A stretch of DNA of 64,000 bases from Candidatus Marinacidobacterales bacterium. Its GTDB lineage: Bacteria > Acidobacteriota > Vicinamibacteria > Marinacidobacterales > SMYC01. The position numbers were made by a program, and so were the translations under genes. The DNA lies in contig CBDCYI010000004.1 in the NCBI GenBank assembly GCA_965224085.1, positions 320,001 through 384,000 of the forward strand, read 5' to 3'. The notes beneath the pieces are model-generated. The model ran no database searches, was not told the DNA's origin, and saw only the letters and a program-made list of their open reading frames with translations. Position 1 is the stretch's first letter. Every line of letters starts with the position of its first letter. Positions 1 through 64,000 of this stretch are shown here, piece by piece.

Positions 1-1096
1 CCAGATACTCCGTCTTGCTCCCCCGCGGTTTCCGCTCGGTGGGAAAGGCCATCATGCCGAAGGGCTCGACCCAGATACCCCCCTCCTCACTCCGCATGGA
101 CCCCAGGTAGTCGGGCCGGGTGAAAAGATCATGCTCCTCCGCCCAGAGGCGGCTCAGAACGTCGGTGGCGTCCTTCCATTCGCTGTACTCGGCATTGGTC
201 CTCGCCGGTCGCGCCGGCGGTGTGTCGATGCCTCCATAACGAGGCAGCTGGCGGTTCTTCTGTCGCTCGAACTGTAGAAAGGCCCAGTTCCTCAGACGCT
301 CCATCTCCGCCTGCATCAGCAGCTGTTCACTGTCGTATGGGAGGACGTACACGTTTTGTACGTACCATTCGAAAGCGGGGCGACCGATGGCGTAAGGTGC
401 GCTCATCTTGTCGCGATTGGACCGGATCCACTGCTGGTACTCCTCGAGCGCCTGACCCGCCTTCTCCGCCGCGGGACCGACTTGCGAGCGGTGGGGCTCC
501 GGCACGTGGGGGCCAACGATACGGGCGAACTCGGCGTAGTTCTGACGGACGTCGGCAAGCTTCTCGACGGCCATGTCCGCCATCTCCGGGACTCCCTCCG
601 TCAGTGCTTTCGACGCCTGCTCGATGATGGCGGGGGTCGCCTCGAGCGCTCCGATGATGCCGACCGCCGTCTCGGCATCGTACGGGACGGTGACCCCCGG
701 CCCCATCTGATAGCGACCACCGATGTGCCGGGTGACACGGTTCACCGCTTCCATGGTGTAGAAATCGGGGTTGCGTGACACCTGACGGACGAGCTCGAGG
801 TCGAACTCGAGCGCGTTCATCTCCAGCTGGAGAAGCAGATAATCGACCTGCACGTGCACCGACCAGCCGCGCGGGCTGAGGGCCTTCAGTCGCTTCTTGA
901 AATCCTTCAAACCACGGCGCTGCTCCTGGACTCGCTCGACGTAATCGGGCACTTCCCCTGAGCGCGCCCCCTTCCAAGAACGGAATTCCTTGGCGAGCGA
1001 TACCAGCTCGGGTGGATGTTCCTGCTCAGACGGCGATTGCGCAACTGCCGATGTCGCAAGCAGCAAGAGCGCACAGACACTTGCTGAGATCTTCAT
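1..1096 (-). CDS. Secreted protein, 3' end outside the window (possibly DUF885-like)
   Basis: Not in the ORF track because it has no stop in the window. Manual translation from ATG 1096 (RBS AAGGAGG): MKISASVCALLLLATSAVAQSPSEQEHPPEL...EWYVQNVYVLPYDSEQLLMQAEMERLRNWAFLQFERQKNRQLPRYGG..., open to the left edge, with a signal peptide. Family call is tentative. Confidence 0.75.
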   Translation of the reverse strand, partial: MKISASVCALLLLATSAVAQSPSEQEHPPELVSLAKEFRSWKGARSGEVPDYVERVQEQRRGLKDFKKRLKALSPRGWSVHVQVDYLLLQLEMNALEFDLELVRQVSRNPDFYTMEAVNRVTRHIGGRYQMGPGVTVPYDAETAVGIIGALEATPAIIEQASKALTEGVPEMADMAVEKLADVRQNYAEFARIVGPHVPEPHRSQVGPAAEKAGQALEEYQQWIRSNRDKMSAPYAIGRPAFEWYVQNVYVLPYDSEQLLMQAEMERLRNWAFLQFERQKNRQLPRYGGIDTPPARPARTNAEYSEWKDATDVLSRLWAEEHDLFTRPDYLGSMRSEEGGIWVEPFGMMAFPTERKPRGSKTEYL

Positions 1097-1117
1097 GCGG
1101 TGCCTCCTTTTAGGGAT

Positions 1118-1383
1118 CTAACCCTTTTTGTCCCACCACGCACGGGGTTCTCTCCCGACAAGTCTAATGCCTGACAGATGACTCGGTCCAATTAATTGTT
1201 GCGCCACCCCGCCAAAGCTCGGCAGATGGCTGTTCTTCTGTCGCTCGAACTGAAGGAACGCCCAATTCCGATTCCTCTCCATCTCCCCGTGCATGAGCAA
1301 ATCATCGCTATCGAGCTGACCACGCAGCAGCTCATGCCTGGAAGCCAGCCGTGGCTCGCCTAGACCGGGACTCCCTTTGCTTG
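1118..1383 (-). pseudogene. Remnant of a paralog of the 1-1096 gene
   Basis: Encodes DSDDLLMHGEMERNRNWAFLQFERQKNSHLPSFGG, which aligns with DSEQLLMQAEMERLRNWAFLQFERQKNRQLPRYGG at about 231-335; many differences are synonymous. Confidence 0.7.
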
Positions 1384-1730
1384 GGGAATTATAAGTAAAC
1401 CTTGACAAGGCCTGCCCATTAGAATACCCTTCCCACCGTCACACGAACGCGTGCGGCTCAACTATCGGGTCACTCGCTGAATACAATACCCTCCCCATAG
1501 GGAAATAGGCGAGATCCTGCATGCTACCGCATACGTTTCGAGAATGCTCATGCGGAGATCAGCATTGTTTCTACTTATAGGTGTATTGGCTGGCTGTGGC
1601 GATGAGGGCGATAGTACACCAACGTCCCCAGCGCCGGCACCAACCACAACTCGTCAACCAACGCCAAGGCCAGCGCCAGCACCCAGACGCCCAGCCGATA
1701 TCAGCTTGGCCGGTGAATACGAATGCACTA

Positions 1731-2363
1731 CTAACCGACCACGCCCATAGGGCGTGGGTTTAGGAAGGCCCCCCCGAGGGGGCCGATGACGTTGGGAAGG
1801 CCCCGTTGGGGCCGTCTCTCGTTAACTCAGGTCGAGATCACCTTGGCGAGACTCAAGCTTTTCTTGCTCCCGGATGTACTTTCTTATTCGCTCCTCGTAA
1901 AGGCCAACCGTACTCACACAGTACCCCTTCGCCCAAAAATGCAAGCCCGTCATACGACGTTCTTTCAGCAATTCTCGGTGGATGCGTACCGCACTCTTCC
2001 CTTTCAGAAAACCGATCGTGTGAGATACGCTGTACTTGGGAGGGATGCTCATACACAGGTGGATGTGGTCCGGTTGCGCGTTGCCTTCTATCAGTTCTAC
2101 TCCTCTCTGCTCACAAAGCTCTCGAAGAATTCGCCCCACGCGACGCCGAAGGTCCCCATATAACACCCTTCTACGATACTTGGGGATGATCACCACGTGG
2201 TACTTGCATTCCCATCGCACTTGCGACAGGCTTTTCCATTCGTGCATGCAGGTTCTCCTTTCGGAGGCCCCACAGGGTCTTCCCGGAGGGGGAACCTAGC
2301 ACACGCCGGATCGCTCGAAGCTCTTCGGGTCACGCCGCCAGAGGCGGCGCGTTTATTAGCGGA
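1731..2363 (-). mobile_element. IS200-group element (tnpA only), 633 bp
   Basis: Subterminal hairpins CCACGCCC-ATA-GGGCGTGG (about 1739-1757) and CGCCGCC-AGA-GGCGGCG (about 2333-2349). Inserted 3' of TTAG on the minus strand and itself ends in TTAG; AAAC guide tetranucleotide at the foot of both hairpins. Confidence 0.85.
1822..2247 (-). CDS. tnpA: IS200/IS605-family Y1 HUH transposase
   Basis: YHVVIIPKYRR, HUH motif DHIH, LKGKS, FWAKGY and catalytic KYIREQ; 141 aa. Confidence 0.95.
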   Translation of the reverse strand: MHEWKSLSQVRWECKYHVVIIPKYRRRVLYGDLRRRVGRILRELCEQRGVELIEGNAQPDHIHLCMSIPPKYSVSHTIGFLKGKSAVRIHRELLKERRMTGLHFWAKGYCVSTVGLYEERIRKYIREQEKLESRQGDLDLS

Positions 2364-2670
2364 CTAAATTCTGCGACTCTGCCGTGTTCAGTCTTTCGTT
2401 GACGAACACGGGGGGCGTGGGAGCCAATTTGAACTTCATCCGAGGCGAGAATCGAAACTTCGAGCCAATATGGGAGTATGGCGCGGATCATTTTGTCAAT
2501 GCGTTCGGTAACAACAGGCTGGAGGCTTGGCAGCACTAAAAGCTTCACATTCAGCGCACAGCTGGGCTTCTACATCGCTATCGGATATACAGACGACCTC
2601 AGAAACAGAGGGATTGTGAGGTTCTACACCAATCCGCCGAGGTAGTGATAGAGTAGAGCCTGAAAAACAG

Positions 2671-2700
2671 AAGCCCCGGGGAATTACCCCCGGGGCTTTT
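2671..2700. terminator. Intrinsic terminator-like hairpin
   Basis: AAGCCCCGGGG-loop-CCCCGGGGCTTTT, with an A-run before and a T-run after, downstream of the lipoprotein gene. Confidence 0.7.
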
Positions 2701-2742
2701 AAATCATCACCGCGTGACAGCGCGGAGACAGGGAGAACTTCT

Positions 2743-3096
2743 GTGCTGGATTATAATGCAGACGGTCTATCGGATCAAGACATTGAAAGGCTTGCGGCTC
2801 TGATGGCAAAAGACCCTAAGTTCGCGCATGAACTGGCAGACGCAATCGCGACGAGGCTCGACGAGAAGTACGGGTTCAGGCAAGGAGAGATAATCGACGA
2901 CATCGAAAAAGTGTCGGGTAAAATCGACGGGCTGTCGTCAAAGCTCGACGCGATGGGTCACCGGTTCAGCACCCTTGAGCACAATTTTGGAGTATTCGGT
3001 CAGAAGCTAGACCTCATTGGCCGTAGGACCGAGAAGATGGATAAGCGGCTCGAACGCGTAGAGGACCGGGTCGGTAACATCAAGGTGAAGCTATGA
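2743..3096 (+). CDS. Coiled-coil hypothetical protein (passenger gene)
   Basis: 117 aa with heptad-like repeats (IDGLSSKLDAM..., MDKRLERVEDRV); GGGAG upstream. Confidence 0.7.
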   Translation: MLDYNADGLSDQDIERLAALMAKDPKFAHELADAIATRLDEKYGFRQGEIIDDIEKVSGKIDGLSSKLDAMGHRFSTLEHNFGVFGQKLDLIGRRTEKMDKRLERVEDRVGNIKVKL

Positions 3097-3284
3097 GACC
3101 ACCGATGATCATCCCCGAGCGCGACCTGGCCGGCGCCACGCCGGAGAGATTGGCCCGCGCGTTGCTGAGTCCCTTACGACCTCGCCATCGAACTGAGCCC
3201 GTTCTTGGCGACGAGGTCACGGTAGAGAAGTCGGTGTCCGACAAGCCGAGCGACGGTGTCGAGCATTTGGTCGAGAGTTCCTAG
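3093..3284 (+). CDS. Small hypothetical protein overlapping the transposase 3' end in antisense
   Basis: ATGA overlap with the preceding gene; 63 aa. Confidence 0.35.
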   Translation: MRPPMIIPERDLAGATPERLARALLSPLRPRHRTEPVLGDEVTVEKSVSDKPSDGVEHLVESS

Positions 3285-3840
3285 GTCGCGGATGTTGTGC
3301 TTCTCAGCGAACTCATTAACGTAGCGTTGTAAGTGCTTGGGGCTCATCTTGTGGAACGCCCCCTTGTGCGCCCGCTTGAGCATCGACCAGAAGCTCTCAA
3401 TCCCGTTGGTGTGCACCATTCCGTTGACGTACTCTTTGACGCTGTGCTTCACCGTCTCGTGATTGGGTAGACCGACATAGCCTCTGTGATCGTCGGTGTA
3501 GAGCTTCGCGCTAGGATCGACATTCTTCGCGACGAAGCCTTGGAGCGTCGGTTGGTCGGTGTTGCCGATGACCTCGGCGCTGACACGGTTCGTCCGGCGG
3601 TCCTTCGCGCCGATGACGGCCGTCTTCCCTGCGGATCCTCGGCCCTTAATAGCCTGCTCGCGCTTGTGGGCGTGCTGCATGTTGCGAGCCTTCCCGCCGA
3701 AGAAGGTTTCGTCTACCTCGACAGGCCCGGCGAACGATTTGCCGTTAGGACCGCTCCACGCTTCTCGAATCCCGATGGAGCATGAACCAAGCCGCGGCCT
3801 GTGAGACGCCGATGTCTCGGTGGAGCTTCATGCTCGAGAC
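3174..3840 (-). pseudogene. IS1595-family DDE transposase, N-terminally truncated and frameshifted
   Basis: VSSMKLHRDIGVSQAAAWFMLHR / frameshift at about 3771 / IREAW...GPVEVDETFFGGK...YTDD...HTNGIESFWSMLKR...HLQRYVNEF. The N-terminal Zn ribbon is absent. Confidence 0.9.
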
Positions 3841-3842
3841 GC

Positions 3843-4205
3843 GGGTTCGGCGATTTGGCGTGGCCCCACATGACGATCCGCGTGCCCTATCAAGGCCTCC
3901 GCCGCTTTTTCGAAAACGTCGCCACGCACCAGGCGCCCATTAATACTTTCGGCGGCGGTTATGGTTTCCTTCTTGCTTCCAACGCAGTCGAGTTCCACCG
4001 CACCGCCGCAGAAGTCGTCACGGCGCGGGCGGCCGGGCTCACAGGCGACCTACGCGCCCTCGTTCCCGAGCACTTCCCCTATTGCTTCGCGATGCCCCGC
4101 TACGTTCGGGATGCGCTCGACGAAGAGTTGGCTCCGCCGAGCGAGGGCAGAGCCCCGTCGCGAGGTCGACCGCGCGCACGGAGCGAGCCGCAAGCCGCGG
4201 CATAG
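3843..4205 (+). pseudogene. C-terminal fragment of spermidine synthase
   Basis: LRRFFENVATHQAPINTFGGGYGFLLASN...LTGDLRALVPEHFPYCFAMPRYVRDAL resembles the SpeE C-terminus. The N-terminus is replaced by the IS1595 remnant. Confidence 0.55.
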
Positions 4206-4410
4206 CTAGAAACATCCCGAACCAAAACGCCATCGAAACGGCTGCGATCGCCATGAACATGGCTTTGGAGGACCAACCACCGGCCGCTCCATCCCCACCG
4301 AAGTTCGTGGCCATAGGATCTGGCAGTCGTGGGTAGACGTCGATGCATTCGAGCGCGCTCATTAGGACGATCCCGAAAGCGACGCCCATTTGCCTGTAGT
4401 TGGGCTTCAT
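4039..4410 (-). pseudogene. DUF1648 (SdpI-like) membrane protein, C-terminally truncated
   Basis: YPRLPDPMATNFGGDGAAGGWSSK motif; ATGA-coupled to the ATP-grasp gene; tail runs antisense into the speE fragment. Confidence 0.6.
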
Positions 4411-5411
4411 CGGCCCTTCTCGAATGCCGTCTCCACGATCTGAGAGATGAGCTCCTCGTAAGAGAGCCCACCTTTCTCTGCGGATTCCGCAAAGTCCTCG
4501 CCGTAGGCGAGTTGAGGGTTGGGGTTCGCCTCGAGAAAGTAGACGGCGCCGTCGTCACGCAAGCGGAAATCAATCCGGCCGTACCCGCTCAGTTCTAGTA
4601 GGCGATAGATCATCCCCGCGAGATCGCTAATCTCCTTCGCCTTTGCCTCTGGCAGTTTTGCCTTGGCCGTCCGCACTCCGAGGCGCTTTTGATACTTATC
4701 GCTCCACTTGACCCGCTCAGTCGCGATCAATCGCGTAGACGGCGGCCGTTTTTTGAAGGCAAGCTCCCAGACAGGAAAGCTTCTCAGACGCTTGCCCCCG
4801 AGAATGCCGACATAGAGTTCCCGTCCTTCGATGTAGTGCTCGGCAATGGCGTCGGTCCCAATTTCTTTATGTATGTATCGCACGCGATCGCGAAGTTTGG
4901 CCTCCGTTTTCACCACTGACGCTTGTGAGATACCCACAGAGCCGTCGAAGATCAACGATTTTACGATCGCGGGAAAGGGCACGCGCTCCGCCGCGGACAC
5001 CTTCTCCCCTCGCCGGAACACTGCAAAGCTCGGCACGGCAATTCCCTCATAGGCGAGGATCTTCTTGGAAATCGCTTTGTCGCGCGCGAGCAAGAGTCCG
5101 CGCGCGTTGCATCCCGTATAGGGGATGCCCAATAGCTCGAGATGCGAAACCAGGTGTTGGTCGTTGACGGCCACGCCGTGAAAATCTTCGAGCAAGTTGA
5201 AGAGCACCTGAGGCCGGAAGCGATCGATGCCGGCTGCGAGCACACGGAGATTTGCGTGCAGCCCGACGACCTCGACCTCGTATCCCGACCGCTCGAGCGT
5301 CTCGATGACGTCATATTCCATCTTCCACTCGACATTCGTGTCGTATTGGCCCGGATCCTTCGGCGGCATCAGTTCATGGTGCACGAGCGCGAGAACACGC
5401 AGCTTCCTCAT
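4407..5411 (-). CDS. ATP-grasp ligase, D-Ala-D-Ala ligase-like family
   Basis: Start MRKLRVLALVH at 5411 (ATGA overlap). Motifs IPYTG, RDKAISK, GSVGISQ, EHYIEGRE, YGRIDFR, LEANPNP. Confidence 0.88.
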   Translation of the reverse strand: MRKLRVLALVHHELMPPKDPGQYDTNVEWKMEYDVIETLERSGYEVEVVGLHANLRVLAAGIDRFRPQVLFNLLEDFHGVAVNDQHLVSHLELLGIPYTGCNARGLLLARDKAISKKILAYEGIAVPSFAVFRRGEKVSAAERVPFPAIVKSLIFDGSVGISQASVVKTEAKLRDRVRYIHKEIGTDAIAEHYIEGRELYVGILGGKRLRSFPVWELAFKKRPPSTRLIATERVKWSDKYQKRLGVRTAKAKLPEAKAKEISDLAGMIYRLLELSGYGRIDFRLRDDGAVYFLEANPNPQLAYGEDFAESAEKGGLSYEELISQIVETAFEKGR

Positions 5412-6415
5412 ACGGGAATCCGGTAGTGCTCCTGGCGCACGTAACGAGCGACATGCACCCGCAACGCCGCCGCGATATCCGCATGCGTTGTTTTCTCGCT
5501 CCGGCACAAGCGAAGCTCGAGGGCGCGGGCGCGCGTGATCCAATCCGCGATCACGCGGTCGACCATATATCGCCGAGTTCCCGTGCTCTCTGCCACCTCG
5601 CTCTGGAGCGTGCCGCGATGTCGACGCAGAAACGCTGCTCCGGGTGCTCTCCCGCGCGTTTCCGCCGTCCCAAAGACGCGGCGAAGGTCTCGATCGTAGC
5701 GACGCGCGAAGTTCACCTTGTGCTTCCTCCTTCGCTCACGATAGTGCTCACCGAGCGTCGCCGACAACGTCGAAAGCGCGTCCGGTTCTCGCCGGTTCGT
5801 CACCTTCGGCCGACTCGCCACCTCCTCCGCCATCAACCCGTCCATATAGACAAGCTTTTCGAGAGCCGGCCACCCAGCGTAGCGCTCGCGCCAGCGTGAG
5901 GCCGGGTCCAGCCAAACGGCAAACGTCTCCGCGAAGTCGTCGTCCGGATGACACTGAGCATACCCGAGCTCGAGATGACGCACGAATTTCCGGCTGTACG
6001 GATGGGGGGCATAGGAGTCCGGATAGTCGATCTCCGAGCTCCCGAAGAGCTCGACGCGACGCTCCCGACCTCGGAGTCGATACGCATTGTCGATGGCGTG
6101 TCCCGTCTCATGTCGCACGAGCCGCAGACAGCTTCGCCGCGTTCCTCCTTCGACTCCCTGCATTCGTCTTCGCTCGAGCGCTTGCAACCGCTCGTGCGCA
6201 AGATAGAAGGGTATCGCGAAGCCCGGCACGCTGTCGGGGCAGAACCACTCGTCCGAAAGCCACACATGCGGTTCGAAGTCGAACCCGCGGGCCCCGAGCT
6301 CGCCGCGGACCACCGCCAGGCACTCGAGCAGCAACTCTCTTTCTATACCAAGTTCGAGGTCTTGGAGGCGAACCCTCATGAGCTCTCGGTCGGAGAGCGC
6401 GAGCCAATGCTTCAT
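5408..6415 (-). CDS. Putative zinc-binding metallopeptidase (zincin, Peptidase_Mx-like)
   Basis: HETGH (HExxH), SDEWFCPD, YAQCHPDDDFAETFAVWL. Alternative start at 6427. Confidence 0.85.
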   Translation of the reverse strand: MKHWLALSDRELMRVRLQDLELGIERELLLECLAVVRGELGARGFDFEPHVWLSDEWFCPDSVPGFAIPFYLAHERLQALERRRMQGVEGGTRRSCLRLVRHETGHAIDNAYRLRGRERRVELFGSSEIDYPDSYAPHPYSRKFVRHLELGYAQCHPDDDFAETFAVWLDPASRWRERYAGWPALEKLVYMDGLMAEEVASRPKVTNRREPDALSTLSATLGEHYRERRRKHKVNFARRYDRDLRRVFGTAETRGRAPGAAFLRRHRGTLQSEVAESTGTRRYMVDRVIADWITRARALELRLCRSEKTTHADIAAALRVHVARYVRQEHYRIPV

Positions 6416-6462
6416 GTTCCAGAGCACGCATTCTAACGCACGTCTGTTACAATCGCGCTCCC

Positions 6463-7206
6463 GTGGAGGTTCGAGACTACCTGGAGCGCATCAATATCAA
6501 TGCCATCGCCGATGGGGCGCCCTCCATCGAAACGCTGACCTATCTCCATGAACAACACCTGTTCTTCGTGCCCTTCGAGAACCTCGATATCCACCAAGGC
6601 GTTGCCATCGTTGTCGACCCGCGCGCCATTCTCGACAAAATCGTCCGCCGCCGCGGCGGGTTCTGCTACGAGCTCAACTCTGCTTTCGCCTGGCTTGTGC
6701 GAGAGCTCCGCTTCGACGTCACGATTTTGAGCGCAGAGGTCGCTCGGCCCGGAGGAGAGTTCGATTTACCGTTTGGCCACGTGACTCTCCGGGTCGACAT
6801 CGACGGTCGGTCCTGGTTGGCCGATGTCGGCTTCGGTGAATCCTTCATTCAGCCTCTCCCTCTCGCTCCCGACCCGCCCTCCGATGACGGCTACCGATTG
6901 ACGCGTCACGAAGCTGCCTGGCACTTGGAAAAAGACGACGAGGCGAAATACCGTTTCACTCTGGAGCCGCGCCGGATTGCCGATTTCGAGCCTGGCTGCC
7001 ATCACCACCAGACATCATCCGAATCCCCTTTCACTCGAAAAGTCGTCACGACGCGCGCGACTCCCAACGGACGCGTGACCCTGACTCCCGAGCTATGCAT
7101 CGTCCACGAGAACGGCAAGCGTAGCGAGACACCCGTGAACGACGAAGCCGAGTGGCGCTCGGCGCTCGAAAGCTACTTCGGCATCGTGCTGGAGCCGCCT
7201 TCATGA
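6463..7206 (+). CDS. Arylamine N-acetyltransferase
   Basis: VPFENLD, RRGGFCYELN (catalytic Cys), His and DVGFG complete the triad. Confidence 0.93.
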   Translation: MEVRDYLERININAIADGAPSIETLTYLHEQHLFFVPFENLDIHQGVAIVVDPRAILDKIVRRRGGFCYELNSAFAWLVRELRFDVTILSAEVARPGGEFDLPFGHVTLRVDIDGRSWLADVGFGESFIQPLPLAPDPPSDDGYRLTRHEAAWHLEKDDEAKYRFTLEPRRIADFEPGCHHHQTSSESPFTRKVVTTRATPNGRVTLTPELCIVHENGKRSETPVNDEAEWRSALESYFGIVLEPPS

Positions 7207-9092
7207 AGCGATCGTTTCTCCTTTTCACATTCTCAATCCTGCCCGCGCTCGCCTCCGCGCAGATTGAGCTTCGTGTCGAGGTTCCGAGCGTCGTTCTGGC
7301 CGGCGTGCCGTTCACGATCACCGTCCAGCCCGTCACTGCGGAAGGTGGCGTCGCCCCTGGATATAGCGCGCAGCTTTCCGTGACCGGTTTGTCCGAGGGC
7401 CGTTTCGACGGTCTCTCGATCGAGCGCGCTGTCGTCGGCACGACCGGTCGTCACACCGTCCGCGTTCAGGACAAAACGCTGTCCGCCGAGGTGGAGCTCC
7501 GCGCGATCCCGGCTGTTTTCAGCATTCTGCCGCCGCTTTTCGCCATCACTTTCGCGCTGATCTTCCGTCAAGTGATCGTGTCGCTGATCGCCGGCATCTG
7601 GCTCGCTGCCACTTTTGTAGCTGACTACAACGTCGTCGCCGGATTTTTCGACGTCCTCACGAAATACGTCATCAATGCTGTTACCACGACGAACCAGGCC
7701 CAAATTCTTGTCTTTAGTCTCCTGTTCGGCGGCATGGTCGGGGTCATCACGAAAAACGGCGGCGCGCGGGGCCTCGCGGATTTGATCACGCGTTTCGCGA
7801 AAGGGGCCAAAGGAGGCCAGCTCTCCGTCATGGTCATGGCGCTCGTTATGTTCTTCGACGACTATGCCAACGTGCTCGTCCGCGGCAACTTGATGCGGCC
7901 CATTACCGACAAGCTGCGCATCTCCCGCGAGAAACTCTCGTTTCTCGTCGATACGGGCGCCGCCTCTGTCGCGAGCACCGCGATCGTATCGACTTGGATC
8001 GGCTACGAGCTCGGTCTCATTGCGCCGGGGCTCGAGCTCATCGGCTCGTCCGAAGACGCGTTCAGCATGTTCATCCGGACGATCCCCTACCGTTTCTATC
8101 CCCTCTTAGCGCTCGTTTTCGCCTTCATGATTTCCGCGACCGACCGTGACTTCGGCCCCATGCTCAAGGCCGAGAGGCGAGCGCGGCTCGAAGGCAAAGT
8201 GATGCGCGACGGGGCGGAGCCCGCGACCGAGATCCTCGAAGACGAAGAGGACGCCGCGCGTCCCTCGAGCTGGGTGAACGGTCTTGCGCCCATCGTCAGT
8301 ATCCTTGTCGTCGCCTTATCCGGTATCTACATCACGGGCGTTCGGGAGCTCGATGGGGCTTCGGGCACGAGTCTCAAAGACATCGTCGGCGCTTCCGATT
8401 CCTACGTTGCTCTTCTCTGGGCCTCGCTTTCGGGCTGCAGCGTCGCGATCGTTCTTGCCGTCGGGCGACGCGTGCTCACGTTGAGCCAGGCCTTTGCCGC
8501 TTGGATCCAAGGCCTGAAGTCTATGATGATGGCCGTCGTCATTCTCGTCCTGGCGTGGTGTATCGGCGCGGCGACGACCGAGCTTCACGCCGCGAGTTAC
8601 CTCGTCCAGGTTTTGGAAGGCGCTCTCCATCCCGCGTGGCTTCCCGTGCTGACCTTCGTAATCGCCGCGGCGATGGCCTTCGCGACCGGGTCGAGCTGGG
8701 CCACGATGGCGATCATGATGCCGCTTGTGATCCCGCTCGCGGACGCTTTGGGCCGGAGTGCGGGGCTTGCTCCGGAGCGGGTCGACACCATCCTTGTCGG
8801 TGTTATCAGCTCCGTCCTCGCGGGAGCTGTTTTCGGCGACCACTGTTCGCCCATCTCGGACACGACCATTCTGAGCTCGATGGCCTCCGCCGCCGATCAC
8901 ATCGACCACGTGCGGACGCAGCTGCCCTACGCTCTCGTGGTCGCGATCGTCGGCATGCTCATCGGCGATATACCTACCGCCTATGGTCTCTCCCCTTGGA
9001 TTTCGATCGTCCTCGGGAGCGGCATTCTGCTGGCGGTCTTGTTCTTCTACGGCAAGCCCGTCGAGATAGCGCCACAAGGAGAGGCAGTATGA
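7203..9092 (+). CDS. NhaC-family Na+/H+ antiporter with N-terminal exported domain
   Basis: Start MKRSFLLF (ATGA overlap). Motifs FFDDYAN, SREKLSF, FATGSSW, FGDHCSPISDTT, HIDHVRTQLPY. Confidence 0.92.
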   Translation: MKRSFLLFTFSILPALASAQIELRVEVPSVVLAGVPFTITVQPVTAEGGVAPGYSAQLSVTGLSEGRFDGLSIERAVVGTTGRHTVRVQDKTLSAEVELRAIPAVFSILPPLFAITFALIFRQVIVSLIAGIWLAATFVADYNVVAGFFDVLTKYVINAVTTTNQAQILVFSLLFGGMVGVITKNGGARGLADLITRFAKGAKGGQLSVMVMALVMFFDDYANVLVRGNLMRPITDKLRISREKLSFLVDTGAASVASTAIVSTWIGYELGLIAPGLELIGSSEDAFSMFIRTIPYRFYPLLALVFAFMISATDRDFGPMLKAERRARLEGKVMRDGAEPATEILEDEEDAARPSSWVNGLAPIVSILVVALSGIYITGVRELDGASGTSLKDIVGASDSYVALLWASLSGCSVAIVLAVGRRVLTLSQAFAAWIQGLKSMMMAVVILVLAWCIGAATTELHAASYLVQVLEGALHPAWLPVLTFVIAAAMAFATGSSWATMAIMMPLVIPLADALGRSAGLAPERVDTILVGVISSVLAGAVFGDHCSPISDTTILSSMASAADHIDHVRTQLPYALVVAIVGMLIGDIPTAYGLSPWISIVLGSGILLAVLFFYGKPVEIAPQGEAV

Positions 9093-10090
9093 AAACCACG
9101 CGACTCGGGACGACGGGATTGGAGGTCTCCCGACTCTGTCTCGGCTGTATGACTTACGGCGACCCGAATTGGAGGCCTTGGATCCTCGGCGAAGACGAGG
9201 CTCGCACGCACTTCAAGCGCGCGCTAGAGCTCGGATTCAACTTTTTTGATACCGCGGATATGTACTCGAAAGGTGTCAGCGAAGAAGTGACGGGCAAGAT
9301 TCTAAAAGAGCTGGCGCACCGCGAGGACTATGTTCTCGCCTCGAAATGCTTCTTCCCGCTCACCAAAGGTCCCAATCGCAGCGGCCTCTCCCGCAAGCAC
9401 ATTCTCGCGGCTTGCGACGATTCTTTGAAGCGGCTCGGCCACGACTACATCGATCTCTATCAGATCCACCGCCTCGACCATCACACTCCGATGGACGAAA
9501 CTCTCGAGGCGCTCGATTCGCTCGTTCGTGCCGGCAAAGTGCGCTATTTGGGCGCGAGCAGCATGGCGGCGTGGGAGTTCGCAACGATGCTATTCCTCGC
9601 CGACGCCAACGGCTATCACCGCTTCGCCACCATGCAGAACCACTTGAACCTCGTCTACCGCGAAGAGGAGCGCGAGATGATCCCGCTTTGCCTCGAGCAA
9701 GGCGTGGGGCTGATCCCATGGAGCCCGCTCGCCCGCGGATTTCTCGCCGGCAACCGGCGGCGCGAGGCAAAGGCGGAGACGGCGCGCGGTAAAGACGATC
9801 CCTTTGCAGAGGACATGTATTGTCGCGACGAGGACTTCGACGTCGTCGACGCCGTGGTCGACGTGGCAAAGGACATTGGAAAAAAGCCGGCTCAAATAGC
9901 ACTCGCCTGGACGCTCTCCGTTCCGGGCGTGGACGCTCCCATCATCGGTAGCACCAAGATCCCGCAGCTCGAAGAGCTCGTCGAGGCTGTCGCGATCGAG
10001 CTCGACGATGAGCTCATCGAACGGCTCGAAAAGCCCTACCGGCCCCACCCCGTTCTCGGCCACCAACAACGGGGGCCGAGAGAGCTTTGA
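9089..10090 (+). CDS. Aldo/keto reductase
   Basis: Start MKTTRLG (ATGA overlap). Motifs LCLGCM, FDTADMY, DLYQIHR, GKVRYLG, PWSPLARG. Confidence 0.95.
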   Translation: MKTTRLGTTGLEVSRLCLGCMTYGDPNWRPWILGEDEARTHFKRALELGFNFFDTADMYSKGVSEEVTGKILKELAHREDYVLASKCFFPLTKGPNRSGLSRKHILAACDDSLKRLGHDYIDLYQIHRLDHHTPMDETLEALDSLVRAGKVRYLGASSMAAWEFATMLFLADANGYHRFATMQNHLNLVYREEEREMIPLCLEQGVGLIPWSPLARGFLAGNRRREAKAETARGKDDPFAEDMYCRDEDFDVVDAVVDVAKDIGKKPAQIALAWTLSVPGVDAPIIGSTKIPQLEELVEAVAIELDDELIERLEKPYRPHPVLGHQQRGPREL

Positions 10091-11214
10091 ACCGCGCGAC
10101 GGCGCTTGTCTTCCTGGGGATTGGCCCCGCGCTGGCGGTCGGCTGCGCGCCGCCGCCCGATGTCGACTGGCCTGCCTATCTCGGAGATCTCGCTTCGAGC
10201 CAATACTCGGTGCTCGATCAGATTCACGTCCAAAACGTCGGCTCCCTCGAGCTCGCGTGGCGCTACGACTCCGGTGGCGCCGACCCGGACAACCGCAGCC
10301 AAGTTCAATGCAACCCCATCATCGTGGACGGAGTTCTCTACGGGACGTCACCAGGTCTCGCGCTCTTCGCGCTCGATGCGGCTACCGGTGAAGAGCTGTG
10401 GCGCTTCGACCCTTTTGGAGGCGAGTACAGCTGGTTCGGTCTCGGCGTGAACCGCGGGGTGACGCTCTGGAACGACCGCATCCTCTATACTGCGGGCGAC
10501 AAGCTCTACGCCGTGTCTATAAAGAACGGTCAGGAGATTTTTTCAATCGACCTCCATCTCGGCTTCCCGGAACACGCGCAGCATCTATTCTTGACGTCGA
10601 ACACGCCCGGCATCATCTTCGAAGACCTTCTCATTCTCGGCCACCGTGCGGCGGAAGCGTTGCCCGCCGTTCCGGGCGACATCCGAGCTTTCGACGTCCG
10701 GACCGGCGAGCTCGTGTGGAGTTTCCACACGATCCCGCATCCGGGAGAATTCGGATATGACACGTGGCCCGAAGATGCGTGGCAGCGCTCGGGTGGCGCG
10801 AATGCGTGGGCGGGCCTGAGCCTCGATCTGGACCGCGGTATCGTTTACGTTCCGACCGGATCCGCCGCTTACGATTTCTACGGCGGCGATCGTGTCGGGC
10901 AGAACCTCTTTGCCAACACGCTCCTTGCGCTCGACGCTCGCACGGGCGAGCGGATCTGGCACTATCAATTCGTCCATCACGACATTTGGGATCGGGATCT
11001 TCCTGCACCACCCAACCTGATTCGAGTCAACGGCGTCGACGCTGTTGCGCAAATTACGAAATCCGGCCATGTCTTCGTCTTCGACCGTGAGACCGGCGAC
11101 CCGCTTTTTCCGATCGAAGAGCAACCCGTCGAAGCGTCGGATCTCGAAGGCGAGCAAGCATGGCCGACCCAAGGGCCCGGGCAAGAGGCGCCGACCGAGC
11201 GTTCGTCGGCTTAG
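10087..11214 (+). pseudogene. PQQ-dependent (glucose dehydrogenase-like) quinoprotein, C-terminally truncated
   Basis: Lipoprotein signal, PQQ beta-propeller repeats, GGANAW, HHDIWDRD. Homology stops at EQAWPTQ (about 11170), roughly half the usual length. Confidence 0.8.
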
Positions 11215-11589
11215 AATGTCGTAGATGCCGCGGATGCGCGCGTCTCCAGCTTTTGGCCCACGTCGCCCGGGTCCGGCGCATCGAGAATGGCGCGCACGAA
11301 TTGCAACAAGCGCGCTCCAGTAAACGGCTTCTCCAACAGGCGCGTACGATCTACGGGCATCTTGTCGTGCGAGAACGCGTCGTTGACGTAGCCCGAGATG
11401 AACAGGAATTTCAAGGACGCGTGCAAGGGCGTCATGCGCTCCACGAGTTGGGGGCCGCTCACACCTGGCATCACGACGTCTGTGACAAGAAGGTCGATCG
11501 TGGTCGTCTCGGCGATCTCGAGCGCCGTGGCCGCGCGGCTTGCTTCGAGCACCTGATAACCCGCGGATTCCAGGATCGTTCGGGCTAGC

Positions 11590-13590
11590 CCATGTTTACC
11601 CTTTATGGGCACCCTAACGCTCGTAAGTGACTGAATTCAAAGGAACGGGGGTTGAATTTTGCCCAAAACGTAGAGACAGATATTGTGCTTTGAGCGCCAT
11701 TAATACGTTGTAATCGTGGACAATGATATGTAGTATGCGTGAGGACAGGTTATGTTCTTCCGCATCGTTCGGGCCGCAGGCGGCAAAGGGGTTCAACATG
11801 AGTATGTCCGCCTGGTCGAGTCGTATCGGGAGCACGGCAAGCCGAAGCAACGCGTAGTGTGCAACTTGGGGCGCAAGGATCTCCTAGTTGCCAATCTCGA
11901 CTCCCTCAATCGGTTGCTTGGGGCCGGTGAACCGGCCGACACCGAGCGAGCAGCCGAGCAGATCGCGGGGGCAGACGCGTGGGATTGGGGTCCGATGGTG
12001 GTGACGGCGACGCTGTGGCGCGAGCTCGGACTGGAGCAGATTCTCGACCGGCTCGGAGGCCGCGGCAAGCGCGACGGAGTGGCGCTAAGCGAGCGAGCTT
12101 TGGTGCTGGTCGCCAACCGGCTATGTGCTCCGTCAAGCGAGCACGGTCTGGCGCGCTGGCTCGAGACCGACTTCGTCTGCGACCGGCAGGGGCGGCGGTG
12201 GGTGCCGCAGTGGCGCGATGATGGGGAGCGGCGAGCGAGTCGCTCCCCGCGGGTTCGCGTGGAGTTTTGCCAACTCAAGCAATGGTACCGAACGCTCGAC
12301 CAGCTGCATGCCCGCAAAGAACAGATCGAGAAAGAGCTGTTTTTGCGCTTGCGGGATCTGTTTTCGCTTGAGGTTGACATGGTGTTTTACGACCTGACGT
12401 CGACGTACTTCGAAGGTCAAGGCCCTCCGGGGCTCGGCGCCCACGGCTACAGTCGCGACCGCAGACCGCGTAACCGGCAAGTGCTTGTCGGTCTGGTGAT
12501 GGTGGACGGTTGGCCGATCGCCCACCATGTTTTCGCCGGCAACTGGCGTGACGCGAAAACGGTGCCGCAGGTGCTCAACGATCTCAACGAACGATTCGGT
12601 TTGCACCGCGTGGTTTTTGTCGGCGACCGAGGGATGGTAACGAGCGACAGCCTGGCGGTGGTGCGCTCGCGCAAGCAGGGCTATCTCGTCGGGCTGCAAA
12701 GACGACGGCGCGAGGAGGTCTATCGTTACATCGAGCGCGCCAGCGGAGAGTGGATCGACTGCCCTGGTGGCATCACGGTGAGCGAAAAAGCCGAGCCACC
12801 TAAGACTCGTGTGCAAGAAGTCCGCTCCGAGCAGTCTGGCGTGCGCATCTTCGTCGTTCACAGCGACGAAAGGCTCGCCTACGAGCGCGGGCAGAGGCTG
12901 CGGGCCATGGGACGTGCCCGTGCGGCATTCGAGGCCCTTGAGCGCCGCGTGCGCGAGGGACGATTGAAAGCCCCCGAGAAAATCGGTGCCGCCGCCGCGC
13001 GCATACAGGCACGCCACCACGGTCACCGTTACTACGACTGGGAGTACAAAAACGCTCGCTTCCGCTTCTTCGAGCACCCGGTCAACCTCAAGCGCGAGCA
13101 AGCCTACGAGGGTAAGTACGTTATTCAAACCGAGGAGCAAAACCTCTCTCCGGTCGACGCCGTGCGCCTTTACAAGGACCTAAACGAGGTCGAGCGAGCC
13201 TTCTCATGCCTTAAGGATGTCATTGAGATGCGTCCCGTTTACCACCAGACCGATGAGCGTGTGGAGGCACATCTTTTCGTAGCTACGCTGGCCTTCCTTG
13301 TGCATCGGGCTCTTGAGAAAAAGCTCAAGGTCGCCGAACTCGACCTGTCCGCAACCGAGGCACTACAAGCGCTACGCTCGGTCCGGCTCGTCGACTTACA
13401 GCTGGGTTCTGGGCGGACCAAGCGCGTCGTCACGCGCGGCACCGCTCGCGCCAACTCGATCCTGACTGCACTCGGAATCGTTGAACGCGACCCGCCAGCC
13501 TTCTCCGAGGAGGTGCTGTCAGCGTAGAGACAAACCGCGGATCTCAGTCCTTTGTTTATGATGACTTAGAGACCTAAAAGGGAAACATGG
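11590..13590 (+). mobile_element. IS1634-family insertion sequence, 2001 bp
   Basis: Imperfect IRs CCATGTTTACCCTTTATGG / CCATGTTTCCCTTTTAGG. Direct repeat GCTAGC at 11584-11589 and 13591-13596 (or CTAG if the IR is 1 bp longer). Excision restores VRELARTI. Confidence 0.92.
11752..13527 (+). CDS. IS1634-family DDE transposase
   Basis: YVRLVESYR, FYDLTSTYFEG, GYSRDRRP, VGDRGM, YKDLNEVERAF, RPVYHQ; 591 aa. Confidence 0.95.
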   Translation: MFFRIVRAAGGKGVQHEYVRLVESYREHGKPKQRVVCNLGRKDLLVANLDSLNRLLGAGEPADTERAAEQIAGADAWDWGPMVVTATLWRELGLEQILDRLGGRGKRDGVALSERALVLVANRLCAPSSEHGLARWLETDFVCDRQGRRWVPQWRDDGERRASRSPRVRVEFCQLKQWYRTLDQLHARKEQIEKELFLRLRDLFSLEVDMVFYDLTSTYFEGQGPPGLGAHGYSRDRRPRNRQVLVGLVMVDGWPIAHHVFAGNWRDAKTVPQVLNDLNERFGLHRVVFVGDRGMVTSDSLAVVRSRKQGYLVGLQRRRREEVYRYIERASGEWIDCPGGITVSEKAEPPKTRVQEVRSEQSGVRIFVVHSDERLAYERGQRLRAMGRARAAFEALERRVREGRLKAPEKIGAAAARIQARHHGHRYYDWEYKNARFRFFEHPVNLKREQAYEGKYVIQTEEQNLSPVDAVRLYKDLNEVERAFSCLKDVIEMRPVYHQTDERVEAHLFVATLAFLVHRALEKKLKVAELDLSATEALQALRSVRLVDLQLGSGRTKRVVTRGTARANSILTALGIVERDPPAFSEEVLSA

Positions 13591-13716
13591 GCTAGCTCTC
13601 GCACCCCGTCGTCGTCTTCCACGAGCAAGATCGTCTCTCGCCCGTCCAAAATCGGCGTCGCGACCGCCGCCTCGTCTGAAAGCTCCGCGACGGTATGTTC
13701 CGCGTGCGGCAAGCGC

Positions 13717-13967
13717 TCCCCCGCCGCTCTGAGTCACGATGCCGTATACGGTCGAAAGGCCCAACCCCGTCCCTGCTCCCGGTGCTTTCGTGGTGAAGAA
13801 CGGGTCGAAGATTTGCGGCAAGCGCACGCGAAACGTCGAGCCCGCAAGCGGTTGACTCGACGCGACGATTCCCCCGCCGCTCTGAGTCACGATGCCGTAT
13901 ACGGTCGAAAGGCCCAACCCCGTCCCTGCTCCCGGTGCTTTCGTGGTGAAGAACGGGTCGAAGATTT
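13717..13967. repeat. 98-bp direct repeat (13717-13814 = 13870-13967)
   Basis: The two segments are identical; the extra copy is flanked by TGCGGCAAGCGC at 13705-13716 and 13814-13825. Confidence 0.9.
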
Positions 13968-15644
13968 TCTGTAGGGTTTCGGCATCCATGCCGTCCCCGG
14001 TATCACTCACCGCGATCTCCGCCGAGGTCTGCACACTGGACGGCAACGCGTTCTCCCCGTCGACATCCACGCTGCGTGTCGCGATCTTCAACCGTCCACC
14101 GCGTGGCATGGCATCGCGAGCGTTGACGACTAGGTTCATGATGACCTGTTCGATCTGACCCGGGTCCGCCTTGACGGGCTTCAGGTCCGAGGCGAGATCG
14201 ATGACGAGCGTGACATCTTCCGAGATGAGGCGTTCGAGCAAGCCTCTCATTTCGGCGATGACCGCGTTCAGGTCGATGACCCTTGGTTGCAGCACTTGCT
14301 TGCGGCTGAAAGCGAGGAGCTGGCTCGTGAGCGAGGCGGCGCGCCGACCGGCTTTGGCGATTTGCTCTATCTGGCGTTCGGCCGCCTTTCCTTTCCGTGC
14401 CGATAAGAGCTCGCAATAGCCGAGAATGGTGGTCAGGAGATTGTTGAAGTCATGGGCGATACCGCCCGCGAGCTGCCCTATTCCCTCCATTCGCTGGGAC
14501 TGTCGCATGTGTTCTTCGTTCTCACGAAGCGCGATCTCCGCCTTTTCTCGAGCGATCTGGTGCTCACGGCGGTGGTGCTCGGCCTCACGCAAGTCCGTCG
14601 AAAAGGCGGCCACCTCGACCGCGAGCTCACCGAGCTCGTCCCGACGCTCGAGCGGCAGCGAGGTCGAGAGCTCGCGCGTCTCACGCAGATCAACGACCGC
14701 GTGGCGCAACTGCACGAGTGGCCGAACGAGAGCACGGTCGGTGGCGATGCCGATGAGAACCAGCCCTACCGCCATCGCGAGCAAGAAAAAGACGGAGAGC
14801 GCCAGAAAAGCGCGGTTCTATGTATCGGTGATATCGCTGTCTTGAGTCAGCCGGAAACTTGCGACCTGGTCTCCTTCGAAGTTCGTGAGTCGCGCGATGG
14901 TGGCCGAGCGCGTCTGCAGCTGCGGCTCGGCCGAGCGATCCGCCTCTTCGAAAACGAGCTCGACAGTGCCGCCGGGCGTGGCCGTCGCGTCTTTCAGGAA
15001 AGCATCCGTGATCCGCCATCCCAGGATCAGCGCGCCGTGGCCGGGCGGTACGAAACGTCCCGTACCCGAGCGCTCAATAGTGCCTGCCGTGAGCCAGATG
15101 GCGCCTCCGGCGCTAAGCCAGAGCATGTCGGTGTCGGGCCGCTCGAAACCCAGTCTCACGGGCGGCAAATCGCGAACGTTCTTGCCGCGCTCGAACACGC
15201 CTGTGGGAGCCTCCGAGTAGACGACATTACCGTCCCTGTCGACAACCACGAGGACATCGAACACATTCGTGTTAAGGAGCCAATCGAGGTTGCCCTGCTC
15301 CCAACCGGGTTCCGGGTGCTCGATGTAATCCACGAGCTCGTCCCAGAGGGCAAAGTTGACGAGCCAAACGCTTAGCATCGAGCGCCGCTCGTCGAGACGC
15401 TCCTGCGCACGCTGGACTTGGCTCTTCCAGATCGTGTCCGATTGACGGGAAATGGCCCGACTTGCCAACGCGACGAGCATGACGGCGCATCCTGTGACGA
15501 CCACTAGCCCGGGCATCGCCCACGCAAAGAGTCTGCGACGTATCGAACGCGTTGACATCGGATTTGAGGCGGTCGTGAATGAGCAATTCTAACGCGGCTG
15601 AGCTCCCGATGCGAGCGCCCCCGACTCTGATCGAAGTTTAGCTA

Positions 15645-17328
15645 GTTCCTGTCCAGAAACACCATAACTTGTGGTGTACGAGAGGCCTATCGAAGATGTG
15701 GGTATTATACGTTTTCAGCCGGCACCTCGTAGGCTCGGAAGCGAATGAAAATCTTGGACGAAACGAGAGGCGAATCGTCAGCAATCCATGGCTATAAACG
15801 CAGTAAGAGCAATCATTATTATCGTAATAGGTGCCTTGCCATTACCAACAGGTTGCAGGTGATGATGGAACTCCATACGTAGGATTTGAAAGAAGGCAAT
15901 GAGCGCCATGTGCATCGGTCGAGACCAAAGACTCGTTTCAAGAACGAAATGACGCCTTCGATTCCGCAGCGAAATCGCCGTAGGCGTTGATAGACCCAGG
16001 AACTCTTGACCATATCGGTCACCGCGAAGTGAGCCTTGGTAAAGGCAACATCTTCAACTCCCTTGCCTTTGATGGCTTCCAAGTTTGCCTTTGAAGAAAA
16101 CGCGCCATCGTAGGCAACCTGGCGCGGGGCCCGTTCGTAGAGTTCGACTTGACGGTCGATCATGGTTTCCGCGAGAGTTGAATCGGACGGATTCCCATCC
16201 AAGATCACGCAATCCAAAATCATCGAGGACGAGCCACCAGTCAAACACACCTTGTGACCGTAGAGAGTCTCGCGCCGGTCTTTGCGAATAATGTCGGTGT
16301 GTTCTTCGAAGATCGAAACGACCTTTTCCTCCGCAGGCACACGCTCTTCATCAATCACTCTACGCCGAGTTTGGTTGATGACTTTTTCGGTGAGGACGAG
16401 AAAGTGCTTAAAATCCGCGGCGATCTTCTCCGCACTCGCTCGCTTCACCGGCTCGGTCAAGCCGGACTCGTCCAACTGGTCTGCAACGCGTTGAGCGGAG
16501 CGATAGGTTTCTTCCGACACCTTCAGTAGATCTCGATAGACGCGACGCCTTTGTTCCTTATCCTTCGCGTTTAGAACTCCCAGTCGACGTCTCTCCGCTC
16601 GACGCGTTCGATTGCCGAAGACCACTACTGTACCCAGCAGTTCGCGAGTTCGGCACATGAGGCGAGTGAGAACTCGGACGCAGTCATAAAGAAGCTCGGA
16701 GTCCGTAGGAGAATGAATATTCGACTCCACTACCGTGCAGTCCACTCGTACTTTTCTTCCTTTTTCGATCGCGGTCTTCTCGGCAACACTCACCAACTCT
16801 CGGTTGATTTTCTCCAGCGTTTCGAACTTCACGGCTTTGATGTTTGCTGCTAGGGTCGACTTCGACGGGCTCGGCTCTATGATGCCGAGCTGGCAAAACG
16901 TCCGATAGCTTCGAGAGTCTGCCAAGTGAAACGCCAGCTCCCGATAGGTGAACTGATTCAGCTGCTTGACCAACAACGCCCGGAGAACCTGCTCCGCGCT
17001 CATTCCCCCACGACCAACATCGCTCCCTGCCGATGGGGTGACCGACCTCAGGTCTTGCAGTACCAGCTCATTGAGCTTAGGATGGGCATCGAGCACCGAC
17101 GAGATCGCTTCGAGTTCGCGTGCGTGCTCCAGCTCCAGCCAGGGCTCGCATAGGCTTGGTTGTGGAATGATTGTTTTTCGCATTTAGGGCTGGTCTCCTT
17201 TGGAGTTAAGTCGTTTAGAATCTGCGTTTTTGTCGACTCGATACTAAACGACACTCCCTCAGAAGGCTAGCCCTAAATTTGCGATTACCCCTTTTTTCTC
17301 AACCTCTTACACCTGTCAGGACGGGTAC
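15645..17328 (-). mobile_element. ISNCY-family (ISDol1-like) IS, copy 1, 1684 bp
   Basis: Ends GTTCCTGTCCAGAAA...TGTCAGGACGGGTAC (imperfect IR); TAGCTA at 15639-15644 and 17329-17334. Confidence 0.92.
15819..17183 (-). CDS. ISNCY-family DDE transposase
   Basis: 454 aa; RVDCTVVESNIHSPTDS, KVVSIFEEHTDII, YDGAF, RFRCGIEGVISFLKR. Confidence 0.92.
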   Translation of the reverse strand: MRKTIIPQPSLCEPWLELEHARELEAISSVLDAHPKLNELVLQDLRSVTPSAGSDVGRGGMSAEQVLRALLVKQLNQFTYRELAFHLADSRSYRTFCQLGIIEPSPSKSTLAANIKAVKFETLEKINRELVSVAEKTAIEKGRKVRVDCTVVESNIHSPTDSELLYDCVRVLTRLMCRTRELLGTVVVFGNRTRRAERRRLGVLNAKDKEQRRRVYRDLLKVSEETYRSAQRVADQLDESGLTEPVKRASAEKIAADFKHFLVLTEKVINQTRRRVIDEERVPAEEKVVSIFEEHTDIIRKDRRETLYGHKVCLTGGSSSMILDCVILDGNPSDSTLAETMIDRQVELYERAPRQVAYDGAFSSKANLEAIKGKGVEDVAFTKAHFAVTDMVKSSWVYQRLRRFRCGIEGVISFLKRVFGLDRCTWRSLPSFKSYVWSSIITCNLLVMARHLLR

Positions 17329-17334
17329 TAGCTA

Positions 17335-19018
17335 GTTCCTGTCCAGAAACACCATAACTTGTGGTGTACGAGAGGCCTATCGAAGATGTGGGTATTATAC
17401 GTTTTCAGCCGGCACCTCGTAGGCTCGGAAGCGAATGAAAATCTTGGACGAAACGAGAGGCGAATCGTCAGCAATCCATGGCTATAAACGCAGTAAGAGT
17501 AATCATTATTATCGTAATAGGTGCCTTGCCATTACCAACAGGTTGCAGGTGATGATGGAACTCCATACGTAGGATTTGAAAGAAGGCAATGAGCGCCATG
17601 TGCATCGGTCGAGACCAAAGACTCGTTTCAAGAACGAAATGACGCCTTCGATTCCGCAGCGAAATCGCCGTAGGCGTTGATAGACCCAGGAACTCTTGAC
17701 CATATCGGTCACCGCGAAGTGAGCCTTGGTAAAGGCAACATCTTCAACTCCCTTGCCTTTGATGGCTTCCAAGTTTGCCTTTGAAGAAAACGCGCCATCG
17801 TAGGCAACCTGGCGCGGGGCCCGTTCGTAGAGTTCGACTTGACGGTCGATCATGGTTTCCGCGAGAGTTGAATCGGACGGATTCCCATCCAAGATCACGC
17901 AATCCAAAATCATCGAGGACGAGCCACCAGTCAAACACACCTTGTGACCGTAGAGAGTCTCGCGCCGGTCTTTGCGAATAATGTCGGTGTGTTCTTCGAA
18001 GATCGAAACGACCTTTTCCTCCGCAGGCACACGCTCTTCATCAATCACTCTACGCCGAGTTTGGTTGATGACTTTTTCGGTGAGGACGAGAAAGTGCTTA
18101 AAATCCGCGGCGATCTTCTCCGCACTCGCTCGCTTCACCGGCTCGGTCAAGCCGGACTCGTCCAACTGGTCTGCAACGCGTTGAGCGGAGCGATAGGTTT
18201 CTTCCGACACCTTCAGTAGATCTCGATAGACGCGACGCCTTTGTTCCTTATCCTTCGCGTTTAGAACTCCCAGTCGACGTCTCTTCGCTCGACGCGTTCG
18301 ATTGCCGAAGACCACTACTGTACCCAGCAGTTCGCGAGTTCGGCACATGAGGCGAGTGAGAACTCGGACGCAGTCATAAAGAAGCTCGGAGTCCGTAGGA
18401 GAATGAATATTCGACTCCACTACCGTGCAGTCCACTCGTACTTTTCTTCCTTTTTCGATCGCGGTCTTCTCGGCAACACTCACCAACTCTCGGTTGATTT
18501 TCTCCAGCGTTTCGAACTTCACGGCTTTGATGTTTGCTGCTAGGGTCGACTTCGACGGGCTCGGCTCTATGATGCCGAGCTGGCAAAACGTCCGATAGCT
18601 TCGAGAGTCTGCCAAGTGAAACGCCAGCTCCCGATAGGTGAACTGATTCAGCTGCTTGACCAACAACGCCCGGAGAACCTGCTCCGCGCTCATTCCCCCA
18701 CGACCAACATCGCTCCCTGCCGATGGGGTGACCGACCTCAGGTCTTGCAGTACCAGCTCATTCAGCTTAGGATGGGCATCGAGCAGCGATGATATCGTTT
18801 CGAGCTCGCGTGCGTGCTCCAGCTCCAGCCAGGGCTCGCGAAGGCTTGGTTGTGGGTTGATCGTTTTTCGCATTTAGGGCTGGTCTCCTTTGGAGTTAAG
18901 TCGTTTAGAATCTGCGTTTTTGTCGACTCGATACTAAACGACACTCCCTCAGAAGGCTAGCCCTAAATTTGCGATTACCCCTTTTTTCTCAACCTCTTAC
19001 ACCTGTCAGGACGGGTAC
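17335..19018 (-). mobile_element. ISNCY-family IS, copy 2 (tandem with copy 1)
   Basis: Same ends; TAGCTA at 17329-17334 and 19019-19024. Confidence 0.92.
17509..18873 (-). CDS. ISNCY-family DDE transposase
   Basis: 454 aa, near-identical to copy 1. Confidence 0.92.
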   Translation of the reverse strand: MRKTINPQPSLREPWLELEHARELETISSLLDAHPKLNELVLQDLRSVTPSAGSDVGRGGMSAEQVLRALLVKQLNQFTYRELAFHLADSRSYRTFCQLGIIEPSPSKSTLAANIKAVKFETLEKINRELVSVAEKTAIEKGRKVRVDCTVVESNIHSPTDSELLYDCVRVLTRLMCRTRELLGTVVVFGNRTRRAKRRRLGVLNAKDKEQRRRVYRDLLKVSEETYRSAQRVADQLDESGLTEPVKRASAEKIAADFKHFLVLTEKVINQTRRRVIDEERVPAEEKVVSIFEEHTDIIRKDRRETLYGHKVCLTGGSSSMILDCVILDGNPSDSTLAETMIDRQVELYERAPRQVAYDGAFSSKANLEAIKGKGVEDVAFTKAHFAVTDMVKSSWVYQRLRRFRCGIEGVISFLKRVFGLDRCTWRSLPSFKSYVWSSIITCNLLVMARHLLR

Positions 19019-19021
19019 TAG

Positions 19022-21055
19022 CTAATTCGTGGGCTCTCCCATGAACCGCTTTTTCGGCTCGACCAGCTTGACCACCCATAGGCCGGAGGTAAAGTCAGCG
19101 AGAAAGATGTTGCCCTTGTAAGGCTGCACCCCCCAAACGTTCGGTGCGTTTGGTTTGAAGCTCTTGGGGTCGTAAGGATGCCAGAACGCGATCTCCCGTC
19201 CTTGCCGATAGAGGTCGCCACGGAGCTCGCCGGAAATGTCGACGACACGGAGGCCGCCTCCGTAATAACCGATATAAAGCACGTCGTCCTCGACCCAGAG
19301 ATTATGTGAGCCTGCTTCGGGGACTTGATAACGCGCGACTTCCTTGGGCTCGTTCCATTCGTCCCATTCGAGCACATGAATCCATCCCGCCGCGCGCTGC
19401 GGAGGCGCACCCGGACGCTCGTCACGGGCGTAGGGAAAAGCTTCGTCGCCGGCAAACGCGTAGAACTTGCCTGTCGATTGGCTCTTGTAAGGAAAGGCCG
19501 CATGATTCCAGCCGCTCGGATAGGCGTAGCTCCCGAGCTTCACGGGACTATTGGGCGCGCCTCCCTGGCCGCCGCCGCCGACGTCCACGGCCACTACGCC
19601 GTCGTACCAGTTGGACGAATAGGCAATACCATCGACGACCCAAACGTCGTGGATACCGTGTCCCGGCGTGTCGAGCTCGAAACGTCCCACGCGGTAGGGA
19701 GTCGTGGGGTCCTCGATGCTGATGATGTCGTAGCGACGTCCGTTCGAGAGCGCGTAAACGTGCGCTTCGTGGATGAAGACATTGTGCACGCCGCCGTTCA
19801 ACTGGTCGTCGTATCGCGCGATAACGCGCACGCCGTCCGCCGGGTTCCTGACGTCGAGGATGACGAGACCGTTCTTGCGATTGGACGCGCCCTCGCGGCT
19901 GATGATGGCGGTGGCGCCGTCTTCGGAGATCTTGACGTCGTTGACGGTGCGCGCATCGACGCGTACGGTGTCGACGAGCTGAATAGTGTTGGGCTCGGTG
20001 ACATCCCAGAAATAGGCGTGGCCGTCGGCACTCCAAGTGCCTGTCATGGCGTAGTCGCGCCCGTCCGGTGCCTCCCAGACCCATAAGTCGGAGGTGTGTC
20101 GATCGCGCACCGGCCCCTGGCCCAACACTTCGACCGCCTTGCGCACTTTCCGGGTCCGGGCCTTGATGGTCTTGCGAGCGACGTGGTTGCCCGCGACAGC
20201 GACGATCGTGTGAAGTCCGGAACGCTCGGCGACGAAAGCGCCTTCTTCATCGATCTGCCCCGTGGCGCCAGCCGCGATGATGCCCGCTTCAGGCCGCGCA
20301 TAGGTTGCGAACTGCACCGGATAGTCGAAAACGGCTTTACCGTTTGCATCGAGCGCTCTCGCTTCGAAGAAGACGACGTCACCGGTGCGAACGTCGTCAG
20401 CACTCGCGCTGAGCTCGAACGAGGTGACCGGGTCCGCCGCGACGTCGATGTCGATGTGGCCGCTCACGGATTCCGCGTGCGCTGTGATCCGCACCATGCC
20501 TGCTTTCTTGAAGGAAAGCGAGCCGAGCGCATCGAGGCTCGCGACGCTCTCGTCACTCGTCTCGAGCCTTACTTCCACGTCGGGGCGATTGGCGCCCGCG
20601 CTGTCGGTCACTCGAGTCTCGATAGGTGCTATGGTGCCGGCGTAAAACGCCGATGGAAGGTCGACGAACTCGACAGAGGCTGCGGGCGGATTCGGGATGG
20701 TGACGGGAATCTCTACCGTCAGAAGTGCGTCGGCGCGCCGATCGAGATCCTCGGGATCCTTCGGGAGCATCGCGATGAGCACATGCTCGCCGGGCCGGTA
20801 GGCTTCGACGATCCCCGCGGGATTGATGCCAACGGAACGCCGGCGCCGCGAAAAGAAAACGACGGGGCGCTCGACAATATCGCCGTCCGCTTCGAGCACA
20901 GTGGCCACGAGCGTGGCTTTCTCGCCGACCTTCAGATTGAGCTCGCTCGGCTCGACCTTGAGCGTCAAAGTCAGTGTCGGCTCCGCTGGCTCTTCTTGCG
21001 CCCACACGGCGATGGAGACGAATAGCAGCGTCAGGACGATCGCGGCCTGTTTCAT
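19022..21055 (-). CDS. Secreted LVIVD-repeat beta-propeller protein with Ig-like domains
   Basis: Start MKQAAIVL (ATGA overlap), signal peptide, Ig-like N-terminus, LVILDV / LRVVDIS / VVAVDV repeats, HN/HD motifs. Confidence 0.85.
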   Translation of the reverse strand: MKQAAIVLTLLFVSIAVWAQEEPAEPTLTLTLKVEPSELNLKVGEKATLVATVLEADGDIVERPVVFFSRRRRSVGINPAGIVEAYRPGEHVLIAMLPKDPEDLDRRADALLTVEIPVTIPNPPAASVEFVDLPSAFYAGTIAPIETRVTDSAGANRPDVEVRLETSDESVASLDALGSLSFKKAGMVRITAHAESVSGHIDIDVAADPVTSFELSASADDVRTGDVVFFEARALDANGKAVFDYPVQFATYARPEAGIIAAGATGQIDEEGAFVAERSGLHTIVAVAGNHVARKTIKARTRKVRKAVEVLGQGPVRDRHTSDLWVWEAPDGRDYAMTGTWSADGHAYFWDVTEPNTIQLVDTVRVDARTVNDVKISEDGATAIISREGASNRKNGLVILDVRNPADGVRVIARYDDQLNGGVHNVFIHEAHVYALSNGRRYDIISIEDPTTPYRVGRFELDTPGHGIHDVWVVDGIAYSSNWYDGVVAVDVGGGGQGGAPNSPVKLGSYAYPSGWNHAAFPYKSQSTGKFYAFAGDEAFPYARDERPGAPPQRAAGWIHVLEWDEWNEPKEVARYQVPEAGSHNLWVEDDVLYIGYYGGGLRVVDISGELRGDLYRQGREIAFWHPYDPKSFKPNAPNVWGVQPYKGNIFLADFTSGLWVVKLVEPKKRFMGEPTN

Positions 21056-22143
21056 TGTGCTCCCTTCCAAAAAATAATCCCGCCCGCCTGTTTGCCGACA
21101 TCGGCTACGGCGACGCGTTCCTTCGATGTGAGGTCGTAGACCTCGACGGTACCCGGCTCACCGCCGACCCCTTCGAGCGTCACGAAAGCATATTTGTCGT
21201 CGTCCGAAACGGCGACCCCGTGCGGGATGCGGCGTGTCGTCTTGAGGCGGGCGAGCTCCGCGCCCATCGTGAGATCCCAGATGGCAACATACGCGCCCGA
21301 CTTGTAAGTGGCAATTAATAACTTGCCGTCGGAGGTCACTTCGAGGTTGTACGGGCCCATGCCGTCTCCGGCATCGAGCTTGCGCGAGACTTTCCACGCC
21401 TCGAGATCGATTTCGTGAATCAGGTTGTCGCCGTTGCCCGCGACGTAGATACGGTTTTCGGGCGTCGGAGCGGTCGCCCAGGTCGGCTTCACCTTCATCG
21501 ACATACGCCCGAGCAGGTCTTCGCCTGTCCCTGAATCGGAGAGCGACAACGTCCGCGCCACTTCGAACTTGAACGTGTCGAGCTCGACAAGGCTGTCGCT
21601 CATCATGTTCACCGAGTAGAGAAGGGTGCCTTTCGCGTTCATCCGGGAGCCATGGGGCATGATTCCGACGTCGATGCGATCGACCTCTGTCATCGTGCTC
21701 GTCTCGATTACCGAGATGCTGCTCGGCTTCATATCGCCGTGCAGATCGAAGTTGACCGCGAAGAGAAGGCCCGTCGAGGGCGAGATGGATATCGTTGCTG
21801 GAAACATTCCCACGGTGACGTCGCCGAGCCACTCGTCGTTAGCCGTATCGAACTTGTGGATGGAACCAAACGGCATTCCGTGCGCGATCGACAAGAACCA
21901 GTACCGCCCGTCGGGCGAAACGTTGATGCCGTGGGGCCCCTCGGTCTCGGAAGGAAAGGCCCCAACGGGGATCGATTTGACCTCCGCGAGGCCGCCGGGA
22001 CCGTATCGCAATTTGTGTACGGTGTCGTCCGACTCGGCGCAGACATAGACGAAGTAGTTTCGTTGGGGCGGGTCGGCTGCGGTCGCACTGTTGGCGCCGA
22101 CGAATCCAACAACGATGGCAAGCGTCGAGCTCGAAATCTTCAA
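21052..22143 (-). CDS. YncE/YVTN-family beta-propeller protein
   Basis: GPHGINVSPDG, MPHGSR, IPHGVAVSDD repeats; likely TTG start after GGAGG. Confidence 0.85.
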   Translation of the reverse strand: MKISSSTLAIVVGFVGANSATAADPPQRNYFVYVCAESDDTVHKLRYGPGGLAEVKSIPVGAFPSETEGPHGINVSPDGRYWFLSIAHGMPFGSIHKFDTANDEWLGDVTVGMFPATISISPSTGLLFAVNFDLHGDMKPSSISVIETSTMTEVDRIDVGIMPHGSRMNAKGTLLYSVNMMSDSLVELDTFKFEVARTLSLSDSGTGEDLLGRMSMKVKPTWATAPTPENRIYVAGNGDNLIHEIDLEAWKVSRKLDAGDGMGPYNLEVTSDGKLLIATYKSGAYVAIWDLTMGAELARLKTTRRIPHGVAVSDDDKYAFVTLEGVGGEPGTVEVYDLTSKERVAVADVGKQAGGIIFWKGAQ

Positions 22144-22222
22144 TGCGCTTCCTCCAACGCCTATTAGTGTCACAGGCGAGTCCCCGTCGTAATCGGGCGA
22201 TCAGCTGCGCTATCCTGCGCCC

Positions 22223-22750
22223 GTGCTTCCCGATTACCTAGCCTCCGGGCTCGACGTAATCCTCGTTGGTATCAACCCGGGGCTTCGTTCCGTCGAAGCA
22301 GGCCATCACTTCGCCGGCCCAGGCAACAAGTTCTGGGACCTCCTCAAGGACTCCGGCCTGACGCCAAAGAGACTCCATTATAAAGAAGATGGCGACCTTC
22401 TAGGGTATGGGATCGGTCTCACGAATATCGTCCCCCGACCCTCGAGCTCGAGCTCGGACCTGCGCCCGGAAGACTACCAAGCCGGCCGCCGTACTCTCCG
22501 AAGAAAAATAGAACGCTACCACCCAAAAGTCGCCGCTTGCGTCGGGATCACCGTCCTAAGAGAGCTATGGCCCGAAATCTCGAAGAACCCAAAGCCAAAA
22601 AAAATAGAGTGCGGCCACCGCCCCGAAACAATAGGAAAAACCGCCCTGTTCGTGCTACCAAACCCAAGTGGCCGAAACGCATCCTACACATACACCCAAA
22701 TGCTCAATTGCTGGGAAAAACTGAAGAGCTACTTAGAGCAAATAAGATGA
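22223..22750 (+). CDS. mug: G/U mismatch-specific uracil-DNA glycosylase
   Basis: GINPG, GHHFAGPGNKFW, GIGLTN, LPNPSGRN. Confidence 0.93.
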   Translation: MLPDYLASGLDVILVGINPGLRSVEAGHHFAGPGNKFWDLLKDSGLTPKRLHYKEDGDLLGYGIGLTNIVPRPSSSSSDLRPEDYQAGRRTLRRKIERYHPKVAACVGITVLRELWPEISKNPKPKKIECGHRPETIGKTALFVLPNPSGRNASYTYTQMLNCWEKLKSYLEQIR

Positions 22751-22768
22751 GTCCGGAGAATTAATATT

Positions 22769-22790
22769 CCTGAATGTTGAATGCTGACCC
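22769..22790. repeat. Heptamer motif CCT-GAATGTT-GAATGCT-GACCC
   Basis: Intergenic between mug and mutM; near copy at 30344-30361. Confidence 0.5.
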
Positions 22791-23624
22791 ATGCCTGAAC
22801 TTCCCGAAGTAGAAATCTGGCGCGAAAATCTGGAGCGCTGGGTGGCCGGCCGCCGCATCCGTGGCGCAAGCGTCGGTGATGCGCTCCTACGCGGCTCGCA
22901 GCCGCGCCGCAAGATCGAGGCCACGCTCGCCGGTGCAACGATCCGGAATATCTCACGACGAGGCAAATTTCTGTTGTTCGACCTCGGCGCGCGCCGCCCC
23001 GAGCTCCTCGTCCACCTCGGGATGACGGGCACCTTCGAGCGCGTTGCTCGCAATGCTCACCTCCCCAAGTTTACGCGCGTTGTCCTTCTGCTTTCCCGCG
23101 GAGAGCGGCTCGCGTTCCTGGATGCGCGCCGACTCGGCAAGTTCCGTCTTGTCAACGAAAAAGAGCAAAAGCGCCTCGACGCGCTCGGCGTCGAACCTTT
23201 GAGCCGGGAGTTCACCGCAAAGCGTCTGCGCGAGCTCATGGAGAAATCGTCACGGCCCATCAAATTGCTTTTGATGGACCAGAAGCGCATCGCCGGCATC
23301 GGCAACATCCAGGCTGCAGAAGCGCTCTTTCGCGCGCGCATTCATCCGGAGCAAGCCGCGAATACGCTCACACGAGACGAAGTCCGCCGCCTCGCGCGCT
23401 CCATCCGGGGCTCGCTCAGAAGTGAGATCGAGCGCTCGCGGTCCGAGACGCTCACCTATCTTCAGGCCGGTGGCGAGAACCTTTTCGTTGTCTATGGCCG
23501 TTGTGGGGAACCGTGCTCACGCTGCAAGACACCCATCGCAAAGCTCCTCCAGGGCGGACGTTCGACTTACTATTGCCCGTCCTGCCAGCCTAAGGGCTCG
23601 CGCAAGAATAACTTCACAATATAG
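22791..23624 (+). CDS. mutM: Formamidopyrimidine-DNA glycosylase
   Basis: MPELPEVE, RRGKFL, HLGMTG, GIGNI, C-terminal CxxC...CxxCQ Zn finger. Confidence 0.93.
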   Translation: MPELPEVEIWRENLERWVAGRRIRGASVGDALLRGSQPRRKIEATLAGATIRNISRRGKFLLFDLGARRPELLVHLGMTGTFERVARNAHLPKFTRVVLLLSRGERLAFLDARRLGKFRLVNEKEQKRLDALGVEPLSREFTAKRLRELMEKSSRPIKLLLMDQKRIAGIGNIQAAEALFRARIHPEQAANTLTRDEVRRLARSIRGSLRSEIERSRSETLTYLQAGGENLFVVYGRCGEPCSRCKTPIAKLLQGGRSTYYCPSCQPKGSRKNNFTI

Positions 23625-23770
23625 GCCGCCATGAACCCGGATGCGTCCCGCCTGGCTTCGTTTCTCGTCGGGCATCTATCTGGTTATTATTCTCCTCGCG
23701 CCTTGCCGCAGGCGCCTCGGCGATCCGAAAATGCAAATTTATTGTTGCGCAGACCCTAAGAGGAAGTGAC

Positions 23771-24949
23771 ATGAAACGCGACGATCTCAGCCCGTCGACC
23801 CGGGCCATTCACACCAACGAAGAGGGGCCGCGAACAAACCGGCCGGTGGCGCCACCGATCTATCTCTCCGCGACTTTCGAGTCCCAAGACATCGACGAGC
23901 AGATCGCGCTCGAAGAAGCGAAAGCGGACACGTTCTACACCCGCTACGGGAACCCGACCCTTTCACTCGCGGAGCGTGTTGTGGCGGAGCTCGAATCCGC
24001 GGAGGCAGCGGCCGTCTTCAGCTCCGGAATGGCCGCCATTACAACGTCGCTGCTCGCGCACTTGAAGCAAGGCGACCACGCGATCGTCCAACGTGAAGTT
24101 TATGGCGGCGCGCATCGATTTGCTTACGAGCTCCTTCCCAGATATGGCGTCGGCGTGAGCTGGTTCGGTGCGACGGAGAGCGATGGTTTCGAAAACGCCA
24201 TTCGGGAAAATACTCGAGTCGTGTATTTGGAATCGCCGACGAACCCAACCTTGAAGCTCGTCGACATCGAGCGGATCGTGAGCGTTGCTCGAGCGCGCGG
24301 CATCGTATCGTTTATCGACTCGACCTTCGCAACCCCGCTCAATACCCGACCGCACGAGCTGGGCGTCGACGGGGTCTTGCACTCGGCGACGAAATATCTC
24401 GGCGGGCACTCCGATTTGCTAGCGGGTGTCGTCGCCGGCTCGCGCGAGCTGATCGATCGCGTGAAGTCTTTTGGGCGCGTGCTCGGCGGCTGCCTGGATC
24501 CTCACGCCGCTTACCTCCTCATCCGGGGAATGAAGACCCTCGGCCTTCGGGTGCGCCAGCACAACGACACCGCCCTCACGATCGCCCACTTTCTGAAGGA
24601 GCACGACAAGGTGGAGGCTGTGCACTATCCGTTTCTTCCATCGCATCCGCAATACGAGCTGGCCAAGCGTCAGATGCGCGGCGGCGGCGGCGTTTTGAGC
24701 TTCGAAGTTCAGGGCGGGCTAGAAGGAGCCAAACGCTTTTCGAACGCGGTTTCGCTCATCCGGGTGGCGCCTAGCCTCGGCGGCGTCGAGTCCTTGCTCT
24801 CCATCCCCTGTTTGACGTCGCATGCGATGCTGACGCCCGAGGAGCGGGAGAGAGCCGGCATCGCGGACGGCCTTGTACGGGTGGCCGTCGGGACGGAAGA
24901 GGCCCGCGATTTGCGAACCGATCTCGAGGAGGCCCTCGGCTCCGTGTAG
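23771..24949 (+). CDS. Cys/Met metabolism PLP enzyme (methionine gamma-lyase / cystathionine gamma-synthase family)
   Basis: YTRYGNPT, SSGMAA, ESPTNP, HSATKYLGGHSD, SLGGVES. Confidence 0.93.
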   Translation: MKRDDLSPSTRAIHTNEEGPRTNRPVAPPIYLSATFESQDIDEQIALEEAKADTFYTRYGNPTLSLAERVVAELESAEAAAVFSSGMAAITTSLLAHLKQGDHAIVQREVYGGAHRFAYELLPRYGVGVSWFGATESDGFENAIRENTRVVYLESPTNPTLKLVDIERIVSVARARGIVSFIDSTFATPLNTRPHELGVDGVLHSATKYLGGHSDLLAGVVAGSRELIDRVKSFGRVLGGCLDPHAAYLLIRGMKTLGLRVRQHNDTALTIAHFLKEHDKVEAVHYPFLPSHPQYELAKRQMRGGGGVLSFEVQGGLEGAKRFSNAVSLIRVAPSLGGVESLLSIPCLTSHAMLTPEERERAGIADGLVRVAVGTEEARDLRTDLEEALGSV

Positions 24950-25113
24950 TTGATGGAATTTACTTGACAGAACTGCTATCTTGAGGTTGACTTCAGTTCC
25001 GTAGTCAAGGCCTCGGGGTCGCGCGCCAGGCTCTCCCCCCTGAAGGAAGTCATCTCTCTGAGTTCCACGACCGCTCGGGCTAAAAGCTCATGCTGTTGGA
25101 GGAGGAAACCTTA

Positions 25114-25551
25114 ATGAAATACCGCCAAAGAGGCTACCGGGAAGACGAACATAGCCACGACCGCGAGCAACAGCGCCGGTCGGAGCGTCCTCCCGACCTC
25201 GGTAACCGGGAGCAAACCCGGTCACTGAGACATGCCATCGATCGGGAAACGATCATCGTGACCCGATGTGCGAAATGCGGGCATCAGGTTCCGACGAGCC
25301 AACTCGAGGTGGATCACACCTCCTCTTGCGCGAAATGCGGGACGCCTCTGCACTCGTGCAGGCATTGCAAGCAGTTCGATCCCGACGCGAGGTTCCAGTG
25401 TCGCGAGAAGATCGAAGTGCGGATCGCCGACAAAGGCGCGGCGAATGACTGCGAGCTCTTCAAGCCCGTGCAGTCGCTCGACGCTACCGGGCGTCGGGCC
25501 AATACCGCCGAAGACGCGCGCAGTGCTTTTCACGATCTGTTCAAATCCTGA
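25114..25551 (+). CDS. Cys-rich (Zn-ribbon) hypothetical protein
   Basis: CAKC...CAKC...CRHC..FD...C...ANDC; RBS GGAGGAGG. Confidence 0.8.
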   Translation: MKYRQRGYREDEHSHDREQQRRSERPPDLGNREQTRSLRHAIDRETIIVTRCAKCGHQVPTSQLEVDHTSSCAKCGTPLHSCRHCKQFDPDARFQCREKIEVRIADKGAANDCELFKPVQSLDATGRRANTAEDARSAFHDLFKS

Positions 25552-25565
25552 GCGGAGCTTCGCGG

Positions 25566-26255
25566 GTGCTCAATCGGGTGCTCGTCCCCGAGGGCGCCTT
25601 TCTCATGGGCTCGATGGGGCGATTCGACAACGAGGAGCCGCAGCACCACGTCTTGGTCGCCGCCGTCGAGATGGCGACGACACCCGTCACGAACGCGGAT
25701 TATCGCGCCTATCTGAAGGAAACGGCCTTGGACAGCGCCGCGCCAGCTTGGCTCGACACGCCAGGTTTCGACCACCCGGACCAACCTGTCGTCGGGGTCA
25801 ACTGGCACGAAGCTCGCGCCTATTGCGACTGGCTCGCCGAGAGAAGCGGCCTCGCAATTCGCCTTCCCACTGAAGCCGAACGTGAGAAAGCTTCGCTAGG
25901 CGGTGTCGAGGACCAGCTATTCCCGTGGGGCGACGCGATCGATGGCGGCGGTCACGCTTGTCTCGACGGACCTCTCGAAGCTCCGGAGCGCGTCGCCACG
26001 ACCCCGCCCAACGGATATGGCTTGCACAACGTCGCCGACACCGTTCACGAGTGGTGTCTCGACGCCTATCATGCCGACTTCTACCACGTCTCGCCGTCCA
26101 AAAACCCGTGCGCCTTCGGCGGCGGGCGGCGCGCCGCCCGCGGCGGCTCCTGGCGGCATCAGATCGTCGTCACCGCTTGCGCGGCGTGCGCCAGCCTGCC
26201 GCCGGATTTCCACTATGCGGATTTCGGCTTTCGCTGGGTGAGAGACCTGACGTGA
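25566..26255 (+). CDS. Formylglycine-generating enzyme (SUMF1) domain protein
   Basis: FLMGS, PVTNADY, PVVGVNW, RLPTEAE, PNGYGL, RGGSW, GFR. Confidence 0.88.
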   Translation: MLNRVLVPEGAFLMGSMGRFDNEEPQHHVLVAAVEMATTPVTNADYRAYLKETALDSAAPAWLDTPGFDHPDQPVVGVNWHEARAYCDWLAERSGLAIRLPTEAEREKASLGGVEDQLFPWGDAIDGGGHACLDGPLEAPERVATTPPNGYGLHNVADTVHEWCLDAYHADFYHVSPSKNPCAFGGGRRAARGGSWRHQIVVTACAACASLPPDFHYADFGFRWVRDLT

Positions 26256-26947
26256 TCTACGCGGGCTGCTCCGGCTACAGCTTCAAGGAATGGGTCGGCT
26301 ATTTCTATCCGCCGAAGACAAAGTCGAAAGACTATCTCGAGCACTATGCGACGAAGCTCAACAGCGTCGAGATCAACCACACGTTTCGCCGCTTTCCGAG
26401 ACTCGAGGTCATCGACGCGTGGGCGGAGAAAACGCCGGAGCATTTTCGTTTCTCGTTCACGATGCATCAGAGCGTCACGCACATGGCGCGCCTCAAAGAT
26501 GTCACCCGCTCGGTCTCGGACTTCCTCGACGCGCTCATCCCGCTCAAGAAGCGCCTCGGCGTCGTGCTCTTTCAACTCCCTCCTTTCTTCAAGCTCAACC
26601 ACGAGCGTCTCGACACCTTTGTCGAGGAGCTCCCGCTGGGTTTTCGCTACGCGATGGAGTTTCGCCATGCGTCGTGGAACGAGCGTGCAGTCGTCAAGAA
26701 ATTGGAAGCTGCTGGCATCGCGCTCTGCGCTGCCGAGCTCGAGATCGACGCCGAGGAGATCGTGCAGACAGCGCCGTTCATCTATCTGCGCCTCAGAAAA
26801 CCGCCGCCATATACGGACGCGGAGATCGAGAGCCTGCGCTCGCTCGTCCGCAAAGCAGCTTCTGACGCGGAAGACATATACGTTTACGTGAAACACGACG
26901 ATGTGGGTATCGCTCCGGAGCAAGTGGAGCGCATTGTTGTAACCTGA
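26252..26947 (+). CDS. DUF72 family protein
   Basis: GCSGYSFKEW.G.FYP, VEINHTF, LFQLPP, EFRH.SW, YLRLR; GTGA overlap. Confidence 0.9.
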   Translation: MIYAGCSGYSFKEWVGYFYPPKTKSKDYLEHYATKLNSVEINHTFRRFPRLEVIDAWAEKTPEHFRFSFTMHQSVTHMARLKDVTRSVSDFLDALIPLKKRLGVVLFQLPPFFKLNHERLDTFVEELPLGFRYAMEFRHASWNERAVVKKLEAAGIALCAAELEIDAEEIVQTAPFIYLRLRKPPPYTDAEIESLRSLVRKAASDAEDIYVYVKHDDVGIAPEQVERIVVT

Positions 26948-26994
26948 AGGTGGGTTTCTTGTTAAACTTCCAACGTCAAGCCGAAGGAGGGTCT

Positions 26995-27690
26995 ATGTAT
27001 CCGGAACAGTCCATGACCATGCCCGTGGCGGCGCTCGACACCGACCGCCGGGCGACGTTTCTAACCCGCACTTATTCGCATTTGCTGGGCGCGATTCTCG
27101 GGTTCACCGTGCTCGAAGTCATGCTGTTCACGAACGGCTTGGCCGAGCCCATTGCGCGCACCATGCTCGGCGGGAGCTGGCTCGTCGTTCTCGGGGCTTT
27201 CATGCTCGTGAGCTGGCTTGCGAGCCGGGCCGCGATGGGCGTCACCTCCTTGAGCACGCAGTACGCAGCGCTCGCTGGTTTCGTCGTCGCCTGGGCTATC
27301 CTTTTTGTGCCCCTTCTCTATATCGCGAACACCACGGCTCCTGGCACAATCCAGAGTGCGGCGCTCGTGACGATGATGGGCTTCGTCGGTTTGACCGCGG
27401 TCGCCTTCTCGACACGGAAAGATTTCAGCTTCCTCGGCGGCATGCTGCGCTGGATTGGCGTCATGGCGATCGTCCTCATCGTCGCCTCCGTGATCTTCGG
27501 GTTCGAGCTCGGCACATGGTTTTCGATCGCGATGGTGACGTTTGCCGGAGCGGCCGTGCTTTACGATACGTCGAACGTGCTGCATCACTTCCCTGAGGAC
27601 CGCTACGTGGGCGCCGCGATGCAGCTATTCGCTTCTATCGCGCTGATGTTCTGGTATGTGTTGAGGATTTTTCTGGGGAGCCGCGATTAG
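26995..27690 (+). CDS. Bax inhibitor-1/YccA family membrane protein
   Basis: 7 hydrophobic segments, RKDFSFL, LYDTS; RBS AAGGAGG. Confidence 0.88.
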   Translation: MYPEQSMTMPVAALDTDRRATFLTRTYSHLLGAILGFTVLEVMLFTNGLAEPIARTMLGGSWLVVLGAFMLVSWLASRAAMGVTSLSTQYAALAGFVVAWAILFVPLLYIANTTAPGTIQSAALVTMMGFVGLTAVAFSTRKDFSFLGGMLRWIGVMAIVLIVASVIFGFELGTWFSIAMVTFAGAAVLYDTSNVLHHFPEDRYVGAAMQLFASIALMFWYVLRIFLGSRD

Positions 27691-27824
27691 GAGCCCGCAA
27701 CTGCTTTCAAAAGCGTGACGCAAAAGCGCAAGGTAGCGCCAAGCGCAACGAGGGAAAAAGACAAGAAGATAAGGCGCGGTTCGAGGGCGTTACACTTTTA
27801 AGAACAGCGGATTCCTGGACCTTC

Positions 27825-28979
27825 CTACGGTCTGATTTTGATTTGATCGAGGAGGTCCTTGTTGCTCTTCGTTTTTTTCATCTTGTCGAGGAGGAGCGAC
27901 ATGGCCTCGGTTGGTTTGAGGCCGGCTAGAGCGCGGCGTAATAGATGGACCTTCGGGAGCTCTTCCTCGTCGAGAAGAAGTTCTTCGCGACGCGTGCCGG
28001 AGCCTGAGATGTCGATTGCGGGGAAGATGCGGGACTCGGCGAGCTTGCGGTCGAGCACGAGCTCCATGTTGCCGGTGCCCTTGAACTCCTGAAAGATCAC
28101 TTCGTCCATCTGGCTTCCCGTATCGACGAGAGCGGTGCCGAGAATGGTGAGGCTTCCGCCGTCCTCGACGTTGCGCGCAGCGCCGAAGAACTGGCGCGGG
28201 AACTCGAGCGCCCGGGAGTCGATGCCGCCGCTCATCGTTTTGCCTCGGCCCTTTTGCTCGCGGTTCGAGGCGCGTCCGAGTCGGGTGATCGAGTCGAGCA
28301 GGACCACAACGTCGGCGCCCATCTCGACTTGACGGCGCGCGCGCTCGAGCACGAGGCGCGCGATCCGCAAGTGGTTGGCGCTCGTGCCGTCCGACGTCGA
28401 GGCGATGACTTGCCCGTTGACCGTGCGGCGCATGTGCGTGACTTCTTCAGGGCGCTCGTCGATGAGGAGCACGTAGAGATGGCTCTCGGGGTAGTACTCG
28501 GCGACGGCACAGCCGATCTGTTCGAGAAGGATCGTCTTGCCCGTCTTCGGGGACGCCACGATAAGCCCGCGCTGGCCACGGCCGATGGGTGTGATGAGAT
28601 CCACCACCCTCATCGAGATCGGGTCTTCCGGCTTCTGGGAGAGCCGCAGCCGGTCGTCCGGGTGCTCGCTCACGAGCTCCGAGTATGGGCGCACTTCGGG
28701 GAGCTCCCTCAGCTTGAAGCCGTTCACACTGTCGACGGCCGTTAGCTCACGATGCGGTGGACCGCCGCGGCGGTTGTTCCGCCGGCGGGCCATTCCCGAT
28801 GGACCCTGGATGAACTGGCCCTCTTTCAGGAAGTACTTATTGACTAGGCGGTTAGGGACGCGAACGTCCTGGGGACCAGGGAGAAAATTCTTTTCTAGTT
28901 GCCGGAGATGTCCGTTACCTTGCGGTTCCAGCTCCAGCACACCTTCAGCTGCAATGGGAGGCGCAATTTGACGAGTCAT
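27825..28979 (-). CDS. rho: Transcription termination factor Rho (short N-terminus)
   Basis: PIGRGQRGLI, PKTGKT, LIDERPEE, LDSITRL, FFGAARN, EFKGTGNME, SGTRREE; probable start MTRQIAPP. Confidence 0.93.
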   Translation of the reverse strand: MTRQIAPPIAAEGVLELEPQGNGHLRQLEKNFLPGPQDVRVPNRLVNKYFLKEGQFIQGPSGMARRRNNRRGGPPHRELTAVDSVNGFKLRELPEVRPYSELVSEHPDDRLRLSQKPEDPISMRVVDLITPIGRGQRGLIVASPKTGKTILLEQIGCAVAEYYPESHLYVLLIDERPEEVTHMRRTVNGQVIASTSDGTSANHLRIARLVLERARRQVEMGADVVVLLDSITRLGRASNREQKGRGKTMSGGIDSRALEFPRQFFGAARNVEDGGSLTILGTALVDTGSQMDEVIFQEFKGTGNMELVLDRKLAESRIFPAIDISGSGTRREELLLDEEELPKVHLLRRALAGLKPTEAMSLLLDKMKKTKSNKDLLDQIKIRP

Positions 28980-29186
28980 AGACCTTTTTTTTCTTACTTT
29001 TGGCTCATTGCGGCCAACAGCGTCTATCATTAGGAAGCTATTGCGTCGCAACTGTTGTCCCGCCAGAACGGCCGGGACGTGGAGTTCCAATTGAAACTCT
29101 CACCGCACATGGTAGCAGATTCCGAGTGCAAGTGAAAGTGCGAAGTCTGAACGTTGTCGAAGGCCCAACGGTATGGGGTGCCACAC

Positions 29187-29472
29187 ATGACACGAGCTCG
29201 AGTAACCAAGTCGAGAAAGTCTTCATCGTTTGCTGCGAAACAAAAACTACGCGCCTACGTTCTGATTCAAACCGTGCCGGGACGCGTCGAGGCGAATCAT
29301 CCGCTCACTCGAGCGAATGCCCACCGTCGGGACGGTCGACCCAGTTACGGGCCCTTACGACATCGTCGCGCTGCTTGAGGTCGACGACATCCGCGAGATC
29401 TCCCACCACGTCGCCGGTACCATCGGTGGCATGCGGGGCGTGACCCACACGACCACGCTGATCTGTACCTGA
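29187..29472 (+). pseudogene. Stand-alone Lrp/AsnC ligand-binding (RAM) domain protein with +1 frameshift
   Basis: LRAYVLIQTVPGRVEA / extra A at about 29295 / IIRSLERM...VTGPYDIVALLEV...GVTHTTTLICT*. Confidence 0.8.
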
Positions 29473-30300
29473 GCGCGTCCGCGCATCTTCGAGGTACGTC
29501 GTCGTCAAACGTGGCCGGCGCCCAGGCCATAGGCGGCTCGCCAAGTGGCCCGCAGCTGCAAAGCTCATCATACTCGATTTCGCGAGCAAACTGATCTCGG
29601 AAAATGGCGCATTCAGAATTCCCAGCCGTTCCAGCCGAAGCTCCGTCGTCCGGTGCACGTGGAGTAGAAAGTCCGGGAATTGTCTCAGCACGGGATGCTC
29701 GTCACTCGCGCGCCGTTCGACCGCCCGCGCCAGAAGGTCTATGGCAAAGAGTGACCAAAGCGAGAGCCCGAGAAGACGGCCTCGGTCGCGCGGTTTCTCC
29801 TGAAGCGCCTTGATCGTCTCCGATTCACCGAAGGCGACGTGGCGCTCTTCTTGCCGCGTGGCCCGCTGAAGAATCGATCGAATCTCCCGATGCTCGAGCG
29901 TATCGATGAGCCCGTAGAGCACCGTGAGCACATAACCTTCGCCGAGCGCCATCTCGAGGCACACATGCTCGTTCCAGTCATCACCCATCATGCCCGTCGA
30001 AAGAAAACGCACCGCAGGATGAGCAGCGCTAGGAGTAGCGGAGAGAATCTCGAAGATCTCGAGAAACCGATCGACGTGCTGCAACTCTTCCATCGCCTGG
30101 CGCGCAAGGAAATTCGCCGCATCCAGACTAGGCGCCCGATAAAGCCAATGCCCAACTTGGATCCCCGTCACCTCACCGTAAAGAAACTGATCGAAGATCC
30201 AGATGAGTAGCTCCCGATCCCGCTCCACATCGAATCGCCCCCCCCCAAAATCAAACGACATCTCTTCCCGCGTAAGAACCATCGGCGGCGGTGCACTCAT
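29305..30300 (-). CDS. Ferritin-like di-iron protein
   Basis: FLYGE, EELQH, GEG, EERH (paired ExxH). The C-terminal tail overlaps the Lrp gene in antisense. Confidence 0.75.
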   Translation of the reverse strand: MSAPPPMVLTREEMSFDFGGGRFDVERDRELLIWIFDQFLYGEVTGIQVGHWLYRAPSLDAANFLARQAMEELQHVDRFLEIFEILSATPSAAHPAVRFLSTGMMGDDWNEHVCLEMALGEGYVLTVLYGLIDTLEHREIRSILQRATRQEERHVAFGESETIKALQEKPRDRGRLLGLSLWSLFAIDLLARAVERRASDEHPVLRQFPDFLLHVHRTTELRLERLGILNAPFSEISLLAKSSMMSFAAAGHLASRLWPGRRPRLTTTYLEDARTRSGTDQRGRVGHAPHATDGTGDVVGDLADVVDLKQRDDVVRARNWVDRPDGGHSLE

Positions 30301-30377
30301 AAGGGGATTGTCCCGAAGCGAGCGAACCCGGTCAAGCCCGAGCCCGGAATGCTGAATGCTGCTACGATGCACGGACA

Positions 30378-31064
30378 ATGCCCAACCTCAACGGAACCAT
30401 GGTGGAGTTCGCCGCCAATGGCGGCACCGCAAGCGGCTATTTGACGAAACCCGAGAGCGGCGAGGGCCCCGGCGTCGTCGTGATTCAAGAGTGGTGGGGA
30501 CTCGTCGGCCACATCAAGACGGTGGCGGACCGGATCGCGTCGGTGGGCTATATAGCACTCGCTCCGGACATGTATCACGGTGAAGCGACGAAATCCCCGG
30601 ACGCCGCCGGAAAGCTCATGATGGCTTTGAACATCGACGGCGCGGAGAAGGATTTACGCGGCGCGGTGGATTACCTCGCGAGCGAATCCACCCGCGAGAA
30701 GATCGGGGTCATAGGCTTCTGTATGGGCGGCCAGCTCGCGCTCTTTGCGGCTAGCAAGAACGACCGGATCGGCGCCTGCGTCGACTTCTACGGCATCCAC
30801 CCGAACGTGCTGCCGGATTACGCGCAGATGAAAGCGCCGGTGCTGGGCCTATTTGCCGAGAACGACGGCTTCGTCAACCCGGATGTCGTGAAGGAGCTCG
30901 AAGGGAAGCTGAAGGCTTTCGATGTGTCCACGGATTTTCACATCTATCCGGGTGTCGACCACGCGTTCTACAATGACGAGCGGGAGGTCTACAATCTTCC
31001 GGCGGCGACGGACGCGTGGAACCGCGTCCAGGACTTCTTCGGCAAGCACCTCAAGGCTTCTTAG
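30378..31064 (+). CDS. Dienelactone hydrolase family protein
   Basis: QEWWG, APDMY, GFCMGG, HAFYN. Confidence 0.93.
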   Translation: MPNLNGTMVEFAANGGTASGYLTKPESGEGPGVVVIQEWWGLVGHIKTVADRIASVGYIALAPDMYHGEATKSPDAAGKLMMALNIDGAEKDLRGAVDYLASESTREKIGVIGFCMGGQLALFAASKNDRIGACVDFYGIHPNVLPDYAQMKAPVLGLFAENDGFVNPDVVKELEGKLKAFDVSTDFHIYPGVDHAFYNDEREVYNLPAATDAWNRVQDFFGKHLKAS

Positions 31065-31770
31065 ATTTCTGCGCCATCCGACCGAGGTTTCGCACTTTGC
31101 GCGCAAGCGCGAGCACGAGCTTTACCTCGCGGGGCGTCAGCCCAGCGCGTCCGAAGAGTTCGCGCCATTCCGCGAAGCGTGGTCCCACGTTGTCTCGCGT
31201 AAAGAAGTTGACCTCGAGGAGCGCTTCTTCGAGCTTCGCGAGCGCGGGCTCGGCGTCTTTGAAGGGAGCTCTGTGCGGCGTTGTCTGTTCGGGTGCTTGC
31301 ACCTGATAGACCTCGTAGCAAGTGACCATCACGGACTGGGCCAGGTTGAGCGAAGGCTGCCGTGGATGAGACGGGATTCCGACTCGGCGCTGGCAGTGCC
31401 TCAGATCGTTCTCCATGAGACCTTGGGACTCGCATCCGAAGACGAGCGCAACGGGCGCGCTACCGTCGAGCGCGGCGATCTCGGCGGCCATCGCACGAGG
31501 CGTTATCGGCTTCACGCGCATTCCGGAACGTCCTGACAAGCCCGCGACGTAGACTGCGCCTTCGAGCGCTTCATCGAGGCTCGCGAATTCGCGCGTCGCC
31601 TCCAAGATATCCTCGGAGCGCCACGCCATGCGCCAAGCTTCGACGGTACGCCAATCGCACGGAGCGACGAGGTCGATGCCGTCGAGGCCGGTGTTCGCGA
31701 CAACACGCGCGACCGCGCCGACGTTGGCGGCGTTTTCGGGGCGAACTAGAACGACGCGGACTTTTGGCAT
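31051..31770 (-). CDS. TrmJ/LasT-family SPOUT RNA methyltransferase
   Basis: VVLVRP...NVGAVAR, ALVFGCE..GL, PSLNLAQSV; start MPKVRVV. Confidence 0.9.
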   Translation of the reverse strand: MPKVRVVLVRPENAANVGAVARVVANTGLDGIDLVAPCDWRTVEAWRMAWRSEDILEATREFASLDEALEGAVYVAGLSGRSGMRVKPITPRAMAAEIAALDGSAPVALVFGCESQGLMENDLRHCQRRVGIPSHPRQPSLNLAQSVMVTCYEVYQVQAPEQTTPHRAPFKDAEPALAKLEEALLEVNFFTRDNVGPRFAEWRELFGRAGLTPREVKLVLALARKVRNLGRMAQKSKKP

Positions 31771-31785
31771 ATATGAAGCTCTATT

Positions 31786-32025
31786 ATGGTGGATGAGCGA
31801 CCGTTCGAGAACGTGAAGCGTCGAGCGGACGCTTTTTGGCTTCCTAGGCGCAAGTGGCGCGAGCTCGTTTTCATCGGCGCCCTCGTTCCCGACGGAGATT
31901 TCTTCGTACGGGCGCCCACCCGGCCCATGCCGGCCTTTCGCGACCCCGATCTCTTTCCCGAGGGCGGGCGGTTTCGCGTGTATTTCGAAGACAACGAGCA
32001 AGTACGAATCGAGCGCGCTGACTAA
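31786..32025 (+). CDS. Small hypothetical protein
   Basis: 79 aa, fills the gap between genes, genome-typical codon usage. Confidence 0.55.
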   Translation: MVDERPFENVKRRADAFWLPRRKWRELVFIGALVPDGDFFVRAPTRPMPAFRDPDLFPEGGRFRVYFEDNEQVRIERAD

Positions 32026-32036
32026 TCGCAAGCCAA

Positions 32037-33356
32037 TCAATCGTACGCTTTTTCTGATATTGATCTTCCAGTTTCGATCTTGGCTGCGAGCGCGTCGAGA
32101 GCGACGCGGGCTTGTTCGCCGGTGCGCAAGTCCTTCAAGTTGACTTCGTGCGCGGCCCACTCATCCGGGCCAACGATGACGGCGTAGGGAATGCCGCGTT
32201 GGCTCGCTGCTTTCAAATCCTTGCCTACCCCCGCGGGGGAGTACGGCGTTTCGGCGTGCTTGCCCGCGCGGCGAAGCTCGGTCGTGATCTGGCGCGCGGC
32301 AGCGGTCAGCTCGGCGCCAACGGGGATGACGACAACGTCCGAGCGTGGCGGCGCCTTCGGCATCAGGCCACGATCGCGCAGCATGAGGCTTAGCACGACG
32401 TCGCCCATCCCGAATCCGAGAGCGGGCAAATCGGGTCCGCCGAGCGATTGGACGAGGTCGTCGTATCGGCCGCCACCGCAGATTGCGCGCTCCTTGCCTT
32501 TCCGGTCGTAGAGCTCGAAAACGATCCCTGTGTAATAGGCGAGCCCGCGCACGATTGAAAAATCCACGTCGACGAAGTCTTCGAATCCCGCTTCGGTCAT
32601 CCGCGCGAGATACGTCTCGAGGTCCGAGACCGCCCTTCGTGTCGTTTCGTCGGTGTCGTCGAGCCGAGGCGCGAACCACTCGGAAACGCCTGCGCTACCG
32701 TCGCAGAGCTTTCGAATTTCCACGATACCGCTCTCGGAGACCCCGGCATCCGAGAGAAGTTTTGTAAAGGTTTCGTCGGGCACTTTTCGGTACTTGTCGA
32801 TGGCGATATAGGTGGCGGCGATGTTGTCTTGCGAGACCTCTAGAAGCCCGAGCGCCCCGGCGACGATCCGGCGATCGTTGACGCGGGCGACGACATCTTC
32901 CTTGGTGAGCCCGAGCTCGCGCTGGACGTCGAGTCCTACCGCGAGAAGCTCGGCATCGGCTTCGACCTCGCGGGCGCCGATGATATCGACATTGAGCTGA
33001 AAGTGCTCGCGGAGGCGACCTCGTTGGTTTCTTTCGTAGCGGAACAGCTGGGGGATCGAGAACCACTTGATGGGCTTTTGAAGAGAGGGCGCGCGCGCCG
33101 CCACCATACGCGCCAAAGTGGGCGTCATCTCCGGCCGGAGCGCAACGTCGCGGCCGCCTTTGTCCTGGAAGTTATAGAGCTGAGCCACGATCTCGTCGCC
33201 GGATTTCTTCCTATAGAGCTCGAGGCTCTCTAGCGGTGGGCCGTCATATTCCACGAATCCGTAGCGTGTCGCGACTCGACGCATCGCGTCGAACACGTGC
33301 GTCCGCTCCGCCATCTCCTCGGGGAAGAAATCTCGAAAACCTTTCAGATTCTGCAA
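32037..33356 (-). CDS. hisS: Histidine--tRNA ligase
   Basis: KGFRDF, LRPEMT, FRYER.QRGRLREHFQ, VRGLAYYTG, GGGRYD. Confidence 0.97.
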   Translation of the reverse strand: MQNLKGFRDFFPEEMAERTHVFDAMRRVATRYGFVEYDGPPLESLELYRKKSGDEIVAQLYNFQDKGGRDVALRPEMTPTLARMVAARAPSLQKPIKWFSIPQLFRYERNQRGRLREHFQLNVDIIGAREVEADAELLAVGLDVQRELGLTKEDVVARVNDRRIVAGALGLLEVSQDNIAATYIAIDKYRKVPDETFTKLLSDAGVSESGIVEIRKLCDGSAGVSEWFAPRLDDTDETTRRAVSDLETYLARMTEAGFEDFVDVDFSIVRGLAYYTGIVFELYDRKGKERAICGGGRYDDLVQSLGGPDLPALGFGMGDVVLSLMLRDRGLMPKAPPRSDVVVIPVGAELTAAARQITTELRRAGKHAETPYSPAGVGKDLKAASQRGIPYAVIVGPDEWAAHEVNLKDLRTGEQARVALDALAAKIETGRSISEKAYD

Positions 33357-33445
33357 ATCTGTGAATCCCTTGACTCAAGTTTGTCGAGCGTTTGTTTAGG
33401 CTCGTGTCCGGAACCTATAATCCTCGATTCGAAAGGGTGGGTCGA

Positions 33446-35125
33446 ATGAGCCCTATGGTAGCAGCGATTGGCTGCTTCGTCGTCTATCTTCTTGGCTATC
33501 ACTTCTACGCGAAGCGGATCGCGCGCCATCTCTTCGAGCTTACCGGCAAGAACGAGACACCCGCGCACACGCTTAACGACGGGCAAGACTACGTTCCTTC
33601 CAAGCGCTACGTTCTTTTCGGGCATCATTATGCGTCCATCGCCGGGCTCGCGCCGATGCTCGGCCCCGCGATCGCGGTGATGTGGGGCTGGGTTCCCGCG
33701 ATGATTTGGGTCGTGCTGGGAACGATCTTCATCGGTGCCGTGCACGATTTTAGCGCCTTGGCGGTGAGCTTGCGCGCCAAGGGCAAATCGATTGGAAAGG
33801 TGGCCGAGAGCATCATCGGGCACCGGGCGAAGAGTCTCTTTCACGTCATCATTATCTTTCTCGTAGCCCTTGCGATGGGTGTCTTCGTCCAAGTCGTCTC
33901 TCAACTGTTTTCCTCGAATTTCTATCCCGAGGCTGTGTTCCCGAGCTTCTCTTTGATGGTACTGGCAGTAGCGATGGGGGTGCTTTTCTACAAGAAGGGC
34001 ATGCCGCTCGGACGCTTGACTTTCGTCGGCTTCGTGCTCACGCTCGTCGCCATCTACATGGGCCGTGTTCTCCCCACGCCGGATTTGAGCGTGTCCTCGT
34101 GGAGCTACGTGCTGCTCGCTTACGCCTTTGCCGCGTCCGTTCTGCCCGTGTGGCTCTTGCTCCAGCCGCGAGACTTCCTGAACTCGCTGCTTCTTTATCT
34201 GGGGTTGGTCGCGATCTTTCTCGGGTTTATCCTTCTGAGGCCGAGCTTTGTGGCTCCCGCCTTCGACCCGACGCCGCCGGGTGCTCCGCCCCTCTATCCT
34301 TTCGTGTTCATCGTAGTCGCTTGTGGCGCCGTTTCCGGCTTCCATGCGCTCGTCTCTTCGGGAACGACCGCCAAGCAGCTCAACAAGGAGCAGGACGCCG
34401 TCTTCATCGGCTATGGAGGCATGGTCTGCGAAAGTGTTCTGGGTCTCGCGGCCGTTCTTGCTTGCACCGCGGGTTTCGCGAGCACAACGGCGTGGCGCGA
34501 CCACTACTCGAATTGGGAATCGGCGGACGGTCTCGCTTCGAACTTGGACGCGTTCGTCTCGGGCTCCGCAACGTTCCTCGCGAGCCTCGGGATCGAGCCC
34601 GCTCTCGGGAAGGCGTTCGTGGCACTCGTGGCGGTATCCTTCGCGCTCACGACGCTCGATTCGGCCACGCGGCTTCTGCGCTACAACATCGAAGAGGTTG
34701 CTGAGACGGTGAAGATGCCCGTGCTCGCGAACCGCTATATCGCGACGGCGTTGTCGGTCGCGGCCATTGGTTTCTTCGCGCTGCTACAGGTTGATGGCCG
34801 GCCGGCCGGCGTCGTGCTCTGGGCGGTCTTCGGTACAACGAACCAAGTCATGGCCGGGCTGACGCTTTTGACCGTGACGCTCTACCTTTACTTCCGGAAG
34901 AAGAACTATCTCTATACCGCCATCCCGATGGTCTTCATGCTCGTGACGACCCTCGCCGCGATGGTCATCAACGTCCGGAACTTCTTCAACCAAGGCAGCT
35001 ACTTGCTCCTGGCTGTGGGCGGTGTCGTGCTGTTGCTCGCGCTCTGGCTCATCGTCGAAGGTGTTCTCCGCTTCACCCGCGGCCGCGAAGAGGCGGCTGC
35101 GACTTTGCAAGAGGCGCTTAATTAG
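33446..35125 (+). CDS. cstA: Carbon starvation protein A family transporter
   Basis: TPAH..NDG.DYVP, FGHHYASIAG, GAVHDF, LPVWLLLQPRD, ACGAVSGFH, TTLDSATR, FGTTNQ. Confidence 0.94.
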   Translation: MSPMVAAIGCFVVYLLGYHFYAKRIARHLFELTGKNETPAHTLNDGQDYVPSKRYVLFGHHYASIAGLAPMLGPAIAVMWGWVPAMIWVVLGTIFIGAVHDFSALAVSLRAKGKSIGKVAESIIGHRAKSLFHVIIIFLVALAMGVFVQVVSQLFSSNFYPEAVFPSFSLMVLAVAMGVLFYKKGMPLGRLTFVGFVLTLVAIYMGRVLPTPDLSVSSWSYVLLAYAFAASVLPVWLLLQPRDFLNSLLLYLGLVAIFLGFILLRPSFVAPAFDPTPPGAPPLYPFVFIVVACGAVSGFHALVSSGTTAKQLNKEQDAVFIGYGGMVCESVLGLAAVLACTAGFASTTAWRDHYSNWESADGLASNLDAFVSGSATFLASLGIEPALGKAFVALVAVSFALTTLDSATRLLRYNIEEVAETVKMPVLANRYIATALSVAAIGFFALLQVDGRPAGVVLWAVFGTTNQVMAGLTLLTVTLYLYFRKKNYLYTAIPMVFMLVTTLAAMVINVRNFFNQGSYLLLAVGGVVLLLALWLIVEGVLRFTRGREEAAATLQEALN

Positions 35126-36808
35126 TTCCTGTCCAGAAACACCATAACTTGTTGTGTACGAGAGGCCTATCGAAGATGTGGGTATTATACGTTTTCAGTC
35201 GGCACCTCGTAGGCTCGGAAGCGAATGAAAATCTTGGACGAAACGAGAGGCGAATCGTCAGCAATCCATGGCTATAAACGCAGTAAGAGCAATCATTATT
35301 ATCGTAATAGGTGCCTTGCCATTACCAACAGGTTGCAGGTGATGATGGAACTCCATACGTAGGATTTGAAAGAAGGCAATGAGCGCCATGTGCATCGGTC
35401 GAGACCAAAGACTCGTTTCAAGAACGAAATGACGCCTTCGATTCCGCAGCGAAATCGCCGTAGGCGTTGATAGACCCAGGAACTCTTGACCATATCGGTC
35501 ACCGCGAAGTGAGCCTTGGTAAAGGCAACATCTTCAACTCCCTTGCCTTTGATGGCTTCCAAGTTTGCCTTTGAAGAAAACGCGCCATCGTAGGCAACCT
35601 GGCGCGGGGCCCGTTCGTAGAGTTCGACTTGACGGTCGATCATGGTTTCCGCGAGAGTTGAATCGGACGGATTCCCATCCAAGATCACGCAATCCAAAAT
35701 CATCGAGGACGAGCCACCAGTCAAACACACCTTGTGACCGTAGAGAGTCTCGCGCCGGTCTTTGCGAATAATGTCGGTGTGTTCTTCGAAGATCGAAACG
35801 ACCTTTTCCTCCGCAGGCACACGCTCTTCATCAATCACTCTACGCCGAGTTTGGTTGATGACTTTTTCGGTGAGGACGAGAAAGTGCTTAAAATCCGCGG
35901 CGATCTTCTCCGCACTCGCTCGCTTCACCGGCTCGGTCAAGCCGGACTCGTCCAACTGGTCTGCAACGCGTTGAGCGGAGCGATAGGTTTCTTCCGACAC
36001 CTTCAGTAGATCTCGATAGACGCGACGCCTTTGTTCCTTATCCTTCGCGTTTAGAACTCCCAGTCGACGTCTCTTCGCTCGACGCGTTCGATTGCCGAAG
36101 ACCACTACTGTACCCAGCAGTTCGCGAGTTCGGCACATGAGGCGAGTGAGAACTCGGACGCAGTCATAAAGAAGCTCGGAGTCCGTAGGAGAATGAATAT
36201 TCGACTCCACTACCGTTCAGTCCACTCGTACTTTTCTTCCTTTTTCGATCGCGGTCTTCTCGGCAACACTCACCAACTCTCGGTTGATTTTCTCCAGCGT
36301 TTCGAACTTCACGGCTTTGATGTTTGCTGCTAGGGTCGACTTCGACGGGCTCGGCTCTATGATGCCGAGCTGGCAAAACGTCCGATAGCTTCGAGAGTCT
36401 GCCAAGTGAAACGCCAACTCCCGATAGGTGAACTGATTCAGCTGCTTGACCAACAACGCACGGAGAACCTGCTCCGCGCTCATTCCCCCACGACCAACAT
36501 CGCTCCCTGCCGATGGGGTGACCGACCTCAGGTCTTGCAGTACCAGCTCATTGAGCTTAGGATGGGCATCGAGCAGCGATGATATCGTTTCGAGTTCGCG
36601 TGCGTGCTCCAGCTCCAGCCAGGGCTCGCGAAGGCTTGGTTGTGGGTTGATCGTTTTTCGCATTTAGGGCTGGTCTCCTTTGGAGTTAAGTCGTTTAGAA
36701 TCTGCGTTTTTGTCGACTCGATACTAAACGACACTCCCTCAGAAGGCTAGCCCTAAATTTGCGATTACCCCTTTTTTCTCAACCTCTTACACCTGTCAGG
36801 ACGGGTAC
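35125..36808 (-). mobile_element. ISNCY-family IS, copy 3
   Basis: Same ends; TAATTA at 35119-35124 and 36809-36814. Confidence 0.92.
35299..36663 (-). pseudogene. ISNCY transposase with nonsense mutation
   Basis: TGC to TGA at 36217, immediately after the Asp of RVD*TVV. Confidence 0.9.
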
Positions 36809-36811
36809 TAA

Positions 36812-37588
36812 TTAGCGCGCGCACGTAAGGTGGCGCCCGCCGTCGATGTTGACGGTGTCGCCAGTGATCCATCCGGCCTCGTCCGAAGCTAGAAACGTGA
36901 TCAGCGCAGCGAGGTCTTCGACTTTCCCGACGCGCCCGATCGGATGGGTCGTCTTGCTTCTTTCCAGAAACGCCGCGTACTTCGTCTCATCGAGGCCTGC
37001 CTGACGGTGGAGCTCGGTGACGACGACGCCAGGATTGACGTTGTTCACGCGGACCCCCGCAGGCGCCAGCTCCAGCGCCGAGCAGCGCGTGAGCTGATCG
37101 AGCGCTGACTTGCTCGAGTTATAAGCGAGCACACCCGGGAACGACCGCATGCCATTCACACTCGACACGTTCACGATGTTGCCTTTCCGCCGGATGATGT
37201 GCGGGAGAGAGAGCTGCATGAGATGGAAGACGGAGACGACGTTGATGTCGAACATCTTCTGCCAGTCTTCGAGGGAGGTGTCCTCGATCGTTCCAAAGGC
37301 GATGATCCCGGCCGCATTGACAAGAATATCTAGGCCTTCATATTGAGCCACGGTCTCGTCGACGAGGCGCTTACGGTCTGACACGCTCGTGAGGTCGCCG
37401 GGGATGGCATAGGCCGAGCCGCCCGCGCCCTCAATCTCGAGAACGAGCTCTTTGAGTTTCTCTTCGCGTCGCGCGGTCAACGCTACTTTGGCGCCTTCGC
37501 TTGCGAGGCGCGCCGCCGTGGCTTTTCCGATGCCGCTCGTCGTCCCCGTCACGAGCGCGACCTTGCCTTCGAACCGAATATCCGCCAT
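36812..37588 (-). CDS. Short-chain dehydrogenase/reductase
   Basis: TGTTSGIG, NAAG, NVSS, YNSSK, VNPG, DGG. Confidence 0.95.
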   Translation of the reverse strand: MADIRFEGKVALVTGTTSGIGKATAARLASEGAKVALTARREEKLKELVLEIEGAGGSAYAIPGDLTSVSDRKRLVDETVAQYEGLDILVNAAGIIAFGTIEDTSLEDWQKMFDINVVSVFHLMQLSLPHIIRRKGNIVNVSSVNGMRSFPGVLAYNSSKSALDQLTRCSALELAPAGVRVNNVNPGVVVTELHRQAGLDETKYAAFLERSKTTHPIGRVGKVEDLAALITFLASDEAGWITGDTVNIDGGRHLTCAR

Positions 37589-37648
37589 TCAGAACCTCCT
37601 TCGAGCCGACTAACCTAACGCGTTCGGCGCTCGTGAGACAATGCCCTC

Positions 37649-38584
37649 GTGCCAGAGCTACCGGATATCGAAGTTTACCTCGAAGCGCTCGACACGCGTA
37701 TCGGAGGTGAAATTTTCGAAAAGCTCCAGCTCGGAAGCCCGTTTCTTCTCAGGTCGATAGAACCGAGTCCGAGCGAGCTCGAGGGCAAACGGGTCGTTGC
37801 GCTGCGCCGGCTCGGCAAGCGTGTCGTCATCGGCCTCGAGGACGATCTCTTCATGGTGATCCACCTGATGGTTGCGGGCCGCCTTCATTGGAAAGAAGGT
37901 GCCGCTCGCCCAAAGCTCCAAAAGCGTCGCGGTCTCGCACGCTTCGATTTCTCCTCGGGCTCGCTGACGTTGACCGAGGCCGGCACCAAGAAACGCGCTT
38001 CGCTCCGTCTTGTACGGGGCGACAAAGAGCTCTCGCTTCTCGATCCGGGCGGTCTCGAGGTCCTCGAGGCTGACCTCGAAGCATTTGCGCGAGCCCTCCG
38101 TTTCGAGAACCATACGCTCAAACGATCGCTCACCGACCCTCATCTTTTCAGCGGGATTGGAAACGCCTATTCCGACGAAATCCTGCATCGCGCGAAGCTA
38201 TCGCCGGTGAAGTGGACGTCGCGTCTGAGTGGCGAGGAGATCGAGCGTCTCTATGTCGCGACGCGAGAAACGCTTTCGGCATGGACGGATGAGCTTCGCG
38301 CGGAACGAAAAGGTAAATTTCCAGAAAAGGTCACCGCCTTCCAGCCGAAGATGGCCGTTCATAGCCGCTACGGCAAGCCGTGCCCCGATTGCGCCGGGCC
38401 TATCCAACGTATCCGCTACGCCGACAACGAGACCAACTACTGCCCTGGGTGTCAAACCGAAGGCAAGCTTCTGGCGGATCGCGGTCTCTCGCGCCTCTTG
38501 AAGGGCGACTGGCCAAAAACATTGGAAGCGCTTGAAGAGCGCAAGAGCGAGCGGAGCGAGCACCGCCTCGACGCGAAGACATAA
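37649..38584 (+). CDS. Second Fpg/Nei-family DNA glycosylase
   Basis: PELPDIE, HLMVAG, TEAGTKKRAS, GIGNAYSDEI, CPDC...CPGCQ, LADR.LSRLL. Confidence 0.92.
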   Translation: MPELPDIEVYLEALDTRIGGEIFEKLQLGSPFLLRSIEPSPSELEGKRVVALRRLGKRVVIGLEDDLFMVIHLMVAGRLHWKEGAARPKLQKRRGLARFDFSSGSLTLTEAGTKKRASLRLVRGDKELSLLDPGGLEVLEADLEAFARALRFENHTLKRSLTDPHLFSGIGNAYSDEILHRAKLSPVKWTSRLSGEEIERLYVATRETLSAWTDELRAERKGKFPEKVTAFQPKMAVHSRYGKPCPDCAGPIQRIRYADNETNYCPGCQTEGKLLADRGLSRLLKGDWPKTLEALEERKSERSEHRLDAKT

Positions 38585-38685
38585 CGCGGCGGGTCCTCAG
38601 GGTCCGGACGAGAATCGGTAGTTAATCCTGCCCGGACTCTTACTTCGTGTCCGGTTCTGAGCATGCTAAATTAGAAGAACGAGAC

Positions 38686-38916
38686 ATGAAGTTTGCTGCA
38701 GGGTTATTGTTTGGCACGGTGGTCGGGGCGGCGGCCGCGATATTGGTCGCGCCGATGTCGGGGCACCGTCTTCGTAACTCGCTCACCAAAGAGGCGAAAA
38801 AGCTCGCCGTGCGGGCGACCGAGCTCGTCCCCAACGAGTGGGCTGAAATGGCGGAAGAGGAAGTCACGCGACAAATTCTCGAAAACGTAACCAACCTCCG
38901 CACCGCCGGCTTGTAG
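38686..38916 (+). CDS. YtxH-domain small membrane protein
   Basis: FAAGLLFG.VVGAAAAILVAP.SG..LR. Confidence 0.8.
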   Translation: MKFAAGLLFGTVVGAAAAILVAPMSGHRLRNSLTKEAKKLAVRATELVPNEWAEMAEEEVTRQILENVTNLRTAGL

Positions 38917-38943
38917 CCGAAGACTCCTGTTCGGTTTCTGGAA

Positions 38944-40098
38944 TCACTGCCGGAGAACGTCGTCCAGCGTCTCGACGACTTGCTCTAGCTCCTCCTCGGT
39001 GATCACGAGAGGCGGCAGCAAGCGCAGCACTTTCGGGCCGGCCGTGAGCGCAAGCACACCTTGCTCCGCGAGTGCTTCAAGGTAGGGGCGGACCTTTTGC
39101 TTCAGGGCAACGCCTGCCATGAGCCCTCGACCGCGTACGTCGAGGATCGTCTCCGAATCGATCGCACTGAGTCGCTCTTGCAGATGGCGACCTTTCTCGG
39201 CCACCGATTCCAGAAAGCCTTCGCTCTCGAGCTCGTCAAAGACCGTATTGGCGACGGCGCAGGCGAGCGGGTTGCCGCCAAAAGTCGAGCCGTGCATGCC
39301 GACATCGACCCGAACTTTGTCGTTCACGACGGTCGCGCCCATGGGGAAGCCGCCCGCGATCCCTTTGGCGAGACACAAGATGTCGGGCGAGAGTCCGTAG
39401 CGCGAGCAGGCAAACCAGTCACCCGTGCGCCCGAAGCCGGTTTGCACTTCGTCGATCACGAACAGAACACCCCGTTCGCGGCAAAGCTCTTGCGCTCGCC
39501 ATATGAAAGTCGGCTCGGCGACGTGCACCCCGCCTTCGCCCTGCACGAGCTCGAGCAGTAGCATCGAAACGTCGTCCTCGAGCGCGTCCTCGAGGGCGGC
39601 GGTGTCATTGAAAGCGATGAAGCGCGTACCCGGGACCACCGGTGCATAGAGTTCGTGATGCTTGGGGTTGAAGCTCGCGCTCATCGCGCCGAAAGTTCTT
39701 CCATGAAACCCGCGCTTCGTCGCCACGATGCCTGGCCGTCCCGTGCTCGCGCGTGCGAACTTGATGGCGGCCTCGACCGCTTCGGTTCCAGAGTTGCAGA
39801 GAAAGACCCGGTCGAGCCCGTTTGGACAGCGTTCGGCGAGGCGCTCGATGAGTTTCTCTTTGCCGGGATGATAAAACGAGCCGGGGCAGCTCGTGAGCGC
39901 GCGTGCTTGCCGCTCGAGCGCCCCCGCGACACGAGGATGCGCGTGGCCGAGAATCGCCGCGCCGTGCGCGCTCATACAATCGACATATTCGCGGCCCTTG
40001 TCGTCCCAAAGGCGGGCGCCGCGTCCGCGGACGAGGGTGATGCCGCGTTTCCCATAGACGTCGAGCTCGTGGCTCGTGCGGGTGGCGGTTGGGCTCAT
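38944..40098 (-). CDS. lysJ: [LysW]-semialdehyde aminotransferase (class III PLP)
   Basis: NSGTEAVEAA, FHGRT, QGEGG, DEVQTG, AKGIAGG, HGSTFGGNP; LysW operon context. Confidence 0.88.
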   Translation of the reverse strand: MSPTATRTSHELDVYGKRGITLVRGRGARLWDDKGREYVDCMSAHGAAILGHAHPRVAGALERQARALTSCPGSFYHPGKEKLIERLAERCPNGLDRVFLCNSGTEAVEAAIKFARASTGRPGIVATKRGFHGRTFGAMSASFNPKHHELYAPVVPGTRFIAFNDTAALEDALEDDVSMLLLELVQGEGGVHVAEPTFIWRAQELCRERGVLFVIDEVQTGFGRTGDWFACSRYGLSPDILCLAKGIAGGFPMGATVVNDKVRVDVGMHGSTFGGNPLACAVANTVFDELESEGFLESVAEKGRHLQERLSAIDSETILDVRGRGLMAGVALKQKVRPYLEALAEQGVLALTAGPKVLRLLPPLVITEEELEQVVETLDDVLRQ

Positions 40099-40892
40099 CG
40101 GATCACCGTTCCTTTGCCGGAAAGCGTCTCGCGGACCGGGTGCTCGACGCGGCCGTCTCCGATGAAAACAGCTTCGCATCCACTCGACGCCATGGCCGAA
40201 AGCGCCATGAGCTTCCGCCCAAAGCGCCCTCCCGAACTCTCTTGCCACCCTTTGAGCGCGCTGAAGCTCATTTCGTTCACGAGGCTTTGGGGCTCAGTCG
40301 CATCGCGAAGGAGCCCGCGTGCTTCGATGAGCTGCACGACGCGCTTCGCGTAAAGGCTCTTTTGCAAAAGAGCGACGACGGAGTCGTTCTCCGTATTTAT
40401 CGCGTGTCCGTCCTCGTCGAGAATGGGCACCGTCACAACGGGCGTGTAGCCAGCGCTGAGAAGAAGCCCGATGAGCTCGGTGTTGATGACTTTGGGCTTC
40501 CCCGACGCGTCGCGGACGAGGCGCTTACGTCCGTCTTCGATGATCCGGATCCCGCGGTTGCGCCGGCCGCGCACGAGTGCACCGTCGATCCCGCTCAAGC
40601 CGATCGCGTTCACACCGTGTTGCTGGCAAAGACTCACGAAGCGTTTGTTGACGAGCCCGGCATAAGCCATCGTCAGGACGTCGAGCGCGGCCTCGTCGGT
40701 CAGAACACTCTCGACGCCCGAGGCGGACGTGATGGTGCGCGTCGGGCTTCCGAGTCGCGCGGCCAAGTCGTCCCGCGCCGCGTTCGCCCCGTGCACGACG
40801 ACGTACGGGGCCTCGAGCTCACTCAGATCGGAAGCGATACCGGCTAGGTTGATGGTGGCCCCGCCGCCGACCTTCACGATGGTCGCGTCCAT
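40095..40892 (-). CDS. lysZ: [LysW]-aminoadipate/glutamate kinase
   Basis: VKVGG, VVHGA, TSASGVES..TD, GLSGIDG. Confidence 0.9.
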   Translation of the reverse strand: MDATIVKVGGGATINLAGIASDLSELEAPYVVVHGANAARDDLAARLGSPTRTITSASGVESVLTDEAALDVLTMAYAGLVNKRFVSLCQQHGVNAIGLSGIDGALVRGRRNRGIRIIEDGRKRLVRDASGKPKVINTELIGLLLSAGYTPVVTVPILDEDGHAINTENDSVVALLQKSLYAKRVVQLIEARGLLRDATEPQSLVNEMSFSALKGWQESSGGRFGRKLMALSAMASSGCEAVFIGDGRVEHPVRETLSGKGTVIR

Positions 40893-41527
40893 CAGAGGGT
40901 CACCGTCTGCCCGTTCTGCATGGGTTGGTAGTTCTCGTCGAGCGGCTCGGAGCACACCGCGCGGACCGCGTCGTTTCGATAGTGGAGGGTGAAATAGTCT
41001 GGCGACTCGCTGAACCGGCAGCGCGCGTAGATCCGATCGTGGTCCGCGACCGCGACGTTCAACGCGCGGACGTAGTCGCTTTTCGAAAAAAGCAACCGTT
41101 CCGTGGCCGCGATTGCGCGGGACAGGTCGCCGTCATGATGATTCGCGGCGCGATCGATGAGGTGAAACACTTTCTCCGCTCCGATACGTCCGGGGACGCG
41201 AAGCCGAACGCCGCGGAGCTCTCCGTTGAAGACGAAGGCTCGCTCGTCTCGATAAAACGGCATGTTGTTCTCGATCGCGATCCCGGTATCTTTGAAAGCG
41301 CTGCGGGCATGTACGATGAGAAAGCCGACGTCATTGGGTATCTGGAACCTGTCGTCCCAGATTGGCGTCAAGCTCTTATGGCGAGACCAGATCCCCGCCG
41401 CCCGCCACGCCGCGCCCCACCCATGTCCTTGATACTCGACGCTCTCGCGGCACTTCCGGCGAAACGTTGCGAGAACCTCGGCGGTCTCGAAGGGCGCGTC
41501 CGAGCGCATCATCAAAAAGCGGCACAT
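40892..41527 (-). CDS. Class II glutamine amidotransferase-like Ntn hydrolase (EgtC/YafJ/Dug3 family)
   Basis: N-terminal MCR (Cys nucleophile), GHGWG, HARSA, ENNMPF, FNG, SEPLD; stop overlaps the lysZ start. Confidence 0.85.
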   Translation of the reverse strand: MCRFLMMRSDAPFETAEVLATFRRKCRESVEYQGHGWGAAWRAAGIWSRHKSLTPIWDDRFQIPNDVGFLIVHARSAFKDTGIAIENNMPFYRDERAFVFNGELRGVRLRVPGRIGAEKVFHLIDRAANHHDGDLSRAIAATERLLFSKSDYVRALNVAVADHDRIYARCRFSESPDYFTLHYRNDAVRAVCSEPLDENYQPMQNGQTVTL

Positions 41528-41532
41528 TGTCC

Positions 41533-41559
41533 CAAGGGTCTCAAGGGTCTCAAGGGACT
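41533..41559. repeat. 9-bp tandem repeat CAAGGG(T/A)CT x3
   Basis: CAAGGGTCT CAAGGGTCT CAAGGGACT in the gap between lysY and the Ntn hydrolase gene. Confidence 0.85.
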
Positions 41560-41566
41560 AAGTTGC

Positions 41567-42607
41567 TCAAAGAGGATGGAGCCCCGGAAAGGACAGTCCC
41601 GTCGTCTCGTCGAGCCCGAGCATCAAGTTCATGCATTGCACCGCTTGCCCGGCGGAGCCTTTCATGAGGTTGTCGACGGCGCTGATCAAGACGACACGTG
41701 AGCTATCGGGGTCGCGCTCAAAGCCGACATCGCAGAAGTTCGTTCCCGCGAGAAGCTTGGGGTCGGGATAGCGGTAGCTTCCCTGACGCTCTTTGATCAA
41801 GCGCATGAAGGGCTCGTCACGATAAGCGGCGCGGAAAACGCCCCAGAGCTCGCGCTCGCTCATCTCGCGATTGAGGAAGACATGGCTCGTCGCGACGGCG
41901 CCGCGCACCATCTCGACGGAGGTCACCGTGAGATGCACGTCGATGGGGACGCCGTTCTCGAGGGATTGCACGATCTCAGCGGTGTGGCGGTGTCCCGTGG
42001 GCGCGAAGGCGCGGACGGAGCCGCTGCGCTCAGGGTGATGGCTCGTGCTCGTCGCGCGGCGTCCCGCTTCGCTCGAGCCCGCTTTGACTTCGATGACGGT
42101 ACGGTCGAGCTCGACCAGATTCTCGCGATAGAGCGGGTAGAGGCCGAGGATAGAAGCCGTAGCGTTACAGCCGCCGCAGGCGACCCGCCGCGCGTCGCGG
42201 ATTTTGTCGCGATGGATCTCGGGGATGCCATAGACGAACTCGCCGAGCTCCTGCGGTCTAGGGTGGTCTCGCCCGTAATATTTTGCGTAGAGAGACGACT
42301 TCTGCAGTCTAAAATCGGCGCTCGAGTCGATGATGCGCTCGCTGAGCGACGAGAACTGCTCCCAGCGCTCGACCGCTTCGCCGTGAGGCAAGCAGAGAAA
42401 GAGAACGTCGCAAGGCTCGAGGCTCGCGAGCGAAGAGAATTGAAGCGACGTAACACCACGCAGATTCGGGTGCGCCCGGCCCACGTTCTTGCCCGCGAGC
42501 CGCTCGGAGGTAACTTGGACGAGCTCGATTTCGGGATGAGCGAGAAGAAGCCGAACAAGCTCGCCGCCCGCATAGCCCGAGGCACCGACGATGCTCGCGC
42601 GAATCAC
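41567..42607 (-). CDS. lysY: [LysW]-phosphate reductase (ArgC homolog)
   Basis: [48 protein letters not shown]. Confidence 0.92.
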
Positions 42608-43500
42608 GCCGCTCTTCTTTTCTGCAGCTCTTCGACCACGTGCTCGGCCATCGCGAGAGGGATGTCGACCCCGGTTATCTCGATACTGTTTTTGAACTCC
42701 ATCGTGTCGTTTACTTCGTTCACGAGATAGCCGCCGCCGTTGGCGTCGGCGTCGGCGTCCTCAGTCTCGAAAAGATCGATGGCGAGCATACCGCCGCCGA
42801 CAGCGCGCGCAGCTTGGAGCGAGATCGAGGCGAGCTCATCGGAAACTGGACAGTTCGACGCGACCGCGCCGCGCGCGGTGTTCGTGCGCCAATGCGCGCT
42901 CGTTCGCGCGATGGCTGCAATGCAGCGCCCACCCACGACGAAGCTTCGAATGTCGCGGCCACCTTTATCGACGTAGCGCTGCAAGTAATAGATCTGATGT
43001 TGGTAGTTCCCGAGCGCCGCTTTATGCTCGAGCAAGCTCTCCGCTGCATCGGCGTCGTCGGCGCGCGCGATGAGCCGGCCCCACGATCCTATGACCGGCT
43101 TCATCACGACCGGGTAACCCATCGCCTTCGTCGCTTCGAGAGCAGAGTCTTCAGTGAACGCTACCCGCAAATCGGGGTGCGGGACCCCGGCCTCGAGAAG
43201 TGCTAACGACATGCGGAGCTTGTCACCGCAAAGCGCCGCCACCGCCGCTTCGTTGAAGCAGCGAAGGCCGCGTGATTCGAAGAGATAGCGCGCATAGAGC
43301 CCACGCGAGAAACTTACGCTACGCGCCAGCACCGCGTCGTAGGGAAGAGGCGGCGCCGTGCCACCCGGGTCGAACCCGAGCTTGCGATCGTCCAGACAGG
43401 CGACTTCGACGCCGCCGAGGCGGTTGAACGCGTCGAGCAGGAGCTTCTCCTCACGGCGTATCACCGAGTGGAGAAGTGCTACGCGGAGCTGACTACTCAC
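42604..43500 (-). CDS. lysX: LysW-amino acid ligase (RimK-family ATP-grasp)
   Basis: [41 protein letters not shown]. Confidence 0.93.
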
Positions 43501-43657
43501 CCCAGTCTTCCGCCTCGAGCGGTGCTTCTACGAACCGTACCGGCTGAAGAGAAATCACTTCGAGCTCCGAGCTGCATTCACCGCAGTCCAAGAGCTCGCT
43601 GAGCACGGCATTGGTCGGCAAATGGACGCCGCCGCCACAGACAGGACAAGCGTTCAT
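43493..43657 (-). CDS. lysW: Amino-group carrier protein LysW (54 aa; below the ORF-track cutoff)
   Basis: Manual translation [54 protein letters not shown]: two CxxC motifs and C-terminal EDWGE; RBS GGAGGAGG. Confidence 0.96.
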
Positions 43658-43740
43658 GATGGAACCTCCTCCACTGAGTCGCTAGTGGGTCAAATTGAAG
43701 AGTAGGGCTCCTCCCAAGATCCACCAAAGAAATCCGAAAT

Positions 43741-43777
43741 TTTGTTACAAGAATAGAATTATTGTTATATTTATAAC
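43741..43777. promoter_or_regulatory. Divergent promoter/operator region
   Basis: AT-rich. Palindrome GTTATA-TT-TATAAC at 43764-43777; TTGTTA repeated at 43742 and 43762; extended -10 TGnTATATT lies 6 nt before GTG 43778. Confidence 0.55.
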
Positions 43778-44431
43778 GTGAAAACGATCTCGGAAGCTGT
43801 GGAGACGTTGATCGAAGGCCATCCGGGACTTCGATTCGGGTTCCACCATCGCCTGCTCAACTTGAGCCAGCTCGCGCGCTTCTTGCGGCCGAGCATCGAG
43901 GCGCAGACGCACAAGGAAGTCACGGAGTCCGCGGTGCTGATGAACCTATCGCGGCTCTCGCGGCGCGCCGCGCCGGCGCCCGGCTCCCATGAAGACGAGC
44001 TCGTTCTCGACAAGGTCAGCGTCCAATCGGGTTTGTGCTCGGCGACCCTTTTCAAAACACCGGAGAGCCATCGTGAGCTGAACCGCGTCTTCCAGCGCAT
44101 CCAATCCAAAAACGGCTTCGTCACCGTCACCGAAGGCATTCGCGAGATTACGATGATCGTCGAGGCCGAGAATCTCGAGCTTCTTCTCGGAGCACTCAGT
44201 GCCGCGCCACGTATCGTGCATCGGAACCTCGCTTCGGTCGGTATGACCTTCGACACGCGCTATTTGAAAGTAAAAGGCATTCTCCATCAGCTTCTGGAGG
44301 AGGTCGCGCTGCAAAACATCAACGTCATCGAAGTGACGTCGACCGCCACCGAGTTCTCTGTCTTCCTAGAGCAGGCCGACGTGCAGCTGGCCTTCGACGC
44401 TATCTTCAACCGCTTCGGCCGACGCGGCTGA
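43778..44431 (+). CDS. ACT-domain protein with N-terminal helical domain (probable regulator)
   Basis: LLNLSQLARFL N-terminus; aspartokinase-like ACT repeats (GIREITMIV; GIL..LLEEVALQNINVIEVTST.TEFSVF); no kinase domain. Confidence 0.78.
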   Translation: MKTISEAVETLIEGHPGLRFGFHHRLLNLSQLARFLRPSIEAQTHKEVTESAVLMNLSRLSRRAAPAPGSHEDELVLDKVSVQSGLCSATLFKTPESHRELNRVFQRIQSKNGFVTVTEGIREITMIVEAENLELLLGALSAAPRIVHRNLASVGMTFDTRYLKVKGILHQLLEEVALQNINVIEVTSTATEFSVFLEQADVQLAFDAIFNRFGRRG

Positions 44432-44494
44432 CGTCGAGGACGCACACTTTCGGAAAAACGGATGCTATTCTGTTGATATTCCGTGCGATACCCT

Positions 44495-45126
44495 ATGACC
44501 GCCGAGTCCTAGCTCCGAGAGATGTGGGAGCGTATACGCTTCTCCGCCCTCGAGATCCCCGATGACGTGAACGTCATCGAGCTCGGTGCGCGCGCCCTTC
44601 TCTGGGCGGGCTTGATCCTGCTCGGTTGGAGCTATGTTGCCTTGCCGCTCATGCGCTCACAGGTGTCTCCGAGCTTCGTGCACTTTCTGCTCGCGCGGAT
44701 CGATCTCGTTTTTTACGAGGCCGGACACATTCTCTTTCTACCCTTCGGAAGATTCTTGAGTGTGCTTGGCGGTTCCCTCCTTCAGATTCTCATCCCGCTC
44801 GTCTGCACCTACACATTCCTTCTGCGCCACCAAAACTCCTTTGGCGCTTCCGTCACTCTCTGGTGGACCGGGCAAAGCTTCATCGAGCTCGCGCCTTACG
44901 TTGCTGATGCAAGCTCGCAAGGACTTCTCCTTCTTGGAGGCGTGACGGGGCAAGACGCCCCCGGCGCGCACGATTGGAACAATCTCTTGAGCTGGACGGG
45001 CCTCCTCCGCTACGACCGCACGCTCGGTGTGGCGACCCATATGTGGGCGCTAGTTTGATCGTCCTCGCGCTCGTCTGGGGCGGTTACCTTTTGTGGAATC
45101 AGTACGAGTTCGTGCGCGACGCGTGA
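44495..45126 (+). pseudogene. Membrane M50-like metallopeptidase, degraded
   Basis: In-frame TAG at 44510; YEAGH in place of HEAGH; GGSLLQ and HDW motifs; -1 frameshift at about 45040. Confidence 0.7.
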
Positions 45127-45147
45127 GGCTTGTTCTTAAGGAACAAA

Positions 45148-45163
45148 TGGCATCGGGTTTGCA
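45148..45163 (+). promoter_or_regulatory. Sigma54 (-24/-12) promoter
   Basis: TGGCATCGGGTTTGCA has canonical GG-N10-GC spacing; inverted repeat TTGTTC-TTAAG-GAACAA abuts it at 45130-45146. Confidence 0.7.
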
Positions 45164-45173
45164 GGAAGAGTCA

Positions 45174-45313
45174 ATAACCTGCTTTCATGGGTCGCCGGTG
45201 TTCCGGTACGAAACAAAACGATTCACGGGTTGTTTCGATTTGGGCCGGTAGTTTGGGCGGGGCTGGGACTAGGGTCTTCGGACTTTCGGTTGGGGGAACC
45301 AGCCCCGCCCTTT
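45174..45313 (+). ncRNA. Candidate sigma54-dependent small RNA
   Basis: Lies between the sigma54 promoter and a 12-bp stem GGGCGGGGCTGG/CCAGCCCCGCCC followed by TTT; internal stem CGAAACAA/TTGTTTCG; no convincing ORF. Confidence 0.5.
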
Positions 45314-45319
45314 AACTAT

Positions 45320-45750
45320 TTACGAGGCCGCGCCGTGAGACAGTTGCCGGCGCTTCGTGGCCCATCGCGCAAGCCAGGCAAGGCCAAACGCGATCTCGCC
45401 CAAGACGGTACCCATCCCTCCCCCGAACAACGCTGCCTGAAGGTGAGCCAGCAGGTGATCGCCAAGCTCGCCGCGAAAGTGTGCCGGATCGGTATAGTAA
45501 GTTGGAACACCCAGTCCGGAGCTAAGCGATAGAAAGAGCGACAGCACCGCGGTGTAGACGATCGCGAGGCCGAAAGCCGTCGCGGGAACGTCGCCGAGCG
45601 TGCCGCCTCTCCACCCGAAATAAGCCGTATAGCCGACCAAGCGCGACGAGCAGCACGATGGTGAGGCTCACCAGCTTGCCGCCGGTCTCGATGGGAATCC
45701 CTATCGGCGTCATGAAGAAGCGGAGCAGACCGACCACGAAAAGTGCCACG
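45320..45750 (-). pseudogene. Membrane protein fragment with frameshift
   Basis: Hydrophobic ORFs 45522-45749 and 45320-45640 join by a frameshift at about 45640. Confidence 0.55.
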
Positions 45751-45760
45751 AAACCCTACC

Positions 45761-45950
45761 TTCGAACTCCGAAAGCGGTATGCACACGAGATGTTCTTTG
45801 TCGCGGGTATGGAGCGCGCTTTAGACACCCGCGCTCTGGATCCAGTCGATCGTGTCGACGTGCACGAAGTAGATCCGTGTCTGCGATTTTACCGGAAGCT
45901 TGTCGACGTAAGCATCGTTCAAGGTCGTTCGAAAAGCGAGCAGGCGTTCG
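45761..45950 (-). pseudogene. LytTR-domain fragment
   Basis: DKLPVKSQTRIYFVHVDTIDWIQSAGV*SALHTRDKEHLVCIPLSEFE; the stop replaces the conserved Tyr. Confidence 0.7.
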
Positions 45951-45952
45951 GT

Positions 45953-46105
45953 GAGCTCTTGAGGGATGCCGTCCGGCATGTCGAGGATTTGGCCGACGAC
46001 AGACGTGGCCGCCTCGAGACGGTCGGCCACTTTGTCGAGGCCGAAGCCAGGTGCGGCGCAGATAGTGAGGACCGCGACGAACGTTCCAAGCTGTTTCAAG
46101 ACCAA
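45953..46105 (-). pseudogene. N-terminal fragment of a Ysc84/SYLF lipid-binding protein
   Basis: Signal peptide plus DRLEAATSVVGQILDMPDGIPQEL, then an abrupt switch to LytTR sequence. Confidence 0.6.
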
Positions 46106-46178
46106 GATCTTCCTCCCCGGCGAGAGGGCGCGCTACACCCAGATTGGACACGGGGTTCCGCGAACACCAAGTCCGCGG

Positions 46179-46904
46179 CTATGGCGCTTCGCCTTCGTCC
46201 GCAAGCGCGCCACCCGCGAGTCGCGCGAGCTCACCGATCACGTAGCCCACTACACAAGCCGACCAGAAAATGGCCGGAAAGATGCCGATGCATAAGGCGA
46301 TGAAACCGAACTGCGCGATGAAACTAGCCAGCAGGATGGCGAGAAGCGCCGTGAGATAGGCCGCACTATGGTTGCGGATGAAGGCGATGTTTTCCATGAC
46401 ATCGAACGCGGCGCCGAGCCTATTGGTTCGGACGAAACGTACGAACGCGGCGGGCACGTGGACGAGAATGGCGAACGAAAACACGAAGACAACGAGCCAT
46501 GCTGCCAAAAGAGCTGGAAGGCCGAAATAGAGGAACTCTTCCGGGATAGCGCGCTCACCGCCGTGGAGAAAAATGCCGCCGAAGAGCGCGAGAAAGGTGA
46601 GGAAGGTCAAAATGAATACGGGAAGCTTGTGCGCGAGCGAGATCGCGACGCCCTTCAAGCCGTCGATGAAGATTTCTCTTAGATCGTCCCACTCCGGGAG
46701 CAAAGGCGTCGCGCCGCGCATCGTGTTGCGAGCGAGTGCGACGGCATAGCCGGCGATAAACACCGTCCCGATGAGAAACGGCGAGAGTAGGGCAAACAGA
46801 GATCCGACGAGAAGCTTCTGCACCCAGTCGGGATCTTCGAAGAAAAAGGTGAGCGTCCGGGAAAGATCTAATCCTTCCGCGGTGTCGTTAGGGATGCTCG
46901 ACAT
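46179..46904 (-). CDS. DUF4013 membrane protein
   Basis: FFFEDPDWVQKLLVG, GY, LPEWDD...FIDGL, AAFD. Confidence 0.85.
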   Translation of the reverse strand: MSSIPNDTAEGLDLSRTLTFFFEDPDWVQKLLVGSLFALLSPFLIGTVFIAGYAVALARNTMRGATPLLPEWDDLREIFIDGLKGVAISLAHKLPVFILTFLTFLALFGGIFLHGGERAIPEEFLYFGLPALLAAWLVVFVFSFAILVHVPAAFVRFVRTNRLGAAFDVMENIAFIRNHSAAYLTALLAILLASFIAQFGFIALCIGIFPAIFWSACVVGYVIGELARLAGGALADEGEAP

Positions 46905-47034
46905 GACTCGTCTTTATCATGGTTATAGCAGCAAATATTCATTATAGCCAACGAGATACAGAGACCCGGACGTCGCGCGGCGATTCTGATAAAGTTAAGG
47001 GCTCTAGGGTTCGATTTCCTCCTAAGGAGCCCCG

Positions 47035-49743
47035 ATGACCGAATCCATACACAACCCACTAGGTACCCGCACGACGCTCGACACCACCGAGGGCACCGGG
47101 CACGCCTACGCTCTCGAGCCGCTCGAAAAAGCTGGCCTGGGGAACATCTCGAGGATGCCGTTCAGCATAAAGGTGCTCTTGGAGGCCGTGGTCCGCAATT
47201 GTGACGGTGAGATCGTCACCGAAGACGATATCAAGACCCTCGCCGGCTGGCAGGCAAGCGACCCTGGCGACAGCGAAGTGCCCTTTTTGCCCGCACGCGT
47301 CATCCTTCAAGATTTCACGGGCGTTCCGGCCGTAGTCGATCTCGCGGCCATGCGATCGACGCTCGAGCGTCTGGGCGGCGACCCGGCACGCATCAACCCG
47401 GCCGTCCCGGTGGATCTCGTCATCGACCACTCGGTGCAGGTCGATGTGTTCGGAACGCCGCTCGCGCTCAGCCGCAACGCCGAAATCGAGTTCGAGCGCA
47501 ACCGCGAGCGCTACGAGTTTCTGCGCTGGGGAAAAAACGCCTTTGATGGCTTCCGCGTCGTGCCCCCCGCTACCGGGATCGTGCACCAGGTCAATCTCGA
47601 ATATCTCGCGACGGTCGTCATGAAGGGCGAGAAAAACGGCGAGACGTTTCTCTTTCCCGACAGCCTGGTGGGGACCGACTCGCATACGACGATGATCAAC
47701 GGCCTCGGCGTGCTCGGATGGGGCGTCGGCGGCATCGAAGCCGAAGCGGGCATGCTCGGACAGCCGTCCTATCTCATCATGCCGCAGGTCATCGGCTTCA
47801 AGATGCACGGGCAGCTGCGCGAGGGTGTTACCGCCACCGACTTGGTGCTCGTCGTGACCCAGATGCTTCGTGAAAAGGGCGTCGTCGAGAAGTTCGTCGA
47901 GTTCTACGGACAAGGCCTGTCTCAAATGTCCCTTCCCGATCGCGCAACGGTAGCGAACATGGCTCCAGAATACGGCGCGACGATGGGCTTTTTTCCGGTG
48001 GACGAGGAGACCCTTCGTTTTCTTCGGCGCACGGGCCGAAGCGACAGCCAAGTCGCGCGGGTCGAAGCCTATACGAAGATGCAGGGACTGTTCCGCACCG
48101 ATGAGGCGGCGGACCCTGAATTCACCGATACGCTCGAGCTCGATCTGGCCACTGTCGAGCCCAGCCTTGCAGGTCCCAAGCGCCCGCAAGACCGCATCGC
48201 GCTTTCCGGCATGAAGGACGCGTTCCGATCGGCGCTCACCACCTCGCCAAAAGAGCGCGGCTTCGGGTTGTCGTCCGACGAGCTTTCGCGGACTGCGACC
48301 GTGGCCTTCAACGGCACGCGCGAAAACGTCGGCCACGGCGCCGTGGTCATTGCCGCGATTACCTCTTGCACGAACACTTCGAATCCCTCGGTCATGTTGG
48401 CCGCGGGGCTGCTCGCCAAAAAAGCGACGGAGCGCGGGCTCAAAGTGCCGCCTTACGTCAAGACCTCGCTTGCGCCGGGCTCGAAAGTCGTGACCGAGTA
48501 TTTGCGCGAAGCCGGACTTCTCGCTTCGCTGGCCGATCTCGGGTTTCACCTCGTCGGTTATGGCTGCACGACCTGCATCGGCAATAGCGGTCCGCTTCCG
48601 GAGCCCGTTGAGAAGGCGGTCTCCGAAGGAGAGCTCGTCGCGGCCGCGGTGCTGTCGGGCAACCGCAATTTCGAAGGACGCGTCCACTCGCGCGTGCGCG
48701 CGAACTATCTTGCCTCGCCGCCTCTCGTCGTGGCTTATGCGCTCGCGGGCACCGTGGATCTCGACCTCGCGAGCGAGCCGCTCGGAAAAGACGTCGAGGG
48801 ACAAGCTGTCTATCTCGGGGACATTTGGCCAAGCCAAGAAGAAGTCAACGACATGCTGGATAAAGCGATCCGTCCGGCCATGTTCAAGAAGATGTACGGG
48901 AACGTCTGGGACGGGAACGCAGAGTGGAACAAGATCCCCGTCTCCGGCGGGAAGCTCTACGAGTGGAGCGAAGCGTCGACTTATATTCAGGAGCCACCGT
49001 TTTTCGAAGGCTTGACGCTCGAGTTCAATCCGCTTCAGAACATTTCGCGCGCGCGCGTGCTCGCGCTTCTCGGGGACTCGGTCACGACGGATCACATCTC
49101 CCCCGCTGGCGACATCCCGAACGACTCGCCCGCGGGACAGTACCTGCGCGCGCGCGGGCTCGAGAAGAAAGACTTCAACTCCTATGGCTCACGCCGCGGC
49201 AACGATCGGGTGATGCTCCGCGGCACTTTCGCGAATATCCGCATCAAGAACCAGCTCGTGCCCGGCGTCGAAGGCGGCTACACGGTGCACCTCCCGAGCG
49301 GCGAGCAGATGTTCATCTACGACGCGGCGATGCGCTATCAGGAGGAGGAGACACCGCTCGTCGTGGTCGCCGGAAAAGAATACGGCACCGGCTCCTCGCG
49401 CGACTGGGCCGCTAAAGGCACGCTCCTCATGGGGGTAAGGGCCGTCCTCGCGGAAAGCTACGAGCGCATTCATCGGAGTAATCTCGTGGGGATGGGCGTC
49501 CTCCCGCTTCAGTTCAAGCAAGGCGATGGAGCTGTGAGTCTTGGCATCACGGGTCAAGAGACGTTCGACATCAAACTGGGCGAGGATATCGAGCCGCGGC
49601 AAGAGCTCTCGGTGACCGCTACCCGTCCCGACGGCACGACCTTCACGTTCGATGTCATCGCCCGGCTCGACTCGAACGTGGACGTCACGTATTACAAAAA
49701 CGGCGGGATTCTGCACACGGTGCTTCGAAACCTGGCGAAGTAG
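47035..49743 (+). CDS. acnA: Aconitate hydratase A
   Basis: [62 protein letters not shown]; 902 aa. Confidence 0.98.
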
Positions 49744-49884
49744 ATCAAGATCTGCTGGCGAGCAAGTTTCCGAGACGAACCTACACGAGAAGATTCAGAC
49801 AGGCTTGGGCCAGTCGGTCGTGAGATCTTGTCGTGGCGCGCCACCCCGTCCCCGACAGGGGCGACGTTGTATCGTGCACTTCGA

Positions 49885-50184
49885 CTAGTCGTAGTCGAAA
49901 GGATGTGGCGGCGGGGAGTCGTCCTTGTCCGCTTTTTCGAAGGCCTCTCGGAACTTCTTTTCGAGAAGCTCTTCTTTGTGCTCCTCCTCACGGACCGCTT
50001 GCGCGAAAGTGTCCTCCGCGTCGGTCTTGCGTTTCTTGTTACGCTCCACCGCTTGCTCGAACGTGACTTTGCCACCGCGCGGCGGCTCGTCGTGCGACAC
50101 AACAGCGCCGGTCTTGTGGTCGATGAGGAGCTTGGACTCGCAGCATGGGCAAACAACTTTGAAATCTTCATCGAGCATCGCCAA
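49885..50184 (-). CDS. Small CPCC-motif hypothetical protein
   Basis: VCPCCES.L.ID..TG, charged helix, C-terminal PPHPFDYD; RBS AGGAG. Confidence 0.75.
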   Translation of the reverse strand: MAMLDEDFKVVCPCCESKLLIDHKTGAVVSHDEPPRGGKVTFEQAVERNKKRKTDAEDTFAQAVREEEHKEELLEKKFREAFEKADKDDSPPPHPFDYD

Positions 50185-50248
50185 CTCCTATGGATGCATG
50201 ATAGGGTAGCCGCCCATCGGATTTCAAAGCCATCGACGGGGAGGAGCC

Positions 50249-50674
50249 ATGAGCGATTACGAGGACGCGCAACTGATTCTCCAGTTCTACGGCCTGCGGC
50301 GGGAGTCCCGCCTTCGGGAGGCCCGCTCGTTCGTGCTCGGCCGATTGAAAGCGAAGAACGTCGAAGAGCTCAATGACCTCTGTCCTCCGGGCTCAGAGGA
50401 GAATGCCTCGTTTCGGCAAGTGGTGAGTTACTGGGATATGGTCGCCGCGATCGTGAAACGAGACACCGTCGAGAAAGAGCTCTTCTTCGAGACCAACAGT
50501 GAGATCACCGTGGTGTGGGAGAAGGTGAAGCACCTCGTCCCCGAGCTGCGGGTGCAGTTCGGAAACCCCGCTTTTCTCGAGAGTCTCGAGCAGATCGCTA
50601 AAGAGCGCGAGGCTTACCTGAACGCCAAAGTCCCGGACTATCTCGAGTCTTTGCGTGAGCGCCTAAGCGTCTGA
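50249..50674 (+). CDS. Hypothetical protein (DUF4760-like)
   Basis: DAQLILQFY.LRRE..LREAR, RQVVSYWDM; RBS GGAGGAG. Confidence 0.8.
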   Translation: MSDYEDAQLILQFYGLRRESRLREARSFVLGRLKAKNVEELNDLCPPGSEENASFRQVVSYWDMVAAIVKRDTVEKELFFETNSEITVVWEKVKHLVPELRVQFGNPAFLESLEQIAKEREAYLNAKVPDYLESLRERLSV

Positions 50675-51172
50675 GCCCCCGGACGCTTCCGCGACCTGTT
50701 CCGACGTCATCCCGTAGATCGGGGGCGTCTCGATCCCGAGAAAGCCAGCATACGTATAGATTTGGCCGCGATGATGGATCTCGTGCTCGGGTAGGAGTCG
50801 AAGCCACTTCCATGTCGTAATAGGCGTGCCCGCGGGAGTGACACACTTGCCGCTCAAGTTCTCCGGCGTTAGCGTCGCGAAGATGGCCATCGACTCCTCG
50901 TGGCATTGATCGAAGAAGCGAAGAACGGCCTCTCGTCCGTCCGCGAGCTCCGTGCCGCACCCGCGATAGAGGCTCGGTTTCCCTTGAACGTTCTCGGCAT
51001 ACATGAAGCGCTCGATCGCTGCGAGATGGCGGATGAGATCGGCGAACGTAAACTTGCCTTCGATGGGCGTCCACTCCATCTTGTCGTCCGGGATGACGTC
51101 GATGAGTCGCTTCGTGCGCTGGCGCACCTTGCCGTAATACTCGAGAAACACGTTGATATGAGTGAACTCCAA
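50663..51172 (-). CDS. DinB family protein
   Basis: DLIRHLAAIE, EHEIHHRGQIY; TTG start inferred. Confidence 0.88.
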   Translation of the reverse strand: MEFTHINVFLEYYGKVRQRTKRLIDVIPDDKMEWTPIEGKFTFADLIRHLAAIERFMYAENVQGKPSLYRGCGTELADGREAVLRFFDQCHEESMAIFATLTPENLSGKCVTPAGTPITTWKWLRLLPEHEIHHRGQIYTYAGFLGIETPPIYGMTSEQVAEASGGSDA

Positions 51173-51174
51173 AG

Positions 51175-52113
51175 TCAGCGCTCCAAGATCTTCGACAGAA
51201 CTTCCGTATCGATGTTGCCCCCCGAAACGATGCAGACGATCTTCTCGGCTTCGACTTTGTCGCTGAGCGCCACAGCTACGGGCACAGCGCCCGCGCCTTC
51301 GGACACGACGCGATTGCGCTCGACTAGGAGCCGAAGTGCTCTTTCCACTTCGGCGACACTCGCCGTGAAGGCTCCTTTCAAGAGCTCCTGCGCGAGTGGC
51401 CACATCTTCGGGAGCAGGCCTCCGCTTCCAATCCCATCCACGAAGGAAGGTTTCCGGTCGACCCCCGTCATCTCCCCGGCAGAGAAAGAAGCGCTCAAAG
51501 GCGCAGCGGTCTCGACCTCGACCCCGTAGACGCGCGTTTCAGGCCGCAACTCGGCGAGCCCGCTCGCGATGCCGCTCGAGAGGCCGCCGCCGCCCCAGGG
51601 GACCAACACGACGTCAGGGTCCGGCAAGTCCTCGAAAAGCTCGAGTGCGATCGTTCCATTCCCCGCCATGACGGGCTCGTCTTCGACCGGATGCAAGAAA
51701 AAGCCCTCGACTCTATCGAAGCGCCGCTCCGTCATGCACTGCCACCAAGCATCGTACGGCACGTCGATGTGACGCGCTCCGAGCCGATCGATCGCCGTGA
51801 GCTTTGTTTTGGGCGCGTGGTCGGGAACGATGATGGTGCACGGGATGTTCTTCTCGCGCGCCACCCATGCGACGCCTTGCGCCCAATTGCCGGCGCTCGC
51901 AGTGACGACGCCTTTTGCGATTTATTCGGGAGGCGCGAGCCGGAACGCGTTGATCGCGCCCCGCAGCTTGAACGAAGCGATGGGTTGGAGGTTCTCGAGC
52001 TTGAGATAAATCTCTCGTGGGCTCTCGGGGTAGTTCAAGCGCACGAGCGGCGTTCGCAATACCCGATCTTCGATAGCTTTTCTTGCGGCTCGGATCTCCG
52101 TGATGGGTATCAC
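51175..52113 (-). pseudogene. Serine/threonine dehydratase with nonsense codon
   Basis: RTPL, KLENLQ..SFKLRGA, in-frame TAA at 51922-51924, then ASAGN, PWGGGGL, EGAGA, SGGN. Confidence 0.88.
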
Positions 52114-52163
52114 GGGCGAGTTGTACCACGTTCGGACTGGAGGCGTGGTGCTACACTGCCGTC

Positions 52164-52937
52164 GTGCTTCTCGTGCTCGATATCGGCAATGCGAAAACCG
52201 CCATCGGTGTGTATCACGACGGTGGCTGGAAGACCGATTGGCGCGTCACGACGCATCTCGACCATCTTGCCGACGAATACTACGTTCTTTTGAAATCACT
52301 TCTCGAGGACAAGGGGCTTTCCTGGAACGACATTTCCGGCGCCGTGATCGCGAGCGTGGTGCCGCCCTTGACCGCGACGTTTCAGGAGCTCACCGAGCGC
52401 TTGCTGGGACACCCTCCGCTCATCGTGGCGCTCGGCGTCGAGACCGGGATCGGCATCAAGATCGACAACCCGGAGGAGGTCGGCGCCGATCGCGTCGCCA
52501 ATACGGCGGCGGTGCATAAGCTCTATGGCGGACCGGCCATCGTGGCCGATCTAGGAACGGCGACGACCTTCGATGTGGTCTCGAAAGAGGGCGACTATCT
52601 CGGCGGCGCGATCGCTCCCGGGCTCGGGATCACAGCGGACGCGCTCGTGCGGCGCACCTCGAAGCTCCCAAGAGTCGAGCTCACCCTTCCGGAGAAGGCC
52701 ATCGGCACCAACACCGTGAGTGCGATGCGGTCCGGGCTCGTTCTCGGTTATCTAGGGCTCGTGAAGGAGCTCGTGGCGCGTCTCAAGACGGAAGTGCCCG
52801 GCGAGCCGAAAGTAATCGCGACCGGCGGCATGGCTGAGATCGTCGCCGAATGGACCCAAGTGATCGACATCGTAAACCCTCGGCTGACGCTCGAGGGCCT
52901 GAGGATCATCTACGAGCTGAATGAGTCGTTGGTATAG
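52164..52937 (+). CDS. coaX: Type III pantothenate kinase
   Basis: LDIGN, ASVVP, EVGADR, DLGTATT, GGAIAPG, ATGG. Confidence 0.96.
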   Translation: MLLVLDIGNAKTAIGVYHDGGWKTDWRVTTHLDHLADEYYVLLKSLLEDKGLSWNDISGAVIASVVPPLTATFQELTERLLGHPPLIVALGVETGIGIKIDNPEEVGADRVANTAAVHKLYGGPAIVADLGTATTFDVVSKEGDYLGGAIAPGLGITADALVRRTSKLPRVELTLPEKAIGTNTVSAMRSGLVLGYLGLVKELVARLKTEVPGEPKVIATGGMAEIVAEWTQVIDIVNPRLTLEGLRIIYELNESLV

Positions 52938-52940
52938 TTA

Positions 52941-54627
52941 GTTCCTGTCCAGAAACACCATAACTTGTGGTGTACGAGAGGCCTATCGAAGATGTGGGTA
53001 TTATACGTTTTCAGTCGGCACCTCGTAGGCTCGGAAGCGAATGAAAATCTTGGACGAAACGAGAGGCGAATCGTCAGCAATCCATGGCTATAAACGCAGT
53101 AAGAGTAATCATTATTATCGTAATAGGTTCCTTGCCATTACCAACAGGTTGCAGGTGATGATGGAACTCCATACGTAGGATTTGAAAGAAGGCAATGAGC
53201 GCCATGTGCATCGGTCGAGACCAAAGACTCGTTTCAAGAACGAAATGACGCCTTCGATTCCGCAGCGAAATCGCCGTAGGCGTTGATAGACCCAGGAACT
53301 CTTGACCATATCGGTCACCGCGAAGTGAGCCTTGGTAAAGGCAACATCTTCAACTCCCTTGCCTTTGATGGCTTCCAAGTTTGCCTTTGAAGAAAACGCG
53401 CCATCGTAGGCAACCTGGCGCGGGGCCCGTTCGTAGAGTTCGACTTGACGGTCGATCATGGTTTCCGCGAGAGTTGAATCGGACGAATTCCCATCCAAGA
53501 TCACGCAATCCAAAATCATCGAGGACGAGCCACCAGTCAAACACACCTTGTGACCGTAGAGAGTCTCGCGCCGGTCTTTGCGAATAATGTCGGTGTGTTC
53601 TTCGAAGATCGAAACGACCTTTTCCTCCGCAGGCACACGCTCTTCATCAATCACTCTACGCCGAGTTTGGTTGATGACTTTTTCGGTGAGGACGAGAAAG
53701 TGCTTAAAATCCGCGGCGATCTTCTCCGCACTCGCTCGCTTCACCGGCTCGGTCAAGCCGGACTCGTCCAACTGGTCTGCAACGCGTTGAGCGGAGCGAT
53801 AGGTTTCTTCCGACACCTTCAGTAGATCTCGATAGACGCGACGCCTTTGTTCCTTATCCTTCGCGTTTAGAACTCCCAGTCGACGTCTCTTCGCTCGACG
53901 CGTTCGATTGCCGAAGACCACTACTGTACCCAGCAGTTCGCGAGTTCGGCACATGAGGCGAGTGAGAACTCGGACGCAGTCATAAAGAAGCTCGGAGTCC
54001 GTAGGAGAATGAATATTCGACTCCACTACCGTGCAGTCCACTCGTACTTTTCTTCCTTTTTCGATCGCGGTCTTCTCGGCAACACTCACCAACTCTCGGT
54101 TGATTTTCTCCAGCGTTTCGAACTTCACGGCTTTGATGTTTGCTGCTAGGGTCGACTTCGACGGGCTCGGCTCTATGATGCCGAGCTGGCAAAACGTCCG
54201 ATAGCTTCGAGAGTCTGCCAAGTGAAACGCCAACTCCCGATAGGTGAACTGATTCAGCTGCTTGACCAACAACGCCCGGAGAACCTGCTCCGCGCTCATT
54301 CCCCCACGACCAACATCGCTCCCTGCCGATGGGCGAGTGACCGACCTCAGGTCTTGCAGTACCAGCTCATTCAGCTTAGGATGGGCATCGAGCAGCGATG
54401 ATATCGTTTCGAGTTCGCGTGCGTGCTCCAGCTCCAGCCAGGGCTCGCGAAGGCTTGGTTGTGGGTTGATCGTTTTTCGCATTTAGGGCTGGTCTCCTTT
54501 GGAGTTAAGTCGTTTAGAATCTGCGTTTTTGTCGACTCGATACTAAACGACACTCCCTCAGAAGGCTAGCCCTAAATTTGCGATTAACCCTTTTTTCTCA
54601 ACCTCTTACACCTGTCAGGACGGGTAC
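52941..54627 (-). mobile_element. ISNCY-family IS, copy 4 (1687 bp)
   Basis: Same ends; TAGTTA at 52935-52940 and 54628-54633; 3-bp insertion (SVTRPS). Confidence 0.92.
53115..54482 (-). CDS. ISNCY-family DDE transposase
   Basis: 455 aa, near-identical to the other copies. Confidence 0.92.
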   Translation of the reverse strand: MRKTINPQPSLREPWLELEHARELETISSLLDAHPKLNELVLQDLRSVTRPSAGSDVGRGGMSAEQVLRALLVKQLNQFTYRELAFHLADSRSYRTFCQLGIIEPSPSKSTLAANIKAVKFETLEKINRELVSVAEKTAIEKGRKVRVDCTVVESNIHSPTDSELLYDCVRVLTRLMCRTRELLGTVVVFGNRTRRAKRRRLGVLNAKDKEQRRRVYRDLLKVSEETYRSAQRVADQLDESGLTEPVKRASAEKIAADFKHFLVLTEKVINQTRRRVIDEERVPAEEKVVSIFEEHTDIIRKDRRETLYGHKVCLTGGSSSMILDCVILDGNSSDSTLAETMIDRQVELYERAPRQVAYDGAFSSKANLEAIKGKGVEDVAFTKAHFAVTDMVKSSWVYQRLRRFRCGIEGVISFLKRVFGLDRCTWRSLPSFKSYVWSSIITCNLLVMARNLLR

Positions 54628-54630
54628 TAG

Positions 54631-55464
54631 TTAGCGAATCAGCTCGAACTCGGGGGCTTTGTCCACGACCCCCACCGCCTCCGCCCGCGCGAAGAGTTCG
54701 CGCAGCGCTTTCTCGCCGGCGTCGCCCATGTCCTTCGTGATGTCCGACACGTACATCTTCACGAAGCGGCGGCCGAGCTCGCGCTCGAGGCCGCGGCCGA
54801 ACTTGAGCGAATAGGTGAGCGCCTCATCTTCGTTCTCATAGGCCCAGTCGATGCTCGCGCGCATCGCACGGTTGATCTCCTCCGCGAGCTCGTGCCCGAG
54901 ATCGCGCCGTACGACGTCGAGGCCGAGCGGCAGAGGAAGCCCCGTTTCTTTTTCCCACCGCTCTCCAAAGTCCAGTATTTTGTGATAGCCCTTGTCGGCA
55001 TAGGTCAGCTGGCCTTCGTGGATGATAACGCCAGCATCCGCGTCGCCTTTGTCGACGGCGTCAAAGATCGCGTCGAATGGCCGAACGACCGCGTCGAACT
55101 TTGGAAGGAAGATGCGCGAGAGAAGCGCCGCTGTCGTGATCTCACCGGGAATGGCGACGCGCTTGCCTTCGAGCTCGTCGATCGTAAGCGCTTCTTTCGA
55201 GACGACGACCGGGCCGTAGCCCTCGCCCATGCTCGCGCCCGTCGCCATGATCCAATATTTGTCGGCGACGGAGAGAAAGGCATGCGCCGAAATGGCCGTG
55301 ACCTCGAGATCGCCGTTCATCGCTCGCTCGTTGAGCGTCTGGATGTCCTGGAGCACATGGTCAATTTCGAAATCGAGAATTTTGACGGCGCCGTGCGAGA
55401 GCGCGCAAAACATGAACGCGTCATCGGGGTCCGGGCTATGCCCGATTTGCAAAACGTTTGACAT
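54631..55464 (-). CDS. mqnD: 1,4-dihydroxy-6-naphthoate synthase (futalosine pathway)
   Basis: GHSPDPDDAFMF, DIQTLN, G.GYGP, IHEG, LPLPLG, MYV. Confidence 0.92.
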   Translation of the reverse strand: MSNVLQIGHSPDPDDAFMFCALSHGAVKILDFEIDHVLQDIQTLNERAMNGDLEVTAISAHAFLSVADKYWIMATGASMGEGYGPVVVSKEALTIDELEGKRVAIPGEITTAALLSRIFLPKFDAVVRPFDAIFDAVDKGDADAGVIIHEGQLTYADKGYHKILDFGERWEKETGLPLPLGLDVVRRDLGHELAEEINRAMRASIDWAYENEDEALTYSLKFGRGLERELGRRFVKMYVSDITKDMGDAGEKALRELFARAEAVGVVDKAPEFELIR

Positions 55465-57034
55465 CGGTTTCCTTTCTTGAATCGATTTGATGCAAATAGG
55501 CGCGCGGCACGTCGATGGCCAAGGCTTTCTTGGTCGCCTTCAGGCTGGCGTGGATGAAACAGACATGCGTGCACCAGCAGCCATCACGCTCGATGGCGGC
55601 CATTTCGTCGGTACGCTCACGCGACTGCCAGAAGCGGCTCCAATCGCAATCATAGTCGCGAAGATTGCCGAGCCGCTCGCGAAGCTCGCACGAGCGGATA
55701 TCACCATTTGCGTCCAAGACCGCAATGTTCTGCGCGGCGGTACACGGCATGGGCCATCGATGACGGCGTTCGAGGTTCGCGGCTTGGATCTCGTGGTACA
55801 GGCCGAGCACGCCGAGATAGGTCGCCTTGCCCAACCAGCTGTTGCGGGCGCCGACCTTGGAAGCGTAGTGCTCATAGACAGGCTTCAGATCCTGATGGAG
55901 CTGCTCTAGTGTGTCCTTGTGGACTTCGAGAAGCGTGGGATCCATGGGCTCGCCTCGGATGATCTGAAAGTAGTGCCCGTCGAGATCGAAACGCTCGCGC
56001 ATGATCCTCCCGAGCTCGAGCATCTCGACTACGTTCTCGCGGCAAATGACGGAGTTCACGTGAAGCCTCAGCCGGGCGTCGCGATGGCGGGTCTTGGGAC
56101 TCGGGTTGTCACAGAGGTCGGCCGCGGCCTGGTACACGGAGATCGTCCCGCGTTCGACCGCGCCCCCGTCGAGCTGTTCACGCAGCGCCATCGCGGCATC
56201 GATCGCAGCGTGCGTATGTCGGCAGGACGCGTACGGCTTGAGCGAGACGCCCGGAAGCGCCAAGGGCGGCTCGCCAAGTCCCGCAGTGACTTTGTCCGGC
56301 TCGCCTTGCGGAGCCAGTCCGGCGAAGAATCCGCGCTCGCCTTCCACGATCGAGCGCGCGCCCGTGAAACCATGCGCGGCGAGCTCTGCGGCGCGAAACC
56401 CGCTCGCAGCGGCGTGTCCCGTGTGTAGGTGTTTCGACATCGCACCTTCCGCGTTGAACTCCCAAAGGCCGAAGGCCATCGTGCCCGCATTGCCGAGCGC
56501 CCACGTCAGCGCTTCGGAATCGAGCCCGCGAAGCCACCCCGCCGCCATTGCGGAGCCGAAGATGCCGCAAGTCGATGTGTTGTGAAAGTGATAGTAATGT
56601 TTCGCGCCGACGGCCGAGCCGAAACGGATCGCGACCTCGAAGCCGGCAACGATCGCGGAGAGCAGCTCTCTTCCATTCCGTCCATCACGTCCGTAGGCGG
56701 CCAGCGCGGCGGGCATGACGACGGCGCCGGGATGGACGATCGAGACGCGGTCGACATCATCCATCTCGACGACATGCGAGAGCGCGCCGTTCGCGAACGC
56801 CGCCGCTTCCGCCGACCGGCCCACGGTTTCGCCGCAGACGAGAGCGTCTCCGCTCGGCTGGGCGCGCGTATATTCCAAAATCGCGCGCCCCGGCTCCGTC
56901 CCGCGACCTGCAAAAGCGCTCGCGAGCCAGTCGAGCACGAAGAGCTGCGCGCTCTCGAGAACTTCGTCATCGAACCCGCGCGTACGTTGCTCAAAGGCCC
57001 ACTCGACCAGGGCTTCGGTCGCCGTTGCGGTCAA
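55436..57034 (-). pseudogene. In-frame chimera: MmgE/PrpD N-terminal two-thirds fused to a radical SAM/SPASM C-terminus
   Basis: PrpD motifs H..EMDD, HPG, H.TST.G, KPYASCR..H up to about 56090, then PCTAAQ...NGDIRSCE...GNLRD...CWCTH.C; no CxxxCxxC motif. Confidence 0.8.
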
Positions 57035-58034
57035 TTCGTTGTCGCTCCGCGAGGAATGACGGGAAGCACCAGCTTGGACGGGTGCTCCCGGTCGTGATAA
57101 ATCGAATTCTTCGCGACAACACCGGGAAAATCCTCGTCCATTTCCTTTCCCGTGTTGCCGTTTGGATACCACTTGGGAAAGCTGCTGCTCGAGAGAACGA
57201 TGCGGATGCGATGCCCTTGGAGAAACAAGTTCGAGATGGGATACATCTCGATCCCGAAAGGATAGATCTCGCCGCGCTTCATGAAGACCGGCGCTTCGTC
57301 TCCTTCCCGATAGCGCGCTCGTAGAATGTTCTGGCGGAGCGTCTGCGAACAGCCGTCGGGTTGTACGTCGGTGATCGTGACGACCCAATCCGTATCCACA
57401 GCGCTCGAAGACGCGTAGAACTCGAGCTTTGGCAGACCGGTCACTTCGACGGGGCTCGTGAGCGCTCGTCGTATAGGTGAGGCTCCTCTTCCCGGCAGGG
57501 CGGTGATCCCGCGCTCCGTTCGGCTGCACGAAGAGGTCGCCGCCAATCGACGGCACGGGGTTGCATGAGCGCAGAACATCGCTTCGAGATGAGGCGGCTT
57601 CGTTACCATCGTGAGGTATTGATTCGCGCAGGTGAAGGAAAGCCCCATGGTCCCGACTTTGCCATTGGACCAAGACTGCTTCGCGGCCCACTCGATCGTG
57701 TCGTGGCCGTCCTGTCGCTCTCCCCAACCCTCATCGCGCAACCAGTAATTCGTTCCTTCGGAGTTGTACCGTCCTCGTTCGTCCTGGATGAGGACGACGT
57801 AGCCGCGCTTGACGAAATAGCGCGCGTGCAAGTGCTCGCACCCACGTTTGTTGTAGGGCGTGCGCTCGATGAGGACCGGGTAGGGGCCTTCGAACTGATT
57901 CTCGGGAACGTAGATGTCGGTCGCCAGCTCGACACCGTCACGCATCGGCACCATGACTCTCGGCATTCCCACGTCTGGCCGAATGCCCAGGTTGGTACCA
58001 CCACCAGACAGAAACAGAAAATCCAACGCCGCAT
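57031..58034 (-). pseudogene. CocE/NonD-family hydrolase, internally deleted and frameshifted
   Basis: Signal peptide MRRWIF (58034) is out of frame with MVPMRDGVELATD, RTPY, QD.RG, WSNGKVG.MGLS; then jumps to NPVPSIGG in another frame and the C-terminal SSSSFP. Confidence 0.85.
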
Positions 58035-58161
58035 GATCTCCTCCCGCACAGGGATGTATCTCAAGCGCGTACTGGGCGTCAACCGTTAGAATGGGCATCC
58101 TGGAGGTCTCCATGAACCGGTGTGCCTTTCTCGCAGCGCCACGCTCCTGTCGTCGATGACT

Positions 58162-59277
58162 TCATCCTTCCTGCGGGTGGATGATGGTCTCTGTCGGAGA
58201 CCGCATCTCATAGATACGCCCTCGCCATGTGATGCGCCGTGAGGCCAACGCACGTACGGCTGCCTGGACCGTCAGGAAGCTCGCCAAAGGAAATAGTGTT
58301 GCGTGTGCCCACCAATACTTTGGTCCCCAAGGGGACGAGATCGCCCGCGAGCCGCCGGAATAGGCTCCGAGTACGAGGACGACCAGCCATAAGATAAGTC
58401 CTGCCTTCCCGCCTGCCCAAGGTCCCAGCAACAAGAAAGCCGAGTACAGTCCGTGATGGAGCACGCCGACACGAAACAGTGCAGGCCAATAAACGCGCGT
58501 AATGGCCATCTGCCTCGTGACAAATGAGAGAAGCTCGACGAGTCCGACGCGACCATAGGAAGGCACGAGGCAGCCGGGTACGAAGGAAACTTTCAAGCCC
58601 GCGCGTCGCACCGTGTGGGTGAGCGCGTAGTCGTCCGAAAGCGCGCCTTGCCATGCCTCAGCGACACCGATCCGCTCAAACACGCCGCGCCGGATCGCCA
58701 TGCCTCCACCCCAAGCAAAGTTCCGATCGTGGTTGCCGAGAAGCGAAAGCACCGAAGCGTTCCACACGGAGCGCAGCAACGTGAGGAAGCTCAAAGGCTC
58801 CGGCACGTAGAAGCGATAGGTCGACGCGACACCTATACCCGGGCAGTCGAGCTCGCCTACGAGACGACGCAGCCAGCCGGGGTCGGGCCGACCGTCCGAA
58901 TCGGCAAAGGCCCACACGTCGGAGGGTGAGGCCCGATCGATGGCGGTGAGCAGGTTGTGCACCTTTTGCCCACGTCCTTCGGCCGCCCCGGCGATCAGGA
59001 GCTCGCCGGCAAGAGGCTTGATGAACGGAATGGCAGTGTCGTCCGCGCGTTCGACCACGAAAACGAGTCGGAGATTCGGATAGTCCTGTTGTGCCAGGGC
59101 CGCCAGATTGGTCGCCAAACCTTCCTCCACGCCGCAGCACGGGACGAAGAGCGTGACGGAAGGTCCCTCGTGCTCCATCGAGGTGCGCTCGTAGACTGCG
59201 TTGCGCCGTCCTCCGAACAGAGACCACAGTGCGATGAGCAGCTGCACGAGACCCAGAACCACGACGAAGCTAGTCAA
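58162..59277 (-). CDS. Glycosyltransferase (ceramide glucosyltransferase/HpnI-like)
   Basis: QDYP, KVHNL, FADSD, AWGGGMAI, LSDD, RQ, ITWRG..Y. Confidence 0.85.
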   Translation of the reverse strand: MTSFVVVLGLVQLLIALWSLFGGRRNAVYERTSMEHEGPSVTLFVPCCGVEEGLATNLAALAQQDYPNLRLVFVVERADDTAIPFIKPLAGELLIAGAAEGRGQKVHNLLTAIDRASPSDVWAFADSDGRPDPGWLRRLVGELDCPGIGVASTYRFYVPEPLSFLTLLRSVWNASVLSLLGNHDRNFAWGGGMAIRRGVFERIGVAEAWQGALSDDYALTHTVRRAGLKVSFVPGCLVPSYGRVGLVELLSFVTRQMAITRVYWPALFRVGVLHHGLYSAFLLLGPWAGGKAGLILWLVVLVLGAYSGGSRAISSPWGPKYWWAHATLFPLASFLTVQAAVRALASRRITWRGRIYEMRSPTETIIHPQEG

Positions 59278-59298
59278 GTGTAAGCCCGAAGCGACGGC

Positions 59299-59335
59299 AG
59301 GAATGTTGACATTCCTTATTTTTACCCGATATATT
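59299..59335 (+). promoter_or_regulatory. Sigma70-type promoter with overlapping palindrome
   Basis: TTGACA (59306)-18 nt-TATATT (59330); AGGAATGT-TG-ACATTCCT covers the -35. Confidence 0.55.
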
Positions 59336-59447
59336 CAATACTTGAGTTGCTCCTAAACGTGAAAACGAAACAACTTCTCTCAATGCACGCGCCGCTACGA
59401 CCCCTCCCGAGCCCGCGCTCCGGTCGACGCTTGTCGATCCAAGACTC

Positions 59448-60209
59448 ATGAAGCTGCGAGTTCTGGGTTGTTCCGGGGGGAGCGTTCACGGGCGCTTCCT
59501 TTCCTGCTTTCTTCTCGAGGAACGTGTGTCGCTCGATGCCGGCGGTCTCACCAATGCGCTCACGCTCGAAGAGCAGCACGGGATTGGCCATGTGATCGTG
59601 AGTCACACCCATCTCGATCACAACTGCGGTCTTCCGTTTTTTCTGGACAACGTGTTTGGTCATCTGGATGAGCCCGTGATCGTTTACGGGACGCGCTCTG
59701 TCGTCGAGAGTCTAAAGGCTCACATGTTCAACGGCGACCTCTGGCCCGACTTCACGAAGCTCCCATCGCCCGACGCACCGACGATGCGTTTTCAAGAGAT
59801 CGAAGCCGAAAAGCCGTTTGTGATCGAAGAGCTGACTTTCACGCCCGTCGAGGTCGAGCACCTCACGCCAACGGTGGGTTTTCTCGTCGAAGACAAACGC
59901 AGCGCGATTCTCTATACCAGCGATACCGGCCCGACCGATCGCATCTGGGAGCGCGCGAACACGCAAGACAATCTCAAAGCGGTCATTACGGAAATCTCTT
60001 TCTCGAACGCCGGGGAAGCCCTCGCGCATGCGAGCGGCCATATGACGCCGGACATGTTAGTTGGCGAGCTCAAGAAGCTCAGCAAGGACGTGCCGGTATT
60101 CGTCACGCATTCCAAGCCAGGCCACGTGCTTCTCATTGAACAAGAGCTTGAAAAAATGAAACTTGCGCGCGTCGAGTTGATCGAGCAAGGCAAAACATAC
60201 AATTTCTGA
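59448..60209 (+). CDS. 3',5'-cyclic nucleotide phosphodiesterase, class II / MBL fold
   Basis: VLGCSG, LDAG, SHTHLDH, FNG.LWPDF, SDTGPT, GHMTP, THSKP. Confidence 0.88.
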   Translation: MKLRVLGCSGGSVHGRFLSCFLLEERVSLDAGGLTNALTLEEQHGIGHVIVSHTHLDHNCGLPFFLDNVFGHLDEPVIVYGTRSVVESLKAHMFNGDLWPDFTKLPSPDAPTMRFQEIEAEKPFVIEELTFTPVEVEHLTPTVGFLVEDKRSAILYTSDTGPTDRIWERANTQDNLKAVITEISFSNAGEALAHASGHMTPDMLVGELKKLSKDVPVFVTHSKPGHVLLIEQELEKMKLARVELIEQGKTYNF

Positions 60210-60272
60210 GCGTCGCCCTCGGTGCCCGAAGACCCTAATCTGGTGCTCACGCGGTAGAATACACGCCCGAGG

Positions 60273-61181
60273 ATGCGATTCGTTCGGGCTATCGCTTACT
60301 GCGTCGAGGAGGCTGTCGTCGAGCTCTGGCGAAACCGTCTCGTCAACCTCGTTTCGGTCGGCACCATCGCGGTTTCTCTATTCATCCTGGGCGTCTTCCT
60401 GATCGTATCGTCCAGCTTGAACCAACTGCTTCAGGGCTGGGCCGGAAGGGTTCAGCTTACGCTCTACCTCGAAGATGATTTGACCGCGTCGGATCGCGAA
60501 CAGCTCCACCTCGTGCTCGAAAATAGCCCGGGGCTCGAGTCCTTCCAGTTCGTCTCCAAAGAGGATGCGCTCGAGCGTTTCCGGTCCTACTTCCCCGAGC
60601 TCGACACCTTGCCCGACCTTCTCGAGTCGAACCCGCTACCGGCGTCGTTCGAAGTCGGCGTAGCAGAAGAGTTCAGAGAGCCAAATCAAGTGCGCGCGGT
60701 CGCGGCCCGCCTCGCGGGCCTGGGCGGCGTCTCCGAAGTCGACTATGACCTGCTGTGGATCGAGCGGTTGACGGCAATCATCGAGCTCGTTCAGATGATC
60801 GGTCTCTCGATCGGGAGCGCTCTCGCCGTCGCTTCGGTCTTTACGATCTTCAACGTCATCAAGCTCACCGTCTATGGCCGTCAGGACGAGATCGGAATCA
60901 TGCGTCTCGTTGGCGCGACCCACGCTTACATTCGTGGCCCCTTCCTAATAGAGGGTATACTTCAGGGCGGGCTCGGCGGTGGACTCGCGCTTGGACTGCT
61001 CTACTTTGCGCACCAATATCTCCTCCGAGAGGCGCTGCGCTCCGTTCAGCTCTTGCCGTCGGCCGATTGGCTGCCGTTCGTTCCACCGCCGGCCTGGGCC
61101 GCTCTCATTCTCGGGGGGATGTTCGTCGGCCTCCTCGGGAGCCTGTTATCCGTGCGGAAGTTCCTTGCCAGCCCTGTGTGA
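60273..61181 (+). CDS. ftsX: Cell division permease FtsX
   Basis: FVSKEDAL, NPLPAS, R..EI.IMRLVGAT..YIRGPFLIEG. Confidence 0.92.
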   Translation: MRFVRAIAYCVEEAVVELWRNRLVNLVSVGTIAVSLFILGVFLIVSSSLNQLLQGWAGRVQLTLYLEDDLTASDREQLHLVLENSPGLESFQFVSKEDALERFRSYFPELDTLPDLLESNPLPASFEVGVAEEFREPNQVRAVAARLAGLGGVSEVDYDLLWIERLTAIIELVQMIGLSIGSALAVASVFTIFNVIKLTVYGRQDEIGIMRLVGATHAYIRGPFLIEGILQGGLGGGLALGLLYFAHQYLLREALRSVQLLPSADWLPFVPPPAWAALILGGMFVGLLGSLLSVRKFLASPV

Positions 61182-61197
61182 TGAGAGTCTGATGTCG

Positions 61198-61815
61198 TCA
61201 ATTGCCGGCGAGCTCGGCAATGCGTGCGGCGACGAAATCGAGCGCGATCTCGTTTCGAGCGCCCTTCGGGATGATGAGGTCGGCGTAGCGTTTCGAAGGC
61301 TCGGTGAAATCCACGTGCATCGGGCGCACCGACTCCAGATATTGCTTCGTGACTGATTCGATGGTTCGGCCCCGATCTTGAACGTCACGCGCCAAACGTC
61401 TCAGAATGCGGATATCGGCGTCGGCATCGATGAACAGCTTGATGTCGAGTCGCTCACGAAGCCGGACGTCGACGAGGACCATGATCCCCTCGAGGAGGAT
61501 CACGGGTCGCAGCTCGACGTTGTGCCCGGTGACGACGCGCGCGTGCTCGATATAATCGTAGGCGAGCCGCGGTACGGCTTTGCCCGCTTTGAGCGCGTCC
61601 AGATGTTCCACGAGTAGCTCGGTCTCGTAAGCGTCCGGGTGGTCGTAGTTTACTTGCGCACGCTCCTCGAACGGAAGAGCAGAGGGGTCGACGTAGTACG
61701 CGTCCTGAGACAGCAAGACGATTTTGTCCGGCCCCATCCGATTCATGATCTCTTTCGCGAAGCTCGTTTTTCCCGAGCTCGTCCCTCCTGCGATTCCGAT
61801 GACGATGGGCGTCAC
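61198..61815 (-). CDS. udk: Uridine kinase
   Basis: GIAGG.SSGKT, QDAYY, NYDHP, EGI, RRLARD..RGR, EPSKRYAD. Confidence 0.95.
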   Translation of the reverse strand: MTPIVIGIAGGTSSGKTSFAKEIMNRMGPDKIVLLSQDAYYVDPSALPFEERAQVNYDHPDAYETELLVEHLDALKAGKAVPRLAYDYIEHARVVTGHNVELRPVILLEGIMVLVDVRLRERLDIKLFIDADADIRILRRLARDVQDRGRTIESVTKQYLESVRPMHVDFTEPSKRYADLIIPKGARNEIALDFVAARIAELAGN

Positions 61816-62468
61816 GATTCCGCCACGCGTCCTTTCTCGAGAAGAATGACGCGCTTTCCCAAGCGCGTGATCAAATCGCGATCATGTGTGGCGACGAGCA
61901 CGGTCGTTCCGCGCGCGTTGATCTCCTGAAAGAGCGACATGATCTCGAACGCGAGCTCGGGGTCGAGATTGCCTGTCGGCTCGTCGGCGAGCAAGAGCAC
62001 AGGCTCGTTGATGAGAGCGCGCGCTATGGCGACGCGCTGCTGCTCCCCGCCGGAGAGTTGCAGCGGAAAGCTGTTCATCTTGTGGTGCAAGCCGACCTGT
62101 TTCAGGATTTGGTAGGCGCGGCGCTTGCGCTCGGGCCTCGCGACGCCCATGACCCGCAGCACGAAGGCGACGTTCTCGAAAACCGTCTTGCGCGGAAGCA
62201 GCTTGAAGTCCTGGAAAACGACACCGATATTGCGCCTGAGAAAGGGGATCTTGGCTTTGGGAATCGCAGAGACGTTTCGGCCATTGACGAGGATCTGGCC
62301 CTGCGACGGGACCTCCTCGCGGAAGATGAGCTTCAAGAAAGTCGTCTTGCCCGCACCGCTCGGACCGGTGAGGAAAACGAACTCGCCTCGGTCGATCTCG
62401 AGCGTCACGTCCCTAAGAGCGGCGTTGTCTCGCCCGTAATTCATATGGACGTGGAACGTCTGAATCAC
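61812..62468 (-). CDS. ftsE: Cell division ATP-binding protein FtsE
   Basis: [42 protein letters not shown]; GTGA overlap with gatB. Confidence 0.93.
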
Positions 62469-63919
62469 GTTTGATCGAGGAGCCGCACGAGCGTCTCGCG
62501 GGCGAGTTTGGGGTTGGCTTGGCCGCGCGATGCTTTCATTATCTGACCGACCATCCAACCGGTGACTTTGTCTTTGCCCGCTTTGAGCTCGGCGACCTGT
62601 TCCGGGTTTTTCGCGATGACCGTGCGGACAAGCTCTTCTATGGCCGAGGCGTCGGAGATTTGACCGAGACCTTCGCGCTCGACGACGGCCGCCGGCCCAT
62701 CTCCGGACGAGACCATCTTCTCGAAGACATCCTTGCCCATCTTACCGCTTAACGTCCCTTTCTCCACGAGCTCGATGAGCTCGCCGAAGGATTCCGGTGT
62801 GACAGGGAGATCTTCAATCGCCACGCCCGACTCGTTTAATTTGCGTAGAAGCTCAGACATCATCCAATTGCTCGTGGCCTTGCCGCTTCCGGAGCGCTTC
62901 GCGGCAGCCTCGAAGTAATCGGCGCGCGCGCGCGAGCTGGTCAGGATTTTGGCGTCATAGGCGGGGATGCTGTAATCCGATTGGAGCCGCTCACGCCTGG
63001 CTTCCGGCAGTTCAGGGAGCTTTCGCTTCTGCTCGTCGAGCCACGTGGAACTGAGATCGAGAGGCGGGAGGTCGGGCTCGGGGAAATAACGATAGTCGTG
63101 GGCGTCTTCCTTGCTGCGCATCGAGACGGTGCGGTCGGCGTCTGGATCGTAGAGCCGAGTTTCCTGAACGATGCGCTCGCCCGATTCGCCTGATTCGTAA
63201 GCAGCGATCTGCCGCTCGACCTCGTAAGCGAGGCCGCGGCCGAGAAATCGGAAGGAGTTGATGTTCTTGAGCTCGACTTTGGTTCCGAGCTCGATCGTAC
63301 CCGCCGGGCGCACAGACACATTGCCGTCGCAACGGAAATTGCCTTTTTCCATGTCAGCGTCGGAGACTTCGGCATATTCCAGGATCTCTTTCAAGGCTTG
63401 CGCAAATTGGGTCGCTTCTTCCGGGCTTCTCAGGTCGGGATGGCTCACGATCTCGATCAGTGGAACGCCGCTTCGATTGAGATCGACGCCGCTTGAAACA
63501 TTCGAGTCTTCGAATCCGTCATGCAGGAGCTTCCCGGCATCCTCTTCCATGTGGATACGCTCGATCCGGATGCGCTTGTCCGCATCCCCGATCCGGATGC
63601 ACACCGCGCCATCCTCGGCGAGAGGGCGGTCGTATTGCGAGATCTGATATCCCTTGGGAAGGTCTGGGTAAAAATAGTTCTTGCGCGCAAAGATCGACGT
63701 CTCGTTGACCCGGCATCCTAGGGCGAAAGCCATCCTCGCGGCGAGCTCCACCGCGCGGCCGTTGAGAACAGGAAGAGCCCCCGGAAGCCCGATGCATACG
63801 GGACAGATATTCGTGTTCGGGGGCGCGCCGAAGCTGGCGCTACAGCCGCAGAAAAGCTTCGTCTCCGTCAGTAGCTGCGCATGGCACTCGAGCCCGATGA
63901 CGGTTTCGTATTCCGTCAT
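62465..63919 (-). CDS. gatB: Asp/Glu-tRNA amidotransferase subunit B
   Basis: IGLE.HAQL, RKNYFYPDLPKGYQISQ, HMEEDAGK, DYRYFPEPDL. Confidence 0.98.
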   Translation of the reverse strand: MTEYETVIGLECHAQLLTETKLFCGCSASFGAPPNTNICPVCIGLPGALPVLNGRAVELAARMAFALGCRVNETSIFARKNYFYPDLPKGYQISQYDRPLAEDGAVCIRIGDADKRIRIERIHMEEDAGKLLHDGFEDSNVSSGVDLNRSGVPLIEIVSHPDLRSPEEATQFAQALKEILEYAEVSDADMEKGNFRCDGNVSVRPAGTIELGTKVELKNINSFRFLGRGLAYEVERQIAAYESGESGERIVQETRLYDPDADRTVSMRSKEDAHDYRYFPEPDLPPLDLSSTWLDEQKRKLPELPEARRERLQSDYSIPAYDAKILTSSRARADYFEAAAKRSGSGKATSNWMMSELLRKLNESGVAIEDLPVTPESFGELIELVEKGTLSGKMGKDVFEKMVSSGDGPAAVVEREGLGQISDASAIEELVRTVIAKNPEQVAELKAGKDKVTGWMVGQIMKASRGQANPKLARETLVRLLDQT

Positions 63920-64000
63920 GCGGAAGCGTACATCTCGTTGATCAAGTCTTCGTAGCGAGACTCGATCACTTTGCGCTTGACCTTCATCGTTGGGGTGAGC
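63916..64000 (-). CDS. C-terminus of a long-chain fatty acid--CoA ligase (partial)
   Basis: LTPTMKVKRKVIESRYEDLINEMYASA*; ATGA overlap with gatB. Confidence 0.85.
   Translation of the reverse strand, partial: LTPTMKVKRKVIESRYEDLINEMYASA

Follow-up and report, generated by a model that had tools for sequence, protein, structure and literature searches.

The window, by which we mean the whole stretch of 64,000 nucleotides analysed here, carries an ISNCY-type insertion sequence of 1684 bp (IS-1), which is present in four copies at three sites, each bordered by short direct duplications (Table 1). The initial annotation had recognized the three sites together with their TAGCTA, TAATTA and TAGTTA duplications, which we find as described; the number of copies had to be corrected to four, as the first site holds a head-to-tail pair (copies A and B). 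The initial annotation had further claimed that the duplications contain the stop codons of five intact flanking genes, that the hexamer at copy D consists exactly of the coaX stop plus the mqnD stop, and that the final G of the cstA stop is resupplied by the first base of the element. The ends of the open reading frames bear out all three statements. Pfam gives names to four of the five flanking genes. For the fifth, the stop at 19019 stands as annotated, but the name does not: identity as an LVIVD gene was not confirmed by Pfam (15 bits where 20.2 are required, E = 0.016), and we refer to it as the 682-aa gene.

Table 1. Insertion sequence copies, target duplications and flanking host genes in the window.
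Feature	Position	Strand	Remarks
TAGCTA, left duplication of A-B array	15639-15644	.	Recurs at 17329-17334 and 19019-19024
IS copy A	15645-17328	+	1684 bp; 99.2% identical to copy B
Copy A transposase ORF	15819-17183	-	454 aa
TAGCTA, spacer between copies A and B	17329-17334	.	Last C of A + spacer + first G of B = CTAGCTAG
IS copy B	17335-19018	+	Reference copy; starts GTTCCTGTCC, finishes GGACGGGTAC
Copy B transposase	17509-18873	-	454 aa; NF033593, DUF772 and DDE_Tnp_1 matches
TAGCTA, right duplication of A-B array	19019-19024	.	Positions 4-6 = stop of 682-aa gene
682-aa gene	19022-21070	-	Ends inside right TAGCTA
cstA	33392-35125	+	Pfam CstA; TAG stop = TAATTA positions 5-6 + first G of IS
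TAATTA, left duplication of copy C	35119-35124	.	
IS copy C	35125-36808	+	Flanked on both sides by TAATTA
Copy C transposase frame	35299-36663	-	In-frame stop at codon 149
TAATTA, right duplication of copy C	36809-36814	.	Positions 4-6 = SDR gene stop
SDR gene	36812-37588	-	Pfam adh_short; ends inside right TAATTA
coaX (type III pantothenate kinase)	52164-52937	+	Pfam Pan_kinase; TAG stop = TAGTTA positions 1-3
TAGTTA, left duplication of copy D	52935-52940	.	
IS copy D	52941-54627	+	1687 bp (3 extra bases); flanked on both sides by TAGTTA
Copy D transposase	53115-54482	-	455 aa
TAGTTA, right duplication of copy D	54628-54633	.	Positions 4-6 = mqnD stop
mqnD	54631-55464	-	Pfam VitK2_biosynth; stop = complement of TTA, TAGTTA positions 4-6

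The same gene junctions in congeners carry the hexamer once and lack the element, which establishes that the window insertions and their duplications are real. At the coaX-mqnD junction the hexamer occurs once in three of four congeners (cTAGTTAg in G004, while G001 has 10 bases there). The cstA-SDR junction reads CAATTA in G003 and CAGTTA in G004, and the position beside the 682-aa gene holds CAGCTA in G003 and five bases (GGCTA) in G004 and G001. In public sequencing runs searched for site D as Logan contigs (four runs, two studies), no contig spans the element and no empty-site form appeared; the flank contigs end about 22 bases inside its ends, the bridging rule being 31 bases, so that they carry no weight either way. 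One Logan contig of X19 contains a junction of IS end and IS start with a 6-base spacer. The assembly itself may have been built from these runs.

Judged by its sequence, IS-1 belongs to the ISNCY_1 type of DDE insertion sequences and is related to IS5. Its transposase scores 438.1 bits against the NCBIfam model NF033593 (transpos_ISNCY_1; cut-off 325) over profile positions 11-444 of 444, and 111.4 bits against the best IS5 model, NF033578, which is below the cut-off of 275. Pfam recognizes the domains DDE_Tnp_1 (PF01609, 39.5 bits, cut-off 23) and DUF772 (PF05598, 39.9 bits, cut-off 23.1). The general features of insertion sequences are present: terminal inverted repeats (matching at 11 of the 15 outermost bases), a single transposase ORF, direct duplications and many near-identical copies. 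Genome-wide, 87 BLAST pieces resolve into 55 full-length copies of 97.9-100% identity. In ISfinder terms, we take NF033593 elements to be probably the ISDol1 group (1.6-1.9 kb, 6-7 bp repeats), which the length of 1684 bp and the duplication of 6-7 bp would fit. Each element holds one ORF, without an extra domain or partner gene, and the IS-1 transposase gene ends on its own stop 174 bp inside the element. A sibling element, IS-2, is 30% identical to IS-1, scores 404.7 bits against NF033593 and is always flanked by TAGCTA; its transposase frame has no stop inside the element and is closed by the TA of the duplication together with the purine that follows.

Within the genome we counted 67 IS islands, of which 34 could be resolved. 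The duplications at these 34 sites comprise 26 exact 6-bp repeats, four exact 7-bp repeats (all TAG-N-CTA) and four with one mismatch. TARYTA had been proposed as the address of the element. The true target is instead the octamer YTARYTAR, with the best forms CTAGCTAG or CTAG-N-CTAG and the inner 6-7 bp duplicated: across 30 sites, position -1 is a pyrimidine in 28 and position +1 a purine in 29. TARYTA itself occurs 599 times, 255 of them inside coding sequence and 49 touching a stop. Occupancy upholds the view of the initial annotation that the motif works as an address, and shows it to be a strong one: 22/79 octamers are filled against 3/520 other TARYTA hexamers (p = 4e-18), and with growing distance from CTAGCTAG the occupied fraction falls, at 4/6, 7/16, 5/19, 6/26 and 0/12. 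The suggestion that empty sites are loosely palindromic did not hold, as beyond the octamer no position past -1/+1 is clearly biased in the 30 sites. The octamer also holds in 20 of 21 two-ended islands of the relatives G002, G003, G010 and G033, and in family members of 60-63% identity from other Acidobacteriota records, whose duplications read TAGCTA, TAGGTA, TAGATA and CAGTTA. We propose that the transposase reads two head-to-tail YTAR half-sites, that CTAGCTAG is optimal and that a single additional base between the halves is tolerated. To judge from the duplications, the cut would separate Y from T on both strands, which would duplicate the inner 6 or 7 bp. In the literature searched, we found no insertion sequence with a CTAGCTAG or YTARYTAR target, no stop-codon targeting by ISNCY elements and no sequence-specific target described for NF033593 ISNCY transposases. 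In the excerpts consulted, the CTAGCTAGCTAG repeats of a Frankia paper (PMC6735867) and a Haloquadratum paper (PMC3119063) had no bearing on the target. For the annotation of this ISNCY clade, the octamer, the 6-7 bp duplication and the G...C ends can serve as a rule.

The motif is very unevenly distributed between coding and non-coding DNA. Octamer density is 46.6 per Mb in non-coding and 2.1 per Mb in coding sequence, about 22-fold apart, and 68/79 octamers lie outside called coding sequences, as determined with a home-made gene caller that reaches only 77% coding and misses genes. With TAR on both strands of each half-site, the octamer places a stop in four of six reading frames, and its sole open frame requires a rare CTA or TTA leucine codon; together these make up 5.7% of leucine codons in a genome of 60% GC. 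Four closed frames and rare leucine codons therefore leave the octamer almost confined to non-coding DNA and to the TAG or TAA ends of genes, and many insertions consequently fall on stops. The earlier idea of a safe-harbour address in a GC-rich genome agrees with this mostly non-coding distribution.

A gene hit at its stop remains intact, as the duplication, along with the terminal G and C of the element, restores the stop on each side. The duplication hands a full stop back to each flanking gene, and the terminal G and C replace the octamer's outer R and Y, whereby offset stops are also rebuilt.

Landing on stops is nevertheless a tendency and not a rule. Among the 34 resolved sites, 14 lie on a gene stop, 17 are intergenic and three are inside called genes. 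The initial annotation had described insertion at stops without gene damage, which is accurate for the stop sites themselves and does not extend to the 17 intergenic sites or to the three mid-gene sites where called genes are interrupted. Stop-borne octamers are over-occupied, with 10/13 filled compared to 12/66 of all others, that is, 10/55 in intergenic DNA and 2/11 in coding sequence; these counts represent surviving insertions in one genome and rest on small cells. Three ways of calling gene ends yield odds ratios of 4.4 to 15 (p = 8e-5 to 0.009), and across all gene definitions tried p ranges from 1e-4 to 0.02. Open frames of at least 150 codons end in the octamer at 13/22 occupied and 14/57 unoccupied sites (p = 0.007), or at 8/22 and 7/57 when a coding score is required (p = 0.02). 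The stop term remains significant after motif quality and flank GC are accounted for (likelihood-ratio p = 0.003); flank GC was considered as a cause of the excess and is not significant with the stop term in the model (p = 0.12). Between convergent genes, 6/8 octamers on a stop are occupied compared to 0/6 in the spacer (p = 0.01), and in divergent, promoter-bearing spacers 5/19 are occupied. In intergenic DNA, none of the 10 occupied octamers is closer than 96 bp to a facing gene start, while 19/45 unoccupied ones lie within 98 bp of one, which we read as a sign of selection. The excess at stops persists when intergenic octamers closer than 96 bp to a facing start are left out of the comparison (10/13 against 10/36, p = 0.003).

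The data directly display the target and its duplication, where the motif lies, that stops are preserved and that targets are rebuilt. Building on these, we consider it about 65% probable that a doubled-YTAR target, the distribution of this motif and mainly selective loss explain the insertions at gene ends. The extra occupancy of stop octamers would stem mainly from the loss of harmful insertions, either promoter-proximal or intragenic, and a second contributor may be that good CTAG halves are preferred where the surroundings are GC-rich; no sensing of gene ends would be involved. Precedents exist. For IS5 in mutation-accumulation lines of E. coli, a two-fold enrichment of YTAR in non-coding DNA accounts for part of the bias towards such DNA (PMC5009759), and an enrichment of insertion sequences between convergent genes has been credited to selection (PMC2942039). 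Selection alone, which the initial annotation had named as refuting its view, stays a plausible reading but does not fit every count: within convergent pairs stops and spacers differ (6/8 against 0/6), divergent spacers are occupied at 5/19, coding sequence (2/11) is filled about as often as intergenic DNA (10/55), and the stop term retains p = 0.003. With 22/79 octamers filled, the system is target-limited and suited to measuring the balance of targeting and selection, given an unselected assay.

An alternative is an active targeting of gene ends, in which the transposase or a host partner also prefers the 3' ends of expressed genes, for example via a state of the DNA linked to where translation or transcription terminates, and stop octamers would be hit several times more often than their equals in other places. 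The stop excess under all three gene-end definitions, its persistence beside motif quality and flank GC, the convergent pairs and the comparison away from facing starts all speak for such a preference. We nonetheless regard it as unlikely: half of the resolved sites are intergenic and three are inside genes, the counts derive from survivors in a single genome, the annotation-free test is weaker, and the element encodes a single transposase with neither an extra domain nor a partner gene. Of the 10 occupied stop-borne octamers, seven are strongly supported by a Pfam match or a strong coding score, and three end ORFs without a Pfam match. Relatives also argue against it with 9/34 sites on stops (26%), a raw share uncorrected for the octamer background of those genomes. 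Fourteen extra sites of relatives, which we keep apart, lie in a 9.2-Mb record where flanks reach only about 1.3 kb and gene calls are noisy. One site of that record is called "stop" with longer flanks and "inside CDS" with short ones. The stronger claim, that this transposase family is guided to where expressed genes end and that stop octamers are some 4 to 15 times more occupied than equals in spacers, even convergent ones, appears improbable to us; if true, it would link insertion to the DNA state at translation or transcription ends and provide a one-gene insertion sequence with a built-in route to harmless sites.

We are still more doubtful of the reading in which any good octamer is taken, the stop excess is a small-sample or annotation artefact and the 3/3 stop sites of the window are luck. 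The window does represent the upper tail of the genome-wide rate of 14/34, with a chance of about 0.07 for such a draw, the odds ratio falls from 15 to about 4 as more open frames count as gene ends, the gene caller misses genes, and the relatives' 26% is little above the 16% of octamers that lie on stops in this genome. Against this, p stays at or below 0.02 under every definition, and among 10 doubtful unoccupied frames Pfam backs only one as a gene end (an IS200-like transposase), even if the lack of a match does not disprove a gene. Hardly credible is the idea that the hexamers are conserved outer bases of the element, such as TA-bearing ends, rather than target duplications: most hexamers do have TA at both ends, yet they vary among sites while agreeing across each copy, first and last positions included (CAACTA, TAGTTC, TCGCTA), and the empty sites of the congeners, with their single hexamer, refute it.

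The doubled target has a further consequence. The terminal G and C rebuild a complete octamer at both junctions of the element, and rebuilt octamers lead to head-to-tail arrays and to nesting with the sibling IS-2; as each insertion makes two targets from one, the arrays are self-extending. Junctions between IS-1 copies have the same orientation in 19/19 cases here (15 true junctions and four internal-deletion pieces) and in 18/18 cases in relatives, whereas junctions of IS-1 against IS-2 are divided into 11 of the same and 11 of opposite orientation. Head-to-head pairs of IS-1 are missing, for which a loss of palindromes may be the reason. Arrays of up to five copies persist in complete genomes. 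Their spacers are not always identical, which is not predicted by simple serial insertion into rebuilt targets. We found no evidence here for the array junction as a reactive intermediate.

Insertion at gene ends is also known from Tn7, which uses attTn7 downstream of glmS by means of a dedicated target-selector protein and has one such site per genome. IS-1 shares with Tn7 the "safe haven" outcome of insertion at a gene 3' end without harm. It differs in that a single transposase, encoded by the one ORF of each element, acts on a short degenerate motif present 79 times, and insertions are found at no fewer than 34 different sites. IS30 and IS21 form tandem dimers and target their own inverted repeats, and the head-to-tail pairs of IS-1, few bases apart, resemble these; the spacer of IS-1, however, is the target duplication, and its arrays are explained by the rebuilt octamer. 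IS870 and ISMt1 also use a CTAG target (PMC13630536), and the sibling IS-2 resembles them in drawing its stop from the target. The target stop of IS870/ISMt1 serves the element's own gene, whereas IS-1 has its own stop and the target stops serve host genes.

Among the known systems close to IS-1 is IS5, with which it shares DDE_Tnp_1 and the N-terminal DUF772 domain, a recognizable match to the IS5 model, if one below its cut-off, and the YTAR half-site. Both are biased to non-coding DNA in part via their motif, as PMC5009759 indicates for IS5. In contrast to IS5, which recognizes YTAR and generates a 4-bp duplication, IS-1 requires two half-sites at a spacing of 0 or 1, and its duplication of 6-7 bp lies inside the recognized octamer; non-coding DNA is enriched about 22-fold in the IS-1 motif and 2-fold in that of IS5 (PMC5009759). 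Altogether, IS-1 modifies the YTAR targeting of the IS5 kind, in that a very small change in target reading, from one YTAR to two abutting ones, turns a mild non-coding bias into near-exclusion from genes. The result is genomes with dozens of copies, often placed exactly on gene ends, and arrays that extend themselves.

In the 64-kb window, a repeat search recovered four copies of IS-1, a 1684-bp element that starts with GTTCCTGTCC, ends with GGACGGGTAC and carries inverted repeats at 11 of the first 15 terminal bases. Its single open reading frame lies on the opposite strand and encodes a 454-aa protein with the Pfam domains DUF772 and DDE_Tnp_1, which reaches 438 bits against the NCBIfam model NF033593 'ISNCY family transposase' (cut-off 325) and only 111 bits against the best IS5 model (cut-off 275). 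In copy C the transposase gene (window 35299-36663, minus strand) is interrupted at codon 149 by an in-frame stop within the conserved stretch VDCTVVES; this copy can therefore not encode a full-length transposase.

Copies of IS-1 in the window and the sibling element IS-2 in the source genome G000
Element	Position	Size and number	Arrangement	Duplication	Basis
IS-1 copy A	window 15645-17328		head to tail with copy B	TAGCTA before, between and after the pair	
IS-1 copy B	window 17335-19018		head to tail with copy A		end reading
IS-1 copy C	window 35125-36808			TAATTA on either side	end reading
IS-1 copy D	window 52941-54627			TAGTTA on either side	end reading
IS-2	G000:C4:394559-396581 (locus L059, 7-2029)	2023 bp; 25 pieces genome-wide			

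The initial annotation had proposed that the element lands on host stop codons at TARYTA targets, as a safe harbour that leaves genes unbroken. Its underlying observation, namely duplications that carry stops and the corresponding geometry of open reading frames, is confirmed by end reading, by the ends of the reading frames and by empty junctions in congeners. The halves of TAGTTA at copy D are the stops of coaX and mqnD. At copy C, the SDR stop lies inside TAATTA, and the cstA stop consists of the TA of this hexamer plus the first G of IS-1; the right TAGCTA of the A-B pair marks the end of a 682-aa gene. The names coaX, mqnD, cstA and SDR are borne out by Pfam (Pan_kinase, VitK2_biosynth, CstA and adh_short); for the 682-aa gene, the name LVIVD finds only a sub-threshold match of 15 bits.

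The same three gene junctions occur in congeners with IS-1 absent. A single hexamer is present at coaX-mqnD in three of four congeners and at the other two junctions in two congeners and one congener, which shows that the target duplications are real. The mqnD stop lies within the hexamer in all four congeners. In a comparison of window 52920-52937 with loci L060-L063, the congener coaX frame, if it is the same frame, reaches a TAG 9 bases before the hexamer; coaX of G000 would then be four codons longer, up to the TAG of the hexamer, and the stop-in-hexamer on the coaX side is thus not conserved. At cstA-SDR, the exact spot of copy C is taken in two congeners (L066 of G002 and L067 of G001) by inserts unrelated to it, 114 and 345 bp long; this junction has been struck repeatedly.

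The window is C4:320001-384000 of the G000 assembly, which comprises 6.87 Mb at 60% GC in 12 contigs. BLAST located 87 pieces of IS-1, and 55 of these are full-length copies with 97.9-100% identity. Two sequence classes are apparent, a majority at 99.2-100% identity to copy B and a group of about nine copies at 97.9-98.3%. Chaining of abutting pieces gave 67 islands, of which 34 were resolved, having an outer end on each side and duplications that agree (exact over 6 bp in 26, exact over 7 bp in four, and with one mismatch in four). Removal of these 34 yielded the IS-less genome; the other 33 (fragments, islands with an end missing, or duplications differing at two or more positions) were masked and excluded from site counts. 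Local hopping might explain why five islands lie within 117 kb of contig C4 (283-400 kb).

The resolved sites define a target longer than the hexamer. Six-base duplications fit TARYTA in 25 of 30 cases (the others being TAGTTG, TAGTTC, TAGATA, TACCTA and TAGCGA), and all four 7-bp duplications read TAG-N-CTA. Since the preceding base is C or T in 28/30 sites and the following base A or G in 29/30, the target consists of two tandem YTAR half-sites at a spacing of 0 or 1. The IS-less genome holds 599 TARYTA hexamers and 79 YTARYTAR octamers, of which 22/79 octamers are occupied vs 3/520 other hexamers (p 4e-18); with stepwise departure from CTAGCTAG, octamer occupancy runs 4/6, 7/16, 5/19, 6/26 and 0/12. 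The same target is used by 90-94%-identical copies in the relatives G002, G003, G010 and G033, where 20 of 21 two-ended islands show a matching duplication; the unpublished genome G027 underlies none of the claims made here. Family members at 60-63% protein identity in other Acidobacteriota records have the ends GTTCCTGTCC...GGACAGGAAC and the duplications TAGCTA (3), TAGGTA (2, one mismatched), TAGATA (one mismatch) and CAGTTA.

Octamers can also occur in runs. At G000:C9:165300-165320 (edited coordinates 161926-161934) three overlap, CTAGTTAGTTAGCTAG, and only the last, TTAGCTAG, is occupied; a comparable run lies beside an IS copy at locus L052 of G010. A MITE-like repeat of ~193 bp (C4:908056-908248 and at least 24 other places; n = 25 by an exact 22-base probe) is followed at its end by TTAA, TTAG or CTAA in 23/25 cases, so that G000 has a third mobile element with a target site of the YTAR type. 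Next to this repeat an octamer has formed, which holds the IS-1 copy at C4:908256.

On either strand, two of the three frames through the octamer contain a stop, and the one left open requires CTA or TTA, together 5.7% of G000 leucine codons. Genes of the IS-less genome were predicted with our own codon-usage caller (4997 genes), which, at 77% coding, is conservative. These calls place 11 octamers in CDS, 13 at a stop and 55 in intergenic sequence, a density of 2.1 per Mb in coding vs 46.6 per Mb in non-coding sequence. As an address, the hexamer by itself is far worse, with 255/599 in CDS and 49/599 touching a stop. The called genes end in TGA (2511), TAG (1615) or TAA (871), and the TAG share of 32% strikes us as high for a 60% GC genome.

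At the resolved sites, a called stop lies within the octamer in 14/34 cases, 12 of which are kept under a minimum gene length of 100 aa and a minimum score of 20; 11 are in register with the duplication, and in the other three, which are offset from it, the stop is completed by the terminal G or C of IS-1. Seventeen of 34 sites are intergenic, and three interrupt called genes, at codons 443 of 571, 272 of 522 and 173 of 180. Among half-sites of masked islands, 4/20 have an inward-reading gene-like frame ending in the octamer. In relatives, 20 sites with 2.5-kb flanks divide into seven on stops, 11 intergenic and two in CDS, and 14 more single copies, with short flanks and noisy calls, into two, 11 and one. 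Given the genome-wide 14/34, the window's three of three on stops is an upper-tail sample (chance ~0.07). The proposed stop address therefore holds in part: stop-borne sites are over-used, but the address is the octamer, and this address chiefly keeps insertions out of genes and only secondarily places them on stop codons.

Octamer occupancy is 10/13 at stops, 10/55 in intergenic sequence (p 1e-4 for stop vs intergenic) and 2/11 in CDS. In a logistic model with motif quality and flank GC, the stop term retains a likelihood-ratio p of 0.003. Between convergent genes, 6/8 octamers on stops vs 0/6 in the spacer are occupied (p 0.01), and the excess persists when the comparison is limited to intergenic octamers with no facing gene start closer than 96 bp (10/36, p 0.003). 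It is smaller when gene ends are defined without our caller: open frames of at least 150 codons end in 13/22 occupied vs 14/57 free octamers (p 0.007), or 8/22 vs 7/57 if a positive coding score is added (p 0.02). Up to six additional free octamers could be gene ends; Pfam supports one of ten doubtful frames at free octamers, an IS200-like transposase, and 4/7 occupied and 3/3 free tested gene ends. Worst-case tables give odds ratios of 4.4-6.2 (p ~0.009). Compared with the motif background, stop octamers are hence over-occupied at p 1e-4 to 0.02, depending on gene definition.

Stop-borne octamers are over-used, whether by targeting or by selection. Signs of selection are seen in the distance from gene starts, as none of the ten occupied intergenic octamers has a facing start closer than 96 bp, compared with 19/45 free ones that have such a start within 98 bp; the occupancy of divergent spacers (5/19) and of CDS octamers counts against it. 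Since every count is taken from insertions that have survived in a single genome, the two are not separable.

IS-1 begins with G and ends with C, so that the left junction reads Y-TARYTA-G and the right one C-TARYTA-R; every insertion thereby turns one octamer into two. In agreement with such rebuilt targets, 34/55 full copies lie within multi-piece islands. IS-1/IS-1 junctions share orientation in 19/19 cases in G000 (15 true, four between pieces of internally deleted copies) and in 18/18 in relatives, where arrays reach five copies; IS-1/IS-2 junctions are 11 same and 11 opposite. A head-to-head identical IS-1 pair would form a 1.7-kb palindrome, and, to judge from the behaviour of long palindromes in bacteria, such pairs are presumably lost. 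If arrays grew by serial insertion into rebuilt targets, the spacers on both sides of the newest copy should be identical, yet spacers differ within some arrays (G000 C4:283832, C9:37146 and C11:181083-186013; loci L032, L034, L037 and L038), for example TAGTTA, TAGCTA, TAGTTA, TAGTCTA, and one L038 junction is TA only. We suspect recombination between copies at different loci, which would also fit single IS-1 copies with disagreeing flanks.

IS-2 is always flanked by TAGCTA and nearly always has an IS-1 neighbour. Its transposase, at 405 bits on NF033593, falls into the same family and shares 30% identity with the IS-1 transposase. The long transposase frame stays open throughout the element and is closed by the TA of the duplication together with the purine that follows; a second frame of 171 aa, which includes a Cys-rich stretch, overlaps its 3' part.

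Repeats of 6-7 bp are known from the ISDol1 group of ISNCY. A search of the literature outside ISfinder found neither a doubled YTAR target, nor 6-7 bp duplications lying within it, nor stop-borne insertion by ISNCY elements described in print. The YTAR half-site itself is common to IS5 and IS-1. The non-coding insertion bias of IS5 in E. coli mutation-accumulation lines is partly accounted for by YTAR itself, which is two-fold enriched in non-coding sequence (PMC5009759), and IS enrichment between convergent genes is known and ascribed to selection (PMC2942039). IS870 and ISMt1 take their own stop from a CTAG target (PMC13630536), and IS-2 is alike to this extent, in that its own transposase stop is supplied by the target.

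Follow-up and report, generated by a model that had tools for sequence, protein, structure and literature searches.

The window analyzed here is a stretch of 64,000 nucleotides from the genome of a Candidatus Marinacidobacterales bacterium (C4:320001-384000, C4 being the contig), and it contains a compact gene cluster for amino acid biosynthesis on the carrier protein LysW. The initial annotation had described a tightly packed operon, lysW-lysX-lysY-Ntn-lysZ-lysJ, running up to a convergent gene, and this layout holds. The six genes share the minus strand, five of them can be named with curated models, and the operon faces a YtxH-like gene on the plus strand (Table 1). The lysW/lysX and lysX/lysY pairs overlap, the stop codon of the Ntn gene overlaps the lysZ start (TGATG), and the lysZ stop overlaps the lysJ start (ATGA). 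Upstream of the Ntn start there is a 39-nt spacer. The LysW pathway core is complete at this locus, with matches above the cut-offs of the LysW, LysX, LysZ, ArgC-family, and ArgD-family models and with the EDWGE tail present on the carrier.

Table 1. Genes of the LysW operon and its boundary, with positions counted from the first nucleotide of the window
Feature	Position	Strand	Evidence
lysW, amino-group carrier protein, 54 aa, zinc ribbon, tail ...EAEDWGE	43493..43657	-	TIGR01206 58.5 bits (cut-off 53.2); PF21344 47.3 bits (cut-off 27)
lysX, ATP-grasp ligase loading 2-aminoadipate on the LysW C-terminal Glu	42604..43500	-	TIGR02144 312.8 bits (cut-off 275.6); RimK and LysX pre-ATP-grasp Pfam domains
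lysY, reductase, ArgC family	41567..42607	-	argC TIGR01850 384.8 bits (cut-off 233.6)
Ntn hydrolase, class-II GATase-like, 211 aa, Met1-Cys2; proposed LysW gamma-glutamyl amidohydrolase	40892..41527	-	AF2 fold, synteny, conserved residues, modelled complex
lysZ, [LysW]-aminoadipate kinase	40095..40892	-	NF010659 232 bits (cut-off 223)
lysJ, aminotransferase	38944..40098	-	argD TIGR00707 414 bits (cut-off 410.05); LysJ NF042418 391 bits, under cut-off 700
YtxH-like gene, convergent, operon boundary, outside the pathway	38647..38916	+	PF12732 45.8 bits (cut-off 37.5)

The Ntn gene occurs once in the genome, and its product begins with M-C-R. No Pfam model matches the protein at E<=1e-3; GATase_4 (PF13230) reaches E=0.0028 and 17.1 bits, under its cut-off of 23. 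The sole NCBIfam match is the EgtC model TIGR03442, which gives 34.8 bits where 218.65 are required (29.5 bits for the gene in a six-frame genome search), and neither collection returns an M20 peptidase domain. The AF2 model (pLDDT 91.9) displays the four-layer alpha-beta-beta-alpha Ntn fold, and Foldseek assigns a probability of 1.00 to its matches with EgtC, 1te5, 3mdn, GlmS, and PurF. As the initial annotation had anticipated, EgtC is the nearest solved fold (PDB 4zfj, 4zfl; E 2.4e-11, TM 0.74-0.78). The Ntn protein is thus a class-II glutamine-amidotransferase fold with Cys2, and it lies outside every curated family. Membership in the EgtC family was rejected on the score below the curated cut-off and the lack of association with ergothioneine genes. 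Membership in the LysK/M20 family (TIGR01902, NF003367) was likewise rejected, as there is no M20 match; the likeness to LysK claimed below concerns function only.

Active-site conservation was followed across 80 Ntn loci. In all 80, the start codon is followed by Cys2, and Arg75, Asn101-Gly102, and Gly116 are invariant. Alignment with 3mdn and with an AsnB-like protein encoded by this genome places Arg75 and Asn101-Gly102 at the HAR and NG motifs. In class-II glutamine amidotransferases, Asn-Gly forms the oxyanion pair and the conserved Arg binds the substrate alpha-carboxylate. The canonical xDxE motif, which reads TDSE in PDB 3mdn and TDTE in the GlmS-like protein of the same genome, aligns with I-G-A-E in the Ntn protein, so that Gly116 stands at the Asp position in every locus. 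Canonical enzymes use this Asp to bind the free alpha-amino group of glutamine, a group that the terminal Glu of LysW does not have. Read from remote alignments and from the role of this Asp in canonical enzymes, the change to Gly116 may point to the C-terminal gamma-amide of LysW as substrate.

In known systems such as those of Thermus and Sulfolobus, lysine is released from LysW by LysK, an M20 metallopeptidase. The initial annotation saw no M20 peptidase in the window, and indeed none of the 32 PF01546 matches in the genome falls within it, the nearest lying at C4:305223-306182. A search of the whole genome yielded no gene of LysK grade. With TIGR01902 (cut-off 163.1), the top match is a 335-aa ArgE/DapE-like protein on contig C11; it reaches 90.6 bits there, and 103.2 against 363 with the [LysW]-lysine hydrolase model. 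It is one of two ArgE/DapE-type proteins among the M20 members of the genome with partial LysK-model matches (90.6 and 85 bits).

The distribution of the two enzymes was compared in three samples of lysX-bearing genomes, comprising 26 among 41 relatives searched, 29 among 251 genomes of the phylum, and 7 among 121 of a second phylum. Ntn and LysK were found in 25 and 1 of the relatives, 15 and 14 of the phylum sample, and 5 and 2 of the second phylum, respectively. No lysX-bearing genome in any sample carried both genes or neither, and the two are mutually exclusive throughout. The Ntn gene was also missing from all 15 relatives without lysX and from LysK-type clusters (0/10 genome loci and 0/80 metagenome loci). 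Conversely, LysK was not detected at E<=1e-30 in any of 50 Ntn-cluster genomes from other phyla, in a search that was positive for the Thermus, Deinococcus, Haloferax, and Sulfolobus controls.

Gene order is equally constant. The arrangement lysX-lysY-Ntn-lysZ-lysJ is kept in 12/12 loci from the family of the window, and lysY-Ntn-lysZ in 72/80 loci from about ten phyla; the remaining eight retain one neighbor (five cut by a contig end, three others). All 80 Ntn genes reside within lysW clusters, where the subfamily is fixed. These loci contain no M20 match, no conserved tailoring enzymes beside the cluster, and no other flanking gene family present in more than 15 of them. A relative of the Ntn protein occurs in no fewer than 513 species genomes. 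In a LysZ tree, all 37 Ntn-type sequences fall into a single clade, which accompanies the Ntn gene and includes LysZ of the window; it is distinct from other LysZ, and the stem leading to it is long (1.1 changes per site). The complementary pattern of Ntn and LysK therefore reflects one ancestral replacement that was then kept, rather than repeated independent events. What alternates between the Ntn type and the LysK type is the cluster as a whole, not any single gene.

The carrier tail offers further clues to the substrate. The modelled Ntn-LysW complex scores 0.76, against 0.01 for the best of 3 controls, on a scale whose mark was reached by 58/80 solved complexes and 2/110 mismatched pairs; the complex was built with custom alignments, to which this calibration applies only roughly. 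At least 69% of contacts are shared between runs, the partner pLDDT is 79 or higher, and the modelled interface joins Ntn residues 1-2, 75-79, 100-110, and 115-117 to LysW residues 47 and 49-54. The model places the EDWGE tail in the Ntn active site, which hints at a C-terminal gamma-amide substrate. Moreover, LysW ends in EDWGQ in 18/63 Ntn-type clusters versus 0/25 LysK-type clusters. The other 45/63 Ntn-type clusters, including that of the window, encode a Glu-ended LysW. The trees show no fewer than 9-11 switches between Glu and Gln, and the Gln-ended protein is the only LysW copy in 5/5 Gln-type genomes checked. By analogy with Pup and Dop, the restriction of Gln-ended carriers to Ntn-type clusters is suggestive of the same substrate.

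The absence of LysK, the synteny, the mutual exclusivity, and the EgtC fold support the main proposal of the initial annotation, in which the Ntn protein is a non-orthologous replacement for LysK; the computational tests suggested there (a genome search for lysK, the presence of the subfamily in lysW clusters across genomes, and its exclusivity with lysK) were all favorable to it. We put the probability at about three in four that the protein is a cysteine N-terminal-nucleophile amidohydrolase acting on the LysW C-terminal gamma-glutamyl amide. Gene order, fold, conserved residues, distribution across genomes, and the Gln-ended carriers are observed here; the substrate, the hydrolytic activity, and the double role are predicted. 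In the proposed route, homocitrate synthase, homoaconitase, and homoisocitrate dehydrogenase would supply 2-aminoadipate, which LysX would join to the gamma-carboxyl of LysW Glu54. LysZ, LysY, and LysJ would then convert it on the carrier to LysW-gamma-lysine. Removal of Met1 would expose Cys2 of the Ntn protein for attack on the gamma-carbonyl, upon which lysine would leave and a LysW thioester would form; water would then restore LysW-Glu. In lineages with Gln-ended LysW, deamidation of the carrier by the enzyme would come first and give the Glu form that is competent for ligation. The genome of the window holds a second homocitrate synthase/homoaconitase/homoisocitrate dehydrogenase set at C4:~1.62 Mb, apart from leuA/leuC, in which the hacA_fam score is 506.6 against 385.7, and the synthase (325.7 against 413.55) and dehydrogenase (382.7 against 409.8) are both under their cut-offs.

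Lysine might instead be freed by a promiscuous M20 deacylase encoded elsewhere, such as the 335-aa protein on contig C11, leaving the Ntn protein with an accessory task: deamidating Gln-ended LysW or clearing dead-end adducts. The many M20 matches in the genome and the two partial LysK-model scores favor this scenario, and an arginine route via N-acetylornithine carbamoyltransferase, which this genome possesses, would need such a deacylase anyway. In addition, passages of one study describe Thermus LysK itself as an ArgE homolog with promiscuous activity (PMC12998189). However, most of the 41 relatives have an M20 match whose LysK-model range is that of the 335-aa protein, and each of the 41 gives a match of some kind at E<=1e-10. 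As these include relatives without lysX and the one genome with a true LysK (G012), that M20 shows no link with the pathway. The Ntn gene is also kept in all 45 clusters with Glu-ended LysW, hence deamidation alone is insufficient to explain its retention, and no lysX-bearing genome of the three samples does without both Ntn and LysK. We consider this scenario unlikely. The initial annotation also offered the alternative that the Ntn protein adds a step yielding a non-standard amino acid on the carrier. This reading, widened here to a changed step and to products like those of secondary-metabolism carrier-protein pathways, is disfavored and strikes us as highly improbable. The long LysZ stem could mean a changed substrate, and the operon is perhaps unneeded for lysine or arginine in this genome, which has a separate diaminopimelate decarboxylase (447.8 bits against a cut-off of 297.9) and arginine genes that include a canonical argC on contig C5; its lysine supply may be independent of the Ntn operon. 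Yet homocitrate synthase is encoded inside 29/80 Ntn-type clusters, and one locus (L116) holds the full aminoadipate gene set. LysA was not found at E<=1e-40 in 20/50 Ntn-cluster genomes, the complete Sulfidibacter corallicola genome among them, so the pathway is needed there. The lack of conserved tailoring enzymes and a stand-alone glutaminase-type domain with no synthase partner also speak against such a product.

There is very little chance, in our judgment, that the Ntn protein is an ordinary amidohydrolase for a free substrate (a glutaminase, or an EgtC with a gamma-glutamyl thiol as its substrate) merely placed in the operon. Although EgtC is its nearest solved fold and the genome contains egtB (563.9 bits), egtB lies far from the operon at C4:~1.52 Mb and the EgtC model scores well below its cut-off. 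Different phyla share its position between lysY and lysZ, every locus has Gly where an enzyme for a free alpha-amino group should have Asp, and the gene is missing from relatives that lack lysX.

Compared with LysK, the putative LysW amidohydrolase would catalyze the same reaction, on the isopeptide between the LysW C-terminal gamma-carboxyl and the lysine alpha-amino group, in the same kind of cluster. LysK relies on a metal centre and an unrelated fold and mechanism, whereas the Ntn protein has an N-terminal cysteine nucleophile; lysK comes after lysJ, the Ntn gene sits between lysY and lysZ, and no genome was found with both. EgtC, the Ntn amidohydrolase of the ergothioneine pathway, cleaves a gamma-glutamyl amide and releases the amino-acid amine. 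It shares the Cys2 nucleophile, but identity is 18-19%, and the Ntn protein has no egt gene link, carries Gly in place of the xDxE Asp, and is proposed to act on a protein tail rather than a small molecule. The glutaminase domains of GlmS, PurF, and AsnB have the same fold, Cys nucleophile, HAR Arg, and Asn-Gly oxyanion pair; unlike them, the Ntn protein stands alone without a synthase domain, has a shorter loop after Asn-Gly, and again shows Gly for Asp. A parallel in logic is Dop of actinobacteria, a single enzyme that removes attachments from the C-terminal Glu gamma-carboxyl of a small tag and deamidates an encoded C-terminal Gln, as the Ntn protein is suggested to do on its carrier. Dop differs in its glutamine-synthetase-like fold, its use of ATP-derived phosphate, and its place in protein tagging rather than amino-acid biosynthesis. 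Its partner Pup is encoded with Gln in some lineages and Glu in others, according to passages of PMC8599861, the same variation that is seen in LysW of Ntn-type clusters.

If this reading is correct, LysK-based pipelines would call the aminoadipate route incomplete in many genomes of Acidobacteriota, Ignavibacteriota, Calditrichota, Gemmatimonadota, Proteobacteria, and other groups. In a passage of the Caldithrix abyssi genome paper, LysWXZYJ and Hcs are reported in a locus of eight locus tags, with neither LysK nor an Ntn gene named (PMC5317091); recognizing the Ntn enzyme would close annotation gaps of this type. The enzyme could also serve to cleave carrier-protein gamma-glutamyl isopeptides in engineered pathways. 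More broadly, the system would represent a clear non-orthologous displacement, with a cysteine Ntn hydrolase in the place of a metallopeptidase and a substrate that is bound to a protein. Gln-ended LysW predicts both deamidase and release activity in the Ntn protein, in parallel with pupylation. It is reasonably probable that these proteins form a previously unrecognized family of LysW gamma-glutamyl amidohydrolases that took over the last step once and spread with its own lysWXYZJ cluster into at least ten phyla. Such an enzyme would cleave any gamma-amide on the last residue of LysW, allowing the carrier to be encoded as an inactive Gln pro-form, and would constitute a biosynthetic counterpart of Pup and Dop.

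The lysW operon consists of six head-to-tail genes, five of which are identified by curated models, in a genome of 6.87 Mb (12 contigs, 95% complete) that is acidobacterial going by how close homologues are named. The sixth gene encodes a class-II GATase-like Ntn hydrolase (hereafter Ntn). The lysW/lysX and lysX/lysY pairs overlap, the Ntn stop codon and the lysZ start share TGATG, lysZ and lysJ share ATGA, and a 39-nt spacer precedes the Ntn gene. The operon terminates at a convergent YtxH-like gene, and the window is free of M20 matches, of which the genome has 32. Models, junctions and M20 count confirm the arrangement described in the initial annotation, namely a packed lysW operon with an inserted Ntn gene, a convergent end and no M20 peptidase in the window. 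An Rfam scan of positions 36000-47000 at E<=0.1 returned nothing, and hence no lysine riboswitch there.

Features of the lysW operon, its surroundings and related loci (window positions unless a genome and contig are named)
Feature	Position	Strand	Model match or description
Operon	38944-43657	-	six genes
lysW		-	TIGR01206, 58.5 bits (cut-off 53.2)
lysX		-	TIGR02144, 312.8 bits (cut-off 275.6)
lysY		-	ArgC family, TIGR01850, 384.8 bits (cut-off 233.6)
Spacer	41528-41566		between lysY and Ntn
Ntn	40892-41527	-	211 residues
lysZ	40095-40892	-	[LysW]-aminoadipate kinase, NF010659, 232 bits (cut-off 223)
lysJ		-	ArgD family, TIGR00707, 414 bits (cut-off 410.05)
Gene divergent from lysW	43778-44431	+	217 aa
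Transposase-like ORFs	35299-36663	-	303 aa and 148 aa, adjacent
Arginine cluster	G000:C5:1625000-1629300 (L067)		beside IS5 and IS1634 transposases
egtB	G000:C4:~1522660-1523960 (L069:10662-11960)		TIGR03440, 563.9 bits (cut-off 360)
LysK-type locus of a relative	G012:C1:214000-242000 (L071, L072)		LysK-type cluster, intervening genes and lysK

Several observations concern the surroundings of the operon. The spacer contains a short tandem repeat, CCCTTGAGA-like, and an RNA-type library contig that is ~92% identical, and thus from a relative, lacks 35 nt of it. Contigs of this kind, 90-95% identical and likewise derived from relatives, cover most of the operon, and one crosses the lysY-Ntn junction; only 5-7% of sampled words matched in the two RNA-type libraries, and such contigs can show neither a transcript nor its level. 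Open frames of 508-562 aa around Ntn in four relatives resembled lysY-Ntn fusions and were rejected, since they arise by chance where lysY is read out of frame. The gene divergent from lysW has no family match and weak ACT-domain matches only (E 0.05-0.09); 15 of 80 Ntn-type loci carry a homologue at this spot, and the product may regulate the operon by sensing an amino acid. The two adjacent ORFs at 35299-36663 resemble two halves of a transposase gene.

Ntn lies outside every curated family. It begins Met-Cys-Arg, has no Pfam match at E<=1e-3 (GATase_4 reaches 17.1 bits, under its cut-off of 23), and its sole NCBIfam match, to EgtC, reaches 34.8 bits (cut-off 218.65). The gene is single copy. 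Its AlphaFold2 model, built with 25 homologues (pLDDT 91.9, pTM 0.88), matches EgtC best among solved structures (E 2.4e-11, TM 0.74-0.78, 18-19% identity), followed by two uncharacterised class-II amidotransferase-domain proteins and then by GlmS and PurF. The start codon together with Cys2, Arg3, His73-Ala74-Arg75, Asn101-Gly102 and Gly116 is invariant in 80 Ntn loci of other genomes. Because of these residues and the fold, Ntn is assigned to the class-II amidotransferase-type Ntn hydrolases, with the catalytic set intact.

The active site departs from the canonical pattern at one position. In GlmS and PurF, a motif Asp binds the free alpha-amino group of glutamine. When the family profile is aligned to PDB 3mdn, G-R-I-G-A-E of the Ntn family falls opposite G-S-T-D-S-E of that structure. 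Against the genome's own class-II amidotransferases the family profile gave short local matches only, one of which pairs T126-E127, in the T-D-T-E of a GlmS-like protein, with Ntn A117-E118. Since residue 116 also starts a helix in the Ntn model, these alignments place Gly116 at the position of the canonical Asp, and it is Gly in 80/80 loci. The change fits a protein-end substrate because a terminal gamma-glutamyl residue of a protein carries a peptide chain there instead of a free alpha-amino group. For the roles of GlmS Asp123 and Arg73, the literature found comprised a docking study only.

The distribution of Ntn was compared with that of LysK, the M20 metallopeptidase that frees lysine from LysW in known systems, by searching for Ntn, LysX and LysK in three genome samples. 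Among 41 relatives, 26 bear lysX, 25 with Ntn and one with LysK; the phylum sample (251 genomes) has 29, divided into 15 and 14; and the phylum of G055 (121 genomes) has seven, divided into five and two. No lysX-bearing genome had both or neither in any sample, which upholds the proposed mutual exclusivity. For the relatives, 24 of the 26 lysX exceed the LysX cut-off, one reaches 250.8 bits and one is split at 226.7, and Ntn is absent from all 15 lysX-less relatives. The phylum sample also includes G117, in which Ntn is partial and LysX is unmatched at threshold, G258, whose LysK match is partial (143 bits), and G324, with LysK and no LysX match. In the second phylum, Ntn was known from G055 and G090 prior to the search. 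The counts include the unpublished genomes G027 (among the 15 lysX-less relatives) and G242 (among the 15 phylum Ntn genomes).

The lone lysX-bearing relative without Ntn is G012 (96% complete), whose LysK passes the cut-off (294 bits; NF003367 378.7 against 363), as in no other of the 41. Its cluster reads lysW-lysX-lysY-lysZ-lysJ, with lysK 13 kb beyond, after a recombinase and an IS5 transposase, and looks like a whole-cluster swap through gene transfer. A large TolB-like protein, an amidase-signature enzyme, the serine recombinase and the IS5 transposase are encoded between cluster and lysK. Outside these samples, LysK at E<=1e-30 was found in 0/50 Ntn-cluster genomes of other phyla, which carry the longer of the 80 loci and were picked before any LysK result; the controls, Thermus, Deinococcus, Haloferax and Sulfolobus, all gave LysK matches. 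Conversely, 0/80 metagenome loci found with the LysK profile contain Ntn, and the order lysW-lysX-lysY-lysZ-lysJ-lysK occurs in 9/9 acidobacterial LysK-type loci.

The position of Ntn is conserved. All 12 loci of the window's own family read lysX-lysY-Ntn-lysZ-lysJ (Ntn identity 57-100%). A one-genome-per-species scan indicated that at least 513 genomes encode an Ntn relative, and among the best 80 of these, Ntn lies between lysY and lysZ in 72. Five of the other eight lose one neighbour to a contig end, and L099, L123 and L147 are without one neighbour despite room. These 80 loci are labelled Acidobacteriota, Ignavibacteriota, Calditrichota, Gemmatimonadota, Gamma- and Deltaproteobacteria, Bacteroidota, KSB1, Binatia, Bdellovibrionota and, in one MAG, Woesearchaeota. 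The six-gene set is complete in 56, a homocitrate-synthase gene lies within the cluster in 29, an M20 gene occurs in none, and no further flanking family is common to more than 15. The Woesearchaeota-labelled MAG (L116, 1.2 Mb) carries a full aminoadipate cluster of lysW, homocitrate synthase, homoaconitase, homoisocitrate dehydrogenase, two lysX paralogues, lysY, Ntn, lysZ and lysJ; its label as an archaeon may stem from binning, and the paired LysX might divide lysine and arginine between them.

A LysZ tree of 37 Ntn-type sequences (the window and every second long-match locus) and 36 LysK-type sequences, with the genome's own ArgB as outgroup, groups all 37 Ntn-type LysZ in one clade (SH-aLRT 100). 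Its stem of 1.1 changes per site is nested among LysK-type sequences. Because all Ntn-type LysZ share one clade, the replacement would have occurred once. The pattern is therefore non-independent across genomes, and the alternating unit is the whole cluster; many phyla have retained the Ntn-type cluster in the absence of LysK, and each sampled lysX-bearing genome has one of the two. Ntn-type LysZ (the window and loci L073-L152) are 34-40% identical to LysK-type LysZ of the same phylum and 47-69% identical across other phyla. This distinct clade might already be present in the supplementary phylogenies of PMC12998189.

Arginine has a separate canonical cluster in the genome with argC, argD, N-acetylornithine carbamoyltransferase (NF003384, 328.9 bits against 288) and argB; ArgJ was not found in the genome. 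Besides leuA/leuC there is a second chain-extension set, comprising homocitrate-synthase-like, homoaconitase large-subunit and homoisocitrate-dehydrogenase-like genes, of which only homoaconitase is over its cut-off; judged by sequence, the set would fit a supply of 2-aminoadipate. A diaminopimelate decarboxylase is encoded as well, so lysine may have two routes in this genome. At E<=1e-40 that enzyme is absent from 20 of 50 Ntn-cluster genomes, including the complete Sulfidibacter corallicola M133, and there the carrier pathway would be the sole lysine route.

The carrier provides a further line of evidence. The modelled Ntn-LysW complex, with an alignment per chain, reached 0.76, and the best of its three controls reached 0.01; in calibration, 58 of 80 solved complexes attain this mark, as do 2 of 110 mismatched pairs, counts that are rough here because the alignments were our own. 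The runs share at least 69% of contacts, with a partner pLDDT of at least 79. The interface involves Ntn residues 1-2, 75-79, 89, 100-110, 115-117, 119-120 and 151 and LysW residues 47 and 49-54, with LysW Trp52 and Gly53 on Ntn Gly116 and Ala117 and LysW Glu54 beside Gly102 and Glu103. We know of no solved complex of this type; the model supports a putative binding of the LysW tail by Ntn.

The tail itself varies. Of 63 LysW from Ntn-type clusters, 45 end in EDWGE and 18 in EDWGQ, against 25 and 0 in LysK-type clusters (10 genome and 15 metagenome loci; Fisher's exact test, p = 0.002, with non-independent rows). The Gln codon, CAG or CAA, lies immediately 5' of the stop in the EDWGQ genes (L081, L082, L083, L088, L090, L097, L101, L102, L104, L107, L109, L123, L128, L129, L141, L142, L144 and L147), and each of five genomes with a Gln-ended LysW has a single lysW. 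Gln forms occur in Thermoanaerobaculia, Sulfidibacter, Melioribacteraceae, Ignavibacteriales, Calditrichota, Gammaproteobacteria and one Bacteroidota MAG, with at least 11 Glu/Gln state changes on the Ntn tree and at least nine on the LysY tree (61 tips each). LysX requires a gamma-carboxyl, so the Gln end must be deamidated first, and this is the reaction type of glutaminase-type enzymes. Frequent and apparently unconstrained switching only where Ntn is present is expected if Ntn hydrolyses any gamma-amide on the last residue. The variation resembles PupQ/PupE: Pup has an encoded C-terminal Gln in some actinobacteria, and the depupylase Dop also deamidates Pup (PMC8599861).

We place the probability that Ntn performs lysine release from LysW at about three in four, as judged from sequence and modelling. 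Less probably, a promiscuous ArgE/DapE-type M20 peptidase takes this step, with Ntn as an accessory. The best TIGR01902 match in the genome, a 335-aa protein, scores 90.6 bits against a cut-off of 163.1, and 103.2 against 363 with the [LysW]-lysine hydrolase model. Thus no gene reaches LysK level elsewhere in the genome. Both this protein, on contig C11, and another of 387 aa on C5 belong to the generic ArgE/DapE deacylases. M20 matches to the same LysK-model range occur in most of the 41 relatives, including lysX-less genomes and G012 with its true LysK, and Ntn is retained where LysW already ends in Glu, which argues against M20 release. The initial annotation's alternative, that the cluster makes a non-standard amino acid on the carrier, is unlikely, as homocitrate synthase genes lie within clusters and some of the genomes show no LysA.

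An unrelated EgtC-like role would draw on the structural match and on egtB in the same genome, where no EgtC was found besides the weak match to the Ntn gene. Some acidobacterial EgtB use cysteine directly, without need of EgtC, and the gene content suggests an ergothioneine route without a gamma-glutamyl step. The conserved position of Ntn and the Gly116 change do not fit such a role.

For lysine release by Ntn, the mechanism would begin with Met1 removal, after which Cys2 would attack the gamma-carbonyl of LysW-gamma-lysine. Asn101 and Gly102 would stabilise the oxyanion, Arg75 would hold the free alpha-carboxylate of the terminal residue, and the basic stretch 105-119 of Ntn would meet the acidic LysW tail. 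Lysine would then depart and water would resolve the thioester, returning LysW-Glu to a further cycle. The acidic residues Glu31, Glu103 and Glu174 are invariant in Ntn and, speculatively, are candidates for gripping the lysine epsilon-amino group and rejecting aminoadipate intermediates. As the LysW of the window ends in Glu, only the release step applies here.

The LysW pathway is established, and LysK, an ArgE homologue, catalyses its last step (PMC12998189). The Caldithrix abyssi genome paper gives LysWXZYJ and Hcs for a locus spanning eight locus tags and mentions neither LysK nor Ntn (PMC5317091). Supplements aside, the literature search yielded no publication that connects LysW with an enzyme of the amidotransferase or Ntn type or describes a Gln-ended carrier. 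The original proposal of Ntn as a LysK replacement now has purely computational support from comparative genomics, fold, active-site change, the modelled complex and Gln-ended carriers. Together, these data support a known pathway in which the final enzyme has been replaced by an unrelated family, and in lineages with Gln-ended carriers Ntn likely has a second role in carrier maturation.
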